This document shows positions 1-64,000 of a DNA stretch of 64,000 nucleotides, in pieces. The notes beneath the pieces are model-generated. The model saw only the letters and a list, made by a program, of their open reading frames with translations, was not told the DNA's origin and made no database searches. The stretch is from an uncultured Gammaproteobacteria bacterium (lineage in GTDB: Bacteria; Patescibacteriota; Microgenomatia; Levybacterales; UBA12049). The stretch lies in NCBI GenBank assembly GCA_964521295.1, contig CAZFRF010000001.1, positions 850,066-914,065 of the forward strand, read 5' to 3'. Within the stretch, counting starts at the first letter, position 1; every line of letters starts with the position of its first letter. Both the position numbers and the translations under genes were made by a program.

Positions 1-3000
1 TATATCTTTCTTGATCTCTAGATCCACTGGAGACTTGAACTGTTCCATCATAATCTTCAATGGCTCTTCCAACAACCCTACTGCTTTTAGTCGCTTTCAT
101 TGCAACTCCAGGTACACTTGATGAAGTTAAGTAGTCATTAGTACGAATTGGACCATTTTCTAGGGACACTTTTACAACAACTCTTCCCGCGAGTCCAATT
201 GCTTGAGGATAGTGATCTTCAGGAATAGTTGAGTCTCCTAATACATCTCCATTTGGTCCAGTTGGAATTGTTGAAACAACTCCGATTAAGTTTTGATCAT
301 ATGGAGTAGTTGGCTTGACAACTTGATATTTAAATCTGGCATCAGAACTGGCAACTAAGCTAACTAAATCTCCAGGTTCCATGTCTTCCGTTCCTGGATA
401 ATACTCAGCTATATCAGTTGCAGATCCATTACAGTCATTAATATTTGAATCGGCTTGAGCACCGTTTGTGCCATGGCAAAACGCAAATGTGCCGGATACA
501 TTTTGGATATCTAGTTGTATATTTCCTTCAACATCGAGTCCGCCTGCACCAATTCCAACTTCGCCTCCATTATTATTGAGCCATAGTTTTGATGTGGTTC
601 CATTGAGTCTTGCCTGCAGCTCATTGTTATCAAATCCTACATTTTGGCCTCCAGTGTCTCCGATTATAAATGTTCCAGCATTGGATAAAGATACGTCTGG
701 ACCCCAAGTTATAGCCAGCTGAGCTCCAGGATTACTTGTTCCTATGCCTACATAGCCATTATTAGCAATAGTTAAAGCAACGTTACCTATTCCTGCTCGA
801 TATACGGTTGATAGTGAAGCGGCTGATTCACCTGATCCTCCGACTGCAAAAATATATGAATTTCCGTTTACAGTAACTAGTGTAGTTCCAATATAGGCTA
901 CGTTTTGAGGAAGTTGCGATTGTCCTGAGCTCGACCATGTGCCAGGATTACCTGAAGAATCTAAGGCAGTTTTGTATACAGCATTGCTTGATGTAACAGC
1001 GTTGTTATCTCCACTTCCAATAGAATAAATATAAGTTTTATCATTTAAGGTAACTATTTCTGTTCCACCTTCCTGTCTATTCATAGGTAATCCAGTCACT
1101 GAGCTAAATGTTCCTAAGGTACCGTTGGATGGATTAACAGCTGCTTTATACACAGTACTGCGTCCTTGGGAGTCTCCACCGCCCACATAATAAACATATG
1201 TACTACTTCCAATAGTTGCACTAACAGCTCCACCGCCACCTCGATTGGCAAGTAGAGGAGAAGTGGTAGAGAATGTTCCTAAGGTACCATTACTATTAAC
1301 AGTTGCTTTATAAACTGTAGATGTAGGATTGGTGTTTACAGCGGTTGAATTAAATCCTCCCATTGCGTAAATATAGGTTGTTCCTCCAACAGTTGCAGTT
1401 GTGACAGCTGGTTCAAGTCTGGTTGCAAGAATAGGAGAAGTTGTTGCAAAAGTTCCTGGATTACCATCACTGTTGCTAAGCGTTGCGTAATAAGCGGTTG
1501 ACTGAACTGAGCCACTTGATCCACCAATAAGATAAACATATGTACTTGATCCAATAGTTGCGGTTGTTGCGCCTCCTCCCCAGCGTATGCCTGGTAATGC
1601 ATTGGCGGTTGAACTAAATGTTCCTGCGTTACCAAAGGTTGCATCAACTCTGGATTTATAAACGGTAGAGAGGCTTGTTCCACCACTGTTTTGTCCCCCT
1701 AATGAGTAAATATAAGTTGTTCCGTTTACACTAGCGCTTGTGATTGAGCCAAAAGTATCATTTAGGGCTTGGGGTAATTGACTCTGATTTGCTGTTGAAA
1801 AACCATCTCCTATGTCTCCATTTCCTTCAGTTCCACCTGGTGAAACCATGAAATTTAATTTACTACCATTTAGTACATAGTTGCTAAAATTATTTGTTCC
1901 ACCGCTGTATGCTAAATTACCAGAAATAGAAGCTGATCCAGCAACATCAAGTTTTGCTTTTGGAGTTGTTGTTCCTAAGCCGAAATCACTATCTAAGATA
2001 TATGAACTATCTCCGCCCCAGGCAACTAAATGAACTTTTTTAGAACCAGTAATATATAAGTCTAAGGAACCGTTACCATTTGAGTCTGTGTTAAGAGTAA
2101 AGGCTTTGTTAGTTCCTGTCGTTGTGTCATAACCTTCAACTAAGGTTGGAGCCCCAGCGCCTACAGCTTTTATAGAAAGATACCCGGATGGTAGAGGATT
2201 GTTGATACCTACTTTACCTGCATTAGTGATAACGAATCTAGATGTTCCCGATGAGGAGGCTGCGAAGATGTCTTGATTTTCTATCTGATCAAGAATTGTT
2301 AAAGATTTGCCTGTCGTGCCTGCGGATAAGGCTCTTGTAACATAGAGTTCGGAAGTTGGGTTTGTGGTTCCCAGTCCAACTAGGCTATTTCCCGTCAATC
2401 TCAATACTTCTCTGAATGCGCTCTGATTATATCTTGTATTAAAGGTTAATGCAGAATCAATGCTGCCGTTACTAGAATCAGTAAGTAGAGCATTTATTGT
2501 TGCTGCTTCTCTTATTGTACTGCCATCATCTTCTAAATTAAATTCAAGTCTTGCTCCAATTCCATCCGCTGCGGTTCCGGTTGAAGACCTTGTTAGGTTA
2601 AGTACTGTAAGAGCAGTATTTGTCGACGCATCGTTATTAACTATTTCCATGATGCCTCCACCACCTATGCCATTGGGACTAGCGGTTCCCACACCAACTT
2701 CTCCTGCAAAATAATTATATGTTCCCGCATCTGAAGAATAGATAGAGTAAGGTGTATTAGTTTGTGTTCCAGCGGTTAAATCTCCGATATATACTCCATA
2801 AGTATTAGTAATTGTTCCAGAATTTCCAGATAGGGTTAATGATAAACCCCTTACTCCAGCAACCGTACCTGTGTCGCTATTGCCAATAGTGCCTCCAATA
2901 GCTATTAATGAACCAGTTGTGTTTTGAGTTGAAGCACTATGATTTTCAGCTGCAGCATCTAGTGCTAAATATTGTCCTGAACAAGCAACTGATGTGCAAA

Positions 3001-6000
3001 TGTTTTGCAAGAGAACTCGAGAGGTGGATTTACTTGTTGCATCTGTACCTTGGTTGTAAAAATATGTTCTATATATACTTGAGGGTGCTATTCCAACTCC
3101 AAGACTTCCGTTTACAAAGAGTCCATCACTTAAAGGTGTAAAAGTTGTGTTTGTAGCACCATTTGTAATGGTTGCATAGGTTGTTCCATTGTCCTTAAAA
3201 ATTACATCATCTCCAGCAGCGTCTAAAATGATATCTCCTGAAGAATCTAGAGTCATGTCTCCTGTAGAATTTAAGGTAAGAGTGGTAGTTGGTGAAATAG
3301 TTAACGATCCATCAGTTGTAATGTTGTCACCATTAACTGCTAAGTTGCCAACTAGAGTAAGGGCACCGGCTCCACTTAAGGTCATAGCAGTAGTTGTTCC
3401 TCCATACCATTTGAACTGTTGGCCAGTTGTACTTACGGTAGAGAACATTGTTCCAGATTCAATACCTAAAGTGTAGCCAGCAGCAGATCCACTTAGATCG
3501 TTATATAAAACAATTTTTACTCCAGAGCTATAATTTGTGAATGTTGGTGCGGCAACACCTGTGGTGTTAAAGTTAATTCTATCTGAAGTTATCGAAATAT
3601 CTCCACCACTTGGATTAATTGTTAAGTCTCCACCTGAGTTAGTAGTTAAATCTGCATAGTTTGTAGCAGATCCATTACTATCGTTATATGTTAGTCTTAG
3701 GTTAGTTCCACCAGATGAATTAATTTCTAAGGCTCTATCTGGAGCAGTTGTGCCTACGCCAATATTACCGTTTTGTAAAATTGTTAGCATGTTTTGCATG
3801 GTAATTGCTCCATCTGCGGCTCCTGCAGCATTTGATATATTAAAGCTCATGGTTCCAGTTGAGGGGCTAACGTTAATTTCGCCTCCATAATGAGCTGTGC
3901 TGCCTTGGCCAAATTTCCAACCACTGTTGTAATACGCATTAAAACCAACAGTTGGATTGGATGCGACTGTATATAGAGGGAATGATGATCCAAATTTTCC
4001 AAATGTATTTCCAGTTGCTTTTTCTATATCTAGAGCTACTTCTGGAGAAGTTGTGCCAATACCAACTTTTCCCGTAGAGCTTTCGATCATCATGTCTGCT
4101 GTTCCTGCAGCATTTGCTGCAAACCAAAGATTTTGCTGTGATCGAACAAAGACATCATATTGAGAGCTTCCTGTTATATAGGCGCCAGCTGTGCCAATAA
4201 TTCCAAACCAGCCCTTATCTGTTCCGACAGAATTTTTAAGTCCATAAAGAGTGTTAGTAGTAGCAGATGGTTGAGTTAAAGTAAGGTTATTGGTTACATC
4301 AACACTACTTGGAGTATAGATTTGTTGATTATTATATAAATATCTCCAATATCCTCCAGCTGGAATTCCGCTTGTAACTGTTCCTGCACCTGTATAGCCA
4401 TAACCGTCACCTGTATAGGTTATATGCATAGCAGCAGATCCTAAGGCTCCAGACTCACCAAGGGAGATATATGCTCCTTGAGATGTCCAGTTATCACCAG
4501 TGCTTAATGAATCTAAGACTAGTCTAGGTTGGGTTGCATCTGTGTCAGAAAGTACGTTATTTGCTGAGTTATATGTTCCTCCGATAGCATCAATGTTGCC
4601 AGTGACTGCAAGATTTGAAGAGGCGTCTAGTGTCATGCTTGTTGTAGTTCCTCGTCTGTCCCAGCTATATGCATCATAAGTATTAAAGACCATCGTGCTG
4701 CCTTTAACTCCAAGTCCATATGAATTTCCTGCTGTTGCGTCGGAGTATAAGAGAATTTGATATTCAGCAAATGTATCTAGGAATCCAGTAGCGACATTAT
4801 TTCCTAAAGTTAATTTTGCATCAGGAGTTGAATCTCCAATGCCCAATTTATTAGCAGAGTCATCCCAGAAGAAATTAGTATTGTCTTGTGAAAGAACTCC
4901 ACTAGTTCCAGCGAATACCACACTTCCTGGAGTCAAGGAGGTGTCGATTGATCCTAGATAGGTTGTGCCTGCAACTTCTAAATCACCTGTTACATAAAGA
5001 TCATCTCCTGCAAGGTCAACTATTCCTGGTGTTCCAGTTCCTATTTTTACTCCACCACCAGCTGCGTCTATTGTTAAATCACCAGATGAGGTAAGTGTAT
5101 TACCTGAAAGATTTAATGTTCCTGCTATGTCGTTTGATGTGCCATCAACATCTAGGTTACTTGATACATTTAGTGCCCCTGTTAAGGTTAACAATGCGCT
5201 AGTTCCAGCTAAGGTTGGTCCTGCGCTTCCTAATTTTATACTTCCTCTTGTTGTGTCAGACGAAGAATAAATACCCAAAGTATTGGCAACGTCAACGTCA
5301 GTTAAGAATGTGTCATCTCCAATCTTAAGCATTGATGTGCCTGCAGCTTTTCCATTGTCTGAAATATCTAGTCCAGTATCTGAGTAAATCCATCCTTCAG
5401 CTCCAATGGAATCAGTTACGAATAAATCATCTCCTGTTAAGCTAAATCCTGCTTGAGAAATAGTTTCTGATAAAGAGCCTACTAATAAGTCTCCATTTAC
5501 TGCTATATCTGCATCTATTAAAGATGCTCTGAGGGAAACTTGATCTATATATAGAGTACAAGCATTAGTTGGATTGTGATTATATATTTGAACAGCAGCA
5601 TGATAAGCATTTGCAGCTGATGTTACCTGTCCACTGTAATTATCCCAAGAGGTCGTAACTGCTCCAGAGTTTGAGTATATATCATTATAGCTTAGATAGT
5701 TTCCCCATTGGTCATACCAGATGACTCTTAAATAGAATCCATCTCCGCATGCTGTATCTACTTTTGCCCAAGTTGAGGCTGTATAGCCTGTGGAAGGGGA
5801 TACGGGTATCTTATATGAGGATATATTTTGTGACTGAGTATCTGAGCCAGTATTGGTTAAGTATAATCCCCATGCACCATCGTGATTTGCACTTTGATTA
5901 GCAATTCTTCCTCTTGTACCAGTTCCAGCTGAGTTCCAATTATCTGCTATACCTAATCCTCCAGCAAAGGTTTCGAAGCTTGGATTTGCGAGCATGTTTG

Positions 6001-9000
6001 TGTTATTGTATGGGGCAGGTATTGCTGAGTGAGATGCAACTGCAAAATCGTTTGCGGCATAAGTTAAGCCAGTAACATTTAAATTACCATCTACATCTAG
6101 ATTACTACCTATCTGGACAGATCCAGGCGTATAAATATTTTGAGTGTTATATGTATATCTCCAATATCCTCCAGCTGGAATACCAGATGTTACAGTTCCT
6201 GCGCCTGTATAGCCATAACCGTTACCAGTATAGGTAATATGCATAGACGCAGATCCTAGTGCTCCACCTTCTCCAATAGAGATATATGCCCCTTGAGCGG
6301 TCCAGTCATCTCCAGTGCCGACTGAGTCTAAAACGAGGTAGGGTTGACTTGCGTTAGCGGTATTACTTATATTGCCAATATTTGTAATATTTCCTGTTGT
6401 GTCTATAGCCCAATCAGATGTAGTTATTGCTCCTGTTTCTCCACCATCACCAAGAGTAAAGATTCCATTTGCATCCAGGGTTCCATTAGCGGTTAGAGTT
6501 CCAGTTGATGTTAATCCTCCTGCGCCAACAGAAACTAGGCCTCCTTCTGCATTAAGGAATAGTGTACTTGCTGTAGTTCCTGCAGTTCTAGCCATAATTT
6601 CATTACCATCCATTGTGATGTTGTCACCAGCAGTGTCGCCAAGAATTAATGCGCCTGAAAGGGCAGTTGCTAATGAAGAATCTCCAGTATTATTTAATAC
6701 AACTTGTCCACCACTTGGATCAATAGTTAAATCTCCACCTGAGTTGGTAGTTAAATCTGCATAGTTTGTAGCAGATCCATTACTATCATTATATGTTAGT
6801 CTTAAATTTGTTCCACCAGATGAATTAATCTCTAAGGCTCTATCTGGAGCAGTTGTTCCAATACCAACATTACCACCTATAGGATTAAGAGATAGCGCTC
6901 TTTGAGTTGAGCCATTTTCAACAGATTGAATCCAGGAGTACATTGTAGATGTATTGTCTACTCCCATTGCCAATCTCATTGCTGTTGTACTTCCTGTAAT
7001 TAGGGAACTACCTAATTCTCCTGCTGGAGTAGTTGATCCACCAGCAACGTGTAATTTAGTTAATGGTCCTGTTGTGCTAATGCCTACATTTCCAGCGAAA
7101 TAGTTTTGATCAGTAGAGCTATTGTAAATAGAGTATGTGCCTGTTGGAATTGAGGTAGAGCCAATTACTAAGTTCGATTGATTTGTTCCCGTAGCTTCTC
7201 CAATTAAGATACCTGCATTATTAGTTCCGGTAGTTAAGCCTCCAACTTGAATACCCATTTGATTCGTTAGGGTTCCAGTTACAGTACCATTATTTATTCC
7301 ATAATTAATACCATTGGTAACAGTGTGTCCTGTTGCTGAATCGATTCTACTCCAAAGTCCATATGCATTTGTGGTAGTCCCTCCGTTACCAGCTCCTGTT
7401 ACTAATGATAGTAGGCCAATTAAATTTGCTTGCGTTCCAGTTGTATGAGTAGCTCCTGTGTTAAGTCTTAAATTTTGTTTTAAGCCTGTATCTGCAGCTG
7501 AGTAATTAATAGTAGAGTATATACCAAATTGCTCAGTTGCTGTGGCTGAGCCCCAAGTCTTAGCAACAGAAAGTCTAGTTGTAGATCCAGGAGCAGCAGT
7601 ACCAATTCCTAAAGAATCATTCGTGTCATCATAGAATAGGCTGGCATTATCCTGTGAAAGAACTCCGCTTGTTCCAGCAAAAACAACGCTTCCTGGTGTA
7701 AGTGCAGTATCAATTCCACCGTCTGTATATAAAACTCCATCGACTTCTAAGTCTCCTTCAACAAACAAGTCATCGTCTCCAGTAGCAGTTCCAGGAGTTG
7801 CAGTATCTCCAACTCTAACATATGAAGTCCCATTAAGTGTAAATGCGGCACCAGTAGTCATTGAAGTTAGAGATGAGGCAGTAATGCCGGTTGTGCCAGA
7901 GAAAGTAAGGCCTGTATTTGTTAAAGTTGTGGTTGCACCAAGAGTAAGTCTACTAGTTCCTGCTGAGTCTAAGATATCATTGCCGTTTACTCTAAAATCG
8001 TCTGCAATCGTAAGTGCTCCTGCATTAGTCAAGCTCATGTAGCTAGTAAGCGCACCGAGGCTTGTTCCAAATCCGAATCTAGCAACTGTTCCTGTAGTAT
8101 CAGTCCATATGCCAAAGTTTCCAGTACCATCTGCTAATCCAATTCCGCCTCCATATGATCCTGAAGCTGTTAATGCAAATGTATCGATGCCATTACTTGG
8201 GTTTGTAGCAGAGGTAATACCAGTAATTTGACCAACTTGTGTTGTACCACCAACACTTAGATAGTTTCCACTTCCTATCACTACATTAGAGCCACTTGGA
8301 TTAATGGTTAAATCTCCGCCTGAATTAGTAGTTAAATCTGCATAGTTAGTTGCAGAACCATTGTTATCATTGTATGTAAGTCTTAGATTATTTCCAGTTG
8401 CTGAATTAATTTCTAAAGCTCTATCAGGTGCTGTTGTGCCGATACCGACATTACCATTGCCCTTTACTGTTAGAAGGTGGGTGAGAGCGGTTCCAGGAGC
8501 ACTTGATATTGGCGTTCCTAAGACTCCAAATACTCCTTGGTTTACATCGTCAGCGCCCAAATATATTGCTCCGGCAGAGGTAATACCTCCGTTATTTGAT
8601 CTCAAATAAACTTCATTAGCTGCTCCTACTGCATTTTGAACATTTACTCCTATTACCTTAGCAGCATATCCAACACCTGTATTTACATCTCTACTGTTTA
8701 GGATATATAAATCAGATTCAGTTACTGATCCACCTTGCAGATTTGTTATGAAATCACCGGTGCCACCAGCACCAGAGGTTCCAGTAACTTGAAATTTTGC
8801 AGTGGGATTAGTAGTTCCAATTCCGACTCTTCCATTCCCTGCAATTGTCATAGCGTTTGTAAGTCCTGCGTCTCCGCCGGGAGATGTTTGAAAATCGAGT
8901 CTAGAACCGTTAAGAATATCTATTGTTTGATTAGAGGCAGACTGAAAGACTAAGCTTCCTGATATTGAAGCGTCACCTGTTGTTGCATTAAAGTTAATAT

Positions 9001-12000
9001 TTGAATTTGTATCAGGAGTTGAGTTTGTAGCATTATTTGCTGGATTGCTTGATCCAAAAATACTGAGCCATGTGCCAGTTTTTACAGCTAAAGTGGAATT
9101 AGCTATACCTAAAGCGAATGAATTTGACCAAAGTCCTACCTTCCAGCCTAAGTTTGTTCCTACTGTAAGTGGAGAACCGGTAATTGTGGTATTTCCATTT
9201 GCAGCAATATATCCATTATTGTTAATTAATCCGCCTGTCCCGTTATTTGGTAAGAGAGTAATATTTCCAGTAGTACTTCCTCCAATAGTTAAGGTATTTT
9301 GATCATAGGATTGAATAGATCTACTGGCTCCTTCTAGAACTAAGTTTCCAGAAACTGAAGCAGAGCCATCTAGTCCTAATAAATTGTTTTGATCCATTCT
9401 GATTCCAAAATTTCCATTACTTGACCAAGCTGACGCATAAGTTTGAGATGTAGGAATTTCCTCTAACATGAATCCATCAAAAAGAGCAGTTGTACTTGCA
9501 CAGTTTGCATCTACCCTAATAATTACTGCAGTTGATCCTGAATTAGAGGTAAAGGTGTTGCTAAGTCTAGTCCATGACGAGGTATCTGCTGTTCCTCCTG
9601 CTGATCTATGAGTCCCATCGCTTTCTCTTACATACATTTCTACGCTACAAGTCGTACCCGCAGAAAGCTTAGAATACACAGAAAAAGCATATTTTGTACT
9701 TGGTTTAATTGGTATGTTGTAGCTAGTTGAGGATGTTCCATTTAGGTAAGCATATCCGTCTGTAGCTGATCCATTGGTACTAACTGCTACGCTTCTTGTT
9801 CCGTCATATGCATCTGCGGTACTAATGGTAACTGAAGTTACATTTACATTTCTAGCTGAAGGAATATTTGTTCCATCTACACCTGTTTCCCAAGATGCAT
9901 ATTGATAAGGAAGAATATTTTTACCGGCAATTATTCCAGATGCACCAAGTCCACCAGATATATTTACAAATCCTGAACCATTACTTGGAGATAAATTAAT
10001 ATTTCCAGTAGTGCTTCCACCAATGGTTAAGGTATTGTTTCTAACAGATTGCAATGATCCATTTCCAGATAGATAGATACCTTTTGTTGCATCTGATCCT
10101 GCAGTTGCTGAAACAGATGCTATTGGTGTTAGTGTTCCTGCTATATTTAATACTGCAAACTGTGCAGAACTTGTTGAATTACCTCCAACTAGTAAATCCA
10201 TGGTGTTATTAATTGGAGTTAAAGCTTTACCATCAGTAGAGGTTGTCCACCAGTTAGTGCCTAATGCGCAATTTACCCAGGATGCAGTTGCTCCGCCAGC
10301 TATACATTGAGATCCTGTTCCATAATTTAATCCATTAGATCCAAGAGAAATTCCACCAGCTCTAGTTATGGTAAAGACTGGAGTGCCTGATGCTGAAGCG
10401 GTGAAAATATCCTGATTTTCAATCTGATCAAAAATAGAGAGAGCTTTACCTGTTGCTCCAGAGGCAAGTGGCCTGCTTACATATAGTTGAGATGTTGGTA
10501 CTGTATTACCAACTCCAAGTCCAACTAAACCAGTATTGGTGATAGTAAGTCTAGTATTTGATCCCTGATAGATTCTAAAATCATCTTGATAAGCATCTAA
10601 GTTATAGGCATTAACTGTGGTATCGTAATCGGCTGCGGTGTATAGAATAACTTCTCCTCCTTCAGAGCTTCCTGTTCCATTACCATAAGCGTGAAATAAT
10701 CCTCCAGTAGTATCATTGACACCAGCATATATATTGCCATTTTGTGAGGTAAAGGCTCCTGATGTTATTAAATCTCCGCCACTAGGATTAATTGATAAAT
10801 CTCCACCTGAATTTGTAACTAAATCTGCATAGTTAGTTGCAGAACCATTGTTATCATTGTATGTTAATCTTAAATTAACTCCAGTTGCTGAGTTAATTTC
10901 TAAGGCTCTATCTGGGCCAGTTGTGCCTATGCCAACATTGCCTGCGCTAGGGAAATACATAGCAGTTGAGCCATTAACATTGATACTTAACGGATCATTA
11001 GCACTAGTTATGAATGCAGAATTGTTTCCTTGTCCAAAATCAAAATTTCCAGTAGTGTTTTCTGTTCTTACATAATTATTTGAAGTATCTCCTCCATGTA
11101 ACCAAAGACCTTGATTGTTCCCTGAAGCAAGATATTGCTGCATTGCTCCTCCTTGAACATTTAATTTTGAAGTTCCAGGATTAGTTGTGCCTATGCCAAC
11201 ATTGCCATTCCCTGCAATTGTCATAGCGTTTGTTAGTCCCGCATCACCGCCAGGAGAGACTTGAAAATCAAGCCTAGAACCGTTAAGTATATCTATTGAT
11301 TTATTTGATCCATTAAATACAAGACTACCTGATGTAGAAGCGTCACCATTAATGTCAAGTTTGGCAGTAGGTGTGGTGGTATTTATTCCTAAATTTCCAC
11401 TTGTATCAAATCTCGCAATTTCTGAATTGTTAAGGAAGAAGCTGACAGGATTATTTGTAATGGTTCCAATAACTAATTTCGCATTGTTATTATCCCAATA
11501 AAATCTTCCAGTATTTGTGCCTGTAGAATTTGCTACCAAGAATCCTGATCCACCAGAGCTTGTATTGACTACTCTCGCATATATAGGATTTGTACTTGAT
11601 CCAGAGATATCAAGTGGTTCTGTTGGGCTTGATGTTCCAATTCCAACATTACCGTTTCCATTCCTAGGCATTAAAGCTATATTCCCAGTAGTACTTCCTC
11701 CAATGGTTAAGGTATTGTTTCTAACAGATTGCAATGATCCATTTCCAGATAGATAGATACCTTTTGTTGCATCTGATCCTGCAGTTGCTGAAACAGATGC
11801 TATTGGTGTTAGTGTTCCTGCTATATTTAATACTGCAAACTGTGCAGAACTTGTTGAATTACCTCCAACTAGTAAATCCATGGTGTTATTAATTGGAGTT
11901 AAAGCTTTACCATCAGTAGAGGTTGTCCACCAGTTAGTGCCAAGAGCACCAGCCGCGCAAGTAGATAAAATGTTTGAACCATCATAACAGAGTGGATTGG

Positions 12001-15000
12001 AGGCTCCTGAGTTTAATGTTCCAATTGCTAATTTATCATCTGTTTTAAGAGTATCAGCTGCTGATCTGTATAAATTAGTATCTCTAGAAGCACCAAAAGC
12101 AATTCCATTGGCAGCATCAGTATTATCAGCACCAGATGATAACCAAAGAACTTGAGTATCAGCGCCTGCTATTGTTATTCCGTAATCATTAGTATCTCCT
12201 CCTGTTTGATCTTGAATATATAGACCATGATTGTTGACGATGGTGCCTGTCGAAGTAGGGTTTTGAATATGGATACCATATGCGTTAGTAATTGTAGCCG
12301 TGGCATTAGATGCTGATATAAGAGATGTTATTCCATAACAGTTTGTTATTGTTGTCCCTGCGCTAGCAGCTTGGCATTGTGACCATATGCCATATGTATT
12401 TGTAAATGTTTCAGATAGGCCACTAGACTGTAATCCTCTTGCCCAAATTCCATAAGTAGTATCTGCATCTTGTGAATCAAAATATCCTCCGTATCCAGTA
12501 ACGATTCCATTTGAAGCGTAATCTCCATTTTCATAGGATTGAGCATATATTCCTCGGCTTGTCGTTATGGTTGCGCCGTCAGTTGTGGCATAGGAAATGA
12601 ATCTACCACCGTCATTGTTAGTTACAGTACCACCCGCATTACTGTTTTGGGCAATACCATATATGCCCATATTACTTGTTACTGTTCCTGCGGCATTCAA
12701 ATTTGCAATTCCATATGTGCCGGCCGAAGTAGTTGCTGTATTACCAAAGGAAGAGAGAGTGGAGGAGCTTATTAAGGAATATCCTTGAGTTCCATAAGAA
12801 GTGTCAATTGTGTAGCCATTGTTTAATTGCGATACGTTATATCCTGCGATTGCAGTATGTGAGAACATATCGTCACTTGCAGTGGTAGTTACATAATTAT
12901 ATAGTCCATAATCTGTTCTATTTGCGTTAATAGTTCCAGTTATGGTTCGTTGAACTGTGCCTGTATATGTTTTTGCGTTAATATCTGAATTTGAATCATT
13001 TATGTCAAAAAGTCTATCTGTTCTCGCAATAGTTCCATTGCCAAGTGCTAGGGTTGGGGCAAGAGCGTTTCCGTTTGAATCTACTTGGAAAAGGTCTCCA
13101 TTTCCAACTACAAATAGCTTAGAAGGAGTGGAATCTCCAATTCCTACGTTTCCACCGTTTGGTTGAAGTAAGAGATATGATGTTGTTTTAGTAGCGTGTG
13201 ATGTTCCTTCAAGAGTAAGATTTCCATTAGCAGCAGTGTCTCCATAAACTGTTCCTGCACCATTTCTAGGCATTAACCAAATATTTCCAGTAGTATTTCC
13301 ACCGAGAGTTAAATTGTTATTAGTTGTAGTCTGAATGCTTCTTGCTCCGCCTGATAGGGTAAGGTTTCCTGCAATTGATGCAGTCGAGCCAACCGTAAGG
13401 GTATCATCGATAGTTACATCGTTGTAGAATCTAGAATCTCCATTGTCATCAATTGCGAATGATGTCCCGCCTCTAATTTGGAAAACTATTCCGTTGGTTC
13501 CAGCTGAAGGAGCAGTATTGGATGAATCCGTAGTGGCATTAATTATTAAGCTTTTAGCATTGTTAGTTGCTGAATAGCTTGTTAAAAAGTTGCCTCCAGC
13601 AGTACCGCCAATTCCAACATTTTGAGTTGTGCTTCTGCCGATATTGGCAACATCAGTAATGTCTCTAAAGGCTGATAATAAGGAAATTGGGGTGGTTGTG
13701 CCAATTCCAACATAGCCTGAGTTGTTAAGAGGGGAGAGGATTATATTCCCAGTAGTATTTCCGCCTATGGTGAGTTGTTGGTTGGCAGTAGATTGAATTT
13801 GAGCAGTGCCATTTCTGAAAGTAAATTGTCCGCCGACAGACGCTGCGCCGTCTACATCCAATATTGCAGTGGGAGAAGTGGTTCCAATTCCCAATCTACC
13901 ATTTGGTGTAATTCTCATTTGCTCTGATCCACCAAGCTTCCAGGTTAGGGTAGGTGCAGATGCGCCTGTGATTTCTTGCTCAATTATATTAGTAGCCTCT
14001 GTAAAGTTGTATTGAAAAATTGGCAGATTTGATCCACCTGCTCTTTGTAATCTAAATAATGTACCATCTCCAGTACTATTTACTTGGAGTCTAGCAAGAG
14101 GGTTAGTAGTTCCAATTCCTACATTGCCACCTGCACCATTTTTTGGCATTACAATTAAATTTCCGGCAACAGTTGCAGTTGCTGGTCCTGTTCCATTTAA
14201 GCCTAGAACTGCGAATTTTGCAGTTGCTGTAGCTGTTCCACCTAAAAGAAAGTCCATTGTTGAGTTAATTGGAGTTAAAGCTTTTCCATCAGAGGAGGTG
14301 GTCCACCAATCTGTTGGAAGTCCGCTCGCACAAGAACCCCAGGTGGGAGTTGTAGCTCCAGAAACTAAACAAAGTCCAGAGCTACCAGTTACTGCGCTTA
14401 AAGCTCCTGTTGCTGAATCAGCATATAAGACTCTATTGTTTCCGGTGAAGGAGGTAGTTAGCGTTCCTATTAAGGTTGCGGATCCTAACTGAAGCGTACC
14501 TGCTGAAGCATAAATATCATGATTTCCAGATCCACTAAACCTAAGATCTGCTCCGGTTCCACTTAATACTATGCCTGTTGCTCCACCTACTGAAATATCA
14601 CCTGAATTTGTTTGGTTTCCACCGTTATCTACGGTAAATACTGGCGCTCCAGAAACGGAAGCGCTAATTACTGGACCTGTAGAATTTTGATTTACTGTGA
14701 ATGCCGATTGTCCAGATGAGGTAGCGAGAATTGCAAACTGATCATTAACTTCAACTGCTCCTGCTGCTGTAAAAGCTCCTGCTGCTGATCTAATATTGGT
14801 AGAAAGAGTATTGTTTTGTAAAGGTTTTTGGACATCAATTTTACCAGTGCCATTTGGACTAATGACTACATTTGAATTACTAGAGTCATTAGTTGTTAAA
14901 AGTAATGGTTGACCTGAAAGCTTAAATTGTCCGCCGCTTGCTGAGAAAGCAGGTGAGGCTGATCCACCAATTGTTAGGTTTCCGGATGAGTCTAGGGCTA

Positions 15001-16582
15001 AGACAACATTTGATGTGCCTGCGGCTGTAGCAGTGATTGGAAGAAGTCCTTGTAATGTTTCAGAATTCGCTGCATAGCCGACAGTTGCAATTTGTTGCCT
15101 AGGAGTAAGCTCTCCTGTTGATTCAACGGTTACACCTAGGAACAAAGCTGCATTTTCTGCAAATAGAGTAGAGGGGATTGCACATTGTCCAGTTGCAATT
15201 GCGATTGGATTAGCGCAGGTTGGTCCACTACCAAGTAAGGTATTAAAAATACCATCTTGGTCTGGTGTTACTTTGTCTACTTCTTGCCAAAGTAAAATAC
15301 CTGCACCTGTTCCTGGAGTTTGTTGAGTGTAGATCGCAAATCTAAGATTGGTTAAAGAAGTAATAGGATTATCATTGTTATCTGTAAGTCTTCCTTGGAA
15401 GGAAAGGATTCTATTTGGTGAGGTTGGTAGGTTAGGAGCAGCTGTGATTTTAGATTGGTTTCCAAAGAAGGAATTATAAAAACCTAAAGATATGGCAACA
15501 ATAACGATAATAAATACTGCAAAGTGGAAATAGTGGGTAATTGCATATGAATGATATCTTTTGTACCAATTTGGTCTAGTAAATCTAGCGTGAAAAATAA
15601 TTCTTTGTAGAGGAGAAAGAGAACTAACGGCTATGGTTGAAGGTGCAAAAACCTTTTTAGAAATATTTCTTATACCCAATAAGTCTTTGTGGGTAATGTT
15701 TTTAATTTGAAATGTTTGGGGATTCTTGTGAAAAATTGGTTTTCCTTTGAGTGTCCAGGCTAAATCTTGTCCTTTTTTAGCAAAAGAAGCTAAAGGAAGT
15801 ATTAATGCAGCATCTAAAGCTAAGATTAATCCTTGGGATAGTTTCTGAGCAAGTCTTAAAGGAGGGAATCTGGAATATGTTTTAGTTTTAATTTCTGGTT
15901 GTGAAAATTCAGGAGTCTCAGGTATAAATAATTTTTGTTTTGCCTCATTTATATTTGTGAAATCTAATACTTTTTCAGTTAAGATGCCAGCTTCATCTGC
16001 CCAAGTTAGATATTTTCTCAAAGAAGATAGTTTTCTATTAACAGAGGCTGGCGAAAAGCCTTTGGAGCTACTTAATGCTGTCTTGTATTCTTCGATAAAT
16101 TCCTTGCTTATTCTGCCTGGTAATATTGAGTCTTCGAGTCCAGTGGCTTCCTTTGCCCAATTAATGAATTGTTTAACATCAATGATATAGTTTTTTATAG
16201 TAAGATGCGCTGCGTTAGTATCGAATAAGCTGCTTTTGAAATCCTTTAGCTTCCAATAGTCTTTTTCTTCTGGTTTATTTAAGGCTAAAGCTTCGAAAGG
16301 ATCAAAGGTTATTTGATTTTCGATCTTAAGGAATTTGAAGAATTTTCTAAGGGATGATAAGTGTCTTTGCATTGATGAAGCAGAGAAGACTGAGGAGTTG
16401 TCTTTTTTGTACTCTTCGAGTGTTTGGAAATTAACTTGGCCAGGAGTAAAGCTTGAGTTGTATTTCTGAGAAAACCAGTTAACGAAATGATTAATATCCG
16501 ATAAGTAGTTTTTTACAGTAACCTTTGAAGGCTGAACTTCTTGTGAAAATAAATAATTTTTAAAGCTTGTTAATAAATCCAT
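1..16582 (-). CDS. Giant cell-surface repeat protein of at least 5,527 codons; its 3' end lies beyond window position 1. Domain order: N-terminal 2x integrase-SAM-like (core-binding-like) repeats, one TM helix, then tail-fibre-like 'GNVGIGTTxP(D/T)xALEINS...NSGGDLTINPSG' repeat units, two CBM4_9-like jelly-roll modules, and Kelch-like blades.
   Basis: Manual reverse-complement translation from ATG (complement of 16580-16582; an in-frame stop lies just upstream at 16604-16606) stays open in one frame (codon first bases at positions congruent to 1 mod 3) all the way to position 1. The frame was spot-checked at 12002-12058 and at 1-10. The gene is absent from the ORF track because no stop lies inside the window. 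All listed ORFs in 1-16582 are short, antisense or out of frame. N-terminus: MDLLTSFKNYLFSQEV...RHLSSLRKFFKFL plus a second copy ...NRKLSSLRKYLTWA, then a hydrophobic helix HYFHFAVFIIVIVAISLGFY. Confidence 0.8.
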   Translation of the reverse strand, partial: MDLLTSFKNYLFSQEVQPSKVTVKNYLSDINHFVNWFSQKYNSSFTPGQVNFQTLEEYKKDNSSVFSASSMQRHLSSLRKFFKFLKIENQITFDPFEALALNKPEEKDYWKLKDFKSSLFDTNAAHLTIKNYIIDVKQFINWAKEATGLEDSILPGRISKEFIEEYKTALSSSKGFSPASVNRKLSSLRKYLTWADEAGILTEKVLDFTNINEAKQKLFIPETPEFSQPEIKTKTYSRFPPLRLAQKLSQGLILALDAALILPLASFAKKGQDLAWTLKGKPIFHKNPQTFQIKNITHKDLLGIRNISKKVFAPSTIAVSSLSPLQRIIFHARFTRPNWYKRYHSYAITHYFHFAVFIIVIVAISLGFYNSFFGNQSKITAAPNLPTSPNRILSFQGRLTDNNDNPITSLTNLRFAIYTQQTPGTGAGILLWQEVDKVTPDQDGIFNTLLGSGPTCANPIAIATGQCAIPSTLFAENAALFLGVTVESTGELTPRQQIATVGYAANSETLQGLLPITATAAGTSNVVLALDSSGNLTIGGSASPAFSASGGQFKLSGQPLLLTTNDSSNSNVVISPNGTGKIDVQKPLQNNTLSTNIRSAAGAFTAAGAVEVNDQFAILATSSGQSAFTVNQNSTGPVISASVSGAPVFTVDNGGNQTNSGDISVGGATGIVLSGTGADLRFSGSGNHDIYASAGTLQLGSATLIGTLTTSFTGNNRVLYADSATGALSAVTGSSGLCLVSGATTPTWGSCASGLPTDWWTTSSDGKALTPINSTMDFLLGGTATATAKFAVLGLNGTGPATATVAGNLIVMPKNGAGGNVGIGTTNPLARLQVNSTGDGTLFRLQRAGGSNLPIFQYNFTEATNIIEQEITGASAPTLTWKLGGSEQMRITPNGRLGIGTTSPTAILDVDGAASVGGQFTFRNGTAQIQSTANQQLTIGGNTTGNIILSPLNNSGYVGIGTTTPISLLSAFRDITDVANIGRSTTQNVGIGGTAGGNFLTSYSATNNAKSLIINATTDSSNTAPSAGTNGIVFQIRGGTSFAIDDNGDSRFYNDVTIDDTLTVGSTASIAGNLTLSGGARSIQTTTNNNLTLGGNTTGNIWLMPRNGAGTVYGDTAANGNLTLEGTSHATKTTSYLLLQPNGGNVGIGDSTPSKLFVVGNGDLFQVDSNGNALAPTLALGNGTIARTDRLFDINDSNSDINAKTYTGTVQRTITGTINANRTDYGLYNYVTTTASDDMFSHTAIAGYNVSQLNNGYTIDTSYGTQGYSLISSSTLSSFGNTATTSAGTYGIANLNAAGTVTSNMGIYGIAQNSNAGGTVTNNDGGRFISYATTDGATITTSRGIYAQSYENGDYASNGIVTGYGGYFDSQDADTTYGIWARGLQSSGLSETFTNTYGIWSQCQAASAGTTITNCYGITSLISASNATATITNAYGIHIQNPTSTGTIVNNHGLYIQDQTGGDTNDYGITIAGADTQVLWLSSGADNTDAANGIAFGASRDTNLYRSAADTLKTDDKLAIGTLNSGASNPLCYDGSNILSTCAAGALGTNWWTTSTDGKALTPINNTMDLLVGGNSTSSAQFAVLNIAGTLTPIASVSATAGSDATKGIYLSGNGSLQSVRNNTLTIGGSTTGNIALMPRNGNGNVGIGTSSPTEPLDISGSSTNPIYARVVNTSSGGSGFLVANSTGTNTGRFYWDNNNAKLVIGTITNNPVSFFLNNSEIARFDTSGNLGINTTTPTAKLDINGDASTSGSLVFNGSNKSIDILNGSRLDFQVSPGGDAGLTNAMTIAGNGNVGIGTTNPGTSKLNVQGGAMQQYLASGNNQGLWLHGGDTSNNYVRTENTTGNFDFGQGNNSAFITSANDPLSINVNGSTAMYFPSAGNVGIGTTGPDRALEINSATGVNLRLTYNDNNGSATNYADLVTNSGGDLSINPSGGDLITSGAFTSQNGNIYAGVNDTTGGLFHAYGNGTGSSEGGEVILYTAADYDTTVNAYNLDAYQDDFRIYQGSNTRLTITNTGLVGLGVGNTVPTSQLYVSRPLASGATGKALSIFDQIENQDIFTASASGTPVFTITRAGGISLGSNGLNYGTGSQCIAGGATASWVNCALGTNWWTTSTDGKALTPINNTMDLLVGGNSTSSAQFAVLNIAGTLTPIASVSATAGSDATKGIYLSGNGSLQSVRNNTLTIGGSTTGNINLSPSNGSGFVNISGGLGASGIIAGKNILPYQYASWETGVDGTNIPSARNVNVTSVTISTADAYDGTRSVAVSTNGSATDGYAYLNGTSSTSYNIPIKPSTKYAFSVYSKLSAGTTCSVEMYVRESDGTHRSAGGTADTSSWTRLSNTFTSNSGSTAVIIRVDANCASTTALFDGFMLEEIPTSQTYASAWSSNGNFGIRMDQNNLLGLDGSASVSGNLVLEGASRSIQSYDQNTLTIGGSTTGNITLLPNNGTGGLINNNGYIAANGNTTITGSPLTVGTNLGWKVGLWSNSFALGIANSTLAVKTGTWLSIFGSSNPANNATNSTPDTNSNINFNATTGDASISGSLVFQSASNQTIDILNGSRLDFQTSPGGDAGLTNAMTIAGNGRVGIGTTNPTAKFQVTGTSGAGGTGDFITNLQGGSVTESDLYILNSRDVNTGVGYAAKVIGVNVQNAVGAANEVYLRSNNGGITSAGAIYLGADDVNQGVFGVLGTPISSAPGTALTHLLTVKGNGNVGIGTTAPDRALEINSATGNNLRLTYNDNNGSATNYADLTTNSGGDLTINPSGSNVVIGSGNYLSVGGTTQVGQITGITSATNPSNGIDTFALTASGSYGGGIGLADGTGNFGIWTDTTGTVARFGFGTSLGALTSYMSLTNAGALTIADDFRVNGNDILDSAGTSRLTLGATTTLTNTGLTFSGTTGITASSLTSMTTGAAFTLNGTSYVRVGDTATPGTATGDDDLFVEGDLEVDGVLYTDGGIDTALTPGSVVFAGTSGVLSQDNASLFYDDTNDSLGIGTAAPGSTTRLSVAKTWGSATATEQFGIYSTINYSAADTGLKQNLRLNTGATHTTGTQANLIGLLSLVTGAGNGGTTTNAYGLWSRIDSATGHTVTNGINYGINNGTVTGTLTNQMGIQVGGLTTGTNNAGILIGEATGTNQSNLVIGSTSIPTGTYSIYNSSTDQNYFAGNVGISTTGPLTKLHVAGGSTTPAGELGSSLITGSTTAMRLAMGVDNTSTMYSWIQSVENGSTQRALSLNPIGGNVGIGTTAPDRALEINSSGGTNLRLTYNDSNGSATNYADLTTNSGGDLTIDPSGGQVVLNNTGDSSLATALSGALILGDTAGDNITMDGNEIMARTAGTTASTLFLNAEGGLVSVGAGGLTSTGTLTANGTLDANGIFTLGDGGETGAITTSDWAIDTTGNITNIGNISNTANASQPYLVLDSVGTGDDWTAQGAYISIGEGGALGSASMHITYTGNGYGYTGAGTVTSGIPAGGYWRYTYNTQNIYTPGSVQIGSNLDVDGNLNVTGLTYAANDFAVASHSAIPAPYNNTNMLANPSFETFAGGLGIADNWNSAGTGTRGRIANQSANHDGAWGLYLTNTGSDTQSQNISSYKIPVSPSTGYTASTWAKVDTACGDGFYLRVIWYDQWGNYLSYNDIYSNSGAVTTSWDNYSGQVTSAANAYHAAVQIYNHNPTNACTLYIDQVSLRASLIDADIAVNGDLLVGSLSETISQAGFSLTGDDLFVTDSIGAEGWIYSDTGLDISDNGKAAGTSMLKIGDDTFLTDVDVANTLGIYSSSDTTRGSIKLGSAGPTLAGTSALLTLTGALNVSSNLDVDGTSNDIAGTLNLSGNTLTSSGDLTIDAAGGGVKIGTGTPGIVDLAGDDLYVTGDLEVAGTTYLGSIDTSLTPGSVVFAGTSGVLSQDNTNFFWDDSANKLGIGDSTPDAKLTLGNNVATGFLDTFAEYQILLYSDATAGNSYGLGVKGSTMVFNTYDAYSWDRRGTTTSMTLDASSNLAVTGNIDAIGGTYNSANNVLSDTDATQPRLVLDSLSTGDNWTSQGAYISLGESGALGSAAMHITYTGDGYGYTGAGTVTSGIPAGGYWRYLYNNQQIYTPSSVDVTNNLTLTQPSATTNTLYGLKNSVGTDKGWFGIIGTAGAYITGSSQYDVFVRSQQNLWFAANAAGTADMMIESSTGKVGIGTTSPEVALDIEKATGNTFGKFGSSFPLYTVASNPTVGFNAYYNSGWKFGQGSTAHYGGEINVSPSTGTMSFNISNAAGAADGAITMQNMLTILQNGNIGVGTTAPDRALEINSSGGTNLRLTYNDSNGSATNYADLTTNSGGDLTINPSGGDISITSDRINFNTTGVAAPTFTNYSSGVKIVLYNDLSGSAAGYTLGIESGTMFSTVSTTGQQFKWYGGTTTAMTLSGAGALTLVGNLAVNGDNITTDGSLTISPTTTLTLNSTGDMTLDSSGDIILDAAGDDVIFKDNGTTYATITNGATNTTFTPLSDGLFVNGSLGVGIAPSSIYRTYFYNQGTDATSKSTSRVLLQNICTSVACSGQYLALDAAAENHSASTQNTTGSLIAIGGTIGNSDTGTVAGVRGLSLTLSGNSGTITNTYGVYIGDLTAGTQTNTPYSIYSSDAGTYNYFAGEVGVGTASPNGIGGGGIMEIVNNDASTNTALTVLNLTRSSTGTAADGIGARLEFNLEDDGSTIREAATINALLTDSSNGSIDSALTFNTRYNQSAFREVLRLTGNSLVGLGTTNPTSELYVTRALSAGTTGKSLTILDQIENQDIFAASSSGTSRFVITNAGKVGINNPLPSGYLSIKAVGAGAPTLVEGYDTTTGTNKAFTLNTDSNGNGSLDLYITGSKKVHLVAWGGDSSYILDSDFGLGTTTPKAKLDVAGSASISGNLAYSGGTNNFSNYVLNGSKLNFMVSPGGTEGNGDIGDGFSTANQSQLPQALNDTFGSITSASVNGTTYIYSLGGQNSGGTSLSTVYKSRVDATFGNAGTFSSTANALPGIRWGGGATTATIGSSTYVYLIGGSSGSVQSTAYYATLSNSDGNPGTFATTSPILATRLEPAVTTATVGGTTYIYAMGGFNSTAVNTNPTSTVYKATVNSNGTLGTFSTTSPLLANRGGGGAVSATIGSSTYVYYVGGGDSQGRSTVYKAAVNPSNGTLGTFSSVTGLPMNRQEGGTEIVTLNDKTYIYSIGSGDNNAVTSSNAVYKTALDSSGNPGTWSSSGQSQLPQNVAYIGTTLVTVNGNSYIFAVGGSGESAASLSTVYRAGIGNVALTIANNGYVGIGTSNPGAQLAITWGPDVSLSNAGTFIIGDTGGQNVGFDNNELQARLNGTTSKLWLNNNGGEVGIGAGGLDVEGNIQLDIQNVSGTFAFCHGTNGAQADSNINDCNGSATDIAEYYPGTEDMEPGDLVSLVASSDARFKYQVVKPTTPYDQNLIGVVSTIPTGPNGDVLGDSTIPEDHYPQAIGLAGRVVVKVSLENGPIRTNDYLTSSSVPGVAMKATKSSRVVGRAIEDYDGTVQVSSGSRDQERY
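3603..3750. repeat. Copy of a ~140-bp near-identical coding repeat (the module encoding ...NSGGDLTINPSGG...LRLTYNDNNGSATNYADL...)
   Basis: Visual alignment with 6711-6858 gives roughly 95% identity. It is more distantly similar to 8297-8435 and 10785-10920. Confidence 0.6.
6711..6858. repeat. Copy of the same ~140-bp coding repeat
   Basis: Contains 'atctccacctgagttggtagttaaatctgcatagtttgtagcagatccattactatc' as in 3603-3750. Confidence 0.6.
8297..8435. repeat. Copy of the same ~140-bp coding repeat, sub-family B
   Basis: Contains 'aaatctccgcctgaattagtagttaaatctgcatagttagttgcagaaccattgttatcattgtatgt', nearly identical to 10785-10920. Confidence 0.6.
10021..10261. repeat. Intragenic 240-bp perfect direct repeat, copy 1 (inside the giant gene)
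   Basis: Read directly: 'caatggttaaggtattgtttctaacagattgcaatg...catcagtagaggttgtccaccagttagtgcc' is identical at 10021-10261 and 11701-11941. The offset is 1680 bp, which is 560 codons, so the copies are in frame. Confidence 0.9.
10785..10920. repeat. Copy of the same ~140-bp coding repeat, sub-family B
   Basis: See 8297-8435. Confidence 0.6.
11701..11941. repeat. Intragenic 240-bp perfect direct repeat, copy 2
   Basis: Identical to 10021-10261. The 20 bp flanking upstream already diverge at a few positions. Confidence 0.9.
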
Positions 16583-17114
16583 TTTAATTGTGACTCTTAA
16601 TATTTAAAAAAGAGTAGGCAGGCACGAGATTATACAGATTATACGCATTATACTCTTGTGAAAAAGAAAATTTACTCATACTATTAGAATAGAAAAAAAT
16701 GAATTTTCAAGTCAATGACCTAGAGTAAAGATCCATAAGATATTTTGATATAGTTTAATATATTCTAGAAAAAATGAATTTCACGGGAAAAATGGTGCAT
16801 TTGTTGAGCATTTAGTTGAAGTAGGGGGTTATAGGTCAAATTTTATATATTTCAAAATATAACAAAGTATAACATTGATTTTGTAATTCTAAATTGTTGT
16901 CCTAATGCTTTCCTAAATATTGATTAAGAAATTAATTAAATATTATGCCTGAAAGGTATTATTTTAGCAGACATTGTCTTTTACTGATAAGATAAATTTA
17001 TAATAGTTTTAGATTGTTAAATCAATAAAAATAACTTTATATTGCAGGTTATATTTATTAATTAGCTTCGAGCTTGTATTTAATATTATTTTCTATGTAC
17101 AATAAGTGTAAGTA

Positions 17115-18014
17115 ATGAAGACTCTGCCCAGAATTGTACTTATTTTTTCTTTTCTTCTTTTGTTCTTAGCAAAGGGAAGCTCAGTTTTTGCTCAACAAGC
17201 AGTTCCTTTGGTTGCCCCAAGGCCAGGAGCATCCTCAACAACAGTATCGGGGACAATAGGAAATTATTACATTACTCTTAAGGGTTATATTGCTCCTTTT
17301 GCTTCCATAGTTTTATACGGATCTGATGGTGCTTTTCTAAAAGCAGTTGTTACAGACTCAAAAGGATATTTTACAGTCACAGATTTATTAGTTAAGAAAG
17401 GTTTTTCTAAGGTTTGTTTTGATGCAATTGACTTTAAAAGACTAGGTGAATCATATTCTTGTCTTACTTTTTCGCCTATTGAGGGACCACGAACAATTGA
17501 TGGTATTTTTCTACCACCAACCCTTGGTTTATCTAGATCAGAGATAGCAGCTGGTTCCTCAGCTATTGCTTGGGGTTATTCTATGCCATATGCAATTGTA
17601 ACTGTGCACGTTGGTAATGTTGTCTATTCAACTACTGCAGATTCTAATGGATATTATCAAATTGAGCTTAAAAACGTAAAAGCTGGAGTATATTCTTTAT
17701 ACTCAACTGCGGAATTAAATGCAAAACCTTCGCTAGATCCTCAAAAAAGAGTACAGCTAAAAGCTTTGTCATGGTGGGAGCAGTTTATTGCTTGGATAAT
17801 GCAGCTTCTTAAAAAGATTTGGGTATTCTTAACTTCATTTACCATAACACCGTTTTGGATTGCTATACCAGTCTTTATCCTCATTATTATACTAATTTTA
17901 AAGATCTGGCCTGAGAAATTTACCATTCTTTATCACAATAGATTAGTAATCTTTTTTACCAAACTCTTTAGAAGACATAAGCCTCTTCATCACGAATACT
18001 TCATGGGTTATTAA
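17115..18014 (+). CDS. Secreted, C-terminally membrane-anchored protein with two carboxypeptidase-regulatory-like / Ig-like beta-sandwich segments
   Basis: N-terminal signal peptide MKTLPRIVLIFSFLLLFLAKGSSVFA. C-terminal TM IPVFILIIILILKIW. Motifs 'TVHVGNVVYSTTADSNGYYQIELKNVKAGVYSLYST' and 'IVLYGSDGAFLKAVVTDSKGYFTV' fit CarboxypepD_reg-like patterns. Confidence 0.55.
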   Translation: MKTLPRIVLIFSFLLLFLAKGSSVFAQQAVPLVAPRPGASSTTVSGTIGNYYITLKGYIAPFASIVLYGSDGAFLKAVVTDSKGYFTVTDLLVKKGFSKVCFDAIDFKRLGESYSCLTFSPIEGPRTIDGIFLPPTLGLSRSEIAAGSSAIAWGYSMPYAIVTVHVGNVVYSTTADSNGYYQIELKNVKAGVYSLYSTAELNAKPSLDPQKRVQLKALSWWEQFIAWIMQLLKKIWVFLTSFTITPFWIAIPVFILIIILILKIWPEKFTILYHNRLVIFFTKLFRRHKPLHHEYFMGY

Positions 18015-18029
18015 TTTAAACTTACTGTT

Positions 18030-19478
18030 TTAGAAATTTGCAGTTGCTACGTAGGTAAAGGTTGTCGAGTAGATTCCAGCTGGTGCAGTAGGTGAGATTG
18101 TTGCTCCATACTCAACGCTAGTTATGCTTACCGCTGAAGGTACGCTAGTTGACGCTAGTAGGCCATGAAAACCACTTATGCCTAAATTCCAAGGATTAGC
18201 ATATTTGTTGCTTGCGCCTCCTCCAGAACCCCAGCCTGTTGGTATTGTTGGACTAGTTGTGCTTCCGGAGCCTATACAAGGATGAATGCCAAAAGCATTA
18301 GTACCAGGAGTTATCGCTGCTGGAGCAGGATTTGTGCCATTAGTTGAGTCGTTTCCAGCTAGCCCTAGTCCGTTATTACCAGTATTGGCATCGGGCAAGA
18401 AGATTCCACTGCCTGGGTTAATAAAATGGCCTGAGGAAGTGGCTGTTAGGGTATATCCATATGAGGCGTTGGTATCAATTTGAATGTTTTGAGCGGAAAC
18501 ATTTCTTTTTCCGCTAGTAAGGCTTCCTAAATTAACAAATGTGGCTGTTGAATCAAGTCCAGGTCCAGGATTAGTAGTATCACCACAGATACTAGCACCG
18601 TTTGCTATTCCCGAAATGGTCATTGTCATATATGGTTCAATAGTGCCTTGAATTTGTACAGATTCAATAATTCCAGCAATTGCAGTTGTCGTATCTTGAT
18701 CTACCCCAGAATTATCTTGAGTTTTAACCACAATTTTCCATTGATCTGCAGTACCTGAAATATTGCTACTCTTAATCGGGTTAATAAGCATAGGTTTAAA
18801 AGAAGTACAGACTCCGCTAGAATTTGTTAAGCAGCCAACCTCAACCGTAACTGTAGCTCCGGCGCTAATACCAGAACCGTTTAAGGTGCAATCCATTGTT
18901 GAGCCGCTAATATTCCAGCTTGAGCAGGTAGCGTTATCGGTTTGGATTTCTGAGGAAGAGATGTTATTAAAGGAAAAGCCTGTTGCAGAGGGTGAAGCAG
19001 AGTTGCTGCCTGAGCCTGGAAAAGTTAAAACAATATGGCCTCCGCCTACAACTGAAGCTGATGTTGTAAATTTGATAGTGTGAGTCGCAGTAATTGGGGT
19101 AATTAAAGTTTCACCAGCTGTATGTGCTGTTGTGGTGCTGCCAGTAAAAAAGACAATTCTTTGATTAGAAGATGGGGTATTGGCGGCTGACATCGAAGCA
19201 ACATTTAGTCTATCTGTAGGATTGCCTAGGTTATTTAAGAATCTGGCAGAATCTGATGATATCCATAATGCCGAATTATACCCACTAATTGGTAAGTCAG
19301 TAACAATTACTTGGCCAACCCCGGAAGATATTCCTGTGGCTACTGGAGCCGCTGCAGAGGGCCTAGAAGTAGATAATTGAACGGAAACGTTAGTAAGTGC
19401 AGCATTGGTTTTAGGAGCAAAAAATAAGCCTAAGGAAAGGAGAAGAATAATAACAGACAGTATTTTTTTTATACTCAT
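18030..19478 (-). CDS. Secreted Ser/Thr/Gly/Asn-rich surface protein with a C-terminal WxL-like (YxL/YxA variant) domain; paralog of 20613..22055
   Basis: Signal peptide MSIKKILSVIILLLSLGLFFAPKTNA. Shares long blocks with the 480-aa paralog (LSTSRPSAAAP...NVASMSAANTPS...). 'IQIDTNASYGYTLTATSSG' and the C-terminus '...PAGIYSTTFTYVATANF' resemble the two WxL-domain motifs, with Tyr or Phe in place of Trp. Confidence 0.55.
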   Translation of the reverse strand: MSIKKILSVIILLLSLGLFFAPKTNAALTNVSVQLSTSRPSAAAPVATGISSGVGQVIVTDLPISGYNSALWISSDSARFLNNLGNPTDRLNVASMSAANTPSSNQRIVFFTGSTTTAHTAGETLITPITATHTIKFTTSASVVGGGHIVLTFPGSGSNSASPSATGFSFNNISSSEIQTDNATCSSWNISGSTMDCTLNGSGISAGATVTVEVGCLTNSSGVCTSFKPMLINPIKSSNISGTADQWKIVVKTQDNSGVDQDTTTAIAGIIESVQIQGTIEPYMTMTISGIANGASICGDTTNPGPGLDSTATFVNLGSLTSGKRNVSAQNIQIDTNASYGYTLTATSSGHFINPGSGIFLPDANTGNNGLGLAGNDSTNGTNPAPAAITPGTNAFGIHPCIGSGSTTSPTIPTGWGSGGGASNKYANPWNLGISGFHGLLASTSVPSAVSITSVEYGATISPTAPAGIYSTTFTYVATANF

Positions 19479-19569
19479 GTAAATAAAATAAGTGCTACTA
19501 TTACTATCTGATTTTTAAAATCAATTGTCAAGGTTTTTTGGGCTTAATTTAGATTCAAAACTGAAGATT

Positions 19570-20559
19570 TTAAGCAGTTGTTGTATTTCCGCCCTCATCA
19601 TGACTTACCTGAGGCTGATTTACTTGATGATCAGGGTTTTTGCGCTGATTTTTTCTCTTTTTGTAATATTTTGCCCCTAGGATTACCGCTATTACGATAA
19701 GAATAATTATTATCGTAAGTCTCCAAGGGAAAACCCAGAATGTTAAAGAAGAAACGAGTGGGAGATTGCCATTTTGTCCATATGAGGCAGTTAGTTGAGC
19801 TTTATATGGTCCAAACATTAACATGCTACCAAATCTATTTGTAAAATCCCTGGTGGCTTCTGGGAAAATGTTGTGAGTTGGTAGATTTTGTGACTCATTA
19901 AAGAAAAGACCCGTTACTTTAACAGTTCCTTTTGGTGCGATATGCAGATCTCCTAAGTTTCTAATTTGCGTTAAGACGTCAACTGGTCCATATTCATGTA
20001 AAAAGTTAGTAAAGAATTTAAATACTGAAGCTGATTCTTTAACTGGTCCATTGATTGTGACATAAAAAAGGGAACCTATTTGAGTATTTACCACACCACC
20101 GGTTGCATTATCTACGCCTTCAACTCTTGGTTTGGTAACAATTGCTGCGTAGTGTCCACCTGGTTTAGCATAGGATGGGATTTGAACATAATAGTTTACA
20201 ACCTGAGTTTGACCTGGTTTTAGAGTAAATTGAGAAGGTGAGACTCCAATCCAGGCTGCAGCAGAATATTTATTACTTAAGGAGTTGGGAGGAAGTATTT
20301 GAGGTGTGCCTTGGGTATCTGAAACGATATAGTCTTGAACGCTGATATCAAAAGTTAATGGGGCATTGCTTTGGTTTACCACCTTAGTTGTGCCTTGTTT
20401 GTATCCTCCTGGATCAAGTTTTACGTCAATTGTAGGATTAACAACCGTAAATGTTCTTTGTAGCTCTTGAGCAGTAGCAACGCTAATTACGCTAAACACA
20501 AAAACTAACGTTGTAGCTATCAATAATCTTTTCTTTAATTGTAAATTGGGCAGTTTCAT
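19570..20559 (-). CDS. Signal-peptide protein with a C-terminal TM anchor and a basic tail (DUF916/CscA-like topology); paralog of 22135..23145
   Basis: N-terminal signal MKLPNLQLKKRLLIATTLVFVFSVISVATAQE. C-terminal 'LTIIIILIVIAVILGAKYYKKRKNQRK'. The 'TFTVVNPTIDVKLDPGG...VVNQSNAPLTFDISVQDY' block resembles DUF916-type surface proteins of WxL loci. Confidence 0.5.
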   Translation of the reverse strand: MKLPNLQLKKRLLIATTLVFVFSVISVATAQELQRTFTVVNPTIDVKLDPGGYKQGTTKVVNQSNAPLTFDISVQDYIVSDTQGTPQILPPNSLSNKYSAAAWIGVSPSQFTLKPGQTQVVNYYVQIPSYAKPGGHYAAIVTKPRVEGVDNATGGVVNTQIGSLFYVTINGPVKESASVFKFFTNFLHEYGPVDVLTQIRNLGDLHIAPKGTVKVTGLFFNESQNLPTHNIFPEATRDFTNRFGSMLMFGPYKAQLTASYGQNGNLPLVSSLTFWVFPWRLTIIIILIVIAVILGAKYYKKRKNQRKNPDHQVNQPQVSHDEGGNTTTA

Positions 20560-20612
20560 ATTTTTTAACTAATTTACATTATGAGCATTTTATTTTAAGG
20601 TTGTCAATTGCC

Positions 20613-22055
20613 TTAAAATCTTGCTGTTGCTACATATGTAAAGACTGTCGTATAAATACCTGCTGGCGTAGTTGCTGAGACTGCTGCTGCATATTCAATT
20701 GTGGTTATGCTGGCTGCAGAAGGAGCGCTTGTGCTTGATAAGAGAGCGTAATATCCATTGGTTTGATTATTCCAAGGATTAGCATAGTTATTGCTTCCTC
20801 CGCCTCCAGAGCCCCAGCCAGTTGGTATGGTTGGCGCAGGAGAACCGCTAGTTGCACAAGGGTGTATACCAAAGTCTGAAACACCTGCTGTAATTGCGGC
20901 TGGTGAAGGAGTAGTACCGTTAGTTGCGTTATTAGCAGTTAAACCATTGCCTCCGTTTGCGTCAGCCAGATAAAAACCAGTTGATGGGTTAACAAATCTA
21001 CCAGCTGAGGTTGCTGTTAGGGTATATCCAAAAGAACCATTGGTATCAATTTGAATTGTTTGAGCTGATCTGTTAATTTGTCCGCTGGAAAGTGAACCTA
21101 GGTTAACAAAGGTTGCTGTTGAATCAAGACCTGCGCCAGGATTAGTTGTGTCTCCGCAGGCACTTGCTCCATTAGTTACTCCAGCAATGGTCATGGTCAT
21201 ATATGGCTCAACTGTTCCTTGGACCTGTACAGATTCTATTATTCCCGCTACAACGGTTGCGCTGTCTAAATCAACTGAGCTAGCGTCTTGAGTTTTGATG
21301 CCAATTTTCCATTGATCAGCGCTTCCTACTGCCTGGGTTGTTTTCACCGGATTAATAAGTCTAGGGTTAAAGACTGTGCAAACTCCAGATGATTGAGTCG
21401 TACAACCAACTAAAAGCGTAACAGTAGTGTTGGCTGCTACTCCTGAAGCATTTAAATTACAGGTAATAGAGTTTGCGCCGATTGTGTATGAAGAGCAGGT
21501 TGCATTATTAGCTTGAATTTGTCCTGAGGCAAGGTTGTTAAATGAAAAGCCAGTTGCTGAGGGAGATGCAATGTTGCTTCCAGCCCCAGGGAAGGTAATT
21601 ACAATTTTTCCGCTTCCAGGTATTGCAGTAACAGTTGTAAATTTAATAGTATGTGTTGCTGTGATTGGAGTAATTACAGTTTCTCCGGAAAAATGTTGGG
21701 CTGCAGTGTTAGCAGTAAAAAAGAGAGTTCTTTGGTTTGCAGATGGGGTATTAGCGGCTGACATAGAGGCAACGTTAATAGATTCACTTGGTGTGCCATT
21801 GTTTCTTAAGAAAGTTGCACTATCTGATGCAAGCCAGAGAGCTGAATTATATGCGCTTCCTGCTAGATCAATAACCGTTACTTGTCCTACGCCTGAAGCA
21901 AAACCTGCTGTTAATGGTGCTGCAGCAGAGGGTCTGGAGGTGCTTAGCTGATCAGAGGCATTCGAGAGGGAAGCTGCTTGAGTTTTAGATGTAAATACCA
22001 ATCCCGATAACAGGATTAATAATACTATAATATTTAGCCTCAATAAGTATTTCAT
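20613..22055 (-). CDS. Secreted surface protein with a WxL-like C-terminal domain; paralog of 18030..19478
   Basis: Signal peptide MKYLLRLNIIVLLILLSGLVFTSKTQA. 'IQIDTNGSFGYTLTATSAG'. C-terminus '...PAGIYTTVFTYVATARF'. Co-linear with the 482-aa paralog. Confidence 0.55.
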   Translation of the reverse strand: MKYLLRLNIIVLLILLSGLVFTSKTQAASLSNASDQLSTSRPSAAAPLTAGFASGVGQVTVIDLAGSAYNSALWLASDSATFLRNNGTPSESINVASMSAANTPSANQRTLFFTANTAAQHFSGETVITPITATHTIKFTTVTAIPGSGKIVITFPGAGSNIASPSATGFSFNNLASGQIQANNATCSSYTIGANSITCNLNASGVAANTTVTLLVGCTTQSSGVCTVFNPRLINPVKTTQAVGSADQWKIGIKTQDASSVDLDSATVVAGIIESVQVQGTVEPYMTMTIAGVTNGASACGDTTNPGAGLDSTATFVNLGSLSSGQINRSAQTIQIDTNGSFGYTLTATSAGRFVNPSTGFYLADANGGNGLTANNATNGTTPSPAAITAGVSDFGIHPCATSGSPAPTIPTGWGSGGGGSNNYANPWNNQTNGYYALLSSTSAPSAASITTIEYAAAVSATTPAGIYTTVFTYVATARF

Positions 22056-22134
22056 TTAAATAAATGCTACTATTAATATGTATGGTTTTTGCGTATAAGT
22101 CAAGTGGTAATCTGAGGGATAAGTATACCTTGGT

Positions 22135-23145
22135 TTAGTTAGTATATTTTTTAACTCTTAAGAGTATAAAGACGAGTATAATTATTAATAAAACTATACC
22201 TATTAAGTAGTTGATGGGGAAGGCAAAGAAGGTTATAGTTTTGGAAAGTGTTTGTGATTTATCATCAAGATTAATAGTAAGTGTGGCTGTGTATGGTCCA
22301 AGTAAAAATTTTTCAGGCCAGATAGCTACGGGAATATTTTCTTCCTCTAGTAATGCATTAGCTGCTGCGTATTCCTTTGAATCTGGGTTTTGTTGTTTTA
22401 AATCAGGAATAAGTCTTTCTGAGTTAGAAAGGATATTAACTGGTAGTAAGTCAATTCTGCCAATTGTTTGATTAAACATGTTTTTAATAACTATCTTTCC
22501 TTGTGGAGTAATAAAATGGTCACTTTTATTAACTACGTTAACGGTAAAGGGTACTGGGCCACTATCTTTAAAAAATGCAGTCTCAAATTCCTTAATGTAT
22601 CCATTTGTTGCGCCTTTTGGTCCGACAGTAAGTAAGACATTCATTGCAATTGCTGCTGTAGCTAAAGAAGAATTAGCTAGGTTGGTGTTGTTATTTTTTG
22701 ATACAAAAAGAATACTAAAGTAATAGTCTCCTTTTTCTTCGTTCGCCGGAACCTGAAGGACAAGTTGTAGCTTTTTGCCTTGCTTAGGAGCTAGGGTAAT
22801 ACTTTTCACAGCTTCGCCCTCATCTAGGATTTTAATTCTATTCGCAAATAGAGGGTCTGGAAAAGCGGAAAAAGTATCTTGAATTTGTAGTTGACCGTCT
22901 TTACTTTGAGCCGGAGCAAAGGGCTTAATAACTATATTTAAATCTACACTCGAATCAGTATTGTTTTCCAAGAAGATATCGCCTTTAGGCTCAGCAGGAG
23001 GTGTGGAGTCGATCTGCATAATTGGAGGATATATGCCTAAAGACACTTCTTGGGCCATGATGTTTTTTACAAGACCAATATTTGAAGCTAAAATTAGCAG
23101 TATTAATATCCAAGTGCTAAGTATAATTATTTTTTTTAGTATCAT
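22135..23145 (-). CDS. Signal-peptide protein with a C-terminal TM anchor (DUF916/CscA-like topology); paralog of 19570..20559
   Basis: N-terminal hydrophobic signal. C-terminal 'LIGIVLLIIILVFILLRVKKYTN'. Same size class and layout as the 329-aa protein. Confidence 0.5.
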   Translation of the reverse strand: MILKKIIILSTWILILLILASNIGLVKNIMAQEVSLGIYPPIMQIDSTPPAEPKGDIFLENNTDSSVDLNIVIKPFAPAQSKDGQLQIQDTFSAFPDPLFANRIKILDEGEAVKSITLAPKQGKKLQLVLQVPANEEKGDYYFSILFVSKNNNTNLANSSLATAAIAMNVLLTVGPKGATNGYIKEFETAFFKDSGPVPFTVNVVNKSDHFITPQGKIVIKNMFNQTIGRIDLLPVNILSNSERLIPDLKQQNPDSKEYAAANALLEEENIPVAIWPEKFLLGPYTATLTINLDDKSQTLSKTITFFAFPINYLIGIVLLIIILVFILLRVKKYTN

Positions 23146-23150
23146 ATTTT

Positions 23151-23900
23151 TTAAAATGTCGGAAACGCGATATAGTTTACTACATTTGTATATAGTCCGG
23201 CGGGTTGGGTTCCTGGAATATTTACCTTATATGTTATCTGAGTTTGTCTATTTTTGCCAACATTTGGACTACTCATAACCAGAACTGCAGAAGGAGAAGC
23301 AGCGAATTGCTTATAAAAAGTTGCGGTTGAGAAGCCAGAGGCACAATCAGTTCCGCTTAAGTTGTCGCATCTATAGCCAAACCCGTATGCAAGTGAGCTT
23401 GTCCAGGCAGCGGCTGTGGTTGTTGTGCAGCTGCCTGCATCGCAGGTAGTTGGTTGGATTTCTGCTCCAGTTGCGTTCACTCTTAGGTTGCGGTTGTTGT
23501 TTACATAGACTCCATAGCCATGACCTGATTCAAAAGATACGGTTAGAGTATTGGTTCTGGTTGTAGGGCTAGTGGGAACGATTACGCCAAAGTTAATAAA
23601 GGTGCTAGAGATAGTAAAAGTAAAGGGAGTAAGGGGGTGAATATATTGAAAACCTGCTTTTACTTTATAATTAGTGCCTGTGAAAAGAAATTGACCGGAT
23701 TCACCGCTAGTTATTGATAATTTATAATTACTTCCGGTTGGTTTACCCGCGAAAGAGTTAAGATTACCCATCTGGATTATATAAGAAGAATTAGACATTG
23801 TTTGAGCAAGGGATTTTGATACAGAAAGTACTAGAAATGTAATAGACAGATATATTATTAGGGTTGCAAATAGGAAGTTTTGCAGCGAATTATTTTTCAT
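23151..23900 (-). CDS. Small secreted protein consisting essentially of one WxL-like domain; it corresponds to the C-terminal half of the ~480-aa paralogs
   Basis: Signal peptide. 'FTFTISSTFINFG...LTVSFESGHGYGVYV' aligns with 'YMTMTISGIANGAS...IQIDTNASYGYTLTA' of the larger proteins. C-terminus '...QPAGLYTNVVNYIAFPTF'. Confidence 0.5.
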   Translation of the reverse strand: MKNNSLQNFLFATLIIYLSITFLVLSVSKSLAQTMSNSSYIIQMGNLNSFAGKPTGSNYKLSITSGESGQFLFTGTNYKVKAGFQYIHPLTPFTFTISSTFINFGVIVPTSPTTRTNTLTVSFESGHGYGVYVNNNRNLRVNATGAEIQPTTCDAGSCTTTTAAAWTSSLAYGFGYRCDNLSGTDCASGFSTATFYKQFAASPSAVLVMSSPNVGKNRQTQITYKVNIPGTQPAGLYTNVVNYIAFPTF

Positions 23901-23902
23901 AT

Positions 23903-24538
23903 TTAACTTTTAATTTCAGAGCGAAGATCATCTGCTTCTTCAAGTATCTCATTTAGCTTTTCCATATCTTTATCCTTAAGATTTCCATGTTCGTTATCTA
24001 AGATTTCTTCTACATCTTCTGCGATTGTGTCTGCAGCTTCCTTTTCACGTTCTTTTAACTGTAACATTTCTTCGTTTTGAAGGTCATTTTTTTGATATTC
24101 CTTGCCAAAAAAGTAGGCAAGGGGAGAAAGTAGGGCAACTGAGCCTAGTTTTAGGGAATTCATGGCTAAATCTGACTTTAAAATATCTGGCACAAAGATC
24201 AGTAGAGTGCCAATTATGAATACAAATACTAATGTTGGTTCAAAAACAAAGGCTATACCGAAGGCTAGAAAGTAGAGAATGAAAAAAAGTGGACTATTTA
24301 ACCCACCAGTTGTAAAGATTAGGAGAAAAATAAGGCTATTTAACAAAAATATTCCCATTGGACTTTCTCCACCCATGGTTAAAAAGCCTCTTCCTTTTTT
24401 TCTGGCTGAAATAATCAGGTACAAAGCTATAAAAAGTCCAAGCATTTGAACTGTGAAATCTTTAAGTGGACTATTTTGCCAAATAAAGATAACTGCAAAA
24501 GAGGCAATCAGAGTTAAAAATTGGGTCAGGCTCTTCAT
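23903..24538 (-). CDS. Polytopic membrane protein with a C-terminal acidic coiled-coil tail; first gene of the surface-protein operon
   Basis: About four hydrophobic helices, then 'LQNEEMLQLKEREKEAADTIAEDVEEILDNEHGNLKDKDMEKLNEILEEADDLRSEIKS'. Separated by 2 bp from the next gene. Confidence 0.5.
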   Translation of the reverse strand: MKSLTQFLTLIASFAVIFIWQNSPLKDFTVQMLGLFIALYLIISARKKGRGFLTMGGESPMGIFLLNSLIFLLIFTTGGLNSPLFFILYFLAFGIAFVFEPTLVFVFIIGTLLIFVPDILKSDLAMNSLKLGSVALLSPLAYFFGKEYQKNDLQNEEMLQLKEREKEAADTIAEDVEEILDNEHGNLKDKDMEKLNEILEEADDLRSEIKS

Positions 24539-24592
24539 AACTATATGGTAAGTAATTTAAATTAAAACTGCAAGTATGCTATACTTTAGGCT

Positions 24593-26851
24593 ATGAAATT
24601 AGGTAAATATTTTCCTGATAAAATCGAGTCTAAGTGGCAAAAAGAGTGGCAAAAAGCTGGTATTTTTAAGTTTAAAGAAGATGCCAAATCAAAGGGCAAA
24701 TATTACAATCTAGTTGAGTTACCATATCCCTCAGGCGATCTTCATTTGGGACATTGGTTTGCATTTGTTCCTGCAGATGCGCACGCAAGATATAAAAAGA
24801 TGTCAGGTTTTAATGTTTTATTTCCTAATGGTTTTGATGCATTTGGTCTTCCAGCCGAAAACGCAGCTATAAAACGAAATATTCATCCTCAGGATTGGAC
24901 GATGAAAAATATTGAGACCATGCGTGATCAATTTGCGACAATGGGAACTATGATTGATTGGACACATACCGCAATTACTTGTCTTCCTGAGTATTATCGT
25001 TGGAATCAATGGATGTTTCTAAAAATGTTTGAAAAAGGTATTGCCTATAAAGGAAAAGCACTATCAAACTGGTGCCCAACAGATCAAACAGTACTTGCTA
25101 ATGAGCATATTGAAAATGGAAAGTGCTGGAGATGTGGTACAGAGGTTATCCAAAAAGAAGTAGAGCAGTGGTTTTTAGCAATTACTAAATACGCCGATTC
25201 TTTAATCTGGCCAGAAAATCCTAAAGAGGATTGGCCAAAAATGGTTAGAGATGGACAAAACAATTGGATAGGAAGATCAGAGGGGATGCTCATTGATTTT
25301 GGTGGTATTGAAGTTTTCACAACCAGACCCGATACGATTGATGGTGCAACATTTTTAGTCGTAGCTCCTGAACATTCCTTTGCAAGTTCAATTGATTTGC
25401 CTGAAGTTAAGGAATATATAGAAGTGGCTAAGAAGAAAACTGAGATGGAAAGAAAGGAAGAAAAGGTGAAGTCAGGGGTGTTTACTGGACGCTCTGTGAA
25501 AAATCCCTACACAGGTAAAGATATTCCGGTTTGGATCTCAGATTATGTTTTAGCAGGTTATGGTACAGGAGCAATTATGGCAGTTCCATTCGCTGATGAG
25601 AGAGATAAGGAGTTTGCTACTAAGTTTAATCTTCCAATTATTCCTACAGATTATAAATCAAAGCCAGAAGGTAAGAAAATGGTTAATTATCATCTAAGAG
25701 ATTGGTCAGTTTCAAGGCAAAGATATTGGGGAACTCCTGTGCCAATTATTCATTGTGAAAAATGTGGTTTAGTTCCAGTGCCTTTAGAGGACTTGCCAGT
25801 AGAGCTACCATATAATGTAGATTATGCGCCTAAGGGTAAGCCACCTTTGGCAACAGATGAAAAATGGTTAGCGGTTAAATGTCCAAATTGCCAAGGCGAG
25901 GCGAAAAGAGAAGCAGAAACTTTAGATACTTTTTTTGATAGCGCCTGGTATTACTATAGATATGTAACTCCAAAGTTTGACAAAGCTCCTTTTGATTCTG
26001 ATTTGGTAAATAAAATTATGCCAGTCGATGTATATTTTGGGGGATCCGAGCATACATTGGGTCATACTTTATATGCAAGATTTTTCACAAAATTTTTTAA
26101 AGATCTAGGTCTTGTTGATTTTTCAGAGTTTGCTAAAAAAAGAGCACAACATGGGGTGATCCTAGGACCTGATGGTAACAGGATGAGTAAGAGTAAAGGA
26201 AATGTCGTTAATCCTGATGACGTTGTTTCTGAGTTTGGAGCAGACACGGTCAGGCTTTATCTCTGTTTTATGATGCCATATGAGGCAACTGCTCCTTGGA
26301 ATAAAGAAGCGATTTCGGGAATTTATAGATTTATTAAAAGAGTTTGGGAGTTAGCAGAGGTTGTGGAAGAAGGGGAATTAACTAGAGAAGATAAATTTCA
26401 AATGAATAAAGCCATAAAAAAAGTAGGCGATGATCTAGAGATGTTACAGTTTAATACAGCAGTATCTAGTTTAATGATCTGGTTGAATTACTTAGCCGCC
26501 AAAGACAAGGTCTATAAGGAGGAATATCTTAATTTATTAAAGCTACTCTCTCCATTTGCACCTCATGTAGCAGAGGAGATTTGGCATTTAATTAATCCAT
26601 CTGCTAGCTTTATTCATTTAGAGAATTGGCCGTCATATCAATCTGAATACTTAATTGCAGATTCAGTGAAAATTGTAGTTCAGATCAACGGAAAGGTTAG
26701 GGACTTAGTTGAAGTAGAGAGTTCTAAATTAAAGGATCAGGGATATGTAGAAAATTTAGCTAAAGAGGCTAATAATGTGAAAACATATTTAAATAGCCCT
26801 GTGAAAAAAGTGATTTACGTTGAAGGTAAAATAATAAATTTTGTTGTGTAA
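24593..26851 (+). CDS. leuS: Leucyl-tRNA synthetase (short form, 752 aa)
   Basis: Class I HIGH motif 'PYPSGDLHLGHWFAF'. KMSKS motif 'RMSKSKGN'. LeuS-typical N-terminus '...IESKWQKEW'. Confidence 0.95.
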   Translation: MKLGKYFPDKIESKWQKEWQKAGIFKFKEDAKSKGKYYNLVELPYPSGDLHLGHWFAFVPADAHARYKKMSGFNVLFPNGFDAFGLPAENAAIKRNIHPQDWTMKNIETMRDQFATMGTMIDWTHTAITCLPEYYRWNQWMFLKMFEKGIAYKGKALSNWCPTDQTVLANEHIENGKCWRCGTEVIQKEVEQWFLAITKYADSLIWPENPKEDWPKMVRDGQNNWIGRSEGMLIDFGGIEVFTTRPDTIDGATFLVVAPEHSFASSIDLPEVKEYIEVAKKKTEMERKEEKVKSGVFTGRSVKNPYTGKDIPVWISDYVLAGYGTGAIMAVPFADERDKEFATKFNLPIIPTDYKSKPEGKKMVNYHLRDWSVSRQRYWGTPVPIIHCEKCGLVPVPLEDLPVELPYNVDYAPKGKPPLATDEKWLAVKCPNCQGEAKREAETLDTFFDSAWYYYRYVTPKFDKAPFDSDLVNKIMPVDVYFGGSEHTLGHTLYARFFTKFFKDLGLVDFSEFAKKRAQHGVILGPDGNRMSKSKGNVVNPDDVVSEFGADTVRLYLCFMMPYEATAPWNKEAISGIYRFIKRVWELAEVVEEGELTREDKFQMNKAIKKVGDDLEMLQFNTAVSSLMIWLNYLAAKDKVYKEEYLNLLKLLSPFAPHVAEEIWHLINPSASFIHLENWPSYQSEYLIADSVKIVVQINGKVRDLVEVESSKLKDQGYVENLAKEANNVKTYLNSPVKKVIYVEGKIINFVV

Positions 26852-27465
26852 TGGATAATTTCTCTGGTTTTGTCCTCGAGCTTTGCAAAAAGCACTGGCT
26901 TCCTTTGTCCCTCGGAGTATTAGGTTTGATATTCTTAATATATGGTTTGATAGGGTTATTTAATGCAAGTTCTCGATCTGATCAGATTAAGTTTGAGACT
27001 AATTCAGTAAATGATTCAAGTTTATCTGAAAAGTTAGTTTATGTGGACATAGAAGGCGAGGTCGTAAAGCCAGGTGTATATAAGTTAAAGCAAGACTCAA
27101 TTGTTCAAGATGTTTTTGTTGCTTCTGGTGGATTAACAGCTAGTGCAGATAGGGAGTGGGTAGCAAAAAATGTTAACTTAGCGCTTAAGGTTTCTGACGG
27201 ACAGAAAATATATATACCTAAAGTTGGTGAAGATGGTAAGACTATGTCGACTAGTGTCTTGTCTGGTTCGACAGCTAATTCTGGTCTTATAAATATTAAC
27301 ACTGCTTCGGAAAAAGAATTAGATAGTTTACCCGGAATAGGTCTGGTAACTGCAGCAAAGATTATTAATTTGAGACCATATGCCGCCATAGAGGATTTAG
27401 AAATAAATAAAATAGTTAGTTCTAAAGTGTATTTACAGATAAAAGATAAAATTGCCGTTTGGTAA
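26851..27465 (+). CDS. comEA: ComEA-like DNA receptor (TM anchor, SLBB domain, helix-hairpin-helix)
   Basis: C-terminal HhH 'NINTASEKELDSLPGIGLVTAAKIINLRP'. SLBB-like 'VYVDIEGEVVKPGVYKL...VSDGQKIYIP'. Its start overlaps the leuS stop (taATG). Confidence 0.85.
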   Translation: MDNFSGFVLELCKKHWLPLSLGVLGLIFLIYGLIGLFNASSRSDQIKFETNSVNDSSLSEKLVYVDIEGEVVKPGVYKLKQDSIVQDVFVASGGLTASADREWVAKNVNLALKVSDGQKIYIPKVGEDGKTMSTSVLSGSTANSGLININTASEKELDSLPGIGLVTAAKIINLRPYAAIEDLEINKIVSSKVYLQIKDKIAVW

Positions 27466-28680
27466 ATGAAAAAGATAATTTTGTTTATTGGTGTTTTGTC
27501 TTTTATTCTGTGTTTAAGACTTATTATTTTTTATTCAAGTCTGAAGACATATCAAAATGCTGAGTATGTTAATTTTGAGACGCAAATAAGTTCACCAGTT
27601 AGGGAATATTCCGCATACCAAACTGTCTATGTAAGTCTTGATCCGGTTACGAAGGTGTTGATTAAAACGACTCTTGATAAAGATCTTAGTTATGGAAATA
27701 TGCTAAAAATCTCTGGCAATTTAGAAACTCGACTGCTAGACAATAATACCACTATTTTCACGCTAAATTATCCCAAAATTGAAGCTAATTTCCGTGAAAA
27801 TTATCTAAAATCCGCTAGAATCTATTTTATAAGACAACGAATAATTGATGTCTTTAATGCTAATTTGGATAAGAATTCAGCAGATTTAATGCTAGGAATA
27901 GTGTTTGGGATTAAGCAAGATTTAGATAAAGAGTTTGCCAAACAAATTCAAGCAGTTGGCTTAACGCATGTTATTGCTGCGTCGGGAATGAATGTAACAT
28001 TAGTGAGTGGTTTTTTATTTTATATTTTGTCTTATTTTCTCAAAAGACAGCGGGCAATTTTCGTGTCGGTTTTAGGTATATTGTTTTATGTATGCCTAGC
28101 TGGTTTTGAGCCGTCAATAGTTAGGGCAGCGATAATGGGAATTCTGGTTTTTAGTAGTCAAATTTTGGGAAGACAACAACTGAGTTTAATAACTCTTTTG
28201 TTAACTGGTTTTGTAATGTTGTTTATTTGGCCTGGGTTTTTGGTTAATATTGGCTTTCAGCTATCTTTCTTGTCGACTTTAGGAATAATGTATTTACCAG
28301 ATTTATTTAAAAGAATTAAAAATGGCTTTACAGAGGATTTGATAGTTACGCTCTCAGCGCAAATAGCCACATTGCCAATAATTTTATTTAATTTTGGGAA
28401 TTATTCGCTTTTTTCTTTAGCTTCAAATGTATTAGTCTTGTGGGTTGTGCCAATTTTGATGATTCTCGGGTTTATTGCGAGTATCTTTAGTTTTATTTTC
28501 CCTCCTATTGCAAGCTTAATTTTGTATCTTTCTTTACCTCTTTTATTGTATTTTCAAAAAATAGTGAGTATTTTTAGCTCTTTCGGAACAATTAATGGTT
28601 TAAATACTTTTCCTTGGCAGATAGTTGTAGCATATTATTTATTCTTAGCTTCGTTTCTGATATATAAATATAACAAATGA
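27466..28680 (+). CDS. comEC: ComEC/Rec2 membrane portion (DUF4131 OB-fold plus competence domain)
   Basis: Competence-domain motif 'GLTHVIAASGMNVTLVSGFLFYIL'. Multiple TM helices. No MBL domain in this ORF. Confidence 0.8.
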   Translation: MKKIILFIGVLSFILCLRLIIFYSSLKTYQNAEYVNFETQISSPVREYSAYQTVYVSLDPVTKVLIKTTLDKDLSYGNMLKISGNLETRLLDNNTTIFTLNYPKIEANFRENYLKSARIYFIRQRIIDVFNANLDKNSADLMLGIVFGIKQDLDKEFAKQIQAVGLTHVIAASGMNVTLVSGFLFYILSYFLKRQRAIFVSVLGILFYVCLAGFEPSIVRAAIMGILVFSSQILGRQQLSLITLLLTGFVMLFIWPGFLVNIGFQLSFLSTLGIMYLPDLFKRIKNGFTEDLIVTLSAQIATLPIILFNFGNYSLFSLASNVLVLWVVPILMILGFIASIFSFIFPPIASLILYLSLPLLLYFQKIVSIFSSFGTINGLNTFPWQIVVAYYLFLASFLIYKYNK

Positions 28681-29537
28681 AAAAAAATGTATTTACCCTT
28701 GGAGCCTTAATTATATTTTTTTTAGGCTTTTTCTCGGTTAATCTATATAAATTTAGCGATAATAATTTGCACGTTGTTATGTGTGATGTGGGGCAGGGAG
28801 ATGCAATCTTTATTCGTACGCCTTCTAAGTCAAATATTCTAATTGATGGAGGGCCAGATGATTCAGTTTTAGATTGTTTAAATAATAATTTGCCATTTTG
28901 GGATAAGAAAATTGATTTAATAATCTTGACACATCCGCATGCAGATCATCTTAACGGACTTAAGTATGTATTAGAAAGATATACTGTTTTACATTTTGTT
29001 ACAGAGAAAATTGAGAGTAAAAGTCAGGGATTTAAGAGTTTAGAGCCTAAATTAGCAGCAAAAAACTTAACTGCTAAGTATATTTATGCAGGAGATAAAA
29101 TAATTTTCACTAATAATCTAGTTTTCACAACCATGTGGCCTGATAAAGAATGGGTAGCAAGCCAGGAAGCAAGGTTAAATCCCAAGTTGGATTTTAATAA
29201 TACATCTCTAGTTGAGTTACTTACTTATGGCAATTTTAAGGCTTTATTTACTGGTGATGCAGGAGTTAAGATTGAGGATGGTATTGTTCAAAAAGTGGGC
29301 AAAATTAATCTGTTAAAAGTTCCGCACCATGGGTCTAGAACTGGAATGAGCGATTATTTCTTAAGCAGTGTTAGACCGGATTTGGCCTTAATTTCAGCTG
29401 GAAAAGGAAATAGTTATGGTCATCCTGCCAAATTTAGCCTTGATTTATTAAATAAACATAATATTAAGACACTTAGAACTGATATTGATGGAGAGATTGA
29501 AGTAGTGACCGATGGAAAAGATTATTGGCTAAATTAG
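28677..29537 (+). CDS. comEC: ComEC C-terminal metallo-beta-lactamase domain encoded as a separate ORF
   Basis: 'VVMCDVGQGDAIFIRTP...ILIDGGPD', 'ILTHPHADHLNGL', 'LKVPHHGSRTG'. Its ATG overlaps the upstream TGA (ATGA). Confidence 0.8.
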   Translation: MKKNVFTLGALIIFFLGFFSVNLYKFSDNNLHVVMCDVGQGDAIFIRTPSKSNILIDGGPDDSVLDCLNNNLPFWDKKIDLIILTHPHADHLNGLKYVLERYTVLHFVTEKIESKSQGFKSLEPKLAAKNLTAKYIYAGDKIIFTNNLVFTTMWPDKEWVASQEARLNPKLDFNNTSLVELLTYGNFKALFTGDAGVKIEDGIVQKVGKINLLKVPHHGSRTGMSDYFLSSVRPDLALISAGKGNSYGHPAKFSLDLLNKHNIKTLRTDIDGEIEVVTDGKDYWLN

Positions 29538-29878
29538 CGAGCTTTAGATTTAGCGGGTACTTTAGGATGTCTAAATTTAAACCTATCAGGATATCTTAAG
29601 CCTTGAATGATGCCTCCAATAGCAATTCCTTTAAGAATGGTTACATATTGAAGTCCTTCATAATTTAAGACAATTATGGCTGTAAGTAGGGTTAATACAA
29701 ACCAATGATGAATCCAATAGATTTTGCCTCTAGAGTGGATTTTAATATTAGGTAAGAGCTCAAGTCTCCAGATTCTAACCTGAGGAATCTTGTGCTTTTT
29801 CTTTTCAGGATGAGTGAAATAGAGAAAAAGAACGTATCCTACCCAAATTGAAAATAAAAATGTAAATAAACCCGTCAT
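29534..29878 (-). CDS. Small two-TM membrane protein, hypothetical
   Basis: ORF with two hydrophobic helices and basic loops. Overlaps the comEC-C stop by 4 bp. No recognisable family. Confidence 0.35.
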   Translation of the reverse strand: MTGLFTFLFSIWVGYVLFLYFTHPEKKKHKIPQVRIWRLELLPNIKIHSRGKIYWIHHWFVLTLLTAIIVLNYEGLQYVTILKGIAIGGIIQGLRYPDRFKFRHPKVPAKSKAR

Positions 29879-30000
29879 ATAGATTACTATATTTCAGTCT
29901 TATAGTACTTGATATATCATATCTTAAATAATAATACTTTGCAAGTGCAAGGGAATTGTTCATTTGAATGTGCTAAAATGAAAAAAAGCGCTAAAAACGT

Positions 30001-31599
30001 ATGGAAAAATTATACTCAATTTTACAACAATTAGCTTCAGAAATGGGTCAAAAAGACCTTGAATTTAAAGTAGAAATCCCTAAGGAAAAATCACATGGTG
30101 ATTTAAGCACAAATTTAGCCTTGGTAATGGCAAAAAAGCTAGGTAAAAACCCTATGGAAGTAGCAGAAGAAATTGCTGAAAAGCTCATGCCAGATGAGAG
30201 TTTTATCTCAGATATTCAGGTTGCCACGCCTGGTTTTGTTAATTTCTATTTTTCTCATAAATATCTAGAGGATAATTTGCGAAAAATACTTAATTTAGCT
30301 TCAGAATATGGATCTTTAAAGGTGGGATTAGGCAAAAAAGCTAGCGTTGAATATGTGTCAGCAAATCCTACAGGGCCTTTGCACATCGGAAATGCTCGCG
30401 GAGGCCCAATTGGCGATGTTTTGGCAAATGTTCTAGCTAAGGCTGGTTACAGTGTCACAAGAGAGTATCTGCATAACAATGTTGGAGGTCAGATTGCTAA
30501 GCTTGGTGAATCGATCTATTTTGTTTTAAATCCAGCTCAAGTAACGCCTGAGATTCAAGTTCAATATCAGGGTGAGTATATTAAAGAACTAGCAAGTCTG
30601 GTTGAGGCTAAGATTGATAAAACTTTAGCAAAAGAGGAGTTTGTCCAAAAAGCCGGAGAAATAGCTGTTGAGCATATGTTAGCTGAGATTTTAGAGGATT
30701 GTAAGAAAATGGGAATTCAGTTTGACAAAGTTACCAATGAATCTGATTTAAGACTAGAGGTTCCACAAGCGCTTGATAAATTAAAGCCAAATCTTAAAGA
30801 GAATGAAGGAGCACTGTGGTTTGCTCCTAATGATGAATTCTTGAAAGATCGAGAAACTGTAGTTAGAAAATCTAATGGAGAATATACATATTTTTCTGCA
30901 GATATTGCCTATCATAACCAAAAAATGATGCATTACGATCTAGTTTTAAATATTTGGGGAAGTAATCATAGTGGTCACGTTCCTAGAATCCAAGCAGTGG
31001 TTAAAGCCTTAGGTTTTGATCCTGAAAAGCTTAAATTTATTCTTTACCAATGGGTTAGATTAAAAAGAGGAGAAGAAGTGGTGAAGATGAGTAAGCGTGC
31101 AGGAAATTTTGTAACTGCTAGAGAAGTATTAGATGAAGTTGGTAAAGATGCATTTAGATTTTTCCTGCTGATGCCTAGAAGTCAAACGCATATGGATTTT
31201 GATCTAGAATTAGCTAAGAAAAAAGCCAGTGATAATCCTGTGTATTATGTGCAGTACGCTTATACAAGAATTAGTAGCATATTTGCCAAAATTGAAGCTC
31301 CAGATTTAGCCGATGCTGATTTATCTTTACTTGCAAGTGATGAGGAAGTAGCTTTAATTAGACTTATTCTAGAATTTCCAACTCTGATTGAGCGCATTTT
31401 AGATACTTTCGAAGTTAATTCTTTAACTACCTATGCAATTGAAATAGCTAATTCCTTCCACAGATTCTATGAAAAGCATAGAGTTGTTTCAAATGATAGA
31501 GACATAACTAAAGCAAGGCTTGCATTGGCCAAGGCTACGCAGATAACTCTTAAAAACACCTTTGATTTATTGGGTGTAACAGCTTTAGAAAAGATGTAG
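30001..31599 (+). CDS. argS: Arginyl-tRNA synthetase
   Basis: 'SANPTGPLHIGNARGGPIGDVL' HIGH region. Overall ArgS layout. 532 aa. Confidence 0.95.
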   Translation: MEKLYSILQQLASEMGQKDLEFKVEIPKEKSHGDLSTNLALVMAKKLGKNPMEVAEEIAEKLMPDESFISDIQVATPGFVNFYFSHKYLEDNLRKILNLASEYGSLKVGLGKKASVEYVSANPTGPLHIGNARGGPIGDVLANVLAKAGYSVTREYLHNNVGGQIAKLGESIYFVLNPAQVTPEIQVQYQGEYIKELASLVEAKIDKTLAKEEFVQKAGEIAVEHMLAEILEDCKKMGIQFDKVTNESDLRLEVPQALDKLKPNLKENEGALWFAPNDEFLKDRETVVRKSNGEYTYFSADIAYHNQKMMHYDLVLNIWGSNHSGHVPRIQAVVKALGFDPEKLKFILYQWVRLKRGEEVVKMSKRAGNFVTAREVLDEVGKDAFRFFLLMPRSQTHMDFDLELAKKKASDNPVYYVQYAYTRISSIFAKIEAPDLADADLSLLASDEEVALIRLILEFPTLIERILDTFEVNSLTTYAIEIANSFHRFYEKHRVVSNDRDITKARLALAKATQITLKNTFDLLGVTALEKM

Positions 31600-31601
31600 T
31601 C

Positions 31602-31632
31602 TTGACAACCTCTTCTTCTTTCTGCAGAATAT
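31602..31632 (+). promoter_or_regulatory. Duplicated promoter/5'-UTR block (TTGACA-containing) upstream of both GH26-like paralogs; second copy at 34108-34138
   Basis: 'cttgacaacc...tttctgcagaatatctttaagtggcaaagatcttaag' occurs near-identically before both GTG starts. Confidence 0.5.
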
Positions 31633-31638
31633 CTTTAA

Positions 31639-34086
31639 GTGGCAAAGATCTTAAGTTTTGACAGTGGTCAGTTTGTTAAGTACCCCTTATTTAATAGGTT
31701 TAAAGATTGGTGGGATATTCAAGATAAGTTTATTAAGCTAACTCTAGTTACCATTGTTCTTCTGGCTATTTCTACTCCTGTTATCGTTACCACCTATCTT
31801 ACTCTTAGACAGGAGGCAAGTAATGCTAATAAGAAAATCTTTTTAGGAATTAATAATGGCAAAGCTGATGTTGGCAAGGATTTAGGCTGGATTCAGGCTG
31901 ATTTAGAAAGTATAAAAAATAGTACTGGTGCTTATCCTGCTGTATATGTATTGTGGGCTAACTTTGAAAGTAATCCACCAAAAATTGAAGTCTTAAACTA
32001 TTTAGATTCTAAGGGTATTACTCCAATGCTAGCTTTGATGCCGCGAGGTCGTGATGGGACTGAAAATAGAAGAGATGGCAGGTTTATTTTAAGCGAATCA
32101 AGCACAAGTGACGTCGTTGACTTAGGCAAGATAAAATTTGATAGCCTAGATCCTGCGACAATAACTAAGATCTATGTAAGTAAAGAGTCTTCTATAGTAT
32201 CAGAAGATCCCTCAGTAAATCTTGAGCCTAGTTGGGTAGTTGGTGAAAAAATTGAAGTTTTTGGTACAAATCCTAAGGGTAAAGTTGATTATGATAGTGG
32301 TAATAACTTTCAATTTGAAATTACTGGAAAAACTGATACTCCTACTAATTGGATTTTGTCAGTAAAGCCATTAAAAACAACTCCTTTCAAGGATCAGTTC
32401 AAGTTTAATGAGCCTGTATTTATTACGCCTTCTACTTATTTTATTAAAAACTATGGTAACGCTAAGATTGCAAATGGATCGATGGATGGTAAATTTAGAG
32501 AAATCGCTCAAGTTGCAGCTCAATTTAATAAAACAATAGTTTTAAGATATGCACAGGAGATGAATGCAGATTATTATACTTGGACAGATGAGCATAAGAG
32601 CGCAAAAGATGAAAAATACGAAAGATATAAGTTTCACGATTTCGGTAATAAAAAAGGTGATTTTATAGATTCATGGCGCCATATATATGATTTAATTAAG
32701 CCAATAGCTCCAAATATGTTATTCTTCTGGAATCCTCACAATACTGCAACTGCGAAGTATGTTGATTATTTTCCTAAAGATAAATATGTTGATTTTGTAG
32801 GAATTGATGTTTATAGTGGATCAAAAAGACAGGATTATAAATCGTTGGAAGAGGCTTCAAGAAATGCGTTACAAGAATTAAGATCAATTTCAGACAAGCC
32901 TATTATTATTGGAGAAACAGGAATAAACTCAACTCATTCAAGCGGAGTAAGTGGCAATTTTGCTAATTATAGAAAGAATTGGTTAAGAGATGGTTATTAT
33001 TTCTTGGCTAACGAGCCAAAAGTAAAGGGAGTTTTATATTTCAATGTTAATATGGGTGATACGATTTATGGTGGTCAGAAGGAAAATAATTGGCTTTTAA
33101 GTGACCCCACTGACCCTGGTTTTCCAGAGATTGCGTCTACTTATAGAACGTTGCTTTTGGATCCAAGGTTTCAAGGTAAGTTAAGATCTGGTGGAGGAGA
33201 CGATTCCGAACCACCAACTGTTACCATAACTCCTTTTCCTACTTCCGATGCTGATCCAAAAGGATATCACGATTATTCTTCATGTGTAATCTCAAGTGGT
33301 TGGTCCTGTGATCTTGATGGTTATCAGCAGGCTTTGAATATGGAATTTTATGCAGATAATCCTAAAGGTTCAGGAGGAATTTTACTCGGCAATGCTAATG
33401 CAAATTTAGTCAGAGAGCAAGCGGTAGGTGGACAGTGTGGGGGGAACAGCTCTCATGGCTTTAATTTTGCAACTCCAGCAACTCTTAGCGATGGTAGGCC
33501 TCACAAGATCTACGCATATGCAACTAATATTGGTGACGGTAAAACTATTTTATTAAAAGGTAGTCCAAAAACTATTACCTGTGGAGCCGGTGGAACATCT
33601 ATTTATACCAGCAATGTCTTGCCACTTAATGATTCATATACAGCTTCTAATCAACCATCTCAAAATTATGGAAGAGGCATCTATCTAAAAGCAGATGCGT
33701 CTCCTTTAAGCGTTACTTATCTTAAATTTGATACTAGTGGGTATAAGGATAAAACCATAAAATCAGTATTTTTAGAATTAACTGTTTCGAAATTAGAAGA
33801 TGCAGATTCTGCATTAGCCAAGGGATTGGATGCTAGAGCAATATCTAACTCTTGGACTGATATAAAGATTACGCATAACAATCATCCAATTTATGGAAAT
33901 ATTATTCAAACACACAAGGGAACTGTGAGAAATGGCGACAAAGTGAAGTTGGACATAACAGATTATATTAAGTCTAATTTAGGAGTGGTTTCATTAGCCT
34001 TAGTAAATAGAGGCTCAGACGGAGTAATCTTTAATTCTATGGAATCTACAGGAGCTAAGCCCAAGTTAATTATTACCTACCAATAA
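31639..34086 (+). CDS. Membrane-anchored glycoside hydrolase-like protein: N-terminal TM, GH26-like (clan GH-A) domain, Cys-containing middle domain, C-terminal DNRLRE-like/CBM-like domain; paralog 1
   Basis: GTG start. TM 'LTLVTIVLLAISTPVIVTTYL'. 'LRYAQEMNADYYTWTD' and 'IIIGETGINS' resemble GH26 acid/base and nucleophile regions. C-terminus 'DSYTASNQPSQNYGRGIYLKADASPLSVTYLKFDTSG...VFLELTV'. Confidence 0.55.
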   Translation: MAKILSFDSGQFVKYPLFNRFKDWWDIQDKFIKLTLVTIVLLAISTPVIVTTYLTLRQEASNANKKIFLGINNGKADVGKDLGWIQADLESIKNSTGAYPAVYVLWANFESNPPKIEVLNYLDSKGITPMLALMPRGRDGTENRRDGRFILSESSTSDVVDLGKIKFDSLDPATITKIYVSKESSIVSEDPSVNLEPSWVVGEKIEVFGTNPKGKVDYDSGNNFQFEITGKTDTPTNWILSVKPLKTTPFKDQFKFNEPVFITPSTYFIKNYGNAKIANGSMDGKFREIAQVAAQFNKTIVLRYAQEMNADYYTWTDEHKSAKDEKYERYKFHDFGNKKGDFIDSWRHIYDLIKPIAPNMLFFWNPHNTATAKYVDYFPKDKYVDFVGIDVYSGSKRQDYKSLEEASRNALQELRSISDKPIIIGETGINSTHSSGVSGNFANYRKNWLRDGYYFLANEPKVKGVLYFNVNMGDTIYGGQKENNWLLSDPTDPGFPEIASTYRTLLLDPRFQGKLRSGGGDDSEPPTVTITPFPTSDADPKGYHDYSSCVISSGWSCDLDGYQQALNMEFYADNPKGSGGILLGNANANLVREQAVGGQCGGNSSHGFNFATPATLSDGRPHKIYAYATNIGDGKTILLKGSPKTITCGAGGTSIYTSNVLPLNDSYTASNQPSQNYGRGIYLKADASPLSVTYLKFDTSGYKDKTIKSVFLELTVSKLEDADSALAKGLDARAISNSWTDIKITHNNHPIYGNIIQTHKGTVRNGDKVKLDITDYIKSNLGVVSLALVNRGSDGVIFNSMESTGAKPKLIITYQ

Positions 34087-34144
34087 ATCTAATGCTTACC
34101 TAAAGTCTTGACAACCTATTTTTCTTTCTGCAGAATATCTTTAA

Positions 34145-36658
34145 GTGGCAAAGATCTTAAGTTTTGACAGTGGTCAGTTTGTTAAGTACCCCTTATTTAA
34201 TAGGTTTAAAGATTGGTGGGATATTCAAGATAAGTTTATTAAGCTAACTCTAGTTACCATTGTTCTTCTGGCTATTTCTACTCCTGTTATTGTTACTTCC
34301 TATCTTACTCTTAGACAGGAGGCAAGTGATGGGAATAGAAAGGTATTTATTGGTATGGCTGATGCAATCTCGCAAGGCCCAATTGGCGGTGGTCATCAAA
34401 ACGATTTGACTTATGTTACCGCTGATGTTGAAAATATTAAAAATCTAACAGGGGTGTATCCAGCAGTATATTCTATTTTTATAAATGTAGATACGCCTGT
34501 TGTAAATTTAGAACTCTTACGATATTTAGATTCAAAGGGTATTGCTCCAGTAATTAACTTGTTGCCTGTTGGATCTCCCATGGAAAGAAGAGATGGAAGA
34601 TTTAAACTTTCTTCTGATACTACAGATCCAGTATCAAATTTAGTAGCGCAGGAAGTTAGGTTTAATAGCTTAGTTCCATCAGCGATTACAAAAATATGGG
34701 TTAGTAAAACATATTTCGATACTCCGGATAAGAGAGTTTCCGGCGGATTGAAGGAACTAGTAAAAACTTGGGAACCTGGATCAACTTTTTCCATGATTGG
34801 CTCTAAAGAAAATGAAAATGCAGATTATGAAAATTCTAATAAATTTGAATTTGTTGTTGTAAATAAAGTAGAGAAGGCTAATTTTTGGGAAATTGAGGTA
34901 AGTGTTAAAAGACAAGGAAGTTTTGATGGTGTGTTTAGTGCTGCAAAGCCAGTCTTTCTCACTATGGCAGATACCTATGGCAAGGAGTGGGGGAATCAAA
35001 GAATATCAGAAGGTAGTTTAGATGATAAATTTAAGCAGTTTGGGGAAGTTGCTAAGCAATTTGGTAAGCCAATTTTGCTTCGTTATGCATTTGAAATGAA
35101 TGGGGATTGGTTTCCCTGGTCAGCAGGGGCAAGAGATCACAGAGTGCCTCCATATAAAACACTTAGGTATTTTGACATGAATAATACAGAGGCTAATTAT
35201 AAATCAGCTTGGAGGCATGTTTACAAAGTTATCAAAGGAGATCCTAATCAAGTAAATGCTCAAAATGTATATTTCTTCTGGTGCGCTACGGACAAATCTT
35301 CATCTGAAGGATATTTGAGGCAATATTTTCCGGGCGATGATTTTGTCGATTTTGTTGGTTTCGATGTTTATAGTGGAATTGGTGGTAGTAATCACGCATC
35401 AGTTCAGACATTGATTGATGCACCCATGAGACGTTTAATGAATATTTCTTCAAAAAATTTAGTAATTGGTGAAATGGGAATAAATTCTGATAATAAGCAA
35501 ATTCCTGCCGATCAGTTCCCAGACTATAGAAGAAGGTGGTTATTAGAAGGATATTCCTATCTTTACGAAGCTTTTCCAAGAATGAGGGGAATAATTTATT
35601 TTAATCTCGATGTTCGTGATGTTGAGCGAAACAATAACTGGTTGATCTCTAATGGTTTTTCTCATAAGCCTAGTCCAGATGCGATTCCCGAAGTGCTTAC
35701 ACAATATAAAACCTTACTTGCAGATCCTAGGTTTCAAGGCAAGCTTACCCCCGGTCAGGCTAATGGGGGACCAGATACTCCAACCGTGACAATTGCACCA
35801 AATCCAAGCTCCGGCTTAAGCCCAGTTGGATTTCATGATGTATCTACCTGCGTTGTGTCTGGTGGTTGGGCGTGTGATAAGGATAACTACTCTCAGGCCC
35901 TGAATATTGAATTTTATGCAGATAATCCCAAAGGTTCAGGTGGGGTATATTTGGGCAATACTAATGCTAATTTGGTTAGAGAGCAGGCGGTAGGTGCACA
36001 GTGTGGAGGCAATCGTTCTCATGGTTTTAATTTTGCAACTCCAGCAACTCTTAGCGATGGTAAGCCTCACAAGATCTACGCATATGCAACCAATATTGGA
36101 GAAGGAAAAACAAGAATTCTCAATAATAGCCCAAAGACAATTACTTGTGGTAACGTAGGTCAGCTTGGTACATATACCGCAAATCTTTTACCCCTTGAAG
36201 ATTCATATACAGCTTCTGGTCATCCGACGCAAAATTATGGCAGAAGCATCTATCTAAAAGCTGATGCATCTCCTTTAAACGTGACTTATCTTAAATTTGA
36301 CACAACTACATATAAAACTAAGAAAATTAAAAAAGCTATAATCGAATTAACGGTTTCTACTCTTGAAGATGCTAAATCTGCATTAGGAAAAGGATTAGAT
36401 GCTAGAGTAGTATCAAGTTCTTGGAAGGATATAACCATTACTCACAATAGCCATCCTTTATATGGTAACGTTATACAAACTCATACTGGGGCTGTGGTAA
36501 CCGGAAATAAAGTTACACTTGATATAACAGATTATATTAAATCTAATTTAGGCGTAGTTTCGTTGGCTTTAGTAAACAAAGGCTCAGATGGAGTGGTCTT
36601 TAATTCTATTGAAGCTACGGCAAATAAGCCAAAGTTAATTATTACCTACGAAAATTAA
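34145..36658 (+). CDS. Paralog 2 of the membrane-anchored GH26-like/DNRLRE-like protein
   Basis: The first ~51 aa are identical to paralog 1. 'LRYAFEMNGDWFPWSAG', 'LVIGEMGINSD'. Conserved 'FYADNPKGSGG...REQAVG.QCGGN.SHGFNFATPATLSDG.PHKIYAYATNIG'. Confidence 0.55.
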   Translation: MAKILSFDSGQFVKYPLFNRFKDWWDIQDKFIKLTLVTIVLLAISTPVIVTSYLTLRQEASDGNRKVFIGMADAISQGPIGGGHQNDLTYVTADVENIKNLTGVYPAVYSIFINVDTPVVNLELLRYLDSKGIAPVINLLPVGSPMERRDGRFKLSSDTTDPVSNLVAQEVRFNSLVPSAITKIWVSKTYFDTPDKRVSGGLKELVKTWEPGSTFSMIGSKENENADYENSNKFEFVVVNKVEKANFWEIEVSVKRQGSFDGVFSAAKPVFLTMADTYGKEWGNQRISEGSLDDKFKQFGEVAKQFGKPILLRYAFEMNGDWFPWSAGARDHRVPPYKTLRYFDMNNTEANYKSAWRHVYKVIKGDPNQVNAQNVYFFWCATDKSSSEGYLRQYFPGDDFVDFVGFDVYSGIGGSNHASVQTLIDAPMRRLMNISSKNLVIGEMGINSDNKQIPADQFPDYRRRWLLEGYSYLYEAFPRMRGIIYFNLDVRDVERNNNWLISNGFSHKPSPDAIPEVLTQYKTLLADPRFQGKLTPGQANGGPDTPTVTIAPNPSSGLSPVGFHDVSTCVVSGGWACDKDNYSQALNIEFYADNPKGSGGVYLGNTNANLVREQAVGAQCGGNRSHGFNFATPATLSDGKPHKIYAYATNIGEGKTRILNNSPKTITCGNVGQLGTYTANLLPLEDSYTASGHPTQNYGRSIYLKADASPLNVTYLKFDTTTYKTKKIKKAIIELTVSTLEDAKSALGKGLDARVVSSSWKDITITHNSHPLYGNVIQTHTGAVVTGNKVTLDITDYIKSNLGVVSLALVNKGSDGVVFNSIEATANKPKLIITYEN

Positions 36659-36696
36659 TGTTTTCATTGGTATAAAAACTTGCTATAATCTCCCTT

Positions 36697-37971
36697 ATGC
36701 AATATAAGAGAAAAGTCCTCAAGAATGGTTTGCGTATAATTACAGTTCCAATGCCTGGATTTGAATCAGCTACAGTTATGGTCATGGTAGGTGCTGGCTC
36801 TAGATACGAAACGCCTCAAAACAATGGAATATCCCATTTTCTAGAACATATGGCTTTTAAGGGCACTACAAAGCGTCCAACAGCCCAAGATATAGCGAGT
36901 TTAATTGATGGAATTGGTGGAGAATTTAATGCTTTTACGAGCAAAGAAATAACTGGATATTTTGTTAAAGCTTCAAAAAACCATGTTGAGCTTTGTTTAG
37001 ATATTCTTTCAGACATGCTACAAAACTCTAAATTAGATAAGCTAGAGCTTGAAAAAGAAAAAGGTGTTATCTTAGAAGAAATTAACCTTTATGAAGATAC
37101 GCCTGCAAGAAAAATAGGCGATGTTTACGAAGCACTTTTATATGGTGACACTCCAATGGGTTGGGATATTGCAGGAAGGAAAGAAGTAATCAGGGCAATT
37201 ACCAGAGAAGATTTCGTTAAATACATGGGAAGCCTTTATAGCGCAAATAACATCACAGTTGTTGTTGCTGGTGGAATTAATTCTGAGGAAACTGAGGCTA
37301 ATATAGAAAAATATTTTGGAGAAATGAAATCTTTTGATACAGTTAAGTATAATAAATTAACTGAAAACCAGGTCAAACCAGATCTTTCTATAAAAAAGAA
37401 AACTACAGAACAGGTTCATATTGGAGTCGGATTTAGAACTGTTTCTATTCAAAGTGAAGATAGACACGCATTATCAGTTTTAGCAGCAATTTTAGGTGGA
37501 GGAATGAGTTCAAGGCTATTTAGTGAGGTTAGAGAGAAAAGAGGCTTGGCATATTATGTTAGAACTAGTTCAGATCATTATGCAGATGCTGGTCATATAG
37601 TTTCAACAGCAGGCCTTGATCCTAAAAGAATCGAAGAGGGAATAGAGGTAATTGTGGCTGAGTATTCTAAATTTGCCAAGGGCAAGGCTAATGTAACCGA
37701 AAAAGAGCTAGCAAAAGCTAAAGAATATCTAAAGGGCCATATGGTTTTAGAGCTTGAAGATAGTCGATTTGTGGCCGCATTATATGCTCAAGCTGAGCTT
37801 TTAGAGCCATCAATTGAGACCCCAGAAGAGCTTTTGAGGATTATAGATAAAATTACGGTTAAGGATGTAGAAGAGGTTGCTAAAAAATATTTCAAACAAG
37901 AAACTCTTAATTTAGCCATAATTGGCAATTTTGAAGATGGACAAAGATTTGAAAAATTGTTAAAATTGTAA
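36697..37971 (+). CDS. M16 family zinc peptidase (insulinase/pitrilysin-like)
   Basis: Inverted zinc motif 'HFLEHMAFKGT'. 424 aa. Extended -10 'tTGcTATAAT' at 36680-36690. Confidence 0.85.
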   Translation: MQYKRKVLKNGLRIITVPMPGFESATVMVMVGAGSRYETPQNNGISHFLEHMAFKGTTKRPTAQDIASLIDGIGGEFNAFTSKEITGYFVKASKNHVELCLDILSDMLQNSKLDKLELEKEKGVILEEINLYEDTPARKIGDVYEALLYGDTPMGWDIAGRKEVIRAITREDFVKYMGSLYSANNITVVVAGGINSEETEANIEKYFGEMKSFDTVKYNKLTENQVKPDLSIKKKTTEQVHIGVGFRTVSIQSEDRHALSVLAAILGGGMSSRLFSEVREKRGLAYYVRTSSDHYADAGHIVSTAGLDPKRIEEGIEVIVAEYSKFAKGKANVTEKELAKAKEYLKGHMVLELEDSRFVAALYAQAELLEPSIETPEELLRIIDKITVKDVEEVAKKYFKQETLNLAIIGNFEDGQRFEKLLKL

Positions 37972-37975
37972 AAAT

Positions 37976-38437
37976 ATGGAAAAAACAGTAGTTTTAGTAA
38001 AACCAGATGGAGTTCAAAGAGGACTTATTGGCGAAATAATCCACAGATTTGAAAGAAAAGGCCTTAAATTAGTAGGTTTAAAGATGATTTCATTAACAGA
38101 TGCTATTTTAGATGAATGGTACGTTCATCATAAAGATAAGCCATTTTTTCCAGGCCTTAAGAGTTTTATGATGGAATATCCAGTTGTTGCCATGGCCTTA
38201 GAAGGAACTGAAGCAGCTTCAGTAGTAAGAAAAATGATTGGAATTACTAAATCTAGAGAAGCTGAGCCAGGAACAATTAGAGGAGATTTTGGAATGAGCC
38301 AACAATATAATTTAATTCATGCTTCAGAAAGTAAAGAAGCAGCTGATAGAGAGATTAAATTAATGTTTACAGAAGATGAATTATTTGAGTGGGATAGAAC
38401 AGATGTAGTCCACGTTTTGCTTCCTGAAGAAAGATAA
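37976..38437 (+). CDS. ndk: Nucleoside diphosphate kinase
   Basis: 'TVVLVKPDGVQRGLIGEIIHRFERKGLKLVGLKM' and 'NLIHASES' (active-site His region). Confidence 0.9.
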   Translation: MEKTVVLVKPDGVQRGLIGEIIHRFERKGLKLVGLKMISLTDAILDEWYVHHKDKPFFPGLKSFMMEYPVVAMALEGTEAASVVRKMIGITKSREAEPGTIRGDFGMSQQYNLIHASESKEAADREIKLMFTEDELFEWDRTDVVHVLLPEER

Positions 38438-38446
38438 TTATTCTTT

Positions 38447-39670
38447 TTATTGTTCTGCTTTAGCTTTTTCAATTTCGTCGAGAATATAAAGTCCTACTTC
38501 TGCAATTGGATGTCTTTGGCTCATGTTTTCAAGAAGTTCTGCTAACTGGGATAGGTTAGAACTACTTTTTTTAGCTATGGCTTCAATAGTTGCTTTCATG
38601 ACCGTTCTGCTTTCATTTCCCATTTGGTCGAAAACGTCTAATGCAGCTTCTGGTCCAGGTTGATCTCCCCAAGGTTCATCTAATAGCTCAGCCAGTCTAG
38701 CTCCTAAAAATTTTTGAGTTCTTTCTGAACGAGCAATTGAAGCTTGAACAAGTGAATCACCAAATACAGCTTGGTATGTCATTTCAGGTTTAATTTCTTG
38801 GAGTTTTTCAAAATCATATCTTACTTGAAATCTTAAGCTGTTTGGATCTTCCGGATGAGTATGAAGCGTACCTAGTAAGTAGGGTAGGACTAATTGATCA
38901 ATTAATTTGGGATCAACAGCTAGATTACCATCTAGGTTTGTTTCAGCTGCTACCTTTTTTATAAATTCTAGATACGCAGTTAACCCCTCAGTTGTAAATC
39001 TGCCCATATCTGTCTCATGTTTAACGTGTGAATAGGTTGTTAAGCCTCTATTTCTTTCATAAAGAGGAATATATTCTGCTGCTAAGGCTGGATCAAGCTC
39101 TTGGCCATGATCTAATAATATATCTTCAACTCTATCAGGTGCAGTAGCTGAGCCTAGCTCTTCCCAAAAAGCACCATTTGCAAGTGCTTTTGGAGCTTCA
39201 GGTGTTAAAAACTCTGGAAAGATTGAGCCTGGTTTTTCGACCATATGTCTAAGTAATAGGCTGTGGCCTCTTGCGTATCCTGGAGCTGTTCTTACTTGTT
39301 CATCTGTAGGATTTATTGCTACGTCAACTATTCCTGCTGTAAGAGTATGAAGTTGTTCCGTTGTGAAGGCTTGTCTTGTCCAAGCTCTAGCCTCTTGTCT
39401 TTTGAGATCATATTCTTCTTTGGGTACACGTGACCATCTTTCAGGATGATCTAAATCCCCTTTAGCTGGTCCATCAAGAATAGACATTGGTCCCCAAGCT
39501 TTTCCTTTCTTAAGGTCTCCAAATAATACGCCAAACTTGTCTTCCGTATGACTTCTTGGTTGTCCTAATTCAGGATGAGCGGCAAGTACGGCTCCTCTTA
39601 CTGCTAAGGCTTTTTCAGCTGCAGTCGGAGATTCAATAGTTCTTCTAACTAATTCAATTCTTGTTGGCAT
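38447..39670 (-). CDS. Hypothetical 407-aa protein, Ala/Arg/Glu/Leu/Pro/His-rich and compositionally unlike its neighbours
   Basis: Long intact ORF with no family recognised. Its amino-acid usage (low Lys/Ile/Asn) contrasts with the flanking genes. Confidence 0.5.
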   Translation of the reverse strand: MPTRIELVRRTIESPTAAEKALAVRGAVLAAHPELGQPRSHTEDKFGVLFGDLKKGKAWGPMSILDGPAKGDLDHPERWSRVPKEEYDLKRQEARAWTRQAFTTEQLHTLTAGIVDVAINPTDEQVRTAPGYARGHSLLLRHMVEKPGSIFPEFLTPEAPKALANGAFWEELGSATAPDRVEDILLDHGQELDPALAAEYIPLYERNRGLTTYSHVKHETDMGRFTTEGLTAYLEFIKKVAAETNLDGNLAVDPKLIDQLVLPYLLGTLHTHPEDPNSLRFQVRYDFEKLQEIKPEMTYQAVFGDSLVQASIARSERTQKFLGARLAELLDEPWGDQPGPEAALDVFDQMGNESRTVMKATIEAIAKKSSSNLSQLAELLENMSQRHPIAEVGLYILDEIEKAKAEQ

Positions 39671-39703
39671 TTTAAAAGAGGCAGGTATTTTGGGATTGTA
39701 ATA

Positions 39704-40162
39704 TTATTCCTTATCCGAGTCAATAGTTTCTTTTTTAGATTTTCGGGCTTGATAGATATCTAAGAATGCTAGTATAAAAATAGTTAATGATGTTCCGCAG
39801 GAGAGTAGGCAATACTGACAAAAACTTTTAATAATAAAGGCTTGCAGCCCAAGAAGATATAGGGAAACAATAACTCCGGTTACCGCGAAGAGATAAAAGA
39901 TTTGTAAAAATATTTTTCTAAAGCTAGTTAGTAAAACTAAGGATAAAATGATAACTGTAAGATAGAAAAAGCTACCGAATAAAGCTAAAGGAACTCCAAA
40001 AATGACAGAATATTCGCTGGTTAATACTTTTTCACAGCCTGTTGTTGTGCAAGGAGGGATTACATTTTTAAAATGCTGAATTGTAAGGTATGTAGAATCA
40101 AGAAAGCCAATAATTGCAGAGAGCAGTGCTAAGAAGATTAATTTACTATTTTGTAGTTTCAT
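39704..40162 (-). CDS. Vitamin K epoxide reductase (VKOR) family membrane protein
   Basis: Loop cysteines 'IPPCTTTGCEKVLTSEYSVIFGVPLALFG'. TM CxxC 'FCQYCLLSCG'. Confidence 0.8.
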   Translation of the reverse strand: MKLQNSKLIFLALLSAIIGFLDSTYLTIQHFKNVIPPCTTTGCEKVLTSEYSVIFGVPLALFGSFFYLTVIILSLVLLTSFRKIFLQIFYLFAVTGVIVSLYLLGLQAFIIKSFCQYCLLSCGTSLTIFILAFLDIYQARKSKKETIDSDKE

Positions 40163-40901
40163 TGTCTATTGCTTGTTTAATTTGATCTTTAAATTCTTCA
40201 TAAGTATTTACGCTTGCCATTTTTTTGCCGTTAATAAAAAAACTTGGAGTTGATTGAAGACCGATGCTATTCGCATCTGTTACTGAGTCATCAACAAACT
40301 TTTTAGCTTCACTAGATTCCATATCTTTTAGGAATCTATTTGTATCTAAGCCTATTTTTTGAGCATAGCTTACAAACACACTTTTTGCATCGGTTCCTTC
40401 TGCCCAGTCTGTCTGATTTTCATAAAGCAAGTCATACATTTCCCAGAATTTATTTTGTTTATATGCAGCATAGCCTGCTTGAGCGCTAATTTGAGCATTC
40501 CTATGAATATTTACTAGAGGAAAGTATCGGTAGACGAAATATATTTTGTCACCCATCTCATTCATAAGAGGTCTTATGACATTTTCATGATAGGATTTAC
40601 AGGCTGGGCATTGAAAATCTCCGTATTCAGTCAAAACAACTTTAGCTTTTGGATTTCCTTTTGTGAAAATATCTTTTTTAGAAGGCTCTGGAACTGTAAT
40701 TGAACTAGTTTGGCTTCCAGATGGGGTATTGACTAGCCAAGCAAGGCCAATAATTCCCAAAACTATTACGATTCCAACAGTTGCCCAAAGGCCAATTTTT
40801 TTATATTGCTCAGTCTTTTTAGCTTTTTCTGCTTCTTGTTGCCACTCTAATTTTCGAAGTTCTCTTTTTTCGGCTTTAGTCAATTTTTGAGGATTATCCA
40901 T
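40146..40901 (-). CDS. DsbA-like thioredoxin-fold thiol:disulfide oxidoreductase with an N-terminal TM anchor
   Basis: 'GDFQCPACKSYHENV' CPxC active site. Overlaps the VKOR gene by 17 bp, so the two form an operon. Confidence 0.8.
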   Translation of the reverse strand: MDNPQKLTKAEKRELRKLEWQQEAEKAKKTEQYKKIGLWATVGIVIVLGIIGLAWLVNTPSGSQTSSITVPEPSKKDIFTKGNPKAKVVLTEYGDFQCPACKSYHENVIRPLMNEMGDKIYFVYRYFPLVNIHRNAQISAQAGYAAYKQNKFWEMYDLLYENQTDWAEGTDAKSVFVSYAQKIGLDTNRFLKDMESSEAKKFVDDSVTDANSIGLQSTPSFFINGKKMASVNTYEEFKDQIKQAIDNETTK

Positions 40902-40952
40902 GAGATTTATGATCGCATTTTAACAGTTAATTTTCAAGAGGTAAAACCCAGC

Positions 40953-41366
40953 TTAGCCTTGTCTAAGTTGGTAAGCTTGACGATGAGCTTTTATTACTGT
41001 ATTTGAAGCGTTTAGTCTCTCGGTTAAGCCAAAATACATGTGGCCAGCTTTTAGCGTTAAAGTTTCAATTAGTTGGCTTGGTGTCCATAAATTTAGAGGA
41101 GGTAAGACAACTGTTGCGTGATTAGTAAATTCTAGAACAACTGAGTGTTGTAAGTCTAGAGTTTGAGGTCTATATTCTTCTTCAGTTGCAAAGTGAGCAA
41201 ATGGTCGAGGCCTAAGTTGAAGCATACTTTCATCTGCGAAAACTAAAGCATCAGGTATTTGTGATGCACCAATTTTACCAGCAAAATGCCTAACTACATG
41301 CTGATCTGCGCTTCCCGCAATCTCCCTAAAGGGAATAATTAATGGTGTTTCGATTGTGTTTTTCAT
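40953..41366 (-). CDS. Hypothetical protein (137 aa)
   Basis: ORF only. No motif recognised. Confidence 0.35.
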   Translation of the reverse strand: MKNTIETPLIIPFREIAGSADQHVVRHFAGKIGASQIPDALVFADESMLQLRPRPFAHFATEEEYRPQTLDLQHSVVLEFTNHATVVLPPLNLWTPSQLIETLTLKAGHMYFGLTERLNASNTVIKAHRQAYQLRQG

Positions 41367-41441
41367 ATTTTGGGAATTATAGCTTCAAAAAACTATTATG
41401 TAAAGAGTAGAAAAGCTTAATGTATGGTAAAATATTAACAT

Positions 41442-41513
41442 GCCCTCGTAGCTCAACGGATAGAGCAGACCCGTCCTAAGGGTAAGATAGAGGTTCAATT
41501 CCCTTCGAGGGCA
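41442..41513 (+). tRNA. tRNA-Arg (anticodon CCT)
   Basis: Cloverleaf: acceptor GCCCTCG/CGAGGGC, D stem GCTC/GAGC, anticodon loop gTCCTAa with U33, T loop TTCAATT. One G.A at 27-43 and one A.C in the T stem. No encoded CCA. Confidence 0.7.
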
Positions 41514-41515
41514 CA

Positions 41516-42265
41516 GTGAAAAAAACGGAAATTATTAAATTTCTCATCTTGCGTACCATCGGAAATTTTCTGGTACTTTTTGCTATTTTTGGAATTATTT
41601 CTACTTTTGGTCCAGCAGTATATTTTGAGGTTAATTATCAGATAGTTAAAGCAAGGGGAGTAAGATACATAGTTGAAGCTAAAGAGCCTACTAAACCATC
41701 TTTTGCAGATTTATATAATCAAAATTCTACTTCTACGGTAGTTAAGACTCAAGCTCCCAAGACAAAAGGAGTAGAGAGCTTTTCAGATGTATTATTAGGC
41801 GCTAAGGAACAGATTCTAACACCTAAAGATACTGATTTTAGTATTGTTATTCCTAAAATTGGAGCAAGCGCTAAGGTTTTTCCTAATATAGACCCGTCAA
41901 ATGAGGATGAATTTTTACCAATTTTAATGCAAGGCGTTGCGCATGCAAAGGGTACAGTTTTCCCTGGACATATTGGTAATACCTATTTATTTGCTCATTC
42001 TACTGATAATTTTTGGGATGTTGGAAGGTATAATGCCATTTTTTATCTCCTTAAAGATTTAAAACCAGGCGATGAAGTAATTATGTTTTTTCAAGGAAAA
42101 AGACATGATTACATAATTAATGATTCAAAGGTAGTCGATGCTTCAAATGTTGAGAGCATTGTGAATGCCCAAAGTACTGGAGTAGAGCAGCTGATTTTAC
42201 AAACATGTTGGCCTCCGGGAACTACTTGGCAAAGATTACTGGTTTTTGCAACTCCTAAGAAGTGA
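41516..42265 (+). CDS. Sortase family transpeptidase
   Basis: N-terminal TM. Catalytic His in 'YLFAHSTDNF', Cys in 'LILQTCWPPGT', Arg in 'QRLLVFATP'. The annotated GTG start lies 3 nt after the tRNA, so the true start is probably internal. TGA stop. Confidence 0.75.
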   Translation: MKKTEIIKFLILRTIGNFLVLFAIFGIISTFGPAVYFEVNYQIVKARGVRYIVEAKEPTKPSFADLYNQNSTSTVVKTQAPKTKGVESFSDVLLGAKEQILTPKDTDFSIVIPKIGASAKVFPNIDPSNEDEFLPILMQGVAHAKGTVFPGHIGNTYLFAHSTDNFWDVGRYNAIFYLLKDLKPGDEVIMFFQGKRHDYIINDSKVVDASNVESIVNAQSTGVEQLILQTCWPPGTTWQRLLVFATPKK

Positions 42266-42680
42266 GATCTACTTGAAAAGGTACAAAATTTGTTGGATCG
42301 TGTGGATTTTCATTAGCTGCCCATAGATCAGATGGTTCTCTAAAAAGAAAAGTATGGGCGACTCTAGCTGGAAGTTCTATTAATGTATCTGGTCCTAGGT
42401 TTTCAAATCTTTTTTGTTCTTTTGTTTCAGGATCAGAAAGAATAAGTTGATCAATTGCGCCTCTACCTAAAAAGAATAGTTCCGTGTCTAAGTGGTAATG
42501 TTGTCCTAAAACAAATCCCTCAGCAGATCCATTAATTCTGATGAGTCTTAAATTGCCAAATTTAGGTGCTATTTGGTCATAAAATTCAACAATTTGTCTT
42601 CTTGCATCAGTATGTACAGGTTGAATGACTTCAACTCTTGCTAAGTGGAGCGCTGATTGTCTGTTTTCTGGTCTTGTCAT
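42255..42680 (-). CDS. Cupin-fold protein (possible FdtA/WxcM-like sugar ketoisomerase)
   Basis: 'LGQHYHLDTELFFLGRGAID' is a cupin-like His/Glu motif. 141 aa. Confidence 0.35.
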   Translation of the reverse strand: MTRPENRQSALHLARVEVIQPVHTDARRQIVEFYDQIAPKFGNLRLIRINGSAEGFVLGQHYHLDTELFFLGRGAIDQLILSDPETKEQKRFENLGPDTLIELPARVAHTFLFREPSDLWAANENPHDPTNFVPFQVDLTS

Positions 42681-42716
42681 CGCTAAATTATATCCTATAA
42701 GATTTAAGCTGTCAAC

Positions 42717-43916
42717 TTATTTAAGGCTAATTGTATACAGATTAGGAGAGATTAAGGGGTTACCCAAATTAGTTAAGATTACGATTCTAGTAGCATCTGG
42801 CCATGGGAAGACAAAGTTTCCTTCAAATGGGCCCGCATAAATTGTAGTTTGGTTGGCTTTGTCATATTCCATAATGTCAATTTTGCCATCATGAACATAA
42901 ATTAAATGTTTAGAGTCAGGAGAGAACATTATTTCTCTTTGGTTTTCGATATTAGCAGTTAAGCCGTCTAAGATTTTATAATTTCTATCTTCTTTAATGT
43001 CATATACATAAACTCCATCCTTTTCTATATCTCTAACTTCAGGAGTAGAATCAGTGCCAATTAGGGCTGGGATGATAACCTGGGGAAGAGTAGCAGATTT
43101 AGAGGCGACATATAAAATCTTGGTTTCATCATCTGACCATTCTAGAATGTTAAAGTTTTCTAGTACTATCTTTCTCAAAGGTTTTTTTAAGCTATCCATT
43201 TGAGCTTTTTGTTTCTCGTCTTTAAGTTTAGTCCAGGCTGAATTAACGGTTGCTAAAGTCTCTGTAACGTCTTGAGGAGTAGTATTTAGGGTGGAAGAGT
43301 TAAGTAGATATTCTGTTCGAAAACTGTTATTTATAGAGGCAATGATTTGCTTGCTATCTGGTGACCATTTAAGAGCGCTTTGTGAGAAGGTATTAATAGT
43401 GTCAGTTGCTATCTGACTAGATGAGCTTTGTAAAGTTAAAATTGGTCTCAAAGTCATATCTAAAACATAAATTCCGTTTTTTACCGCTGATTGAGAGGCA
43501 ACTAAATAAGCAATTTTTGTTCCTGTAGGATCGATTACGGGGTTTTGAACACCTATATTAGTTATGCTTTCAAGTTTTGGTGCGTTAGGAATGAGTAGTG
43601 CGTCTGCTTTAGAAACTACTTCTTTTTTAATGACAATGTGTTTTTGCCATGGTAAATACCCTTCTTTAAAAATTTTTACATCATATTCTCCTGGGTTTAA
43701 ATTAATAGTATTGTCAGTTGCAGTAGTTAAGTGGCCATTTACAAAGACTTGTGCTCCATCAGGGGAGCTAGTGGCAACCAATAGCCCTGTTCCCGCTATT
43801 CCTGCTGAGCCTTGGGTTAAATTTAGTCTGTAGCCTTTGCCGTAAAAAATGATTCCTGCAGTTGCTAATATTATTGCAAGTAGAATTCCGAATGAAATAC
43901 CTATTTGTTTTTTCAT
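42717..43916 (-). CDS. Membrane-anchored PEGA-domain protein with a TolB-like beta-propeller
   Basis: N-terminal TM. PEGA 'VFVNGHLTTATDNTINLNPGEYDVKIFKEGYLPWQKHIVI'. Repeated 'SPDSK...IYV' propeller-like segments. Confidence 0.6.
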   Translation of the reverse strand: MKKQIGISFGILLAIILATAGIIFYGKGYRLNLTQGSAGIAGTGLLVATSSPDGAQVFVNGHLTTATDNTINLNPGEYDVKIFKEGYLPWQKHIVIKKEVVSKADALLIPNAPKLESITNIGVQNPVIDPTGTKIAYLVASQSAVKNGIYVLDMTLRPILTLQSSSSQIATDTINTFSQSALKWSPDSKQIIASINNSFRTEYLLNSSTLNTTPQDVTETLATVNSAWTKLKDEKQKAQMDSLKKPLRKIVLENFNILEWSDDETKILYVASKSATLPQVIIPALIGTDSTPEVRDIEKDGVYVYDIKEDRNYKILDGLTANIENQREIMFSPDSKHLIYVHDGKIDIMEYDKANQTTIYAGPFEGNFVFPWPDATRIVILTNLGNPLISPNLYTISLK

Positions 43917-44031
43917 TAATTAAGTATATCGCGTGATACTACCACTTGCAAGTAAAGATGACAATGTTATAATCGAATTACTGAGGCTAAACCTCAGTTT
44001 TGATATATAAATAGTATATTTTGATACACTT

Positions 44032-45051
44032 ATGGCGCTTTCAAAAAGAATTGGTATTGATCTCGGAACCGCAAATACTCTTGTTTACCTAGTGGGAGAA
44101 GGTATTGTTTTAAATGAACCTACCGTTGTTGCTGTAACAGCTGAAGAAAACAGGGTTGTAGCTGTTGGCAAAGAAGCTAAAGAAATGCTTGGTAGAACCC
44201 CTGGAAATATTGTTGCTCAAAGACCTTTGCGTGATGGAGTAATTGCAGATTATACGATTACCGAAGCTATGCTGACATATTTTATCGATAAAGCAGCAGG
44301 TAAGTCGCGTTTTTTCAAGCCAGAAGTTATGGTTTGTATTCCCTCAGGAGTTACTCAAGTAGAGAGAAGAGCGGTATTAGATGCAACTATGGCTGCAGGA
44401 GCAAAAGTAGCCTATTTAATAGAAGAGCCGTTGGCAGCAGCAATTGGGGCAAAAGTGCCAATTGCTCAGCCTGCGGGACACATGGTTGTTGATATTGGCG
44501 GAGGATCAACTGAGGCTGCAGTTATCTCTTTGGGAGGAGTTGTAGTTCATAATAGTGTTAGAGTTGGGGGAAACAAGATCGATGAGGCAATAGCAACTTA
44601 TGTCAAAAAGAAGTTTAATTTACTTATTGGTGAGCGTACAGCAGAAGAAATCAAGATCGAAATGGGCAATGCGTTATTAGATGAGAAAAAGGTTTCTGAG
44701 CAAAAGCACATGGAAATAAGAGGAAGGGATGCTATTAATGGCTTGCCACGTACAATTTCTCTTCACGAAGGCCAAGTAAATGAAGCTATTACGCCAACCT
44801 TAATGGATATAATCTCAGCTGTAAAAGGAGTTATGGAACAGACTCCACCAGAGCTAGCTAGTGACATTATAGATAAAGGTGTTGTTATGAGTGGGGGAAC
44901 TTCGCTTCTAACAAATTTTGATAAGTTAATGACTAAGGTAACTGGAGTTCCTTGTCATGTTGCTGAGGATTCTCTTTTATGTGTAGTTAGGGGCACAGGT
45001 GTAGCATTAGAGAATATAGAGCTATATAAAAGAAGTATAGCGAGAAAATAA
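44032..45051 (+). CDS. mreB: Rod shape-determining actin homolog MreB
   Basis: 'RIGIDLGTANTLVY', 'VVDIGGGSTEAAVISLGG'. 339 aa. Confidence 0.9.
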   Translation: MALSKRIGIDLGTANTLVYLVGEGIVLNEPTVVAVTAEENRVVAVGKEAKEMLGRTPGNIVAQRPLRDGVIADYTITEAMLTYFIDKAAGKSRFFKPEVMVCIPSGVTQVERRAVLDATMAAGAKVAYLIEEPLAAAIGAKVPIAQPAGHMVVDIGGGSTEAAVISLGGVVVHNSVRVGGNKIDEAIATYVKKKFNLLIGERTAEEIKIEMGNALLDEKKVSEQKHMEIRGRDAINGLPRTISLHEGQVNEAITPTLMDIISAVKGVMEQTPPELASDIIDKGVVMSGGTSLLTNFDKLMTKVTGVPCHVAEDSLLCVVRGTGVALENIELYKRSIARK

Positions 45052-45272
45052 GCCTATATTTTTAGAAATTAATTTTTTTTCGTAAAAATTTATTTAAAAT
45101 GTAACAAAATTTTCACAGAATATTTTATATAGTATTTTAAAGTAAATATTTGTTATTTTAACCATTATATTTAAGTATTAAGCACGTTTTAAAGAGGAAA
45201 AAATGAATAACTAATTTGAACAAAAGAGTTAAAATAGCTAAAAATAAAGTTATAAAAATTATCTTATATTAA

Positions 45273-45986
45273 ATGAATAATTTTAAAAAAATAAATCTGC
45301 TTGGAATTAGTTTTACAAACGCCACAGAATTAGAAGTCTTAGAGTTTATTAATACAAGCCTAAGAGATAATGCCAAAAAGTATTACATTGTTACCCCAAA
45401 TCCTGAGATTTTGGTAATTGCAGACAAAAATCCGGACTACAAAAGAGTGCTAAATGAAGCAGAATTAGCCTTGGCAGACGGGGTAGGGGTCATAATTGCT
45501 ACAAGACTTATGGGTAATAGGCTTAAACAGCGCATTGCAGGGGTAGATCTGCTCGAAAGTATATGTAGGTACTTTGCCGATAAGCCCGTCACGACAAGCT
45601 ATTTAGGGGCTGGGCCTGGAGTAGCAGAGATTACAGCTGAGCGCTTACAAAAAAAATATACAGGACTTAAAGTTGCATGGACTACCGAGGAGTATTTCGA
45701 TGAATTGTCAACAAAAAAGACAGATATTTTGTTTGTAGCGCTGGGTTCTCCAAAACAAGAATTATGGATAAACAAAAATCTCAACAAACTGAACGCTAAA
45801 ATTGTAATTGGAGTGGGAGGGGCTTTTGATTTTATTTCGGGAAAAGTGCCAAGGGCTCCAAGGTTTTTAAGAAACATAGGTCTTGAGTGGCTTTTTAGAT
45901 TAATTATTCAACCATGGAGAATTACTAGACAATTATCATTAGTTAAATTTATTTTTTTGGTAATTAAACAAAGATTTAAAATTTAA
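45273..45986 (+). CDS. WecG/TagA/CpsF family (GT26) N-acetylmannosaminyl-transferase-like glycosyltransferase
   Basis: 'YIVTPNPEILVIADKNPDY...ADGVGVIIATRLMG...VALGSPKQELWI'. Confidence 0.75.
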   Translation: MNNFKKINLLGISFTNATELEVLEFINTSLRDNAKKYYIVTPNPEILVIADKNPDYKRVLNEAELALADGVGVIIATRLMGNRLKQRIAGVDLLESICRYFADKPVTTSYLGAGPGVAEITAERLQKKYTGLKVAWTTEEYFDELSTKKTDILFVALGSPKQELWINKNLNKLNAKIVIGVGGAFDFISGKVPRAPRFLRNIGLEWLFRLIIQPWRITRQLSLVKFIFLVIKQRFKI

Positions 45987-46880
45987 CCAAGATTCTTATG
46001 GTACTAAGTGAATAAATTTACTTAGATAAGTAAGATCCCCTAGATAAATAATTAGCAATCTCTTCTTTTTAATTATTAAAGAATAACTCTGTGAGTTTAT
46101 AAAAGGTAGTGTCAGCTGAATTAATACTTATTATTTTTATTAATAATAGGAAAGTAACAATAAGAGAATTGATAGTCATATAGTTTTTAATAACATTGTA
46201 TAAAATATAAATAGAGTGTAAATTTAACAATTTCTATAAGACAATTTTAAATTTATTATAAGACGATCATGTAATACAAAGAGAAATATATAATAATAAA
46301 ATTAAACAAATAATAGTTTTCGAGAAATTAAAAGGATTAAAATGGGAGGAAATTAATAAAAAATATATTTTGTAATATATGTATATATATTGATATAAAT
46401 AGAGGGTAAAAAGTGATTTTTGGGATTTGGATAGGGGATTTTAGAGATACATAATTTGAACAAAAGGTAATTAAGATTGATGAAAAAAATACGAATCTGG
46501 ATAAATGAAGCTAAAAATAATGATTACCGACTATTTACCGAACATAAAATTGATTAATTTAGCTTCAAATTGTGACTATTTCACAAGTTAGTACATGTCC
46601 TCGTAATTTTAGTACAATTATAGGTTAGATATTTAATCTTAACAGTACAAATAACTGAACAGATTGATTTGTCAATCTAAATAGTCATTTTTGATTAATA
46701 GCATTACGACGTATCGGATGCTAATTTAGCCTATTTTATAACCTATAAAAATGAATTCACGCGCATTTAAGTCATATTTTGGCTAAATTTGAAGCTAAAA
46801 CATGAATTCTATTTATTTTCGAATTAATATTGCTTTTAATTCTAATTGCATATTGTGGCTAAATAGACAATAATTTAATT

Positions 46881-47744
46881 ATGGACTTTAAATTCTTGCA
46901 AGATGATATATCTGGAAAATGGATTGTGTCTGCTCCCAGAAGAGCGAGGCGTCCTAGTGCGACTGGTGGAACAGAAATGTTTTGTCCATTTTGTTACGGT
47001 AGCGAAAAAGAAAACGATGAGTTATATAGGATACCCCAAGAAAATAATTGGAAAGTTAGAGTGATAAAGAATGCCTTTCCTTTTGCATCAGTCCATGAGG
47101 TTATAGTTCATTCTCCGGATCATCATAAAACATTTGATGAGCTCCCATTATCGCAATCTCAGCTTATTTTGGAAACATTTAAAAAACGATACAACGAACA
47201 TGCACAGAAAGGTAGTGTCTATATTTTTAACAATCATGGTGAGGCAGCAGGGGAAAGCCTTCCTCATCCGCACAGTCAACTGGTTGTAATAGGTGATAAT
47301 GTTAAATTGGATTTGCCGCATTATGAGATTGAAGCCAATGAGAAGATAAAAGAAACCGGGTTATTTACGATTTTTGCTCCATATCAGTCTCAATGGCCAG
47401 ATGAAGTTTGGGTGTATCCAAAAAAAAGGAATTCAACGTTTGGAGAGATTAATGAGGAAGAAATTAAAGATTTATCAAAGGTAATATATAGACTTATTCA
47501 GATCATGGATTTAAGACACGGTCATGAGTTTCCTTATAACTTTTATATTTATCCATATAGAGATTGGTATTTTAGACTTGTTCCCAGGATAAAGATAATT
47601 GGTGGTTTTGAAGTTGGTACCAATGTGTTTGTTAATACTCAAGATCCTAAGGAGACAATAGAATTCATAATTGAGCATTTTGATAATCCTGATTTTGAAA
47701 AAATAAAAACACTACATAAGGCTAAATATCATCGATTCTCTTAA
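46881..47744 (+). CDS. GalT-like (HIT superfamily) nucleotidyltransferase / hexose-1-phosphate uridylyltransferase family
   Basis: Zinc knuckle 'CPFCYGSE'. 'LPHPHSQLVVIG' is the HxHxQ active-site motif. Confidence 0.65.
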   Translation: MDFKFLQDDISGKWIVSAPRRARRPSATGGTEMFCPFCYGSEKENDELYRIPQENNWKVRVIKNAFPFASVHEVIVHSPDHHKTFDELPLSQSQLILETFKKRYNEHAQKGSVYIFNNHGEAAGESLPHPHSQLVVIGDNVKLDLPHYEIEANEKIKETGLFTIFAPYQSQWPDEVWVYPKKRNSTFGEINEEEIKDLSKVIYRLIQIMDLRHGHEFPYNFYIYPYRDWYFRLVPRIKIIGGFEVGTNVFVNTQDPKETIEFIIEHFDNPDFEKIKTLHKAKYHRFS

Positions 47745-47763
47745 GAATAATTAAATAGGGGAA

Positions 47764-47970
47764 TTAAACTTCTCTGGCTTGAATACCAAGTAGCCACAAT
47801 ACAGCTTCTTTTTTGTATCTTCTGTCTCCTCGGGAATTAATTCTAATTGGCGCTAGTTTACCTCTTTTGCCCCATCTCTTAATTGTTAGGGGAGATACTC
47901 TCAATATTTGAGCAACTTCTCTTACTGTTAGTAAATCTGGGAGGTTATTAATTGAAACTTGATCTGCCAT
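47764..47970 (-). CDS. Excisionase-family / MerR-like helix-turn-helix DNA-binding protein (68 aa)
   Basis: 'LTVREVAQILRVSPLTIKRWGKRGKLAPIRI' is the HTH_17/Xis-type signature. Confidence 0.6.
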   Translation of the reverse strand: MADQVSINNLPDLLTVREVAQILRVSPLTIKRWGKRGKLAPIRINSRGDRRYKKEAVLWLLGIQAREV

Positions 47971-48067
47971 ATGTTTAGTAAATCATTAATAATCAATATG
48001 ATTATTATATACTCTAAAGGTAACAAAATGTAACAAACTTGTCAATAGGTAAAAGACTTTTTGGCAA

Positions 48068-48097
48068 CAAAAAACCGCTCAATTGAGCGGTTGTTTG
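48068..48097 (-). terminator. Rho-independent terminator downstream of rplL (symmetric, potentially bidirectional)
   Basis: Perfect palindrome CCGCTCAATTGAGCGG (48075-48090) flanked by an A-run and TTGTTTG. Confidence 0.75.
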
Positions 48098-48115
48098 CGA
48101 ATTTCGCAACAAAGC

Positions 48116-48529
48116 TTATTTCAATTCAACAGTAGCACCAGCTGCTGTTAATTTTTCTTTAGCTTCATCTGCGGTTTTCTTATTAACTGCTGTTAATACT
48201 TCTTTTGGAGCTGAGTCAACTAAAGCTTTAGCTTCGGTTAGACCTAGGGTTGGAACTAATTCTCTTACAGCTTTAATAACTGCAATTTTAGTAGCACCAC
48301 CATTAGTAATAACAACGTTAAATACTGTTTGCTCAGAGGCAGCGTCTCCGCCCTCAGCAGCAGGAGCACTAGCAGCAGGAGCAGCTGCTACCATAGCGGC
48401 AGCGGATACTCCAAATTTTTCTTCTAATGCTTTTACAAATTCCGATAGTTCGAGAACTGACATCTCCTCAACTGCTTTAAGCAATTCTTCGTTAGTTAAT
48501 TTTGCCATATCAATTCTCACCTCCTTCAT
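48116..48529 (-). CDS. rplL: Ribosomal protein L7/L12. The true start is probably the second Met at 48508.
   Basis: '[34 protein letters not shown]...ATVELK'. Confidence 0.9.
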
Positions 48530-49193
48530 TTTTTACTTCTTCATTAGTTTCATTTAGGGCTTGAGTTTCTTCTTTTTTCTCTTCTGTTGTTGTTTCTGGT
48601 TGAGTTGCTTCTACTGCTGGAGTTTCTGTAGCTGCGCTTGCTGCCATTGCTGGTTTTGCTTTCGCAACTGCATTAAGAGTCATAACTAATTTTTGTAAAT
48701 TCCAGTTTAATGCTCTGTGTAATCCAGAAATTGGAGATTTGAGTCCAACTGCAATTTGAGTTAATAATGTTTCTCTTGATGGTAAAGTGGAAAGTTTAAT
48801 AACTTGTTCGCCTGTAATAAAGTTTTTTTCCATTATTCCGAATTTTACGCTTGGTAAATTAAGTTCTTTAATTGTTTTTGCCAATGCTTTTAATGGACTA
48901 ACGATGTCACCATATAAAAATAAAGTGCCTGTAGGGCCTTGTAGTGACAAGTTTTCAGATAGAGTCATTTTATTTTCAGCTAAAGCGATAGTTAAAAGAG
49001 AGTTTTTAGCTACTACGAATTCGGCCTCAAAGGGCTTAATAGCTTTTTTAAGTTCTTCAATTTGTTTGTGGGTAAGGCCTCCGTAGTTTGTAAAAACTAC
49101 TGCATTAGCCTTAGCAAACATATCTGTTAAAACCTGTACGGTTTCAATTTTCTTTTGCTTATTAGCTGTGATTTTTGGTTCTTTGGTATCCAT
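48510..49193 (-). CDS. rplJ: Ribosomal protein L10 with a ~50-aa acidic Thr/Glu-rich C-terminal extension
   Basis: '[23 protein letters not shown]...VVAKNSLL'. Tail '...[40 protein letters not shown]'. Confidence 0.85.
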
Positions 49194-49217
49194 AAAAAAA
49201 CTCGCCCTAAGCGAGTA
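49194..49217 (-). terminator. Hairpin plus U-tract immediately 5' of the rplJ start codon (terminator of the upstream gene and/or leader attenuator)
   Basis: On the minus strand, ACTCGCttaggGCGAGT is followed by TTTTTTT, which abuts the ATG. Confidence 0.5.
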
Positions 49218-49326
49218 AAAGAGCAGATATAGATTGCTCGTTCATTCCTCGACAGGACTTATCTTTGCGCCTGTTGTCTTAGGTAATATGTAGTTTAACA
49301 AATATTTGGTCTTAAGTCAATGCTAA

Positions 49327-49950
49327 TTACTCTCTAATTTTGATCTGCTGCATGGGTCGAGAGTAGGAAATTCCCTGTGAGTGTGCCGCTTGTCTAACTG
49401 CTGCAACCTTAGGATCAATTGAAAAAGTGGGAATTTCAAGGATATCCATTATCGATTTTCCTCTTTGTGTGTTGTGAACAATATGAAATCTTGTAGGTGT
49501 CCATAATACATCTAATTCCTCGGCTGTGGGAGCTTCTGGCTTTTTCCAATTAGGTAGTTGAAAAGTATGTTCTCTACATAATTTTATAATAGAAGGTTGG
49601 TCTGGTCCAAGATCTTCAGGAGGAATGGCTCTGTAATGTAAATCTTCATTAAAAAATACTCCCAATTCTTGCATTGCCATATCTTCTTTTGGATGATGGT
49701 TAGATCTTTCACATATGTCGAGGCCATTATCCACTAATGTCGTAACCGTTAATTGAGCTCTAATTCTTCCTCCCTCAGTCAATATTAAGTCTCCCATGTC
49801 AGCATACCCTTGAGCAATTGCTTCTCGAGCATGGTTTAAAGCGACAACTGCGGAGTTGAATCGTTCAATTGCAGCGTGTGTTTGTCTTGCTTTTGTATCA
49901 ACAAGACTACTGAGCTCTAGATATGGATCTTCTTTTGTTCTTTTGGTCAT
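49327..49950 (-). CDS. Hypothetical 207-aa protein, Ala/Arg/His/Gln-rich
   Basis: ORF only. Composition unlike the flanking ribosomal genes. Confidence 0.4.
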   Translation of the reverse strand: MTKRTKEDPYLELSSLVDTKARQTHAAIERFNSAVVALNHAREAIAQGYADMGDLILTEGGRIRAQLTVTTLVDNGLDICERSNHHPKEDMAMQELGVFFNEDLHYRAIPPEDLGPDQPSIIKLCREHTFQLPNWKKPEAPTAEELDVLWTPTRFHIVHNTQRGKSIMDILEIPTFSIDPKVAAVRQAAHSQGISYSRPMQQIKIRE

Positions 49951-50012
49951 GCGAGGATTTTAGGTATTGGCTTGGGTTTTGTCAATAATTAAGCTATAAT
50001 TAGTGAGATTTT

Positions 50013-50840
50013 ATGTCAAGAACACGTGTTTTACATTTTAACCTCAAAATAAAAGGCCAAAAGGATAAACTGACCTTATTTAGCTTGCCAAAGAGTAATA
50101 AATACCAAACAATTTCTGGTTTAAAATACTCTAAAAAAAACTTTTCAAAAATCATAGAGAAGCAATTTGGTAATGAATTGGTTATTTTAGAAGGTGGTAT
50201 TGAAGCCAATCTTGAATTCAAGGCTGTGTTAAAAAGTATTGACATGCCTATTAAACAAGAACTTAAGAGTAAATTAATCTTCAATGACAAATTTATTAAT
50301 TCTAAAGATATAAAGATAAGAGAGATTGCTAAAAAACTTAAGGGTAAAACATTACAAGACACAATTGCTAATACATATCAATATGTGGTTGATTATCTGG
50401 ATTATGGATATCCATATCAAGGTCTTTATACATATGCTCAATCGCTACGAGACAGGGTAACTGATTGTGGGGGATTTTCAACTTTACTTATGTCTCTATT
50501 GTCTGCTAATAAAATTAATTCAAGACTTGTTGTTGGATTTATATTAAAAGATAACAGAGCAACAAAATTACTCATTAATTTTCCCATAATGCCATTAACT
50601 TTTGATAACTTATATATGCATGTATGGGTAGAAGCTGAGTCTTCTAAAAATTTGTGGCTAACTTTAGATCCGTCACTCGAAAAAAGGAGACAAAAAGGAT
50701 TAACTAAAAGAAAAGGTGGATATGAAAAGCTTCCAGCTGATAGATTAATTACATCTTTTGGACACAATTTGCAAGTGAAAATAAATAATAAAAAAATTAA
50801 TTTTCCAATTGTACAAAATCCTGTGAGTATAAAAATATGA
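50013..50840 (+). CDS. Transglutaminase-like superfamily protein (Cys-His-Asp core)
   Basis: 'VTDCGGFSTLLMSLLSANKINSRLVVGF' holds the Cys. His lies in 'YMHVWVEA'. Asp lies in 'TLDPS'. Confidence 0.6.
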   Translation: MSRTRVLHFNLKIKGQKDKLTLFSLPKSNKYQTISGLKYSKKNFSKIIEKQFGNELVILEGGIEANLEFKAVLKSIDMPIKQELKSKLIFNDKFINSKDIKIREIAKKLKGKTLQDTIANTYQYVVDYLDYGYPYQGLYTYAQSLRDRVTDCGGFSTLLMSLLSANKINSRLVVGFILKDNRATKLLINFPIMPLTFDNLYMHVWVEAESSKNLWLTLDPSLEKRRQKGLTKRKGGYEKLPADRLITSFGHNLQVKINNKKINFPIVQNPVSIKI

Positions 50841-52021
50841 TTTCAACCGACTTTGCATCAAATGAAATGCTAAAAGACGCACTATTGTCTTTTAGCTTGA
50901 TGTTCACACCTTGGGACTGGAATAGTAAAGACCTGTCAAAAGATTTAGAAGCAGAAATAAGTAAGCTTTTGAGGCTAAAAAAAGAAAATATTTTTTTCTT
51001 TTTAACTGGAAGAAGTGCGTTGCTTAATGTTTTTAAAGCATTAGGGCTAAAGGAAAATGAGGGAGTATTGGTGCAAACATTTACTTGCGAGGCTGTAGTT
51101 TTGCCAATTTTACATTTAAAATTAATCCCACAGTACGTAGATATAGAAAAAGATACCTTTTCTATGGATTTAAATAGCTTAAAAAAAAGAATTACTAAAA
51201 ATAGTAGGGTTTTGGTATTGCAAAGTACATTCGGTTTAAGGCCAAAATATAAAGACGCGATACTAAGAATAGCAAAACAACATAAATTAATTGTCGTAGA
51301 GGATTTAGCACATGGTTTTAGTAAGGAAAACCTAGTAGAAAATACTATAAAGATTGTTTCATTTGGTAGGTCTAAATCTTTCTCATCAGTTTGGGGAGGA
51401 GCAATGATCTGTAAAGATAAAAATATTGTAAATGCAATCCAAATATTAAATAATGAGTTAAAAGATCCCTCATATATTTTCATACTACAAGCTTTGTTTT
51501 ATAAACAGTTTTCTGTGTTAATTAAATCGACATACGACATTTTATTGGGAAAATTTTTGCACAAGTTGATTGGACAAAAAATTCTCAGTAAAGAAATAAC
51601 AAATATTGAAAAAAAAATGCGTTTTGATGAGGCATTGAATAAAAAGTATCCCGCAGTTTTTGCGAAGCTTTTATGGCTACAGTTGAAAGACCAAGATGCT
51701 ATTAGGATGCAAAGAGAAAAGATAACAATTCTATATTCTAAATATTTTAAAAATGATTACAAAGGATCTTTGATTAGATATCCAGTTTTGGTTAAAAATC
51801 CTACTAAGCTTTTATCAATTTTAGCTTCAAAAAATATATTTTTGGGTAACTGGTATAATGATGTGATTGCGCCAAAAAATTTGAACTTATTAAAGCTTTT
51901 ATATAAAAAGGGTGCATGTCCCAATGCGGAAGATATAACTAGACATATTATTAATTTGCCAACTTTAATTTCAGAAAATAAAGCTAAATATATTCTTAAA
52001 TTAATTCATGATAACAGTTAA
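50837..52021 (+). CDS. DegT/DnrJ/EryC1/StrS family PLP-dependent (sugar) aminotransferase
   Basis: 'LIVVEDLAHGF' and 'VSFGRSKSFSSVWGGAMI' (Lys region). 4-bp overlap with the upstream gene. Confidence 0.6.
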   Translation: MISTDFASNEMLKDALLSFSLMFTPWDWNSKDLSKDLEAEISKLLRLKKENIFFFLTGRSALLNVFKALGLKENEGVLVQTFTCEAVVLPILHLKLIPQYVDIEKDTFSMDLNSLKKRITKNSRVLVLQSTFGLRPKYKDAILRIAKQHKLIVVEDLAHGFSKENLVENTIKIVSFGRSKSFSSVWGGAMICKDKNIVNAIQILNNELKDPSYIFILQALFYKQFSVLIKSTYDILLGKFLHKLIGQKILSKEITNIEKKMRFDEALNKKYPAVFAKLLWLQLKDQDAIRMQREKITILYSKYFKNDYKGSLIRYPVLVKNPTKLLSILASKNIFLGNWYNDVIAPKNLNLLKLLYKKGACPNAEDITRHIINLPTLISENKAKYILKLIHDNS

Positions 52022-53021
52022 AGAAATACAGAACCAAAAAACTTGGGATAACTTTTACAATCAATATGGCGAAGAAACATTCTTGCAGTCTTGGGAATGG
52101 GGATTTTTGCAAGAAAGTATAGGAAATATTCCTTTACGATTAGGTGTTTATGATGATAAAAGTTTAAAGGCAATTGTGCAGGTGTTAAAAGTCAAAGCTC
52201 AGAGGGGAAACTTTTTATTTGTTCCACATGGTCCCTTAACAAAGACTAGCTCGATATATTTAAAACAAATTTTAAAATATTTACATTTAATTGCTAAAAA
52301 AGAAGGATATTTGCACCTAAGAGTGGCTCCAATTTTAGAAAAAACATCTCAAAATAAGTCAATATTTTCTAAAGCTGGTTTTAAAAAGGCAGCAACTCAC
52401 ATGCATGCCGAAAACGTATGGATTTTAGACCTTGCTAAGTCAGAGGAAGAGCTCTTGCAGAGTATGCGCAAGACAACCCGGTATTTAATTAGAAAGGCTA
52501 TTAAGGAAGAAGTGGTAATTGAAAAAATTTCAGATATTTCAGCTTTAAATAAATTTTGGAAAGTGTATGAAAAAACAGTTGAAAGAGAAAATTTTACGCC
52601 ATTTTCCAAAGAATTTATAAAAAAAGAATTTGAAGCTTTTAATAGTACTGGAAATGCGATTTTTCTCTTAGGTAGAGAGAAGGATTCCAATAAGATATTA
52701 GCTGCAGCTTTAATTATATTTAATAAAAAAACAGGGTTTTACCATCAGGGAGCATCTTTGCATAGCAAGGTCCCAGTAGCATATCTTTTGCAGTGGGAAG
52801 CTATTCTTGAGGCTAAAAAAAGAGGCTGTTTATATTATAATTTTTGGGGAATTGCACCAGATGAAAATCCTAAGCATCCTTGGTATGGGTTAACTTTATT
52901 TAAAAAAGGATTTAATGGATTCCAGAAAGATTATTTAGATACTCAAGATTATATATTTTCCCCTTTATATTATGCGACATACATTTATGAAAGATTAGTT
53001 AAGTGGAAAAGGAATTTGTAG
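52008..53021 (+). CDS. FemAB-family (tRNA-dependent aminoacyl/peptidyl-transferase-like) protein
   Basis: 'WDNFYNQYGEETFLQSWEWGFLQE', 'FVPHGPL', 'YHQGASLH...AYLLQWEAILEAKKRGCLYYNFWGI' follow the FemAB pattern. 14-bp overlap with the upstream gene. Confidence 0.55.
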   Translation: MITVKEIQNQKTWDNFYNQYGEETFLQSWEWGFLQESIGNIPLRLGVYDDKSLKAIVQVLKVKAQRGNFLFVPHGPLTKTSSIYLKQILKYLHLIAKKEGYLHLRVAPILEKTSQNKSIFSKAGFKKAATHMHAENVWILDLAKSEEELLQSMRKTTRYLIRKAIKEEVVIEKISDISALNKFWKVYEKTVERENFTPFSKEFIKKEFEAFNSTGNAIFLLGREKDSNKILAAALIIFNKKTGFYHQGASLHSKVPVAYLLQWEAILEAKKRGCLYYNFWGIAPDENPKHPWYGLTLFKKGFNGFQKDYLDTQDYIFSPLYYATYIYERLVKWKRNL

Positions 53022-53075
53022 TTGACAACTCTACGATAGATATAATATTATTTCATGAAAGCTTCCCAAATTTAG

Positions 53076-54101
53076 ATGAGATCTAATCAAGAAACCGCAG
53101 CTGTTATTGGATCAGGCGTAATTGGCCTAACCACAGCTCTTGAAGCCCAAAGAGCAGGTTTTAGGCGGGTAAAAATATATACAGAAAAACCTCCATTATC
53201 CACAACTTCAGTTAAAGCGGGTGCAGTTTTTGAGCCTTATGAGCCTGGTAGGCTGGATGTTGCTACGATAAATAGATTTGTAACTGTAGGAATGCAAAGA
53301 TATGAGGAGATAGTCGATGATCATCCAGAAAGCGAAACTGGAATAAGGATGCATGATTTATATATTGCATCACACGCTCCAATGGATACTGAAAGATACT
53401 CTTTTTTAGATGTATTACCCTCTAGGCCATCATATTTACACGCAGTCAGTGATAGAGTGCCTGGTGATTATTCACATGCAATTAAAGTTGAAGTACCAAT
53501 GATTGATCCAAATTTCGCATTACCGTGGCTAGTTGGAAAATTTGTTAATCAGGGTGGAGATATAGCATCTTTTCAAAAAATAGAAAATATCGACCAGTTT
53601 TTAAGAGACGTCCCGGAAAGAGTAGTTTTTAACTGTTCAGGGTTGGGCGCACGCGAGTTAATTGGAGATACTGAGCTTACTCCTGTAAGAGGTCAAATTG
53701 CAGTAGCAAGGTATTCAAGGCCTGGATATGATTATTCAGTTTTAGGAGACGATGCATTTTATGCATTTCCTAGGCAAGCGCAGGTCGTTTTAGGTGGCTC
53801 GATCGAAAGGGGTCAAGAGGAAGAATCAACAACGGAAAGAATAAATGAAATAATTGAACATGCAAGGCTAATTATTCCTGATTTGAAAAATTCAGATATA
53901 GTCCTAACATATGCTGGGTTAAGGCCATTTAGAGCATCTGGCCCCAGAATTGAGATAGACGATAGGGTAATCGGTAAAACCCATGTAGTTAATACTGGAT
54001 TTGGTGGTTCAGGATGGACATTTTGCTTTGGAGCCGCAGAAAAAGCAGTTGGATTAGTAAGGCCACATGATTATGCGATGCCAGTACCTCAGGCTGCATA
54101 A
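53076..54101 (+). CDS. FAD-dependent oxidoreductase of the D-amino-acid oxidase / glycine oxidase family
   Basis: Rossmann 'AVIGSGVIGLTTALEAQRAGFRRVKIY'. DAO-like length and layout. Confidence 0.65.
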   Translation: MRSNQETAAVIGSGVIGLTTALEAQRAGFRRVKIYTEKPPLSTTSVKAGAVFEPYEPGRLDVATINRFVTVGMQRYEEIVDDHPESETGIRMHDLYIASHAPMDTERYSFLDVLPSRPSYLHAVSDRVPGDYSHAIKVEVPMIDPNFALPWLVGKFVNQGGDIASFQKIENIDQFLRDVPERVVFNCSGLGARELIGDTELTPVRGQIAVARYSRPGYDYSVLGDDAFYAFPRQAQVVLGGSIERGQEEESTTERINEIIEHARLIIPDLKNSDIVLTYAGLRPFRASGPRIEIDDRVIGKTHVVNTGFGGSGWTFCFGAAEKAVGLVRPHDYAMPVPQAA

Positions 54102-54152
54102 AATATATCCTATAATATTTACTTTATATTCTCATTTTGGTATAATTAATTC

Positions 54153-55688
54153 ATGGAAAGACCAAGATTTATCAATCCAGAAGTAGCTAGAGATATTACA
54201 CCTAGATTGACTGGTATAGAGCCCGATAATGGAACCTTAAGAAGGGCAATTCAGATTAAAAATGCTGTTGTTGCAACCAGTGAATCTTTGGGGATGCAAC
54301 CCTTTTCTGTAGTAAAAGAAATAAGGCTCGCTAATGCTTCTGCTCCAGATCAAGCACGGGCAATAGAAAAAGAAAGAGTTGAAAAATTTGCTTATGTAGG
54401 AGACATCCATGGTTTTACTCCTCAAAAACAAGCAGAAATAGAAGAACCATTGCTTACAGGTAATTTCGATCAAATATTTTTTACTGGAGATATTGGTGGT
54501 TCTGATCTATTAGCAAAATTACAGAAATTATTCTACCAAGGTGGCAATACTGGAAATGTAAGTTTAATGTGGAATAGATATAAGCAATTAGCTCAACAAG
54601 CTCAGCAAAATGGAGATCAAATTAGCGATGAAGTTATGCTTACAGAATTAAGAGAAGGATATTTAAATATAGCTTCTTTTGAAAAAACATTGATAGATCA
54701 ATCTTTGTCTGAGGAAAAAGCGAGAGAACAAGTTGTTGAAATGTCAGATGTAGAGATAGTTGCAGATATAAAAAGAATTGTTTCTCATGTACATTTTGGT
54801 CACTACGTAGCTGATTTACCAGAGGAAGCAATTGACAGATTAGCTCAGGATGTTAGGGGAAATTATGAAAGATTTGCTGATTTTGTGGGTGCGATAAAAG
54901 ATCAAACAGGCGCAGATGTTTTTGTTGCAGAAGGAAATTGGGATGCAAGACTTCCTTTTGATTTTAGAAGAGGTACTGAAAAACCAGAGCCGCTTCCAAT
55001 TAAGGAAAGAAGATTTTATGGCGCTGATATTTTAAGAGCAAAAGGCGTCAGTTTCATAACTGAACCAACAATTGTTGCATCGGATACAGCTTTACATTTA
55101 GTATTGCCTTTTGACTCATTAGCTAAGCCAGCAGATCCAGATTTAGTTAAAACATTGTTTTTAGATGCTGCAAGTAAAGCAGGAAGAAGAGAGGTTTTGA
55201 CAGTTGGTCATGCAGTTTTATCTTGGGATGCTCATGGAAATACAACTCCTACTAAAGAAGGAGAAACAACAACAGCTAATTTTCGAGATTGGATTCAAAT
55301 CTTTAGGCCATCACAGGCAATTACTGGACACGAACATTTTCCATTAAAAGATAGAGATGGAAATAATGCTCCAAATATTAAATATGGAATTAAGATAGAT
55401 AGTTCGGGAGAGGCTGATGTTGCTCCATATTTATCACCTGATGTCTTAAACTCAATTGATGATATTAGGGTTGAATTAGCTAGGGAAAGAGAAGCTACAT
55501 CATTTGAGATTGCAGTGCCTACGATTGTAAGTCCTGTTCCAATGTCAGATCAATTAACAGGCTCAAGAATCGCTCATACTGAGCTACTTAGAGATTTGGG
55601 ACCACAACAAAATAGGAATGAAATTAGAGGAAGAGGTGGAAAAGCATCTCCAGTAAGAGTTGATTTACCTGTTAACAATATTTCTTAA
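54153..55688 (+). CDS. Calcineurin-like metallophosphoesterase domain protein (511 aa)
   Basis: 'YVGDIHG', 'FTGDIGG', 'AEGNWD', 'TGHEH' phosphoesterase motifs. Confidence 0.6.
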   Translation: MERPRFINPEVARDITPRLTGIEPDNGTLRRAIQIKNAVVATSESLGMQPFSVVKEIRLANASAPDQARAIEKERVEKFAYVGDIHGFTPQKQAEIEEPLLTGNFDQIFFTGDIGGSDLLAKLQKLFYQGGNTGNVSLMWNRYKQLAQQAQQNGDQISDEVMLTELREGYLNIASFEKTLIDQSLSEEKAREQVVEMSDVEIVADIKRIVSHVHFGHYVADLPEEAIDRLAQDVRGNYERFADFVGAIKDQTGADVFVAEGNWDARLPFDFRRGTEKPEPLPIKERRFYGADILRAKGVSFITEPTIVASDTALHLVLPFDSLAKPADPDLVKTLFLDAASKAGRREVLTVGHAVLSWDAHGNTTPTKEGETTTANFRDWIQIFRPSQAITGHEHFPLKDRDGNNAPNIKYGIKIDSSGEADVAPYLSPDVLNSIDDIRVELAREREATSFEIAVPTIVSPVPMSDQLTGSRIAHTELLRDLGPQQNRNEIRGRGGKASPVRVDLPVNNIS

Positions 55689-56498
55689 TTACCTATAATT
55701 TCCTCTATATTTTTCAGGTAAAAGTTTAGCCAGTCGTTGCATCATAATTTCCGTTGGAGTAATTCCAGGATTTTGTTCTGCAACTCGCTCTAAGTCTGCA
55801 AAAGAAAAAGGTGTTCCAGGAACAACTAAAACATCGTCAATAAAGGGTCTTATGCGACCTGATTCAGGTAAGACAATTGCAACAGGCATTGCTAAGCCGA
55901 TTTCTCCTGAATTTTTCAAGGGACCATGAATTTCAAGTGGTGGTTCTTGTAAAATACCATCACTGTGTCTGGTGCCTTCTATTGCAGCAAATAGTACGTT
56001 ACCTGGGGTTTGCATAACCTCTCTGGTTTGTTTTAAGGCTTCCACATTGAAAGATCTTGCAGAGAGACCATGAGTTGATTCAGTGGGCTTAGGATATGAA
56101 GCCATATCATTTGGTTGAATAACTAGGATTTTAGTTAATCCAGTATATCCTTCAACTAAATTGGTAGCCGTTCGAGTTATTGAGCCACTTTCTGGTCTTT
56201 GAGGATCATAATGTTTTAGACCCGCTATTCCATAGACGTTTTCTAGATCAGTTAAATATCTATTAGCAAATCTTGCTGAAATTACTGGATCGAATGCGCT
56301 AACATGGTTCATATAGACATATAAAGATCTTGGGTTATCTTGAAAAACTCCTTCGCCATGAAGAGCATCTTTTGCAATATGAGTAGAGAATGCACGTTTT
56401 TCATCTACGTGAAATTTAACAGCTCTTGTGGCAAGCCATAAAGCTCTTCCTAGAGTTTGCTCAGCAGTAGTTTTTCTTAACTGTCTAAGTCTTTCCAT
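55689..56498 (-). CDS. PlsC/LPLAT-family acyltransferase
   Basis: 'NHVSAFDP' (HX4D) and 'AIEGTRHSDG' (EGTR block). Confidence 0.65.
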   Translation of the reverse strand: MERLRQLRKTTAEQTLGRALWLATRAVKFHVDEKRAFSTHIAKDALHGEGVFQDNPRSLYVYMNHVSAFDPVISARFANRYLTDLENVYGIAGLKHYDPQRPESGSITRTATNLVEGYTGLTKILVIQPNDMASYPKPTESTHGLSARSFNVEALKQTREVMQTPGNVLFAAIEGTRHSDGILQEPPLEIHGPLKNSGEIGLAMPVAIVLPESGRIRPFIDDVLVVPGTPFSFADLERVAEQNPGITPTEIMMQRLAKLLPEKYRGNYR

Positions 56499-56538
56499 AG
56501 ATTTGGATAATAGTTTATAAGAGGAAGTTAGTCAAGAA

Positions 56539-57333
56539 TTAGACTCTAACTTTAACACCAGGAGACATTGTGGATTTTAAGGTGATATTTAAGATATTAG
56601 CTTTTTTAACTGCATCAAGCATTACCGTGATGTTTTCAGCTAATTTTTCTGATCCAAATGACATTTTGCCAACTGAAAGATGAAGAAGTGGATTTTTAGA
56701 TTCTGTTTTAAAATTAAATTGTCCACCCGCATATTTCTTAGCAGCTTCTTCAGGTTTTTCGGTAATAGTTCCGTTTTTGGGATTTGGCATTAAGCCTTTT
56801 GGTCCTAAAACTCTAGCAACCTTTGCAAGTTTAGGCATCATTTGCGGAACAGCAAGTAAAATATCAAAATTAACTACACCTTTTTCAATTTCAGCAAGTA
56901 ATTTGTCATCTGCAATAGCTACTCTGGTTTGTTTTCCAGTTCCGTGGGGAAGAGTTATGCTACCTGAAATACCAGGAGTAGTTGTGTTAATGTGCAATTC
57001 AACTGTTTCATCAAATTTACCTCTTTGTAAATCTTTTAAGAGTTCTAAAGCTTCTTTAACTGTGTATGTTTTTGTTAAATCTACTTTTGCTGCGAGGGAG
57101 TTATATTTCTGTGAATGAATTGCTTTTGTATCTTTTTTAGAAACAGTTTCTTTTTTTTCAGTTTTTACTTCTTCTACTTTTTCTTCAGCTGGTGCAGTTT
57201 CTTCTACAATTGCTTCTACTTGAGCTTTTGCTTTTTCTTCAGCAATCTTAGCTTCTTTTTTCTTTTGAAGCTCTAATTGTTGTTTTTTTTCTAATTCTTC
57301 GTCTCCTAAAGTTTTTACTCTAATTTTTCCCAT
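56539..57333 (-). CDS. rplA: Ribosomal protein L1 with a ~60-aa Lys/Glu-rich N-terminal extension
   Basis: Core '...KYNSLAAKVDLTKTYTVKEALELLKD...GKQTRVAIA...GPKGLMPNPK'. The extension is unusual. Confidence 0.85.
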   Translation of the reverse strand: MGKIRVKTLGDEELEKKQQLELQKKKEAKIAEEKAKAQVEAIVEETAPAEEKVEEVKTEKKETVSKKDTKAIHSQKYNSLAAKVDLTKTYTVKEALELLKDLQRGKFDETVELHINTTTPGISGSITLPHGTGKQTRVAIADDKLLAEIEKGVVNFDILLAVPQMMPKLAKVARVLGPKGLMPNPKNGTITEKPEEAAKKYAGGQFNFKTESKNPLLHLSVGKMSFGSEKLAENITVMLDAVKKANILNITLKSTMSPGVKVRV

Positions 57334-57334
57334 A

Positions 57335-57757
57335 TTATTGTACTTTTACGCCCATTGAGCGAGCTACTCCTTCCACAATTTTTACTGCTGGTTCTAATTC
57401 ATCTGTATTTAAATCTTCCATTTTGTTTTTCGCAATTTCTTCAGCTTGAGCCCTAGATAGGGTGCCAGCAACTTCAGTTCCAGGTTTACCAGCGCCTTTT
57501 TCTTTACCTAACGCTTTTTTAATCATTTCAGCAATAGGAGATTTTTTAACGATGAAAGAAAAAGTTCTATCTTCATAAACTGTAATAACAGCAGGAACGA
57601 TTGTGCCTTTTTGATCAGCTGTTTTATCATTAAATGCCTTAACGAACTCCATAATAGGGAGTCCATGGGGTCCCAATGCTGTTCCAACAGGTGGCGCAGG
57701 AGTTGCTGCTCCAGCTGGAATATTAATTTTAATTAATGTTTTAATTTTCTTTGCCAT
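57335..57757 (-). CDS. rplK: Ribosomal protein L11
   Basis: 'IPAGAATPAPPVGTALGPHGLPIMEFVKAFN'. Confidence 0.95.
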   Translation of the reverse strand: MAKKIKTLIKINIPAGAATPAPPVGTALGPHGLPIMEFVKAFNDKTADQKGTIVPAVITVYEDRTFSFIVKKSPIAEMIKKALGKEKGAGKPGTEVAGTLSRAQAEEIAKNKMEDLNTDELEPAVKIVEGVARSMGVKVQ

Positions 57758-57856
57758 ATTTTTCTTTGGGACTATGTAGAGAAGTTACTCTTGCGAGGTT
57801 CTTATCTACTGGTTCAAGCGACTTATGTCTCCCAGATTAACAATAAGTTGTCTGTA

Positions 57857-58624
57857 TTATATCTTACTTACTTGTAAAAAGTCTAGTTCAACTGGTGTTT
57901 CTCTTCCGAAAATAGAAACTAAGACCTTTAATTTACCTTTTGCTTCATCAATCGTATCGATTGTTCCTAAGAAATCAGAGAATGGTCCATCAACAATTTT
58001 TACAGCTTCACCAGTTGTAAATGAAGTTGTATATAATGGTTGTTCTGATTGCATAAACTTTTGAATTGCTTCAACTTCTTTTTCAGAAATAGGAGTTGGC
58101 TTGTTGCCAGCGCCGATAAAAGCAGTTACTCCTTGAGTTGTTCTGACTAAAAGCCAGGATTCATCATCAAGAATCATTTTTACTAATACGTATCCTGGGA
58201 AGATCTTTTCTTTAACATTTTCTTTTTTGCCTTGTGCAACTTTTACTGTATCTCTAGTTGGAACAATGATGTCAAAAATTCTAGTTTCAAATCCCATTGA
58301 TTCAACTCTTTGATGAAGTGATTTTGCAACTTTATTTTCATGTCCTGAATAAGTGTGGACGATATACCATTTTGCATCATCAGCAGGTGAATGTGGCTTG
58401 TCTTCTACGGGAGTTGGTGCTTGCTCCTCTTGTGTAGCTTCTTCAGCTTGATCATGTAAAGCTTCAGCTGAAGCTTCTTCTTGGGCTTCTCCTTCTGTCT
58501 TTATTTCCTCTGAAGTAGGTGTTACTTCCAGCTCAGTATTTGCTTCTTCCACGACATCAGTTGCTGGCTCTGCAGCTACTTGTTCTTCTTGTACATCTTG
58601 TAAATTTTTTGTATCGTCTATCAT
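57857..58624 (-). CDS. nusG: Transcription antiterminator NusG with a ~90-aa acidic N-terminal extension
   Basis: NGN 'KWYIVHTYSGHENKV'. KOW 'GEAVKIVDGPFSDFLGTIDTID'. Confidence 0.9.
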   Translation of the reverse strand: MIDDTKNLQDVQEEQVAAEPATDVVEEANTELEVTPTSEEIKTEGEAQEEASAEALHDQAEEATQEEQAPTPVEDKPHSPADDAKWYIVHTYSGHENKVAKSLHQRVESMGFETRIFDIIVPTRDTVKVAQGKKENVKEKIFPGYVLVKMILDDESWLLVRTTQGVTAFIGAGNKPTPISEKEVEAIQKFMQSEQPLYTTSFTTGEAVKIVDGPFSDFLGTIDTIDEAKGKLKVLVSIFGRETPVELDFLQVSKI

Positions 58625-58813
58625 TTATCTTGTTATTATTAATTGAACTACTTTTGTAAGTAAGAGATCGATTCCTCCTAGGAAAAGACCGATTCCTACG
58701 CTTACTATGATTACAACACTTGTTAGTCTAATTACTTCTTCCCTTGATGGCCAGACAACTTTTTTTAATTCATCTCTTACTTCTTTAAAAAAATTCACTG
58801 GTGTTGTAGCCAT
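58625..58813 (-). CDS. secE: Preprotein translocase subunit SecE
   Basis: 'FKEVRDELKKVVWPSREEVIRLTSVVIIVSVGIGLFLGGIDLLL'. Confidence 0.85.
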   Translation of the reverse strand: MATTPVNFFKEVRDELKKVVWPSREEVIRLTSVVIIVSVGIGLFLGGIDLLLTKVVQLIITR

Positions 58814-58966
58814 AAATTAAAATCCCAACATAATATTATTTTGGGATTTGTCAACATTTTAGCAAAACTTGGAGCGTATGTAAAGAAGAAGTAGATTAGA
58901 TTGCTAAATTAGCTAAAATACTAGATTGACATAAATTAGTTTTCACTTTACAATCATATAATAACT

Positions 58967-59857
58967 ATGGCAAAGATTAGAAAAGCAGTTATCCCCGCAG
59001 CTGGTTTTGGAACCAGATTTTTACCTCAAACTAAAGCAATGCCCAAGGAAATGCTTCCAATTGTTGATAAGCCTGTTATTCAGTATGTTGTTGAAGAGTT
59101 AGTAGGAGCAGGAATTACAGATATAATTTTAGTAACGGGATATCATAAGAGAACAATTGAAGATCATTTTGATGCCGCAAATTTAGATTTACTTGAAAAC
59201 TTAAGAATGGGTGGAGAAAAGAAAAAACCACTTCTTGAACAAGTTGAGGAAATTTCTTCCCTTGCAAACTTTATCTATGTAAGGCAAAAAGGACCATATG
59301 GAAATGGAACTCCTCTTATGAACGTAAGACATTTAATTGGCAATGAGCCTTTTATTTATGCTTTCTCTGATGACTTTATCGTTGCTGAGCCTTCAAGATT
59401 TAAGCAAATGATTGAATTATATGAGAAATATAATTGTTCTGTTTTGGGAAGCGTAAAAGCAACCAAAGATGAAGATTATGATAGATATGGTTTTGCTGGC
59501 GGAGAGGAAATAGAGCCTGGAGTAATTGATACAAAAGTTATTATTGAGAAGCCTGGTAAGAACGCAGCGCCATCTGATCTGGCTAATGTTTCAGGGTTTT
59601 TGTTTACTCCAGATATTTTTGAATACCTTGAAAAAATAATGGAAGATTTAAGAGAGGGTGAAGAATTCTATTATAATGATGCCCTAAAGAGAATGTTGTC
59701 TGATGGTAAAAGAATTTTAGCAGCTGAAATTAAAGGCGGAAGATATTATGATACAGGCAATAAGCTTGAATACATGAAAACTGTTGTAGAGCTAGGACTT
59801 AAAAACGAAGATATTAAAGACGAATTCAAAAAATTCCTCGAGAGTTTAAATATCTAA
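58967..59857 (+). CDS. galU: UTP--glucose-1-phosphate uridylyltransferase
   Basis: 'KAVIPAAGFGTRFLPQTKAMPKEMLPIVDKPVIQYVVEE'. Confidence 0.9.
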   Translation: MAKIRKAVIPAAGFGTRFLPQTKAMPKEMLPIVDKPVIQYVVEELVGAGITDIILVTGYHKRTIEDHFDAANLDLLENLRMGGEKKKPLLEQVEEISSLANFIYVRQKGPYGNGTPLMNVRHLIGNEPFIYAFSDDFIVAEPSRFKQMIELYEKYNCSVLGSVKATKDEDYDRYGFAGGEEIEPGVIDTKVIIEKPGKNAAPSDLANVSGFLFTPDIFEYLEKIMEDLREGEEFYYNDALKRMLSDGKRILAAEIKGGRYYDTGNKLEYMKTVVELGLKNEDIKDEFKKFLESLNI

Positions 59858-59890
59858 TTACTTTTGTCATAATAGTTAAGGGATAGTATT

Positions 59891-60511
59891 TTGAAAAGAA
59901 ATTTTCCAATTATCGGTTTTACGTTATTAATTTCATTTGTAATCTTTTCTTTTATAGTTCACAAAGATTTATTTACGCAGTTGGATTTCGATACTACAGT
60001 TAAGCTTCAGGATAATATTTCTAGAAATTTTGATTTTCCTTTTTCACTGCTTAGTTTAATAGGTAGTTTTGAAATTTCGGGTTTAATTTTAATTTTCTTT
60101 CTTGTCTTATTTAAAAAAATTAAGGCAGTTTTTGCTTTAGGATTATTTGTTTTTTTACACATACCAGAGCTTTTTGGCAAAATGTATGTTGATCATCCAG
60201 GTCCTCCTTTTATGTTTTTTAGATATGATATTGATTTTCTTTTTCCATCTTCGTATGTTCAACCGGGATCTTCATATCCATCAGGTCATTCTGCAAGAGC
60301 TGTTTTTATTTCCATAGTGGTCGCATTCTTAGTGTCTAGATTAAAACTAAAAAAAGAATATAAATATGTTTTATATGCACTTGTTTTACTGTTTAACATT
60401 GCTATGTTGACGAGTAGGGTTTATCTTGGAGAGCACTGGACTTCTGATGTTGTTGGAGGTTCATTATTAGGGGCTGCATTTAGTTTCTTTTCTTTATTTT
60501 TTCTTTTATAG
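59891..60511 (+). CDS. PAP2-family (type 2 phosphatidic acid / undecaprenyl-PP phosphatase-like) membrane phosphatase
   Basis: 'SYPSGHSARA' and 'SRVYLGEHWTSDVVGG' PAP2 motifs. TTG start. Confidence 0.75.
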   Translation: MKRNFPIIGFTLLISFVIFSFIVHKDLFTQLDFDTTVKLQDNISRNFDFPFSLLSLIGSFEISGLILIFFLVLFKKIKAVFALGLFVFLHIPELFGKMYVDHPGPPFMFFRYDIDFLFPSSYVQPGSSYPSGHSARAVFISIVVAFLVSRLKLKKEYKYVLYALVLLFNIAMLTSRVYLGEHWTSDVVGGSLLGAAFSFFSLFFLL

Positions 60512-60549
60512 CTTCAGTTTTTAAAAGACAAAATAAGTAATTTGTCAAG

Positions 60550-60577
60550 TTGACAGGCAACGTGTTTTTGTTATACT
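60550..60577 (+). promoter_or_regulatory. Strong sigma70-type promoter (TTGACA, 16-bp spacer, TATACT)
   Basis: Read directly: ttgacaGGCAACGTGTTTTTGTtatact. Confidence 0.6.
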
Positions 60578-60584
60578 TAATTAG

Positions 60585-60752
60585 TTCTTTGGTATACAGA
60601 GTTAGTTGGTAAGATTTTCTCTACATTTCACTGGGTTTGAGGTATCTTACTTTGTAAGAGACAGAGCGAGTAGTATTAGCCTGCGGGTTAATATTCAGCT
60701 TTCCTAATTTACAGACTTAGGGAAACATCAACTAATTCGGTACCAAAGACGA
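60585..60752 (+). ncRNA. Candidate structured RNA of ~170 nt (6S-like, or a tRNA-operon leader) closed by a long-range interrupted helix
   Basis: 5' TCTTTGGTA/tacagag/TTAGTTG (60586-60610) pairs with 3' CAACTAA/ttcgg/TACCAAAGA (60727-60749). It sits directly downstream of the strong promoter. No ORF. Confidence 0.35.
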
Positions 60753-60836
60753 ATTTATTCATTTTAAGGCAGATCTTTCTTCTTTCCTTCGTTTTTGATA
60801 AAATAATTTGATCCTAAGATTAATTTTTTAGGTTTT

Positions 60837-60911
60837 GCCGTCTTAGCTCAGTGGTAGAGCAGCTGTTTTGTAAACAGCAGGTCGTCAGTTCAAGTCTGAC
60901 AGACGGCTCCA
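60837..60911 (+). tRNA. tRNA-Thr (anticodon TGT), CCA encoded
   Basis: Acceptor GCCGTCT/AGACGGC, D GCTC/GAGC, anticodon stem GCTGT/ACAGC with loop tTTGTAa, T stem GTCAG/CTGAC, loop TTCAAGT. Confidence 0.9.
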
Positions 60912-60996
60912 GCTGAGGTGGCGGAGTAGTCAATCGCTCGTGACTGTAGATCACGCGACCGGAAGGTCTACGGGAGTGCAAATCTCTCCCTCAGCA
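60912..60996 (+). tRNA. tRNA-Tyr (anticodon GTA), type II with a long variable arm
   Basis: Acceptor GCTGAGG/CCTCAGC. Anticodon stem CGTGA/TCACG with loop cTGTAga. Variable hairpin GACC-GGAA-GGTC. T loop TGCAAAT has the unusual G55. Confidence 0.8.
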
Positions 60997-61005
60997 CAGT
61001 TTTGT

Positions 61006-61077
61006 GCCGGCTTGGCTCAGTGGTAGAGCAAGTCATTGGTAATGACTAGATCGTGGGTCCGATTCCCACAGCCGGCT
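61006..61077 (+). tRNA. tRNA-Thr (anticodon GGT)
   Basis: Acceptor GCCGGCT/AGCCGGC. Anticodon stem AGTCA/TGACT with loop tTGGTaa. T stem GTGGG/CCCAC with loop TCCGATT (C55). Confidence 0.85.
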
Positions 61078-61119
61078 CAAGGTTGAATTAAGCTCAAGTT
61101 TTTTATATAATACATTCCT

Positions 61120-61296
61120 ATGGCAAAAAAAGGCGAACACAGAGTAACAGTTGGATTAGTATGTACTGTTTGTAAAAACAGGAATTATGTCACGTCAAGA
61201 AATAAATTAAATACAGTTGAAAAACTGCTTTTAAAGAAATTCTGCAGACACTGCAGAAAGATTACGGATCACAAAGAAAACGAAAAGTTGAAATAA
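61120..61296 (+). CDS. rpmG: Ribosomal protein L33 (58 aa; below the ORF-track size cutoff)
   Basis: Manual translation MAKKGEHRVTVGLVCTVCKNRNYVTSRNKLNTVEKLLLKKFCRHCRKITDHKENEKLK has the two CxxC pairs typical of L33. Confidence 0.85.
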   Translation: MAKKGEHRVTVGLVCTVCKNRNYVTSRNKLNTVEKLLLKKFCRHCRKITDHKENEKLK

Positions 61297-61312
61297 CTTC
61301 CTCTTTGCAAGT

Positions 61313-61340
61313 TGATAGCACATATTCCTTAAGGTATAAT
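61313..61340 (+). promoter_or_regulatory. Promoter TTGATA, 17-bp spacer, TATAAT, driving tRNA-Trp
   Basis: ttgataGCACATATTCCTTAAGGtataat, ending 12 bp before the tRNA 5' end. Confidence 0.55.
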
Positions 61341-61351
61341 TTACGTGACGA

Positions 61352-61422
61352 AGGGATGTGGTGAAATGGTATCACAGCAGTCTCCAAAACTGCTTTTCAC
61401 AGTTCGAATCTGTGCGTCCCTG
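61352..61422 (+). tRNA. tRNA-Trp (anticodon CCA)
   Basis: Acceptor AGGGATG/CGTCCCT. D GTGA/TCAC. Anticodon stem GCAGT/ACTGC with loop cTCCAaa. T stem CACAG/CTGTG with loop TTCGAAT. Confidence 0.85.
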
Positions 61423-61461
61423 CAGCATTGAAAATATTTTAAGGAGTAGTATAATCCACCA

Positions 61462-62448
61462 ATGATATCCGAACGAGAGCAAAAAGGTTCGAGATTAAGG
61501 TCATTGTTTAAAAATAATGCAAAGCCTTGGTTGCGTTCCGCAGCTTTAGTTATTGGAATGAGCTCGTTTTTCCCCAACCCAACTGGTGCTCCAGCTGTAC
61601 ACCCTCAAGATTTTTGTGTATTTGATTATGGCCCAGCAGAAGTCTCTTCTGTTTTAGCTGATAACATGTTAAGTACGGGAAATATTGAAGAAGGAATGAA
61701 GCCGATTGAAGGAGGAGTTGTATATACTGCAGCAGATGATGCAGTTAATGAAATACAGTATCAAGATTATTTTTTAAGAGCCAATATGGATTGTGTAATT
61801 TTATCGTGGTATCCAGATCAGAGAGCAAAATATTTTGAATATTATGTAGATTTCTTAAGCGCGCATCCGAATAATAAGCTGAAATATACATTTGAGTACG
61901 AATTATTAGGCGGAGAAGAGCCAAGTATGGATGAAAATAGAGCTTATCTTCAAGAATTAAGTCAACATTTTTCTGATCCAAACTTCTATAGAGATCAAAA
62001 TGGTATTCCAACATATTTTGTGTTTGCAAAAGCTGCTGAGGGATTAATCGATAATCCAGCGTATGTCGAAGAAGCGGCTCAACTAGCTAGTGAAATTAAC
62101 GCTAGGGCAATAATTGAAGATTATCCTTTAAATTTTTTAAACCCTTTTTATAATGATCCCAATATTGGTTGGATTGGTTATGATAGCGAGCCTTGGGATG
62201 TAAGACCTTCTGGAATATACACAACTAAAGATACTACGAGGCTTTTGAATGCGTATGACAAATGGGAAGCAGATCGAGATTTAAAGCAATTGCCGTATGA
62301 TGAGAATAGACTTATCCAAACTATTAATAGAGCAAAATATTTAGGAAGACCAATTGTGGCAATTGTTTCTTCAACTGAAATGGTTGAGGGAACTAATTGG
62401 AATTCAAGTATTGTAGATGTATATGCGCAGCATTTGCCAGCAAATTAA
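61462..62448 (+). CDS. Hypothetical 328-aa protein
   Basis: Intact ORF. No family recognised. Confidence 0.45.
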   Translation: MISEREQKGSRLRSLFKNNAKPWLRSAALVIGMSSFFPNPTGAPAVHPQDFCVFDYGPAEVSSVLADNMLSTGNIEEGMKPIEGGVVYTAADDAVNEIQYQDYFLRANMDCVILSWYPDQRAKYFEYYVDFLSAHPNNKLKYTFEYELLGGEEPSMDENRAYLQELSQHFSDPNFYRDQNGIPTYFVFAKAAEGLIDNPAYVEEAAQLASEINARAIIEDYPLNFLNPFYNDPNIGWIGYDSEPWDVRPSGIYTTKDTTRLLNAYDKWEADRDLKQLPYDENRLIQTINRAKYLGRPIVAIVSSTEMVEGTNWNSSIVDVYAQHLPAN

Positions 62449-62449
62449 A

Positions 62450-62674
62450 TTATTTTATTCTATTTGCCCTAACTTTTTTTGCAAGTAGGTCTGCAGTTTT
62501 TAAAAAGTCTTCTTTATTTACATGCAGTCTATATCTTGCTCTAACTCCGAAATTTTGAATGGGAACATTATTAAAAGTATCTTCAGTAATGACAGAATAT
62601 ATTCCAGATTCTTTAAGAATTTTTTGTCCAAACTCTGCTTGTTCTTTATTATTAAATATTCTTATGCAAAGCAT
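62450..62674 (-). CDS. Small hypothetical protein (74 aa; possibly DUF2007-like)
   Basis: ORF ending 3 bp from the M50 protease gene. Weak resemblance only. Confidence 0.3.
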   Translation of the reverse strand: MLCIRIFNNKEQAEFGQKILKESGIYSVITEDTFNNVPIQNFGVRARYRLHVNKEDFLKTADLLAKKVRANRIK

Positions 62675-62677
62675 GTT

Positions 62678-63325
62678 TTAGAGGCCAAGGAGTTTTAGAG
62701 TGAATAAAATTAAATTTCCCATAATGTCAGAAAGAGAAAAACCGGCAATGGGAAACATGAGAAGGAAAAAGATAATAAAAATTCCAAATTGACCGATTGC
62801 TAAATATTGGTTCGCTTCTTTTTCTGGCAAAATTAAGGCAAACACTTTAGAGCCGTCTAAAGGTGGAATTGGTAATAAGTTAAAAATAAAAAGAGCAATA
62901 TTAATCTGTACTGCTCTTAAGATGAGTTCTAATATTAAAACCCCGTTTTGGCCTAGACTTTGTAGGATTAGGTTTGCAGAGAATTTTAGAATTAAAGCAC
63001 CAATTATTGCAATTAATAGGTTAGTTGCTGGTCCAGCTAGAGAGACTAAGGCTGAGTCTTTCCTGCCGTCTCTTAGGTTAAATGGATCAACTATTACAGG
63101 TTTTGCTCCACCAATGATAACGGGTGAATGACCAATAAAAAGAAGTAATGGTAAGAGGATGGTCATTATTGGGTCTATGTGAGGTTTAGGGTTTAGGGTT
63201 AATCTGCCCATGAGTCTTGCCGTAGGGTCACCTAGGCGTTCTGCAACGAGTCCATGAGCAATCTCGTGTAAGATTACACTGTAGATTAAAATAATAAGCG
63301 AGGCAGCGATAAAAAGTAATTCCAT
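62678..63325 (-). CDS. M50 (site-2 protease / SpoIVFB-like) zinc metalloprotease
   Basis: 'VILHEIAHGLVAERLG' HExxH inside a TM helix. Multiple TM segments. Confidence 0.8.
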   Translation of the reverse strand: MELLFIAASLIILIYSVILHEIAHGLVAERLGDPTARLMGRLTLNPKPHIDPIMTILLPLLLFIGHSPVIIGGAKPVIVDPFNLRDGRKDSALVSLAGPATNLLIAIIGALILKFSANLILQSLGQNGVLILELILRAVQINIALFIFNLLPIPPLDGSKVFALILPEKEANQYLAIGQFGIFIIFFLLMFPIAGFSLSDIMGNLILFTLKLLGL

Positions 63326-63374
63326 GTATTTAGTATTATAAAATTTTGAGCTTAATTAAGCAAATAACTCAGTC

Positions 63375-63403
63375 GTTGAAATATGAGCGTATTTTAGATA
63401 TAA
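63375..63403 (+). promoter_or_regulatory. Promoter TTGAAA, 17-bp spacer, TATAAT, upstream of rpmB
   Basis: ttgaaaTATGAGCGTATTTTAGAtataat, followed by GGTGA and the ATG. Confidence 0.55.
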
Positions 63404-63410
63404 TTGGTGA

Positions 63411-63653
63411 ATGGCAAAAGGTAATAAGTGCGACAATTGCGGAAAAGGCATTATGTATGGACATAATGTTTCTCACGCAAAAAATAGAACAAGAAAAATT
63501 TTTAAACCAAACTTGCATACAGCAAGAGTGGTTGTAAATGGTGTTTCTAAAACATTAAGACTTTGTACAAAATGTCAAAGAATTTTTAAAGGAAGAGTTA
63601 CTAGAAAATCCAAAGTAGAACCAGTTGTTGCTCAGCCAGTTGTAGCCGCTTAA
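63411..63653 (+). CDS. rpmB: Ribosomal protein L28 with a short C-terminal extension
   Basis: 'MAKGNKCDNCGKGIMYGHNVSHAKNRTRKIFKPNLHTARVVVNG...RLCTKCQR'. Confidence 0.85.
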   Translation: MAKGNKCDNCGKGIMYGHNVSHAKNRTRKIFKPNLHTARVVVNGVSKTLRLCTKCQRIFKGRVTRKSKVEPVVAQPVVAA

Positions 63654-64000
63654 GCTTTTAAGTTTTTTTCTTCAAACCTTGCTCTTATAATTAATACAGG
63701 CAATATTACTAAGGTATAAAAGGAAAGTCCTAGAAAAGAGTTGTTTGCGATGCTTGCACCAATTAAGGTAAATGAAATACCAAGATACATTGGGTGGTTA
63801 AAATATTTATATAATCCTGTTTTTACCCTTTTATTTTTTTGTGGTAGTACTCCAAATGATTTTCCTAAATTAACGTAGGATATTATCCAGACAATTACTC
63901 CGATAATGGCAATAATTATTCCAACAATATTAAGTAGAGAATAATTTAGATTTTCTCTAAAAAAAGCTAAATAAATATTTAATAAATATAGAGAAGGAAT
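63650..64000 (-). CDS. C-terminal part of an ICMT/PEMT-family membrane methyltransferase; the 5' end lies beyond the window
   Basis: Manual minus-strand translation: '...LGKSFGVLPQKNKRVKTGLYKYFNHPMYLGISFTLIGASIANNSFLGLSFYTLVILPVLIIRARFEEKNLKA*'. The RHPxY-like 'NHPMYLG' and C-terminal 'RFEEKNL' match the ICMT/PEMT signature. Its stop overlaps the rpmB stop. Confidence 0.55.
   Translation of the reverse strand: MPSLYLLNIYLAFFRENLNYSLLNIVGIIIAIIGVIVWIISYVNLGKSFGVLPQKNKRVKTGLYKYFNHPMYLGISFTLIGASIANNSFLGLSFYTLVILPVLIIRARFEEKNLKA

What the first reader, a model, noticed from the sequence alone, without database searches (positions are those of the whole stretch)
1..16582. Giant surface-protein gene of at least 5,527 codons, missing from the ORF track because it runs off the window
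Translating the minus strand by hand from the ATG at complement 16580-16582 gives one uninterrupted reading frame through 16.6 kb. It was checked at both ends and at 12.0 kb. None of the short listed ORFs in 1-16582 is in that frame. The product has no catalytic core recognisable by eye. It is built from repeated tail-fibre-like units (GNVGIGTTxPxxALEINSATGxNLRLTYNDNNGSATNYADLTTNSGGDLTINPSGG, and ...NWWTTSxDGKALTPINxTMDLL...FAVLN). The interspersed modules, Gly/Thr/Asn-rich beta-strand composition and single N-terminal TM helix are typical of extracellular fibre or adhesin proteins. Its size puts it among the largest bacterial proteins.
Basis: seen in the sequence. Interest (0 to 1): 0.8.

Follow-up and report, generated by a model that had tools for sequence, protein, structure and literature searches.

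The report
Giant tail-fibre-like surface protein
A real 6,048-residue gene in a tiny Levybacteria (candidate phyla radiation) genome encodes a membrane-anchored protein built from the same trimeric fibre units as phage tail fibres and Bdellovibrio prey-binding fibres, so it is an unusually expanded and oddly anchored member of a recognisable kind of bacterial surface adhesin.

Summary
The minus strand from 16582 to the window edge is one open frame of 5,527 codons (chance about 1e-163). An identical public protein (P0089) shows the full product is 6,048 aa, so 521 aa lie off-window. The fibre/adhesin reading is largely right but incomplete. A profile of the repeated GNVGIGTTxP units matches crystal structures of Bdellovibrio MAT trimeric beta-helix fibres (E down to 6e-22). 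There are two CBM_4_9 modules and a six-blade Kelch-like propeller. The C-terminus carries a phi29 gp12-type (Peptidase G2) auto-chaperone with an invariant D/E pair at the gp12 cleavage position. They are cytoplasmic and hold two tyrosine-recombinase core-binding (SAM-like) domains without a catalytic domain, followed by one TM helix. This explains the public name 'site-specific integrase'. The gene belongs to a family found mostly in Levybacteria, with 679 clusters. The family core is about 1,450 aa (N-terminal about 800 plus C-terminal about 650). Here the core is split by a lineage-specific insert of about 4,500 aa. The gene sits in conserved synteny after secreted WxLIP-like proteins. Function is inferred: a trimeric surface fibre of roughly 150-220 nm that binds glycans. 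It is a new variant of a known kind, and it is not among the very largest bacterial proteins.

The parts
2..16582 (-). Giant ORF, codons 1-5527 of 6,048. It continues beyond the left edge for a further 521 codons.
   Evidence: No stop in 5,527 codons. 100% identical to the first 5,527 aa of P0089, which is 6,048 aa long.
16319..16570 (-). SAM-like (tyrosine-recombinase core-binding) domain 1, aa 5-88, cytoplasmic
   Evidence: Pfam Phage_int_SAM_1 E = 1e-19, two stretches. AF2 pLDDT about 90, four helices. Foldseek matches XerA 5hxy at rmsd 2.0-2.4 A over about 90 residues.
15968..16246 (-). SAM-like domain 2, aa 113-205, cytoplasmic
   Evidence: Pfam Phage_int_SAM_4 and SAM_5. 32% identical to domain 1 in self-BLAST. 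Invariant TxKNY..D...F..W and NRKLSSxRxY motifs.
15548..15967 (-). Conserved cytoplasmic linker, aa 206-345. It holds the YSxFPPxRLxQK motif, a long amphipathic helix (aa 240-279) and the basic juxtamembrane motif RFTRPNWYKRYHSY.
   Evidence: Alignment A1. AF2 helices. Residues 271-345 have 13 K+R against 2 D+E, which by the positive-inside rule places them in the cytoplasm.
15464..15547 (-). Single transmembrane helix (signal anchor), aa 346-373
   Evidence: Kyte-Doolittle 19-residue mean up to 2.2. AF2 helix 347-373. Present at the equivalent position in nearly all complete orthologues.
14093..15463 (-). Family-conserved extracellular base of the fibre, aa 374 to about 830 (PRILSFQGRLTDxNDNPIT..., ELTPRQ...LQG, first NWWTTS module)
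   Evidence: Covered by BLAST alignments in 53-99% of 118 family representatives. Alignment A1.
533..14092 (-). Lineage-specific expanded stalk, aa about 831-5350. It contains 16 of the 17 GxVGIGTxxP 'capping-loop' beta-helix units (motifs start at aa 819, 895, 956, 1144, 1644, 1729, 1793, 1881, 2584, 2710, 3164, 3237, 4171, 4272, 4627, 4789 and 5276), YGI-repeat stretches and internal duplications.
   Evidence: Only 0-18% of family members align here. Motif list. Profile A6 of the units hits Bdellovibrio MAT fibre structures 8OND (6e-22), 8OJN (2e-10), 8OML (2e-9) and 8OL4 (1e-6).
9506..9835 (-). CBM_4_9 carbohydrate-binding module 1, aa 2250-2359
   Evidence: Pfam PF02018, 40.9 bits against a cut-off of 25.9.
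5585..5998 (-). CBM_4_9 carbohydrate-binding module 2, aa 3529-3666
   Evidence: Pfam PF02018, 29.0 bits against a cut-off of 25.9.
728..1765 (-). Kelch-like six-blade beta-propeller, aa about 4940-5285 (period about 57 aa)
   Evidence: Kelch_1, 25.7 bits against a cut-off of 20.1. Six xTYIYxxGG...STVYK blades. Homologues carry precomputed Kelch Pfam domains.
2..529 (-). Start of the phi29 gp12-type (Peptidase G2) auto-chaperone domain, aa 5352-5527. It continues off-window.
   Evidence: Profile A2 hits 3gqh/6qz9/3suc (pre-neck appendage protein) at E = 5e-7 to 1e-5. Six of 20 orthologue segments hit Pfam Peptidase_G2, best 3e-10.
404..415 (-). Predicted autocleavage motif D5390-I-A-E5393 (cleavage inferred between T5389 and D5390)
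   Evidence: D aligns with residue 1 of the released gp12 fragment 3gqh (DFAEYFES). D is present in 114 of 115 and E in 115 of 115 family members with the domain.
9978..10261 (-). Recent internal duplication, copy A. It pairs with 11658-11941 (96% nt identity).
   Evidence: the repeat finder family D2. The protein segments aa 1540-1648 and 2091-2208 are 86% identical.
11658..11941 (-). Recent internal duplication, copy B
   Evidence: the repeat finder family D2.
18030..24538 (-). Conserved co-directional upstream cluster of six secreted or membrane proteins (211, 249, 336, 480, 329 and 482 aa). The 329- and 336-aa proteins are WxLIP_PGBD-like. Association with the giant gene is inferred from synteny only.
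   Evidence: Homologues of the 249- and 336-aa proteins occur upstream of the family gene in 59 and 65 of the 82 related loci searched. 25 of 30 orthologues hit Pfam WxLIP_PGBD, best 4.5e-7.
17115..18014 (+). Divergently transcribed secreted 299-aa protein with a CarboxypepD_reg/Ig-like domain. It is a conserved neighbour.
   Evidence: Sub-threshold Pfam hits. Homologues in 31 related loci and in L002.

Best explanation
The gene encodes a type II (N-in, C-out) membrane-anchored homotrimeric surface fibre of a Levybacteria (Microgenomates, CPR) cell. It is related to phage tail fibres and to the Bdellovibrio MAT prey-binding fibres. Shown by computation: a 345-aa cytoplasmic head with two recombinase core-binding (SAM-like) domains and no catalytic domain; one TM helix; an outside part of about 5,675 aa made of MAT-type beta-helix units, two CBM_4_9 modules and a Kelch-like propeller; and a C-terminal phi29 gp12-type auto-chaperone with the conserved D/E pair. 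Inferred: the chain is inserted through Sec as a signal anchor. The C-terminal chaperone module nucleates trimerisation and registers the triple beta-helix. It may then cut itself off between T5389 and D5390. That would leave the Kelch propeller near the distal tip of a fibre roughly 150-220 nm long, scaled from 0.38-0.44 A per residue in MAT crystal structures. The fibre would bind glycans on a host cell or substrate. The conserved core (N-terminal about 800 aa plus C-terminal about 650 aa) anchors and folds the fibre. The stalk between them evolves quickly by module duplication and shuffling, and in this lineage it has grown by about 4,500 aa. The role of the cytoplasmic SAM-like pair is unknown. 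The most likely role is as a cytoplasmic docking platform, as the RodZ HTH domain docks MreB (from my own knowledge). Binding to DNA is an alternative.
For: The ORF is intact and the full length is 6,048 aa. There are two Phage_int_SAM domains, confirmed by the AF2 model and Foldseek hits to XerA and lambda Int core-binding domains. No integrase catalytic domain was found: NCBIfam XerC scores 73.9 bits against a cut-off of 335, matching the N-terminal approximately 100 positions of the 295-position model. The TM helix and a +13/-2 juxtamembrane charge place the N-terminus inside. Nine Cys pairs outside and a DsbA-like gene in the window fit an extracellular fold. The repeat-unit profile hits five distinct Bdellovibrio fibre-protein sequences in the PDB, and the paper describing these MAT fibres shows they are intertwined trimers with this capping-loop motif (PMC10769870). 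Foldseek's top hit for the mid-region model is also Bd3182, though weakly. Module homologues elsewhere carry S74 or G2 chaperones and are named tail fibre proteins. CBM_4_9 twice and Kelch pass their cut-offs. [quoted passage not shown] The family pattern of conserved ends and a variable middle is what tail fibres show. The context is chromosomal, with conserved synteny and no phage genes.
Against: Nothing here demonstrates trimerisation, cleavage, surface exposure or binding. The AF2 model of aa 2930-3300 is poor (pLDDT 60). PHROGs gave no tail-fibre hit, and phage genomes gave only one weak match. The window's own G2-like segment does not reach any Pfam hit by itself. 53 of 168 family sequences lack a detectable G2-like domain. 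The most conserved part of the family is the roughly 450 aa after the G2 domain, whose function is unknown. That part may be a retained functional tip rather than a discarded chaperone. The host or ligand is unknown, and the cytoplasmic SAM-like pair is not explained by a pure adhesin model.
Confidence: 0.65

Rival explanations
1. The protein is a contact sensor or membrane-tethered DNA-binding protein. The fibre reports host or surface contact, and the tandem recombinase core-binding domains act on DNA. They might regulate genes, tether the chromosome or hand over DNA. The closest analogues are ToxR-type regulators and the eukaryotic MyRF, which combines a DNA-binding domain, a phage chaperone-cleavage domain and a TM helix.
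For: The two SAM-like domains are among the best-conserved parts of the family, with invariant basic and aromatic residues. They have the fold of DNA-binding core-binding domains. A second Patescibacteria protein, P0030, has the parallel layout of 2x MerR-type HTH, a TM helix, the same fibre modules and Peptidase_S74, which suggests selection for a DNA-binding-type head on such fibres. The MyRF precedent is described in PMC8326128.
Against: No DNA binding was tested. The predicted cleavage site is more than 5,000 residues away on the other side of the membrane, so it cannot release the head as it does in MyRF. No conserved repeat or site was found in the upstream intergenic region. HTH-type domains can also serve as protein-docking modules, as in RodZ (own knowledge). 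This reading is compatible with the adhesin model rather than exclusive of it.
Confidence: 0.12
2. The protein is a structural envelope component. It might be a glycocalyx- or S-layer-like fibre, a spacer or a self-wall-binding filament that works with the neighbouring WxLIP-like proteins, rather than a host-specific adhesin.
For: The family is found in at least 238 species-level genomes, mostly Levybacteria. It has a conserved core and conserved synteny with secreted WxLIP_PGBD-like (peptidoglycan-binding-type) proteins. The C-terminal module is highly conserved across species, which is unlike a fast-evolving receptor-binding tip.
Against: The stalk is hypervariable in length (1,305 to 6,048 aa) and in content. 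It carries lectin-type modules (CBM_4_9, Kelch), which is the pattern expected for ligand or host-range diversification.
Confidence: 0.13
3. The protein is a tailspike-like depolymerase: a surface-anchored enzyme that degrades host or environmental polysaccharide.
For: The YGI-repeat stretches (aa about 1180-1500, 3040-3140 and 4560-4620) look like a parallel beta-helix (sequence). The extreme C-terminus weakly resembles K1-lyase_C (E = 1e-4, below cut-off). CBMs usually accompany glycan-active enzymes. Two GH26+CBM96 membrane proteins lie nearby.
Against: No glycoside hydrolase or lyase family was detected anywhere in the protein by Pfam, NCBIfam, PHROGs or PDB sequence search.
Confidence: 0.06
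4. The gene is a prophage or mobile-element remnant (an integrase fused to a tail-fibre gene), or an assembly artefact or pseudogene.
For: Public pipelines name the family 'site-specific integrase'. The modules are phage-like. Orthologues L001 and L002 are split into two ORFs.
Against: The integrase catalytic domain is absent. The neighbourhood is housekeeping (LeuRS, ArgRS, ComEA/EC, MreB, tRNAs) with no phage genes. Synteny is conserved across dozens of genomes. The frame is intact over 16.6 kb. The DNA repeats are short and imperfect. The splits in L001 and L002 are single frameshifts within 0.43-1.14 Mb contigs.
Confidence: 0.03

Closest known systems
Bdellovibrio bacteriovorus MAT (mosaic adhesive trimer) fibres: Bd2133, Bd3182, Bd1334, Bd2439 (PMC10769870; PDB 8OND, 8OJN/8ONB, 8OML, 8OL4)
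   Same: They share the same repeated beta-helix unit with the ...G-N-V-G-I-G-T-x-x-P-x-x-x-L capping loop (profile E = 6e-22 to 1e-6). Both have a mosaic stalk with swappable lectin-like domains, a C-terminal folding or cleavage module, and belong to a small bacterium that must attach to other cells.
   Different: MAT proteins are about 1,000 aa with a cleavable signal peptide and a conserved 130-aa beta-rich N-domain. This protein is 6,048 aa, is anchored by a TM helix after a 345-aa cytoplasmic head, and uses a G2-type rather than an S74-type chaperone. It comes from a different phylum (Gram-positive-like CPR envelope).
Bacillus phage phi29 pre-neck appendage (tailspike) gp12, MEROPS/Pfam Peptidase G2 (PDB 3GQ7, 3GQH, 3SUC, 6QZ9)
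   Same: Both have a C-terminal auto-chaperone domain. The family-invariant D-x-A-E aligns with the first residues of the released gp12 fragment.
   Different: The homology covers only about 90 residues (gp12 683-768). Here the region after the motif is about 660 aa instead of 163 aa, and cleavage is untested. The rest of gp12, a pectate-lyase-like beta-helix, is not detectably related.
Phage tail fibres and tailspikes with S74 intramolecular chaperones (K1F endosialidase, T5 pb1), and bacterial 'tail fiber domain-containing proteins'
   Same: They share the architecture of a conserved anchor, a variable trimeric stalk or receptor-binding part, and a conserved C-terminal chaperone. Module homologues in the databases often end in Peptidase_S74.
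   Different: No S74 domain is present in this protein. It is a cellular, chromosomal, membrane-anchored protein rather than a virion component.
Tyrosine recombinases XerC/XerD/XerA (the N-terminal core-binding SAM-like domain)
   Same: There are two copies of the four-helix core-binding domain (Pfam E = 1e-19; Foldseek rmsd about 2 A to XerA).
   Different: There is no catalytic domain. The domains are fused to a TM helix and a giant extracellular region, so the public name 'site-specific integrase' is a misannotation.
Giant surface proteins of other small or host-associated bacteria (Absconditicoccaceae large surface proteins, PMC13059738; Apilactobacillus Giant1-5, PMC12863079; Omnitrophota giant proteins, bioRxiv 10.1101/2023.11.21.568195)
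   Same: In each case a very large extracellular protein takes up a notable share of a small genome (here 18.1 kb, or 1.9% of a 936-kb contig). All are predicted to have attachment roles and carbohydrate-binding modules.
   Different: The building blocks differ, and no homology with these proteins was established. This protein is much smaller than the Omnitrophota giants and has a single TM helix.
MyRF (eukaryotic membrane-bound transcription factor with a phage-derived trimerising ICA domain; PMC8326128)
   Same: It combines a DNA-binding-type N-terminal domain, a TM helix and a phage tail-fibre chaperone-cleavage module. There is a weak motif-level hit (7DC3, E = 0.38).
   Different: [quoted passage not shown] Here the cleavage module is extracellular and distal. 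The hit is not significant.

Membership tests
Tyrosine recombinase / site-specific integrase (the public annotation of the family) | C-terminal catalytic domain (Phage_integrase, R-K-H-R-H/W-Y active site) | tested here: not met
   Pfam found only the SAM-like domains. NCBIfam XerC and XerD score 73.9 and 66.6 bits against cut-offs of 335 and 330, matching the N-terminal approximately 100 positions of the 295/290-position models.
Tyrosine recombinase / site-specific integrase | N-terminal core-binding SAM-like four-helix domain | tested here: met
   Phage_int_SAM_1 E = 1e-19 with two stretches. AF2 and Foldseek match XerA and lambda Int core-binding domains.
MAT fibre superfamily (Caulton et al. 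2024) | Repeated trimeric beta-helix units with the capping-loop motif | tested here: met
   There are 17 motifs. Profile A6 hits 8OND at 6e-22, 8OJN at 2e-10, 8OML at 2e-9, 8OL4 at 1e-6 and 8ON4 at 9e-4.
MAT fibre superfamily | Signal peptide followed by the conserved ~130-aa beta-rich N-terminal domain | not testable with these tools
   No cleavable signal peptide is present. The N-terminus is 2x SAM-like plus a TM helix. The MAT N-domain sequence or structure was not available to compare with aa 374-830.
MAT fibre superfamily | C-terminal S74 chaperone-protease (SDxxxK), or an alternative NS74 tip | tested here: not met
   No Peptidase_S74 hit in any scan. A G2-type chaperone is present instead. 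The protein would count only as 'NS74-like'.
MAT fibre superfamily / phage tail fibres | Homotrimeric intertwined assembly | not testable with these tools
   Only monomer AF2 was available. The mid-region model is low confidence (pLDDT 60).
Peptidase G2 (phi29 gp12-type auto-chaperone) | Sequence homology to the gp12 C-terminal domain | tested here: met
   The family profile hits 3gqh at 5e-7, 6qz9 at 9e-7 and 3suc at 1e-5. Six of 20 orthologue segments hit PF11962, best 3e-10. The window's own segment alone gives no Pfam hit.
Peptidase G2 | Conserved Asp/Glu at the autocleavage site (gp12 D692...E695 numbering is from my own knowledge; 3gqh starts at this D) | tested here: met
   D5390 and E5393 align with DFAE at residues 1-4 of 3gqh. 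D is conserved in 114/115 and E in 115/115.
Peptidase G2 | Actual autoproteolytic release of the C-terminal fragment | not testable with these tools
   This requires expression and SDS-PAGE or mass spectrometry.
CBM_4_9 carbohydrate-binding modules | Pfam PF02018 above the gathering score | tested here: met
   40.9 and 29.0 bits against a cut-off of 25.9.
Kelch beta-propeller | Kelch motif above the gathering score, with 5-7 tandem blades | tested here: met
   Kelch_1 scores 25.7 bits against 20.1. Six blades of about 57 aa. Only one blade scores individually, so the blade count rests on periodicity.
WxL-type cell-surface loci of Firmicutes (for the neighbouring genes) | WxLIP (DUF916) peptidoglycan-binding-domain protein with a C-terminal TM helix | tested here: inconclusive
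   The window proteins score below threshold (E = 0.005 and 0.02). 25 of 30 orthologues match at E <= 0.1, best 4.5e-7.
WxL-type cell-surface loci of Firmicutes | WxL-domain proteins in the same cluster | tested here: not met
   No WxL-domain hit among 32 orthologues of the 480-, 249- and 211-aa proteins.

The most novel reading that the evidence does not exclude
Patescibacteria may have a general class of 'inside-out' fibres. In these, a phage-tail-fibre-like trimeric filament outside the cell is hard-wired through one TM helix to a tandem DNA-binding-type head inside. The head is a pair of recombinase core-binding domains here and a pair of MerR-type HTH domains in P0030. Host contact or fibre tension would then be coupled directly to the chromosome or to gene expression. 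This would be a bacterial counterpart of MyRF or ToxR built from phage parts.
Probability: 0.12. Interest if true: 0.85.

Novelty: new variant of a known kind. Interest (0 to 1): 0.55.

Why it matters
Levybacteria and other CPR bacteria are uncultured, have genomes of about 1 Mb and are thought to live attached to other cells, but how they attach is largely unknown. This gene takes up about 1.9% of a 936-kb contig. It belongs to a family found mostly in Levybacteria that public pipelines mislabel as 'integrase'. Recognising it as a MAT or tail-fibre-like trimeric fibre with a G2 auto-chaperone gives a concrete, testable candidate for the host- or substrate-recognition organelle of this lineage. 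It also extends the Bdellovibrio 'chimeric fibre' principle to a second, unrelated group of ultra-small bacteria. The length range from 1,305 to 6,048 aa around a fixed core offers a natural series for studying how fibres grow by module duplication. The unexplained cytoplasmic pair of recombinase core-binding domains is a new architecture, mirrored by a MerR-HTH version in another Patescibacteria protein, and is worth an experiment.

Tried and rejected
I tried several ways to extend the contig leftward. The source genome is not among the GTDB representatives (no relative found). No near-identical contig exists in the JGI metagenomes (best 59%). P0089 is not in the gene-position index. The full length came instead from the representative protein library.

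A direct PDB sequence search with the window's C-terminus, with an orthologue's C-terminus and with aa 381-5000 gave nothing. Only profiles worked. PHROGs gave no structural phage family. tblastn against 50,697 phage genomes gave only a weak hit to a cyanophage 'chaperone of endosialidase' gene.

AF2 of aa 2930-3300 with a 42-sequence alignment was poor (pLDDT 60). Its Foldseek result was therefore used only as a lead, which later confirmed at the sequence level.

The promoter scan of the upstream region was not above shuffles, and no terminator was found. No notable repeats that could be binding sites were found in the intergenic region. Literature searches for the motif string and for CPR plus tail fibre returned nothing relevant.

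I considered and rejected a second TM helix at aa 248-270. It is weakly hydrophobic, contains D and P, and is followed by a +13/-2 segment that should stay cytoplasmic.

The GC content of the gene (0.39-0.40 against about 0.35 for the rest of the window) was not pursued as a sign of horizontal transfer. I did not test it; the stalk is rich in Gly, Thr, Ser and Ala, which may account for it.


Full report
**Observation**

Translating the reverse complement of window 1-16582 from the ATG at 16580-16582 gives 5,527 sense codons and no stop. The same frame has several stops immediately upstream of the ATG. From the local base composition a stop is expected in 6.6% of codons, so the probability of such a frame arising by chance is about 1e-163. 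No ORF of at least 150 aa is listed for 1-16582, because the tool omits ORFs that run off the source.

The start codon is supported by the 16 homologues in alignment A1, which begin at the same position with the same motif.

The longest DNA repeats inside the gene are 284 nt at 96% identity and 168 nt at 92%. There are no long exact repeats that would invite collapse. An independent Logan assembly of run SRR14271372 is 100% identical over window 15718-18141, which covers the first 865 nt of the gene.

A profile search of 1.84 billion representative proteins returned P0089. It is 6,048 aa long, 100% identical to all 5,527 window residues, and of NCBI origin on a 935,984-bp contig. The gene is therefore 18.1 kb, and 521 codons lie beyond the window. 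I had predicted about 480-530 missing residues from orthologues before finding P0089. P0089 probably derives from the same assembly as the window, so it fixes the length but is not an independent check of the middle of the gene.

**Organism and context**

The window is ordinary chromosome. It encodes LeuRS, ComEA, ComEC, an MBL-fold protein, ArgRS, an M16 peptidase, a DsbA-like thioredoxin, sortase, MreB, five tRNAs and an L10 leader, and it has no phage genes.

The closest relatives of the N-terminal module and of the neighbouring genes are MAGs titled Candidatus Levybacteria or Levyibacteriota, from the Microgenomates group of the Patescibacteria (CPR).

**Anatomy of the N-terminus**

Residues 5-88 and 113-205 are two Phage_int_SAM domains (E = 1e-19), the core-binding domain of tyrosine recombinases. 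There is no catalytic domain. NCBIfam XerC scores 73.9 bits against a cut-off of 335 and matches the N-terminal approximately 100 positions of the 295-position model.

An AF2 model built on a 17-sequence alignment gives two confident four-helix bundles (pLDDT about 90). It also shows a long helix at 240-279 and a TM helix at 347-373. Foldseek places the bundles on the XerA, lambda Int and IntI core-binding domains, at 2.0-2.4 A over about 90 residues for XerA.

The only strongly hydrophobic segment is aa 346-373. The 75 residues before it carry 13 K+R against 2 D+E and include the family-invariant RPxWYxxY motif. By the positive-inside rule the N-terminus is cytoplasmic and everything after aa 373 is outside. 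Nine cysteine pairs in the outside part fit this, and a DsbA-like gene lies in the window.

**Anatomy of the outside part**

The stalk is rich in Gly, Thr, Ser, Asn and Ala, and it contains 17 G-x-[VIL]-G-[IV]-G-T-x-x-P motifs. A profile of 15 of these 62-residue units hits crystal structures of Bdellovibrio bacteriovorus MAT fibres:

| Protein | PDB | E-value |
|---|---|---|
| Bd2133 | 8OND | 6.4e-22 (three significant stretches) |
| Bd3182 | 8OJN/8ONB/8ONC | 1.9e-10 |
| Bd1334 | 8OML | 1.6e-9 |
| Bd2439 | 8OL4 | 1.4e-6 |
| Cell wall surface anchor family protein (per PDB record) | 8ON4 | 9e-4 |

The paper describing these structures shows that MAT fibres are intertwined homotrimeric beta-helices and that this motif forms capping loops. 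It also shows they are chimeric, tail-fibre-like adhesins used for prey recognition, many ending in an S74 chaperone (PMC10769870).

A low-confidence AF2 model of aa 2930-3300 (pLDDT 60) also had Bd3182 as its top Foldseek hit. I used that only as a lead.

Database homologues of the same stretch are short proteins. Several carry Peptidase_S74 or G2 domains, or are named 'tail fiber' proteins.

Pfam finds two CBM_4_9 modules, at aa 2250-2359 and 3529-3666, both above the cut-off. It also finds a Kelch motif above the cut-off. The Kelch region shows six blades of about 57 residues between aa 4955 and 5285.

**C-terminus**

The last about 140 window residues align in orthologues about 470-540 residues before their C-termini. 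A profile of this region from the window plus 19 orthologues hits the phi29 pre-neck appendage protein gp12 (3gqh 5e-7, 6qz9 9e-7, 3suc 1e-5). The family-invariant Asp aligns with residue 1 of 3gqh. Six of the 20 segments hit Pfam Peptidase_G2 on their own. In 115 family sequences with the domain, the Asp is present in 114 and the Glu in 115.

The gp12 C-terminal domain is an auto-chaperone that is cleaved off after trimer folding (PMC3357383). In the window the motif is D5390-I-A-E5393 (nt 404-415).

The extreme C-terminus, which is off-window, weakly resembles the C-terminal domain of a phage capsule lyase (K1-lyase_C, E = 1e-4, below cut-off).

**The family**

The N-terminal module defines a family of 679 clusters at E <= 1e-30 in the 50%-identity library. 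At least 238 GTDB species genomes carry it, mostly Levybacteria. Public names for it are 'site-specific integrase' or 'XerD'.

Complete ORFs in the 80 loci fetched range from 1,346 to 3,725 aa, with a mode near 1,450 aa. Several were cut off by the 10-kb flank limit. Among the 150 best representatives, full-length members (those of 1,300 aa or more) range from 1,305 to 6,048 aa. Shorter entries are mostly fragments from contig ends. This protein is the longest, and the next is 5,432 aa.

BLAST coverage of P0089 by 118 family members is:
- 0.85-0.99 for aa 1-700;
- at most 0.18 for aa about 900-5300;
- 0.65-0.92 for aa 5400-6048.

The protein is therefore the family's core of about 1,450 aa, split by a lineage-specific stalk of about 4,500 aa. 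Internal duplications within that stalk (up to 96% nt identity) are still recognisable.

Orthologues L001 and L002, within 0.43-1.14 Mb contigs, are each split into two ORFs by a single frameshift.

**Neighbourhood**

The gene is preceded on the same strand by six genes for secreted or membrane proteins (18030-24538). A divergent 299-aa Ig-like protein gene (17115-18014) lies immediately upstream. Homologues of these occur upstream of the family gene in up to 65 of the 82 related loci searched.

The 329- and 336-aa proteins are WxLIP_PGBD-like. They are sub-threshold in the window, but 25 of 30 orthologues match, best 4.5e-7. The other four have no family assignment, and no WxL domain was found.

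**Mechanism**

The domain content, the topology signals, the homologies and the family pattern are computed results. The following steps are inferred.
- The chain inserts as a signal anchor.
- The C-terminal G2-type module nucleates and registers a homotrimer, as in gp12 and in S74-bearing fibres.
- That module may cut itself off at T5389|D5390, leaving the Kelch propeller near the distal end.
- The mature stalk would span roughly 150-220 nm. This scales about 4,400-5,000 residues at the 0.38-0.44 A per residue seen in the Bd2133 and Bd3182 crystal structures (PMC10769870).
- The CBM and Kelch modules bind glycans on a host or substrate.

The conserved-ends, variable-middle pattern is the one seen in phage tail fibres.

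The cytoplasmic SAM-like pair is unexplained. I favour a docking role, by analogy with the RodZ HTH domain binding MreB (own knowledge). DNA binding is an alternative.

A second Patescibacteria protein, P0030 (1,237 aa, named 'MerR family transcriptional regulator'), has two HTH domains, a TM helix at 156-182, the same fibre modules, a Peptidase_S74 domain and a similar C-terminal end. A DNA-binding-type cytoplasmic head on such fibres is therefore recurrent.

**Comparison and novelty**

The protein works like a MAT or phage tail fibre. It meets the repeat-unit criterion of the MAT family but lacks the S74 domain, and it has a different N-terminus. I therefore do not file it as a MAT member in the strict sense. 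It is not a tyrosine recombinase.

Large surface proteins are already known in CPR and other small bacteria (PMC13059738, PMC12863079). Proteins over 5,000 aa number in the tens of thousands across life (PMC11573180), and bacterial predictions reach 85,804 aa (bioRxiv 10.1101/2023.11.21.568195). Size alone is therefore not exceptional.

I found no paper describing this family or its architecture. My verdict is that this is a real gene and a new variant of a known kind, of moderate to good interest.

Noticed in passing
window 18030-24538 (minus strand) and 17115-18014 (plus strand): A cluster of six co-directional genes for secreted or membrane proteins (211, 249, 336, 480, 329 and 482 aa) and a divergent Ig-like 299-aa protein lies next to the giant gene in dozens of Levybacteria genomes. 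The 329- and 336-aa proteins resemble WxL-interacting proteins (WxLIP_PGBD) of Firmicutes surface loci. The 480- and 482-aa pair is a tandem duplication (66% identical). The others have no family.
   Followed up: partly
window 31639-34086 and 34145-36658 (plus strand): Two tandem paralogous membrane-anchored proteins (815 and 837 aa) have almost identical first ~50 residues. Each has a GH26 glycoside hydrolase domain and a C-terminal CBM96. They are further evidence of a polysaccharide-directed cell surface.
   Followed up: partly
P0030 (from; 1,237 aa, Patescibacteria group bacterium): This protein is named 'MerR family transcriptional regulator'. It actually has two N-terminal HTH domains, a TM helix (aa 156-182), the same GNVGIGTT fibre modules, a Peptidase_S74 chaperone (SDIRIK) and a C-terminal end like that of the giant protein. 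It shows a parallel architecture with a different cytoplasmic head and a different chaperone.
   Followed up: partly
L001 (10001-14627) and L002 (10001-15822): Orthologues within 0.43-1.14 Mb contigs (one of them also recorded as a chromosome, OY970292.1) are split into two overlapping ORFs by single frameshifts. In both cases the upstream half is the piece that databases list as a 400-700-aa 'integrase'. The split is either a sequencing-error artefact or a pseudogene.
   Followed up: partly
loci L005, L010, L012 and many others: Many MAGs whose record titles say 'uncultured Gammaproteobacteria bacterium' carry this family in the same gene order as in this window, including the LeuRS-side genes. 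The titles look like placeholder mislabels for Patescibacteria bins.
   Followed up: no
L001 4545-6494 and 19619-22034: Other, shorter proteins in a related Levybacteria genome also contain the G2-like domain and GNVGIGTT modules. These genomes therefore carry several paralogous fibre proteins besides the N-terminally anchored one.
   Followed up: no
window 40146-40901, 41516-42265 and 44032-45051: A DsbA-like thioredoxin, a sortase and MreB are encoded within 30 kb of the giant gene. The giant protein has nine Cys pairs but no LPXTG motif at its C-terminus (it ends ...FNFLIVN).
   Followed up: no
window 24593-29537: LeuRS, ComEA, ComEC and an MBL-fold protein lie on the far side of the surface-protein cluster. 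This order is conserved in 21-51 related loci. It probably reflects lineage-wide gene order rather than a functional link to DNA uptake.
   Followed up: no

Follow-up and report, generated by a model that had tools for sequence, protein, structure and literature searches.

The giant fibre gene

The window (the whole 64-kb stretch of DNA that was analysed) carries on its minus strand a single stop-free frame, window 2-16603, which encodes both inserts described below. The peptides quoted for them in an earlier interpretation made from the letters alone (the sequence-only reading) were both recovered in this frame. Its translation is identical across 5,527 aa to the NCBI protein P0052 (6,048 aa), encoded on a 935,984-bp contig. 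The start codon lies at window 16582 (-); of 6048 codons in all, 1-5527 fall within the window, and the gene ends (3') past its left edge. Residue numbers of the window 2-16603 translation are the P0052 numbers plus 7. The features are listed in the direction of translation, with the evidence in brackets.

1..16582 (-), giant gene for a putative membrane-anchored, tail-fibre-like surface protein (frame, identity to P0052, homologues)
15968..16570 (-), two N-terminal tyrosine-recombinase-type SAM-like (core-binding) domains (Pfam, NCBIfam)
15458..15550 (-), main hydrophobic segment, read as membrane anchor (Kyte-Doolittle scan)
9959..10267 (-), fibre repeat unit immediately upstream of insert 1 (near-exact duplicate of window 11639-11947)
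9455..9895, approximately (-), insert 1, CBM_4_9 (CenC-like) beta-sandwich module (Pfam, AlphaFold, Foldseek)
codons 9647-9649 and 9500-9502 (-), Cys pair of insert 1, P0052 C2312 and C2361 (Cys pairing pattern)
6005..9454 (-), tail-fibre-like repeats between the inserts (self-comparison)
5525..6004, approximately (-), insert 2, divergent second CBM_4_9-type module (Pfam, AF2, Foldseek, phmmer)
codons 5747-5749 and 5558-5560 (-), Cys pair of insert 2, P0052 C3612 and C3675 (alignment, Cys pairing)
734..1786 (-), Kelch-like repeat region of about six TYIY..GG...STVYK units near the distal fibre end (Pfam Kelch_1, translation)

At the N-terminus of the giant protein, Pfam detected Phage_int_SAM_1 (69.9 bits), SAM_4 (36.7) and SAM_5 (27.3), and the NCBIfam XerC/XerD models align solely through their N-terminal ~100 positions. 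The catalytic domain of a tyrosine recombinase is absent beside these SAM-like domains, which are predicted to be cytoplasmic. A Kyte-Doolittle scan of P0052 gave residues 345-375 as the strongest segment (maximum 2.23), a second, weaker hydrophobic stretch at 248-269 (1.78) and no hydrophobic segment past residue 375. Segment 345-375 is read as a single transmembrane anchor. It is preceded by the basic stretch RFTRPNWYKRYH, whose position on the N-side indicates an N-in, C-out topology, with the small N-terminal domain in the cytoplasm and ~5,650 residues probably outside the cell. For extracellular placement we counted this dominant anchor with its basic N-side, the paired cysteines throughout P0052 (all 18 are grouped in 9 close pairs, each module having one) and the VKOR and DsbA-like genes also present in the window.

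Kelch-like repeats are discernible in the translation, and the region, when excised, reached 24.9 bits with Pfam Kelch_1 (cut-off 20.1). Over the C-terminal 755 aa of P0052, K1-lyase_C remained sub-threshold (23 bits vs. a cut-off of 27). A Pfam-type scan of the same 755 aa gave no match to Peptidase_S74, unlike in the homologues P0010, P0012, P0016, P0063, P0069 and P0088, where this domain is present. Altogether, 51 giant homologues of the fibre were found in Patescibacteria/Levybacteria. The family plan appears to comprise an N-terminal domain in the cytoplasm, a single transmembrane helix and tail-fibre-like repeats. The Patescibacteria origin of the homologues and the LeuRS gene of the window, with 70-76% identity to Levyibacteriota MAGs, point to a Levybacteria (Patescibacteria/CPR) organism.

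Two modules interrupt the fibre repeats

The segment between the inserts consists of dense internal repeats, with motifs of the GNVGIGTT.P type and NYADL..NSGGDL units, for which no Pfam or PHROG family was matched. When the whole protein was compared with itself by BLAST in sliding 60-aa segments, almost all regions outside the inserts matched other internal repeats. The inserts matched only each other (2266-2326 vs. 3574-3626, E 9e-6 to 3e-5), so the repeat pattern is broken there, in agreement with the sequence-only reading.

Insert 1 comprises residues ~2237-2383 of the window 2-16603 translation, with a Pfam core at 9506-9835 and a profile envelope (9419-9925) that includes the conserved linkers KNILP..YASWE and EEIP..Q..SAW. 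Insert 2 (residues ~3534-3693, envelope 5486-6034, Pfam core 5585-5998) is ~25% identical to insert 1. Its Cys pair (AC.GDGF ... NA.CT) is kept in all five aligned type-2 modules (P0052, P0016, P0077, P0079, P0088), and the pair of insert 1 is not conserved in P0014 or P0010 in the alignment. Both C2312-C2361 and C3612-C3675 are presumed disulfides.

The repeat units at 9959-10267 and 11639-11947 share 283 of 309 nt; ~92 aa are identical and the sequences diverge afterwards, the copy at 11639-11947 having no CBM module after it. Duplicated fibre units are thus present both with and without the module. Only 3-4 of the 51 fibre homologues contain a CBM module, and homology to module carriers ends 15-75 aa (type 1) or ~160 aa (type 2) beyond it. 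By these comparisons the modules appear as sporadic cassettes with short linkers in the Patescibacteria fibre family.

Fold and family assignment

Both inserts exceeded the gathering threshold of Pfam CBM_4_9 (PF02018, 25.9 bits). Insert 1 scored 41.3 bits (E 2.6e-10), and 34.6 bits within a 2,833-aa context. Insert 2 scored 29.5 bits (E 1.1e-6), 3.6 bits over the cut-off, as an isolated 180-aa segment only; it was not listed in the PF02018 scan of the 2,834-aa half-protein. The AF2 models predict for both a galactose-binding-domain-like beta-sandwich of 9-10 strands. That of insert 1 is all-beta with ten strands (pLDDT 83.6, pTM 0.82), and that of insert 2 is all-beta with a disordered N-terminal strand, at moderate confidence (pLDDT 69.9, pTM 0.70). 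The CBM4_9-type beta-sandwich proposed in the sequence-only reading is thereby supported for both inserts.

With both models Foldseek gave a probability of 1.00 to CBM16/22/4/61 at target-normalised TM-scores of 0.65-0.74, the top solved matches being sugar-bound CBM structures (CBM16 2zex/3oea, CBM22 4xup, CBM4-2 2y64, CBM61 2xom). The best PDB matches of insert 1 were CBM16, CBM22 and CBM4-2 (E 8e-9 to 1e-6); for insert 2 CBM16 was best (E 1.8e-9), together with CBM4-2 and the central fibre of mycobacteriophage Douge (E 1.5e-7). Structure prediction, which the same reading had put forward as a check, therefore places both models closest to CBM16, CBM22, CBM4-2 and CBM61, and no competing non-lectin fold emerged for either insert. 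The CBM22-type likeness claimed there holds by structure comparison but not by sequence, where the modules are closer to CBM4 and CBM16. A 5-sequence module profile, searched against 1.84 billion proteins, matched 3,884 of them at E<=1e-3; with the Pfam E-values, this puts the similarity well outside what chance would produce. A profile of the modules found CBM4-2 at E 1.5e-6 and CBM16 at E 4.7e-6, and no CBM22 at E<=0.01. Single-sequence matches of the inserts to characterised CBMs reached only E 0.01-0.1, e.g. CBM16 2zex for insert 2 (phmmer, E 0.01). Identity to any solved CBM is 12-24%, too low to assign the inserts to any one CAZy family; they belong to the Pfam superset and not to the CAZy families CBM4, CBM16 or CBM22. 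Their assignment as CenC-type (CBM_4_9) modules is sound, though ordinary.

Like the inserts, PF02018/CBM4 (R. marinus Xyn10A CBM4-2, 1k42), CBM16 (ManA CBM16-1, 2zex) and CBM22 (4xup, 1dyo) are beta-sandwiches of ~140-160 aa. The strand motifs common to CBM_4_9 and the inserts are an N-terminal (S/N)-(W/F)-E, I-P-x-x-P-x-T-x-Y, S-W-T and a terminal (Y/F)-x-D-x-(F/V). One alignment (A1) shows no variation at E13 and D150 (numbered as in insert 1), and a second (A2) none at D150; their columns align with NPGFE and YVDDV of CBM16. In many such CBMs the N-terminal Glu and C-terminal Asp of the CBM_4_9 strands ligate a structural Ca2+. The inserts differ from CAZy CBM4/16/22 in being fibre-embedded without an attached glycoside hydrolase, in having a Cys pair each, and in cleft residues that are equivalent in part only.

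The fold is common to GH16/PL7-type enzymes, and the alginate lyase 4q8k (E 0.0017) and the laminarinase 16A CBM4 module (1gui) were among the weak profile matches. It is nevertheless hardly conceivable that the inserts are small catalytic jelly-rolls, i.e. a GH16- or PL7-like glycanase or lyase. Modules of ~150 aa are too small for such domains, the GH16-type E-x-D-x-x-E motif was not seen on reading both insert sequences, and all top matches are non-catalytic CBMs, the 1gui match being to the CBM4 module and not to the catalytic domain.

Relatives in phage tail proteins

The best structural matches in BFVD were phage minor tail and CBM-cenC proteins (TM 0.79-0.80), closer than solved CBMs. 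Insert 1 shows 30-34% identity over 93% of the module to internal modules of Streptomyces phage minor tail proteins; its closest annotated relatives include those of TunaTartare gp43 (2,010 aa), Coruscant and Rhodococcus phage Trina. The modules of the Streptomyces phage proteins also lie inside a very long tail protein, but such minor tail proteins (TunaTartare gp43 etc.) are viral, have no membrane anchor and are functionally uncharacterised. Close relatives of the modules also occur in proteins ending in Peptidase_S74, the tail-fibre chaperone, and relatives of the module proteins are already named 'carbohydrate binding domain-containing protein'.

Furthermore, the module profile matches residues 216-320 of the Douge central fibre gp20 (E 6.8e-5), inside its N-terminal domain (165-321). 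This domain binds M. smegmatis cells, as well as LAM/AM and alpha-glucan fragments on arrays (PMC13033339). It is the best functional analogue of the inserts. Douge gp20 (PDB 8zdo/8zdp) shares with the Levybacteria fibre a CBM-fold module inside a long fibre; it is, however, an 878-aa trimeric phage baseplate fibre and part of the virion, whereas the Levybacteria fibre has 6,048 aa and is cellular and, by prediction, membrane-anchored.

These relatives, the tail-fibre-like repeats of the protein itself, and homologues that are named 'tail fiber domain-containing protein' or contain Peptidase_S74 would fit a gene for a phage, prophage or tailocin tail fibre with the modules as viral receptor-binding domains. 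We regard such an origin as very improbable. The protein has a cytoplasmic-type N-terminal domain and a membrane anchor, and dozens of Patescibacteria genomes encode proteins of this anchored architecture. The 5' (window-right) flank of the gene carries housekeeping genes (LeuRS, ComEA/ComEC, ArgRS, MreB, tRNAs). The remaining 47 kb of the window contain no genes for capsid, terminase or tail, and a PHROG search of the fibre shaft and C-terminus gave no match.

Conservation of cleft-aligned residues

The binding cleft of CBM4-2 has been tabulated as segments 67-78, 108-120 and 140-150 (PMC4302574 Table 1). We mapped it onto the modules from alignments of 15-25% identity, with a one-residue shift between methods. 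Conservation of cleft-aligned vs. scaffold columns was 0.42 vs. 0.54 in type 1 and 0.57 vs. 0.79 in type 2. Near-invariant among the cleft-aligned residues are nevertheless the aromatic and polar ones of D-G/N-Y-A-Y, S-Y-N-I-P and R..D in type 1, and of DQWGNY, IY.N and Y in type 2. Such a pattern would be expected of a conserved scaffold with putative specificity loops.

The lower conservation of the cleft columns, the least conserved part of the module, would also fit a CBM fold that has lost ancestral sugar binding and serves as structural knob, as spacer or for protein-protein contacts. Neither CBM4-2 F110, which aligns with Gly in insert 1, nor W69, which aligns with Gln in insert 2, is strictly matched, and the lower Foldseek matches of insert 2 include Cry toxin domains and FBG3, which have the same fold and non-glycan roles. 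We nevertheless consider loss of binding unlikely. The near-invariance of the cleft-aligned aromatic and polar residues extends across more than 20 divergent relatives, and the nearest experimentally studied fibre-embedded relative, that of Douge, binds glycans. Moreover, the fibre repeats already supply length, so that ligand binding explains the keeping of two divergent, discrete cassettes better than spacing does.

Possible role of the fibre

Glycan binding by the fibre through its inserts, as suggested in the sequence-only reading, would follow by analogy, and the analogy gains strength because the nearest fibre-embedded relatives (the Douge domain) bind host-surface glycans. We favour as the probable reading that the inserts are CenC-type glycan-binding cassettes in an anchored Levybacteria fibre acting as an adhesin, presumably toward a host. 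The shaft of this cell-surface fibre of 6,048 aa would have self-contained CBM_4_9 cassettes spliced into it, and the fibre's order outside the cell would be tail-fibre-like repeats with modules at ~37% and ~59% of the length, the Kelch-like region and the C-terminal domain. A loop-lined cleft on one sandwich face of each module, placed there by alignment, would most likely bind polysaccharide, modelled on the grip of related modules in phage tail fibres on host-surface glycans. If the modules bind as these relatives do, the fibre would serve for long-reach adhesion to the glycans that coat another cell, presumably a host on which this bacterium probably lives as an episymbiont. An episymbiotic habit of Levybacteria is what would be expected of CPR bacteria in general. 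No feature of the 64-kb window points to a specific glycan or host for the fibre.

The modules might instead bind the producer's own wall or envelope polysaccharide, an option already raised in the sequence-only reading, or environmental polysaccharide/EPS, and would then bend the fibre back to the producer surface or a substrate, or arrange it there. The ligands of solved CBM4/16/22 relatives are soluble chains of beta-glucan, mannan or xylan, and the window encodes two GH26-like + CBM96 proteins and, for wall synthesis, a WecG/TagA-type transferase and FemAB. We judge a target other than a host cell to be quite improbable, since the modules lie ~1,850 and ~3,150 residues past the anchor on tail-fibre-like repeats suited to outward reach, the proteins nearest to them in sequence and structure are receptor-binding or tail proteins of phages, directed at foreign cells, and the GH26 genes, 15-20 kb from the fibre gene on the opposite strand, show no genomic linkage.

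A more far-reaching version of the adhesin reading, which we offer only tentatively, is that the fibre is a cell-anchored phage receptor-binding fibre whose cassettes are exchanged with actinophage tail proteins, each for a different host glycan, and set host range. If this is true, the host specificity of an uncultured CPR lineage would become readable from the cassette sequences. To our knowledge, host recognition and holding by CPR/Patescibacteria is largely unknown apart from the type IV pili of Saccharibacteria.

The giant membrane proteins of Vampirococcus lugosii are very long, contain interaction domains and have been proposed to act in host or prey attachment (PMC8080830), and in giant proteins of Omnitrophota CBM35-like folds were found by structure prediction (bioRxiv 10.1101/2023.11.21.568195). 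As far as described in the parts of these accounts consulted, both share length, membrane association and CBM-like folds with the Levybacteria fibre but differ in repeat types and CBM families, and the Levybacteria fibre family and its CBM_4_9 cassettes do not appear in them.

By itself, a CBM_4_9 in a tail-fibre-like protein is a routine annotation, with thousands known. The two discrete, expressible, lectin-type modules of ~150 aa are concrete reagents toward the partner organism and the ligand.

Structure of the giant fibre protein

The giant fibre gene lies in one stop-free minus-strand frame at window positions 2-16603, which is still open at the left window edge. From its first Met at position 16582 the translation is identical at 5,527 of 5,527 comparable residues to P0052, a protein of 6,048 aa from an NCBI genome (935,984-bp contig), so that only the last 521 codons of the gene fall outside the window. 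The following features, all on the minus strand, were assigned to it.

15968-16570, minus strand: N-terminal pair of SAM-like (core-binding) domains of the tyrosine-recombinase type, catalytic domain absent (Pfam, NCBIfam)
15458-15550, minus strand: membrane anchor, one strong hydrophobic segment (P0052 residues 345-375) preceded by a basic stretch
~9455-9895, minus strand: insert 1, residues ~2237-2383 of the frame translation
~5525-6004, minus strand: insert 2, residues ~3534-3693 of the frame translation
~734-1786, minus strand: Kelch-like region near the distal fibre end, about 6 units TYIY..GG...STVYK (24.9 bits to Kelch_1 when this region is scanned separately)

A hydrophobic scan of P0052 past residue 375 showed no further segment. 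With this single anchor about 5,650 residues would be extracellular, in a presumable N-in/C-out topology; at a crude estimate, the fibre would then measure 0.5-1 micrometre. Gly, Thr, Ser, Asn and Ala are abundant in the extracellular portion. The cysteines of P0052, 18 in number, all occur in nine close pairs (e.g. 456/467, 738/751, 2312/2361, 3612/3675), of which each insert holds one, and the pair of insert 2 is kept in all five aligned modules of its type. This pattern suggests a systematic stapling of the fibre by putative disulfides. Genes for VKOR and a DsbA-like thioredoxin are present in the window, too (39704-40901). PHROGs contained no family for the fibre shaft, and the C-terminal 755 aa of P0052 matched no significant family in Pfam or PHROGs (a match to K1-lyase_C was sub-threshold).

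We found 51 homologues of the fibre, all giant (949-2,921 aa, many partial) and from Patescibacteria, chiefly Levybacteria. Their N-terminus is either SAM-like, as here, or carries a MerR-type helix-turn-helix in the same position. The attachment of a DNA-binding-type cytoplasmic domain to an extracellular fibre of more than 5,600 aa is an odd combination, and it may point to signalling or to a tethering of the nucleoid.

Two CBM_4_9 modules interrupt the fibre repeats

A sequence-only reading had proposed two jelly-roll inserts that break the repeat pattern of the fibre. Both peptides quoted there are found in the minus-strand translation and, in a sliding 60-aa self-BLAST, nearly all other extracellular sequence matched internal repeats, while the inserts matched each other only (41% identity over 34 aa, E 9e-6, at the I-P-x-x-P-S-T-x-Y strand region). 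The term inserts is supported by the flanking fibre units, which recur without a module. About 92 aa directly upstream of insert 1 (9959-10267, minus strand) are a near-exact duplicate of 11639-11947 (283 of 309 nt identical), and this second copy passes straight into an ordinary fibre repeat; only the downstream copy precedes insert 1. Insert 2 has a 'GAYISIGE...YWRY' unit upstream of it, and this unit returns about 600 residues further downstream, there lacking a module. The duplication next to insert 1 suggests that the repeats have recombined recently, or possibly that the assembly collapsed or expanded them.

Insert 1 matched Pfam CBM_4_9 (PF02018) with 41.3 bits (E 2.6e-10) and insert 2 with 29.5 bits (E 1.1e-6), the gathering score being 25.9. 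The match of insert 2 is borderline, as it was not reported in a scan of a 2,834-aa half-protein. The AlphaFold2 model of insert 1, computed from module homologues in a shallow alignment (7 rows), is all-beta (pLDDT 83.6, pTM 0.82); that of insert 2 is weaker (pLDDT 69.9, pTM 0.70), with a disordered first strand. In Foldseek searches of the PDB non-catalytic CBMs ranked first for both models, led by CBM16 (2zey/2zex; E 8e-9 for insert 1 and 2e-9 for insert 2, target TM 0.72-0.73) and followed by CBM22 (4xup, 2w5f), CBM4-2 (1k42, 2y64), CBM61 and a porphyran-binding CBM. No non-lectin fold competed, so the lectin-like fold expected from the earlier reading holds. A profile of five modules reached CBM4-2 (E 1.5e-6) and CBM16 (4.7e-6) by sequence alone. 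Of the proposed CBM4_9/CBM22 type, the first half is borne out by Pfam for both inserts and the second by structure only; identities of just 12-24% rule out an assignment to a particular CAZy family.

E-values, models and homologues exclude a chance or compositional artefact, and a catalytic jelly-roll was rejected as highly improbable. From NCBIfam came nothing beyond a sub-threshold match, which falls in the C-terminal part of Mep72. No PHROG matched insert 1 or the C-terminus. Insert 2 reached one PHROG only, labelled 'phosphodiesterase', and what aligns there is presumably a CBM-like module. We also considered a third CBM in the C-terminus beyond the window and dismissed it, as the only signal was a 2-bit stretch.

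Distribution and relatives of the modules

Among the 51 fibre homologues modules were detected only in P0014 and P0010 (type 1, resembling insert 1), in P0016 (type 2, resembling insert 2) and weakly in P0015. For type 1, P0052 and these carriers are similar up to 15-75 aa outside the module and no further; for type 2 the similarity is lost about 160 aa upstream. Since few homologues carry modules and the similarity ends shortly beyond them, the modules appear from these alignments to behave as mobile cassettes in otherwise divergent fibres.

When the module profile was run with HMMER against 1.84 billion representative proteins, 3,884 matched at E<=1e-3 and 584 at E<=1e-10; many of them contain 3-10 copies in tandem. 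Those with a name go under 'carbohydrate binding domain-containing protein' in Clostridia and Saccharibacteria and under 'tail fiber domain-containing protein' in Patescibacteria. The top-scoring single-copy relatives have the linkers of insert 1 (KNILP..YASWE, EEIP..Q..SAW) or insert 2 (S.IPATYNNTN..NPSFE, C-T-x-Y-x-D-Q), and several of them end in Peptidase_S74, a tail-fibre chaperone. A word-indexed homologue search with insert 1 or the five-sequence module alignment returned nothing, which reflects a limit of the index rather than absence, because P0014, P0010 and P0016 are in the collection and score 190-234 bits locally. A scan of genome contigs with the module alignment gave no confirmed locus.

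CenC-type modules are common in phage tail fibres among predicted viral structures, and there the model of insert 1 fitted best to phage 'minor tail', 'CBM-cenC domain-containing' and 'tip attachment J' proteins (TM 0.79-0.81). A tblastn search of 50,697 phage genomes located insert 1 in 16 Streptomyces phage records (30-34% identity, 93% of its length), where it lies in minor tail proteins; that of TunaTartare is 2,010 aa long and has the module at an internal position. Insert 2 gave one partial match, to a Rhizobium phage tail protein. Such relatives bring up the reading as a prophage tail fibre, which we consider very improbable: the SAM-like N-terminus, the anchor, the homologues in Patescibacteria and housekeeping flanks (LeuRS, ComEA/EC, ArgRS, MreB, tRNAs), with no phage structural genes found among the flanking genes scanned in the window, indicate that this is a cellular surface fibre.

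Candidate binding cleft and possible function

The binding cleft of CBM4-2 is formed by segments 67-78, 108-120 and 140-150 (PMC4302574, Table 1). Columns aligned to it, at 15-25% identity and with a one-residue shift between HMMER and MAFFT, place a candidate cleft on the modules. Their conservation is below that of the remaining module columns (0.42 vs 0.54 for type 1, 0.57 vs 0.79 for type 2). Near-invariant among them are, in type 1, the Tyr of D-G/N-Y-A-Y (94%), the Tyr of S-Y-N-I-P (78%) and an R...D pair (83% each), and in type 2 the Trp of DQW (80%), G-N-Y and I-Y-N. As far as alignments can tell, this would fit a conserved scaffold with variable specificity loops. A role without binding, structural or in protein contacts, seems unlikely to us. 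The CBM16 residues W20/W125/Q121, whose numbering in the literature appears to differ by 3 from the SEQRES index of the PDB, were not used.

The best experimentally grounded analogue is the N-terminal domain (165-321) of the central-fibre protein gp20 of mycobacteriophage Douge, within which our profile matches residues 216-320. This CBM-like domain binds M. smegmatis cells as well as arabinomannan and alpha-glucan fragments on arrays (PMC13033339). Beyond the observed gene, module boundaries, Pfam membership, predicted fold, relatives and chromosomal context, the modules would bind glycans on another cell and the fibre would serve as a long-reach adhesin. We regard glycan-binding adhesion to a foreign (host) surface as the probable role; that the ligand is instead a glycan of the own wall or an environmental polysaccharide is, in our judgement, quite improbable.

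Giant proteins of ultrasmall or predatory bacteria are already known to contain CBM-like folds (bioRxiv 10.1101/2023.11.21.568195), and giant surface proteins have been described in CPR (PMC8080830). As comparable folds, proteins and phage modules are known, the CBM_4_9 modules are a correct and useful annotation but no surprise. Being small, discrete and expressible, the two modules offer probes for the partner or ligand of this uncultured Levybacterium.

Genomic neighbourhood

The LeuRS of the window shows 70-76% identity to Levyibacteriota MAGs. Its best match (93%, CAZIOR010000009.1) belongs to a MAG labelled 'uncultured Gammaproteobacteria', and the next-best are all Levyibacteriota/Patescibacteria; judged from these matches, the label looks like a placeholder or misassignment. 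A DGR-targeted variable domain was rejected, since the ORFs scanned at 17115-54101, all of 150 aa or more, include no reverse transcriptase. Further genes of the window are as follows.

17115-18014, plus strand: 299-aa protein with signal peptide, sub-threshold CarboxypepD_reg/Big-like domain and C-terminal anchor, between the giant gene and the secreted cluster
18030-23900, minus strand: cluster of secreted proteins without Pfam matches, directly upstream of the giant gene, with the next three entries
18030-19478 and 20613-22055, minus strand: two paralogous ~480-aa secreted proteins
19570-20559 and 22135-23145, minus strand: two ~330-aa proteins with signal peptide and C-terminal anchor
within 18030-23900, minus strand: 249-aa protein
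31639-34086 and 34145-36658, plus strand: two tandem paralogues with a GH26-like region and C-terminal CBM96 (77 and 74.7 bits)
41516-42265, plus strand: sortase gene, adjoining tRNA-Arg

The secreted cluster may represent another surface assembly. The GH26-like/CBM96 pair stands as glycan-active proteins amid otherwise housekeeping genes.

Follow-up and report, generated by a model that had tools for sequence, protein, structure and literature searches.

A 242-bp perfect direct repeat within a giant fibre gene of an uncultured CPR bacterium: a probable recent gene-conversion tract

Introduction

In Neisseria (pilE/pilS), Borrelia (vlsE), and Mycoplasma genitalium (MgPa), an expression site is accompanied by arrays of silent donor cassettes, and conversion creates diversity. 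Phage tail-fibre genes are reportedly mosaic, with conserved linker motifs serving as recombination points (Sandmeier 1994; Haggard-Ljungquist et al. 1992), and deletion mediated by direct repeats is likewise said to have been described (Bi & Liu 1994; Lovett and colleagues). In Legionella, such deletion is documented with repeats of 43-49 nt (PMC3661481). Ectopic gene conversion and concerted evolution of bacterial repeats are the subject of a review (Santoyo and Romero 2005, FEMS Microbiol Rev 29:169, as cited in PMC3661481). In Apilactobacillus kunkeei, the very large extracellular proteins Giant1-5 are reported to have diversified mostly via short intragenic recombination and present highly mosaic divergence; this recombination is reported between strains, with no indication of recent gene conversion between paralogous giant genes (PMC12863079).

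Here, we analysed a stretch of 64,000 nucleotides from an uncultured Levybacteria-like (CPR) bacterium (hereafter, the window; all coordinates refer to it). A giant fibre gene in this window contains two identical copies of a 242-bp tract, which we interpret as the probable outcome of recent intragenic (ectopic) gene conversion between two dispersed modules.

Results and Discussion

The Giant Gene and Its Surroundings

A single minus-strand open frame, 5534 codons long and reaching from 16603 to 2, contains both copies of the tract; its ATG is at 16582-16580.

2..16582, minus strand: giant gene, 5527 codons or more, continuing at its 3′ end past the window start

The gene start agrees with that of the gene called on a Logan contig (L001). 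This gene is the largest of the window; its location on the minus strand was not mentioned in the first-pass annotation of this DNA. Two Phage_int_SAM domains occupy its N-terminus (15968-16570), and a single strongly hydrophobic helix is encoded at 15476-15532; beyond these, the protein continues as a long Gly/Thr/Ser-rich fibre region in which GNVGIGT motifs recur and which also contains paired cysteines and a CBM_4_9 domain. The N-terminus matches integrase SAM-like DNA-binding domains only, with no catalytic Phage_integrase domain detected; PHROGs matches were also limited to this integrase-like N-terminus, and the giant protein matched no PHROG fibre family. The gene is chromosomal, with neighbours encoding LeuRS, ComEC, and ArgRS.

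The giant gene also includes an older repeat present in four copies, which was used as an age reference for the perfect tract.

3602..3769, minus strand: older paralogous repeat of 168 nt, with further copies at 6707-6874, 8288-8455, and 10775-10942 (82-92% identical)

The differences among these copies are mostly synonymous (10 synonymous versus 3 non-synonymous codons in the closest pair) and show no A bias. Across the paralogous repeats of the gene apart from the perfect tract, identity is 80-92%, and most of the differences are synonymous; together, these repeats give what reads as a spectrum of ages. A second patch of high identity in the window involves two tandem GH26/CBM96 genes, whose first approximately 66 codons and 41 nt of upstream sequence are 96% identical, while the encoded proteins are 54% identical overall. 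If its structure is real, the tract would, given this second patch in the GH26 pair, also point to apparently active ectopic homologous recombination in a reduced CPR genome. RecA is assumed to be present in the genome, as in CPR genomes in general; no recA was found among the window ORFs of 150 aa or more.

Coordinates and Limits of the Exact Tract

Direct comparison confirmed the first-pass claim of a perfect in-frame repeat, 1680 bp apart within the giant gene and surrounded by diverged flanks. The tract was somewhat longer than the 240 bp originally given, since 10020-10261 and 11700-11941 are identical base for base over 242 nt, starting one base further left than the position given at first (10021). 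The offset of 1680 nt equals 560 codons, so the two copies are in frame.

10020..10261, minus strand: gene-distal copy of the exact repeat and core of junction module copy 2, encoding GTNWWTTSTDGKALTPINNTMDLLVGGNSTSSAQFAVLNIAGTLTPIASVSATAGSDATKGIYLSGNGSLQSVRNNTLTIG (codons ~2115-2195, with numbering from 16603)
11700..11941, minus strand: gene-proximal copy of the exact repeat and core of junction module copy 1 (codons ~1555-1635)
10262..11699, minus strand: unique spacer of 1438 bp, with background identity one period away and the frame open throughout; spacer and one repeat copy make up the 1680-bp (560-codon) block predicted to be lost or gained by recombination between the repeats

The BLAST match between the copies covers 284 nt at 96% identity (9978-10261 versus 11658-11941), and all 11 mismatches fall within the 42 nt at the window-left end, which is the gene 3′ side; this shoulder is thus 74% identical between copies, and the difference between tract (0/242 mismatches) and shoulder (11/42) is highly significant (Fisher p = 2e-10). 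Past the window-right end, towards the gene 5′ side, similarity in nucleotide sequence falls immediately to background. Elsewhere in 7001-16000, outside 10001-10261, identity at an offset of 1680 nt is 0.15-0.45 per 60-nt window, which is the background level (approximately 30%), and the 1438 bp between the copies have no counterpart beyond the second copy. Tandem or segmental duplication of the whole 1680-bp unit is ruled out by this comparison. Self-comparison of the 64-kb window revealed no further copy of the tract. A chance origin of a 242-nt identity would not be viable, since other paralogous repeats of the same gene are only 80-92% identical.

The Junction Modules Carrying the Tract

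Each copy of the tract forms the core of a conserved junction module of approximately 120 residues (approximately 120-140 aa in full copies), which consists of a Cys loop, then NWW..L.P.N.T.DLL.GG.STSSA.FAV.., then ..TLTIGGSTTGNI (in short, Cys-loop / NWW..GG.STSSA.FAV..TIGGSTTGNI).

11594..12016, minus strand: junction module copy 1, full (aa 1530-1670), with Cys loop C1539/C1549, core, then TIGGSTTGNIALMPRNGNGNVGIGTSSP; HMM i-E 5e-77
9914..10333, minus strand: junction module copy 2, full (aa 2091-2230), with Cys loop C2100/C2112, core, then ...GNINLSPSNGSGFVNISGG; HMM i-E 7e-69
14069..14368, minus strand: third, diverged module paralog (aa 746-845), with Cys 745/758 and DWWTTSSDGKALTPINSTMDFLLGG...; recognised by HMM hits

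Copy 2 leads into the CBM_4_9 domain (aa 2258-2366, window 9506-9832), and the third paralog presents only 82% nucleotide identity to the tract, over 62 nt. There are three full copies of the module in the giant gene, 166 in related loci, and 28 in 16 database proteins; the module is, judging from these matches, old and widespread. A search of PDB sequences for its fold gave only matches with E >= 0.15, and an AlphaFold model from a 26-sequence alignment (mean pLDDT 70, pTM 0.42) is mostly extended coil and too weak for a fold search.

The amino acid identity between copies 1 and 2 (aa 1553-1642) extends 10 codons past the exact tract. Six of these 10 codons differ synonymously (GCT/GCA, CTT/TTA, GGA/GGT, AGT/AGC, GGG/GGA, and ATA/ATT), while none of the 80 codons inside the tract differs, synonymous positions included; the identity thus most likely arose at the DNA level, and protein-level selection cannot explain it, as synonymous differences are absent inside the tract only. 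On the gene 5′ flank the likeness is limited to the protein level, in the Cys loop, and on the gene 3′ flank both copies continue as TIGGSTTGNI..P.NG.G with synonymous differences between them. These 3′ flanks appear, by eye and unscored, to resemble different subtypes found in other organisms (...LMPRNGSGYVGIGTSSP in P0003 and ...LSPNNGTG... in P0001). Homology of two pre-existing sequences thus reaches beyond the identical tract, which is itself discrete, homogenised at synonymous sites, and bounded by synonymous differences.

A very recent duplication, either the duplicative insertion of a piece of approximately 240-280 bp or the duplication of a larger block that was later overwritten, would also yield a perfect repeat, and the greater likeness of module pairs within loci than between loci (95th percentile of module pair identity, 0.67 versus 0.55), although in line with conversion, does not by itself separate duplication from conversion. 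However, both copies are located in complete modules with homologous but old flanks, as seen from the Cys loops 5′ of the tract and the synonymous differences 3′ of it. The remainder of the 1680-bp period has no duplicate and is at background identity, so the copies do not represent a duplicated 1680-bp unit. In addition, 242 nt is not a multiple of 3; an inserted tract would disrupt the reading frame except where it took the place of homologous sequence, and such replacement is conversion. We therefore regard a duplicative origin as decidedly unlikely. The first-pass annotation had left the choice between recent gene conversion and duplication open; the diverged homologous flanks favour the former, and the 1438 bp without counterpart speak against the latter.

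Selection on a nucleotide-level element in the module, such as an RNA structure, internal promoter, or binding site, could in principle also maintain identity, and this explanation is extremely improbable: no Rfam family matched inside the giant gene, the RNA fold of the tract is ordinary (z = -1.28; 26/200 shuffles fold as well), and the modules of other genomes are evidently conserved in protein and not in nucleotide sequence (between-locus median nucleotide identity 0.47).

Recurrence of Identical Patches in Related Genes and the Question of Assembly

A protein search yielded 382 matches with E below 1e-10, many of them from Levybacteria, Microgenomates, and Patescibacteria, and the giant gene shares its repeat modules with annotated Levybacteria/Patescibacteria proteins. 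Two of these homologues (P0106 and P0116) contain the same Phage_int_SAM N-terminus. PF13884 (Peptidase_S74, endosialidase chaperone) is present in many homologues, often at the C-terminus; it was not detected in the available part of the giant gene, the 3′ end of which lies beyond the window start. Homologous giant genes in other Levybacteria/Patescibacteria assemblies also presented exact in-frame runs, of 84-387 nt, with the same plateau-and-shoulder pattern; the runs in independent assemblies were as follows.

L008: 269 and 324 nt
L029: 198 nt
L044: 387 nt
L043: 120 nt
L028: 96 nt
L040: 84 nt

In three related loci (L008, L025, and L003), the patch is located in the same module type. In L007, the only related locus whose contig is named in long-read style (contig_9876, 894 kb), no patch reached 90% identity.

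Scans of genome and metagenome contigs, a protein search, and look-ups of the three nearest complete genes revealed no near-identical strain and no alternative junction; the best aa identity was <= 64% for the contigs of both kinds and 60% for the top-scoring hits of the protein search, and an exact 41-mer of the tract gave 0 hits in metagenome and viral contigs. Independent assemblies of the same strain were represented only by short Logan contigs (2-3 kb, 100% identical to the window), which stop at 15718 or later, short of the repeat. A literature search for the sequencing run accessions found no paper naming them.

These observations bear on whether the repeat may be an assembly artefact, in which near-identical cores were collapsed to one consensus used twice or the repeat was mis-phased (through mixing of deleted and longer forms, a mixture of strains, or collapse of (spacer plus repeat)n to n = 1). 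The 242-bp tract is longer than typical k-mers and close to short-read length, and paired-end repeat resolution would be the only way for a short-read contig to cross it. In the genome contigs, the related loci that contain exact runs >= 198 nt were all SPAdes-style NODE contigs, while the four MEGAHIT-style k141 loci contained runs of <= 63 nt (L025) or none (the remaining three), a pattern that would follow from breakage of k141 contigs at longer repeats. Because a graph assembler can merge two copies of 95-99% identity into one path traversed twice, "perfect" may overstate the true identity. Nevertheless, the four junctions (left-A, right-A, left-B, and right-B) must all exist in real DNA, and the tract therefore occurs in two or more contexts. 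Both copies are read through in an open frame of 5534 codons, and the module boundaries agree with those of the third paralog and of homologues elsewhere. Collapse also presupposes very high identity, such that a high-identity patch in diverged flanks would stay true, and it is not automatic, as near-perfect patches (95.7-98.9%) survive in similar assemblies. Overall, we consider an artefact unlikely.

Gene Conversion and Its Predicted Consequences

The sharp ends of the tract inside a longer amino acid identity, its diverged homologous flanks, and the recurrence of such patches in related genes make a recent intragenic gene-conversion tract the probable explanation; that the process was non-reciprocal homologous recombination (RecA-type), as well as its direction and recency, we infer. 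Several old paralogous junction modules would have pre-existed in the giant fibre gene, and homologous recombination would have replaced the core of one module with that of another (codons ~1555-1634 and ~2115-2194, in either direction), overwriting and removing every difference, synonymous ones included, and leaving the older diverged flanks as before. By side effect, the module pair would have become a 242-bp direct repeat, at which slippage or unequal exchange could remove or add a block of exactly 560 codons without loss of frame. With copies 1.4 kb apart, this repeat is plausible as a legitimate predicted substrate for homologous deletion or duplication of this kind.

The first-pass annotation went further and proposed that the fibre has its own inherent means of varying in length and antigenicity, for which we found no support: no silent cassettes, inverted repeats, reverse transcriptase, or catalytic recombinase domain were found in the regions and ORFs scanned. 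Several known devices were considered individually and rejected. A diversity-generating retroelement does not fit, as the copies are identical, the older repeats have no A bias, and the window ORFs scanned contain no RT domain; neither does site-specific inversion or a shufflon, with no inverted repeats >= 24 nt in 1-20000 and no catalytic Phage_integrase match; nor does a cassette-type antigenic variation locus, silent donor cassettes being absent within the 64-kb window by self-comparison. A surface protein with identical tandem repeats (alpha C, Bap, or Esp type) was also rejected, with only two copies present here and 1438 bp of unique sequence between them.

A dedicated diversification device, in which the modules are evolved recombination boundaries for programmed phase or length variation of the fibre, would account for the recurrence, across several lineages, of high-identity patches in one type of module, and the in-frame period of 560 codons would give a readable product. 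An ortholog pair from related loci (L020/L022) bears on both sides of the question: the two are 97-100% identical in blocks and 50-70% identical at modules, which counts in favour of such a device, but they are collinear over 1617 aa without gain or loss of segments, which counts against it. Intragenic conversion could not be assigned as the source of this mosaic, given that the best paralog donor match is only 76%. Also against a device, there are no silent cassettes or other tract copies in the window, no inverted repeats of 24 nt or more (1-20000), no reverse transcriptase, and no detected catalytic integrase domain, the repeat mismatches have no A bias, and exchange between the most conserved stretches is expected passively. 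Programmed variation is thus very unlikely. A broader version, in which the Cys-loop module of giant membrane-anchored fibres in Levybacteria and related CPR may be an evolved recombination boundary, with conversion keeping the cores identical and the cores driving high-frequency in-frame loss, gain, or shuffling of 300-1000-residue segments, is quite unlikely; if it were true, tiny episymbionts could vary both the length of their fibres and the specificity of binding without cassettes, much as phages do through tail-fibre mosaicism, although here inside one chromosomal gene.

Gene conversion, by comparison, is an ordinary route in the evolution of repetitive surface genes, and any instability of the repeat would, in our view, more simply be a side effect of the concerted evolution of its modules than the work of a dedicated switch. 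If the structure is real, the tract would record very recent recombination in the window's largest gene, and a polymorphism consisting of a 1680-bp in-frame deletion or duplication is predicted; the tract by itself reveals no new mechanism. Exact internal repeats of 100-400 bp in giant CPR fibre genes will also fragment or mis-phase short-read assemblies, and caution is therefore needed with MAG lengths and repeat numbers.

Comparison with Known Systems

As in pilE/pilS, vlsE, and MgPa, gene conversion would act here on a surface-protein gene; unlike in these systems, it would remove diversity between two expressed modules, and the window contains no silent copies. As in direct-repeat deletion systems, identical direct repeats bracket a block that could be lost with one repeat copy, and the 242-bp tract comfortably exceeds the minimum length of homology that RecA-dependent exchange requires; in contrast to documented deletions, the present case is known from the repeat sequence alone. 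Like phage tail fibres, the giant protein consists of heterogeneous segments parted by short conserved motifs where exchanges would occur, and its homologues often end in Peptidase_S74 (PF13884); unlike phage fibres, it matches no PHROG fibre family and is encoded by a chromosomal gene of a cellular organism, beside LeuRS, ComEC, and ArgRS. The L020/L022 pair resembles the A. kunkeei giant genes in its mosaic divergence, but the proteins are unrelated, and the exchange proposed here is between paralogous modules in one gene. The closest likeness in kind is to ectopic gene conversion, with which this locus shares a fully identical tract with discrete ends, diverged paralogs, homogenised synonymous sites, and patches of several ages; it differs from the usual case in that conversion, here deduced from sequence, would have joined two dispersed modules within one giant ORF of an uncultured CPR bacterium.

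A 242-nt Exact Repeat within a Giant Fibre Gene

Self-comparison of the window identified a tract of 242 identical nucleotides at 10020–10261 (copy 2) and 11700–11941 (copy 1), i.e., at an offset of 1680 nt (560 codons). This confirms the repeat reported in the first-pass annotation, whose coordinates were correct to within one base. Identity at this offset was 0.15–0.45 per 60-nt window in the rest of 7001–16000, and no additional copies of the tract were found in the 64-kb window. BLAST paired 284 nt at 96% identity (9978–10261 vs. 11658–11941), with all 11 mismatches located in the 42 nt at the window-left side; similarity ends immediately at the window-right side.

Both copies are contained in one stop-free minus-strand frame of 5534 codons (16603 to 2), which continues past the window start; its ATG agrees with the gene call on an independent Logan contig. 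Features of this gene and its product are as follows.

16582–16580, minus strand: ATG of the giant gene
15476–16582, minus strand: N-terminus, with two Phage_int_SAM domains (integrase-type N-terminal, SAM-like, DNA-binding), followed by a hydrophobic helix
aa 358–376: the single strongly hydrophobic helix after these domains
aa 463/474, 745/758, 1410/1422, 1539/1549, 2100/2112: Cys pairs
aa 2258–2366: CBM_4_9 domain
3602–3769, 6707–6874, 8288–8455, 10775–10942: four-copy 168-nt repeat family, copies 82–92% identical with mostly synonymous differences
4311–4537 and 6126–6352: further repeat pair, 80% identical

A domain scan of the part of the protein inside the window detected no catalytic integrase domain; a giant extracellular fibre with a DNA-binding head tethered to the membrane, as predicted here, would represent an architecture out of the ordinary. 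Gly, Thr, Ser, and Asn are abundant in the other >5000 residues, which carry recurrent GNVGIGT motifs. Cysteines number 18 among the 5534 residues and are all paired, mostly 10–13 residues apart and at the starts of junction modules. Genes encoding VKOR and a DsbA-like thioredoxin are present in the same window (39704–40901); together with the paired cysteines, these genes fit extracytoplasmic disulfide loops.

Homologous proteins, giant or partial, come from Levybacteria, Microgenomates, and other Patescibacteria, and a C-terminal Peptidase_S74 domain (PF13884) is present in many. A few share the integrase-SAM N-terminus (the database matches P0106 and P0116 have it in common), while others carry a MerR-type N-terminus instead (e.g., P0001 and P0084, with MerR/HTH_17 domains). 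Record titles of many MAGs with homologues of this typically patescibacterial gene (among loci L003–L032) read “uncultured Gammaproteobacteria bacterium” (TPA_asm ..._co... series); because properly named relatives are Levybacteria or Patescibacteria, these titles are apparently placeholders or taxonomically wrong.

The remaining window is ordinary chromosome (LeuRS, ComEA/ComEC, ArgRS, two GH26+CBM96 genes, VKOR+DsbA, sortase, MreB, L10/L1/NusG, and tRNAs), including:

26851–29537: ComEA (HHH/SLBB), ComEC (Competence), and a metallo-beta-lactamase-fold gene in series
41516–42265: sortase gene
48510–49193: L10 gene
49186–49301, minus strand: Rfam L10_leader upstream of the L10 gene (44.3 bits; gathering score 44)

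The ComEA–ComEC gene row represents DNA-uptake machinery that could be a source of foreign alleles for recombination.

Copies of the Tract Form the Cores of Junction Modules

At the protein level, the tract copies are the cores of a module of approximately 120–140 residues, in which a short Cys loop is followed by NWWTTSTDGKALTPINNTMDLLVGGNSTSSAQFAVLN... and further on by ...SLQSVRNNTLTIGGSTTGNI. Searching with a profile derived from both copies identified three full modules in the giant protein (aa 746–845, 1530–1670, and 2091–2230) as well as partial C-terminal matches elsewhere in it. The module is also widespread, with 166 copies in related loci and 28 in 16 database matches. Two of its positions are invariant (D52 and G56), and five more are nearly so (W35, L54, G57, A63, and F65). 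The module had no match in Pfam, PHROG, or PDB, and its low-confidence AlphaFold model (pLDDT 70, pTM 0.42) is mostly extended. Sequence 3′ of the module is unrelated between copies (GNVGIGT repeats after copy 1 vs. the CBM_4_9 domain after copy 2), and the 1438 bp separating the tract copies are not matched by the sequence of the next period; the 1680-bp segment is therefore not a duplicated unit.

Probable Intragenic Gene Conversion

Codon-by-codon comparison showed amino acid identity over 90 residues (aa 1553–1642 vs. 2113–2202), with nucleotide identity confined to codons 1555–1634. Of the 10 codons beyond the tract that encode identical amino acids, 6 show synonymous differences, against none of the 80 inside, and mismatches number 0/242 in the tract vs. 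11/42 in the adjoining sequence (p = 2e-10). Protein-level purifying selection is excluded as the cause, since synonymous sites inside the tract are also identical. Other paralogous repeats of the giant gene are 80–92% identical, with mainly synonymous differences (in the most similar pair of older repeats, 10 codons differ synonymously and 3 non-synonymously); the gene is a patchwork of repeats of differing ages. The 168-nt family encodes GNVGIGTTAPDRALEINS..LRLTYND.NGSATNYADLTTNSGGDL. By eye, and unscored, the 3′ flanks of the tract copies seem to match distinct module subtypes of other organisms (LMPRNGSGYVGIGTSSP in P0003 and LSPNNGTG in P0001), which argues that the modules were already distinct before the event.

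The contrast in synonymous differences and the older repeats point to a young DNA-level patch over old paralogs, which corresponds to the definition of a conversion tract. Since 242 is not divisible by three, a plain insertion of the tract would disrupt the reading frame, except where homologous sequence was replaced in the process. The best explanation is probably that recent intragenic gene conversion between two paralogous junction modules of this giant CPR fibre gene generated the 242-nt tract.

The first-pass annotation had proposed a built-in mechanism for antigenic variation, a proposal that is unsupported by our searches: no inverted repeats of at least 24 nt were found in window 1–20000, no reverse transcriptase (RT) or catalytic recombinase in any window ORF scanned, and no adenine bias among the repeat mismatches. 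The tract also yielded no Rfam match or unusual RNA fold. A diversity-generating retroelement (DGR; no RT or adenine bias), a shufflon (no inverted repeats or catalytic recombinase), a cassette system (no further tract copy in the window), and a nucleotide-level functional element (no Rfam match, ordinary RNA fold) are all unsupported.

Similar Patches in Related Loci

When 46 related loci (genome or metagenome contigs) were each compared with themselves, about a dozen proved to have in-frame patches (≥90% identity) in their homologous giant genes, with longest exact runs of 269 and 324 nt (L008), 198 nt (L029), 387 nt (L044), 120 nt (L043), 96 nt (L028), and 84 nt (L040). All six pairs profiled (two in L008 and one each in L025, L003, L028, and L029) presented a plateau near 100%, shoulders of 50–60%, and a background of 25–30%; in L008, L025, and L003, the patch lies within the same junction-module type. 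Nucleotide identity of module pairs reached higher values within than between loci. Because MEGAHIT-type contigs break at exact repeats longer than the k-mer, the true frequency of patches is probably above the survey count.

Orthologous giant genes of two Levybacteria-like MAGs, L020 (JAGOUW010000003.1) and L022 (CAYXTY010000040.1), share 90.7% protein identity over 1617 collinear residues, with nucleotide identity alternating between blocks of 97–100% and 50–70% at two Cys-loop junction modules (aa 691–850 and 1291–1350). This pair is a recombination mosaic between close relatives; neither an intragenic donor for the diverged module segments nor segment gain or loss was found in it. The tandem paralogous GH26+CBM96 genes of the window (31639–34086 and 34145–36658) show 54% protein identity overall, whereas nucleotide identity is 96% over the first ~66 codons and 41 nt upstream (31598–31836 vs. 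34104–34341; 8 mismatches, 1 gap). This region is apparently another conversion patch, older than the first, spanning the 5′ leader, N-terminus, and hydrophobic anchor. Together, these patches, the module-pair identities, and the L020/L022 pair show patchy homogenisation as a family-wide habit; the tract described here is the youngest patch among those found. In L017, from a related genome, two neighbouring minus-strand genes likewise form a paralog pair whose 5′ ends are homogenised: a 142-nt repeat (17767–17905 vs. 19949–20090, 94%) spans their N-terminal hydrophobic region.

Possible Consequences of the Repeat and Comparison with Known Systems

RecA-dependent exchange requires less homology than is provided by a 242-bp direct repeat with copies 1.4 kb apart. 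Exchange between the copies would add or remove exactly 560 codons in frame, and deletion would fuse the Cys loop of copy 1 with the CBM-bearing segment that follows copy 2; this deletion and expansion potential is real in principle. No alternative junction or strain variant was found in the genome, metagenome, and protein collections or Logan runs searched; three Logan runs provided 2–3-kb contigs 100% identical to parts of window 15718–~21000. The assembly may have collapsed two 95–99% identical cores into a false perfect match, the real copy number of spacer plus tract may exceed one, or the sample may mix long and deleted forms; however, all four junction contexts are necessarily present in real DNA, and a high-identity patch in two contexts therefore stands. 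As a conversion tract, the repeat adds a further example to the well-known process of gene conversion (Santoyo & Romero 2005, as cited in PMC3661481), and intragenic recombination has already been reported for giant surface genes (PMC12863079).
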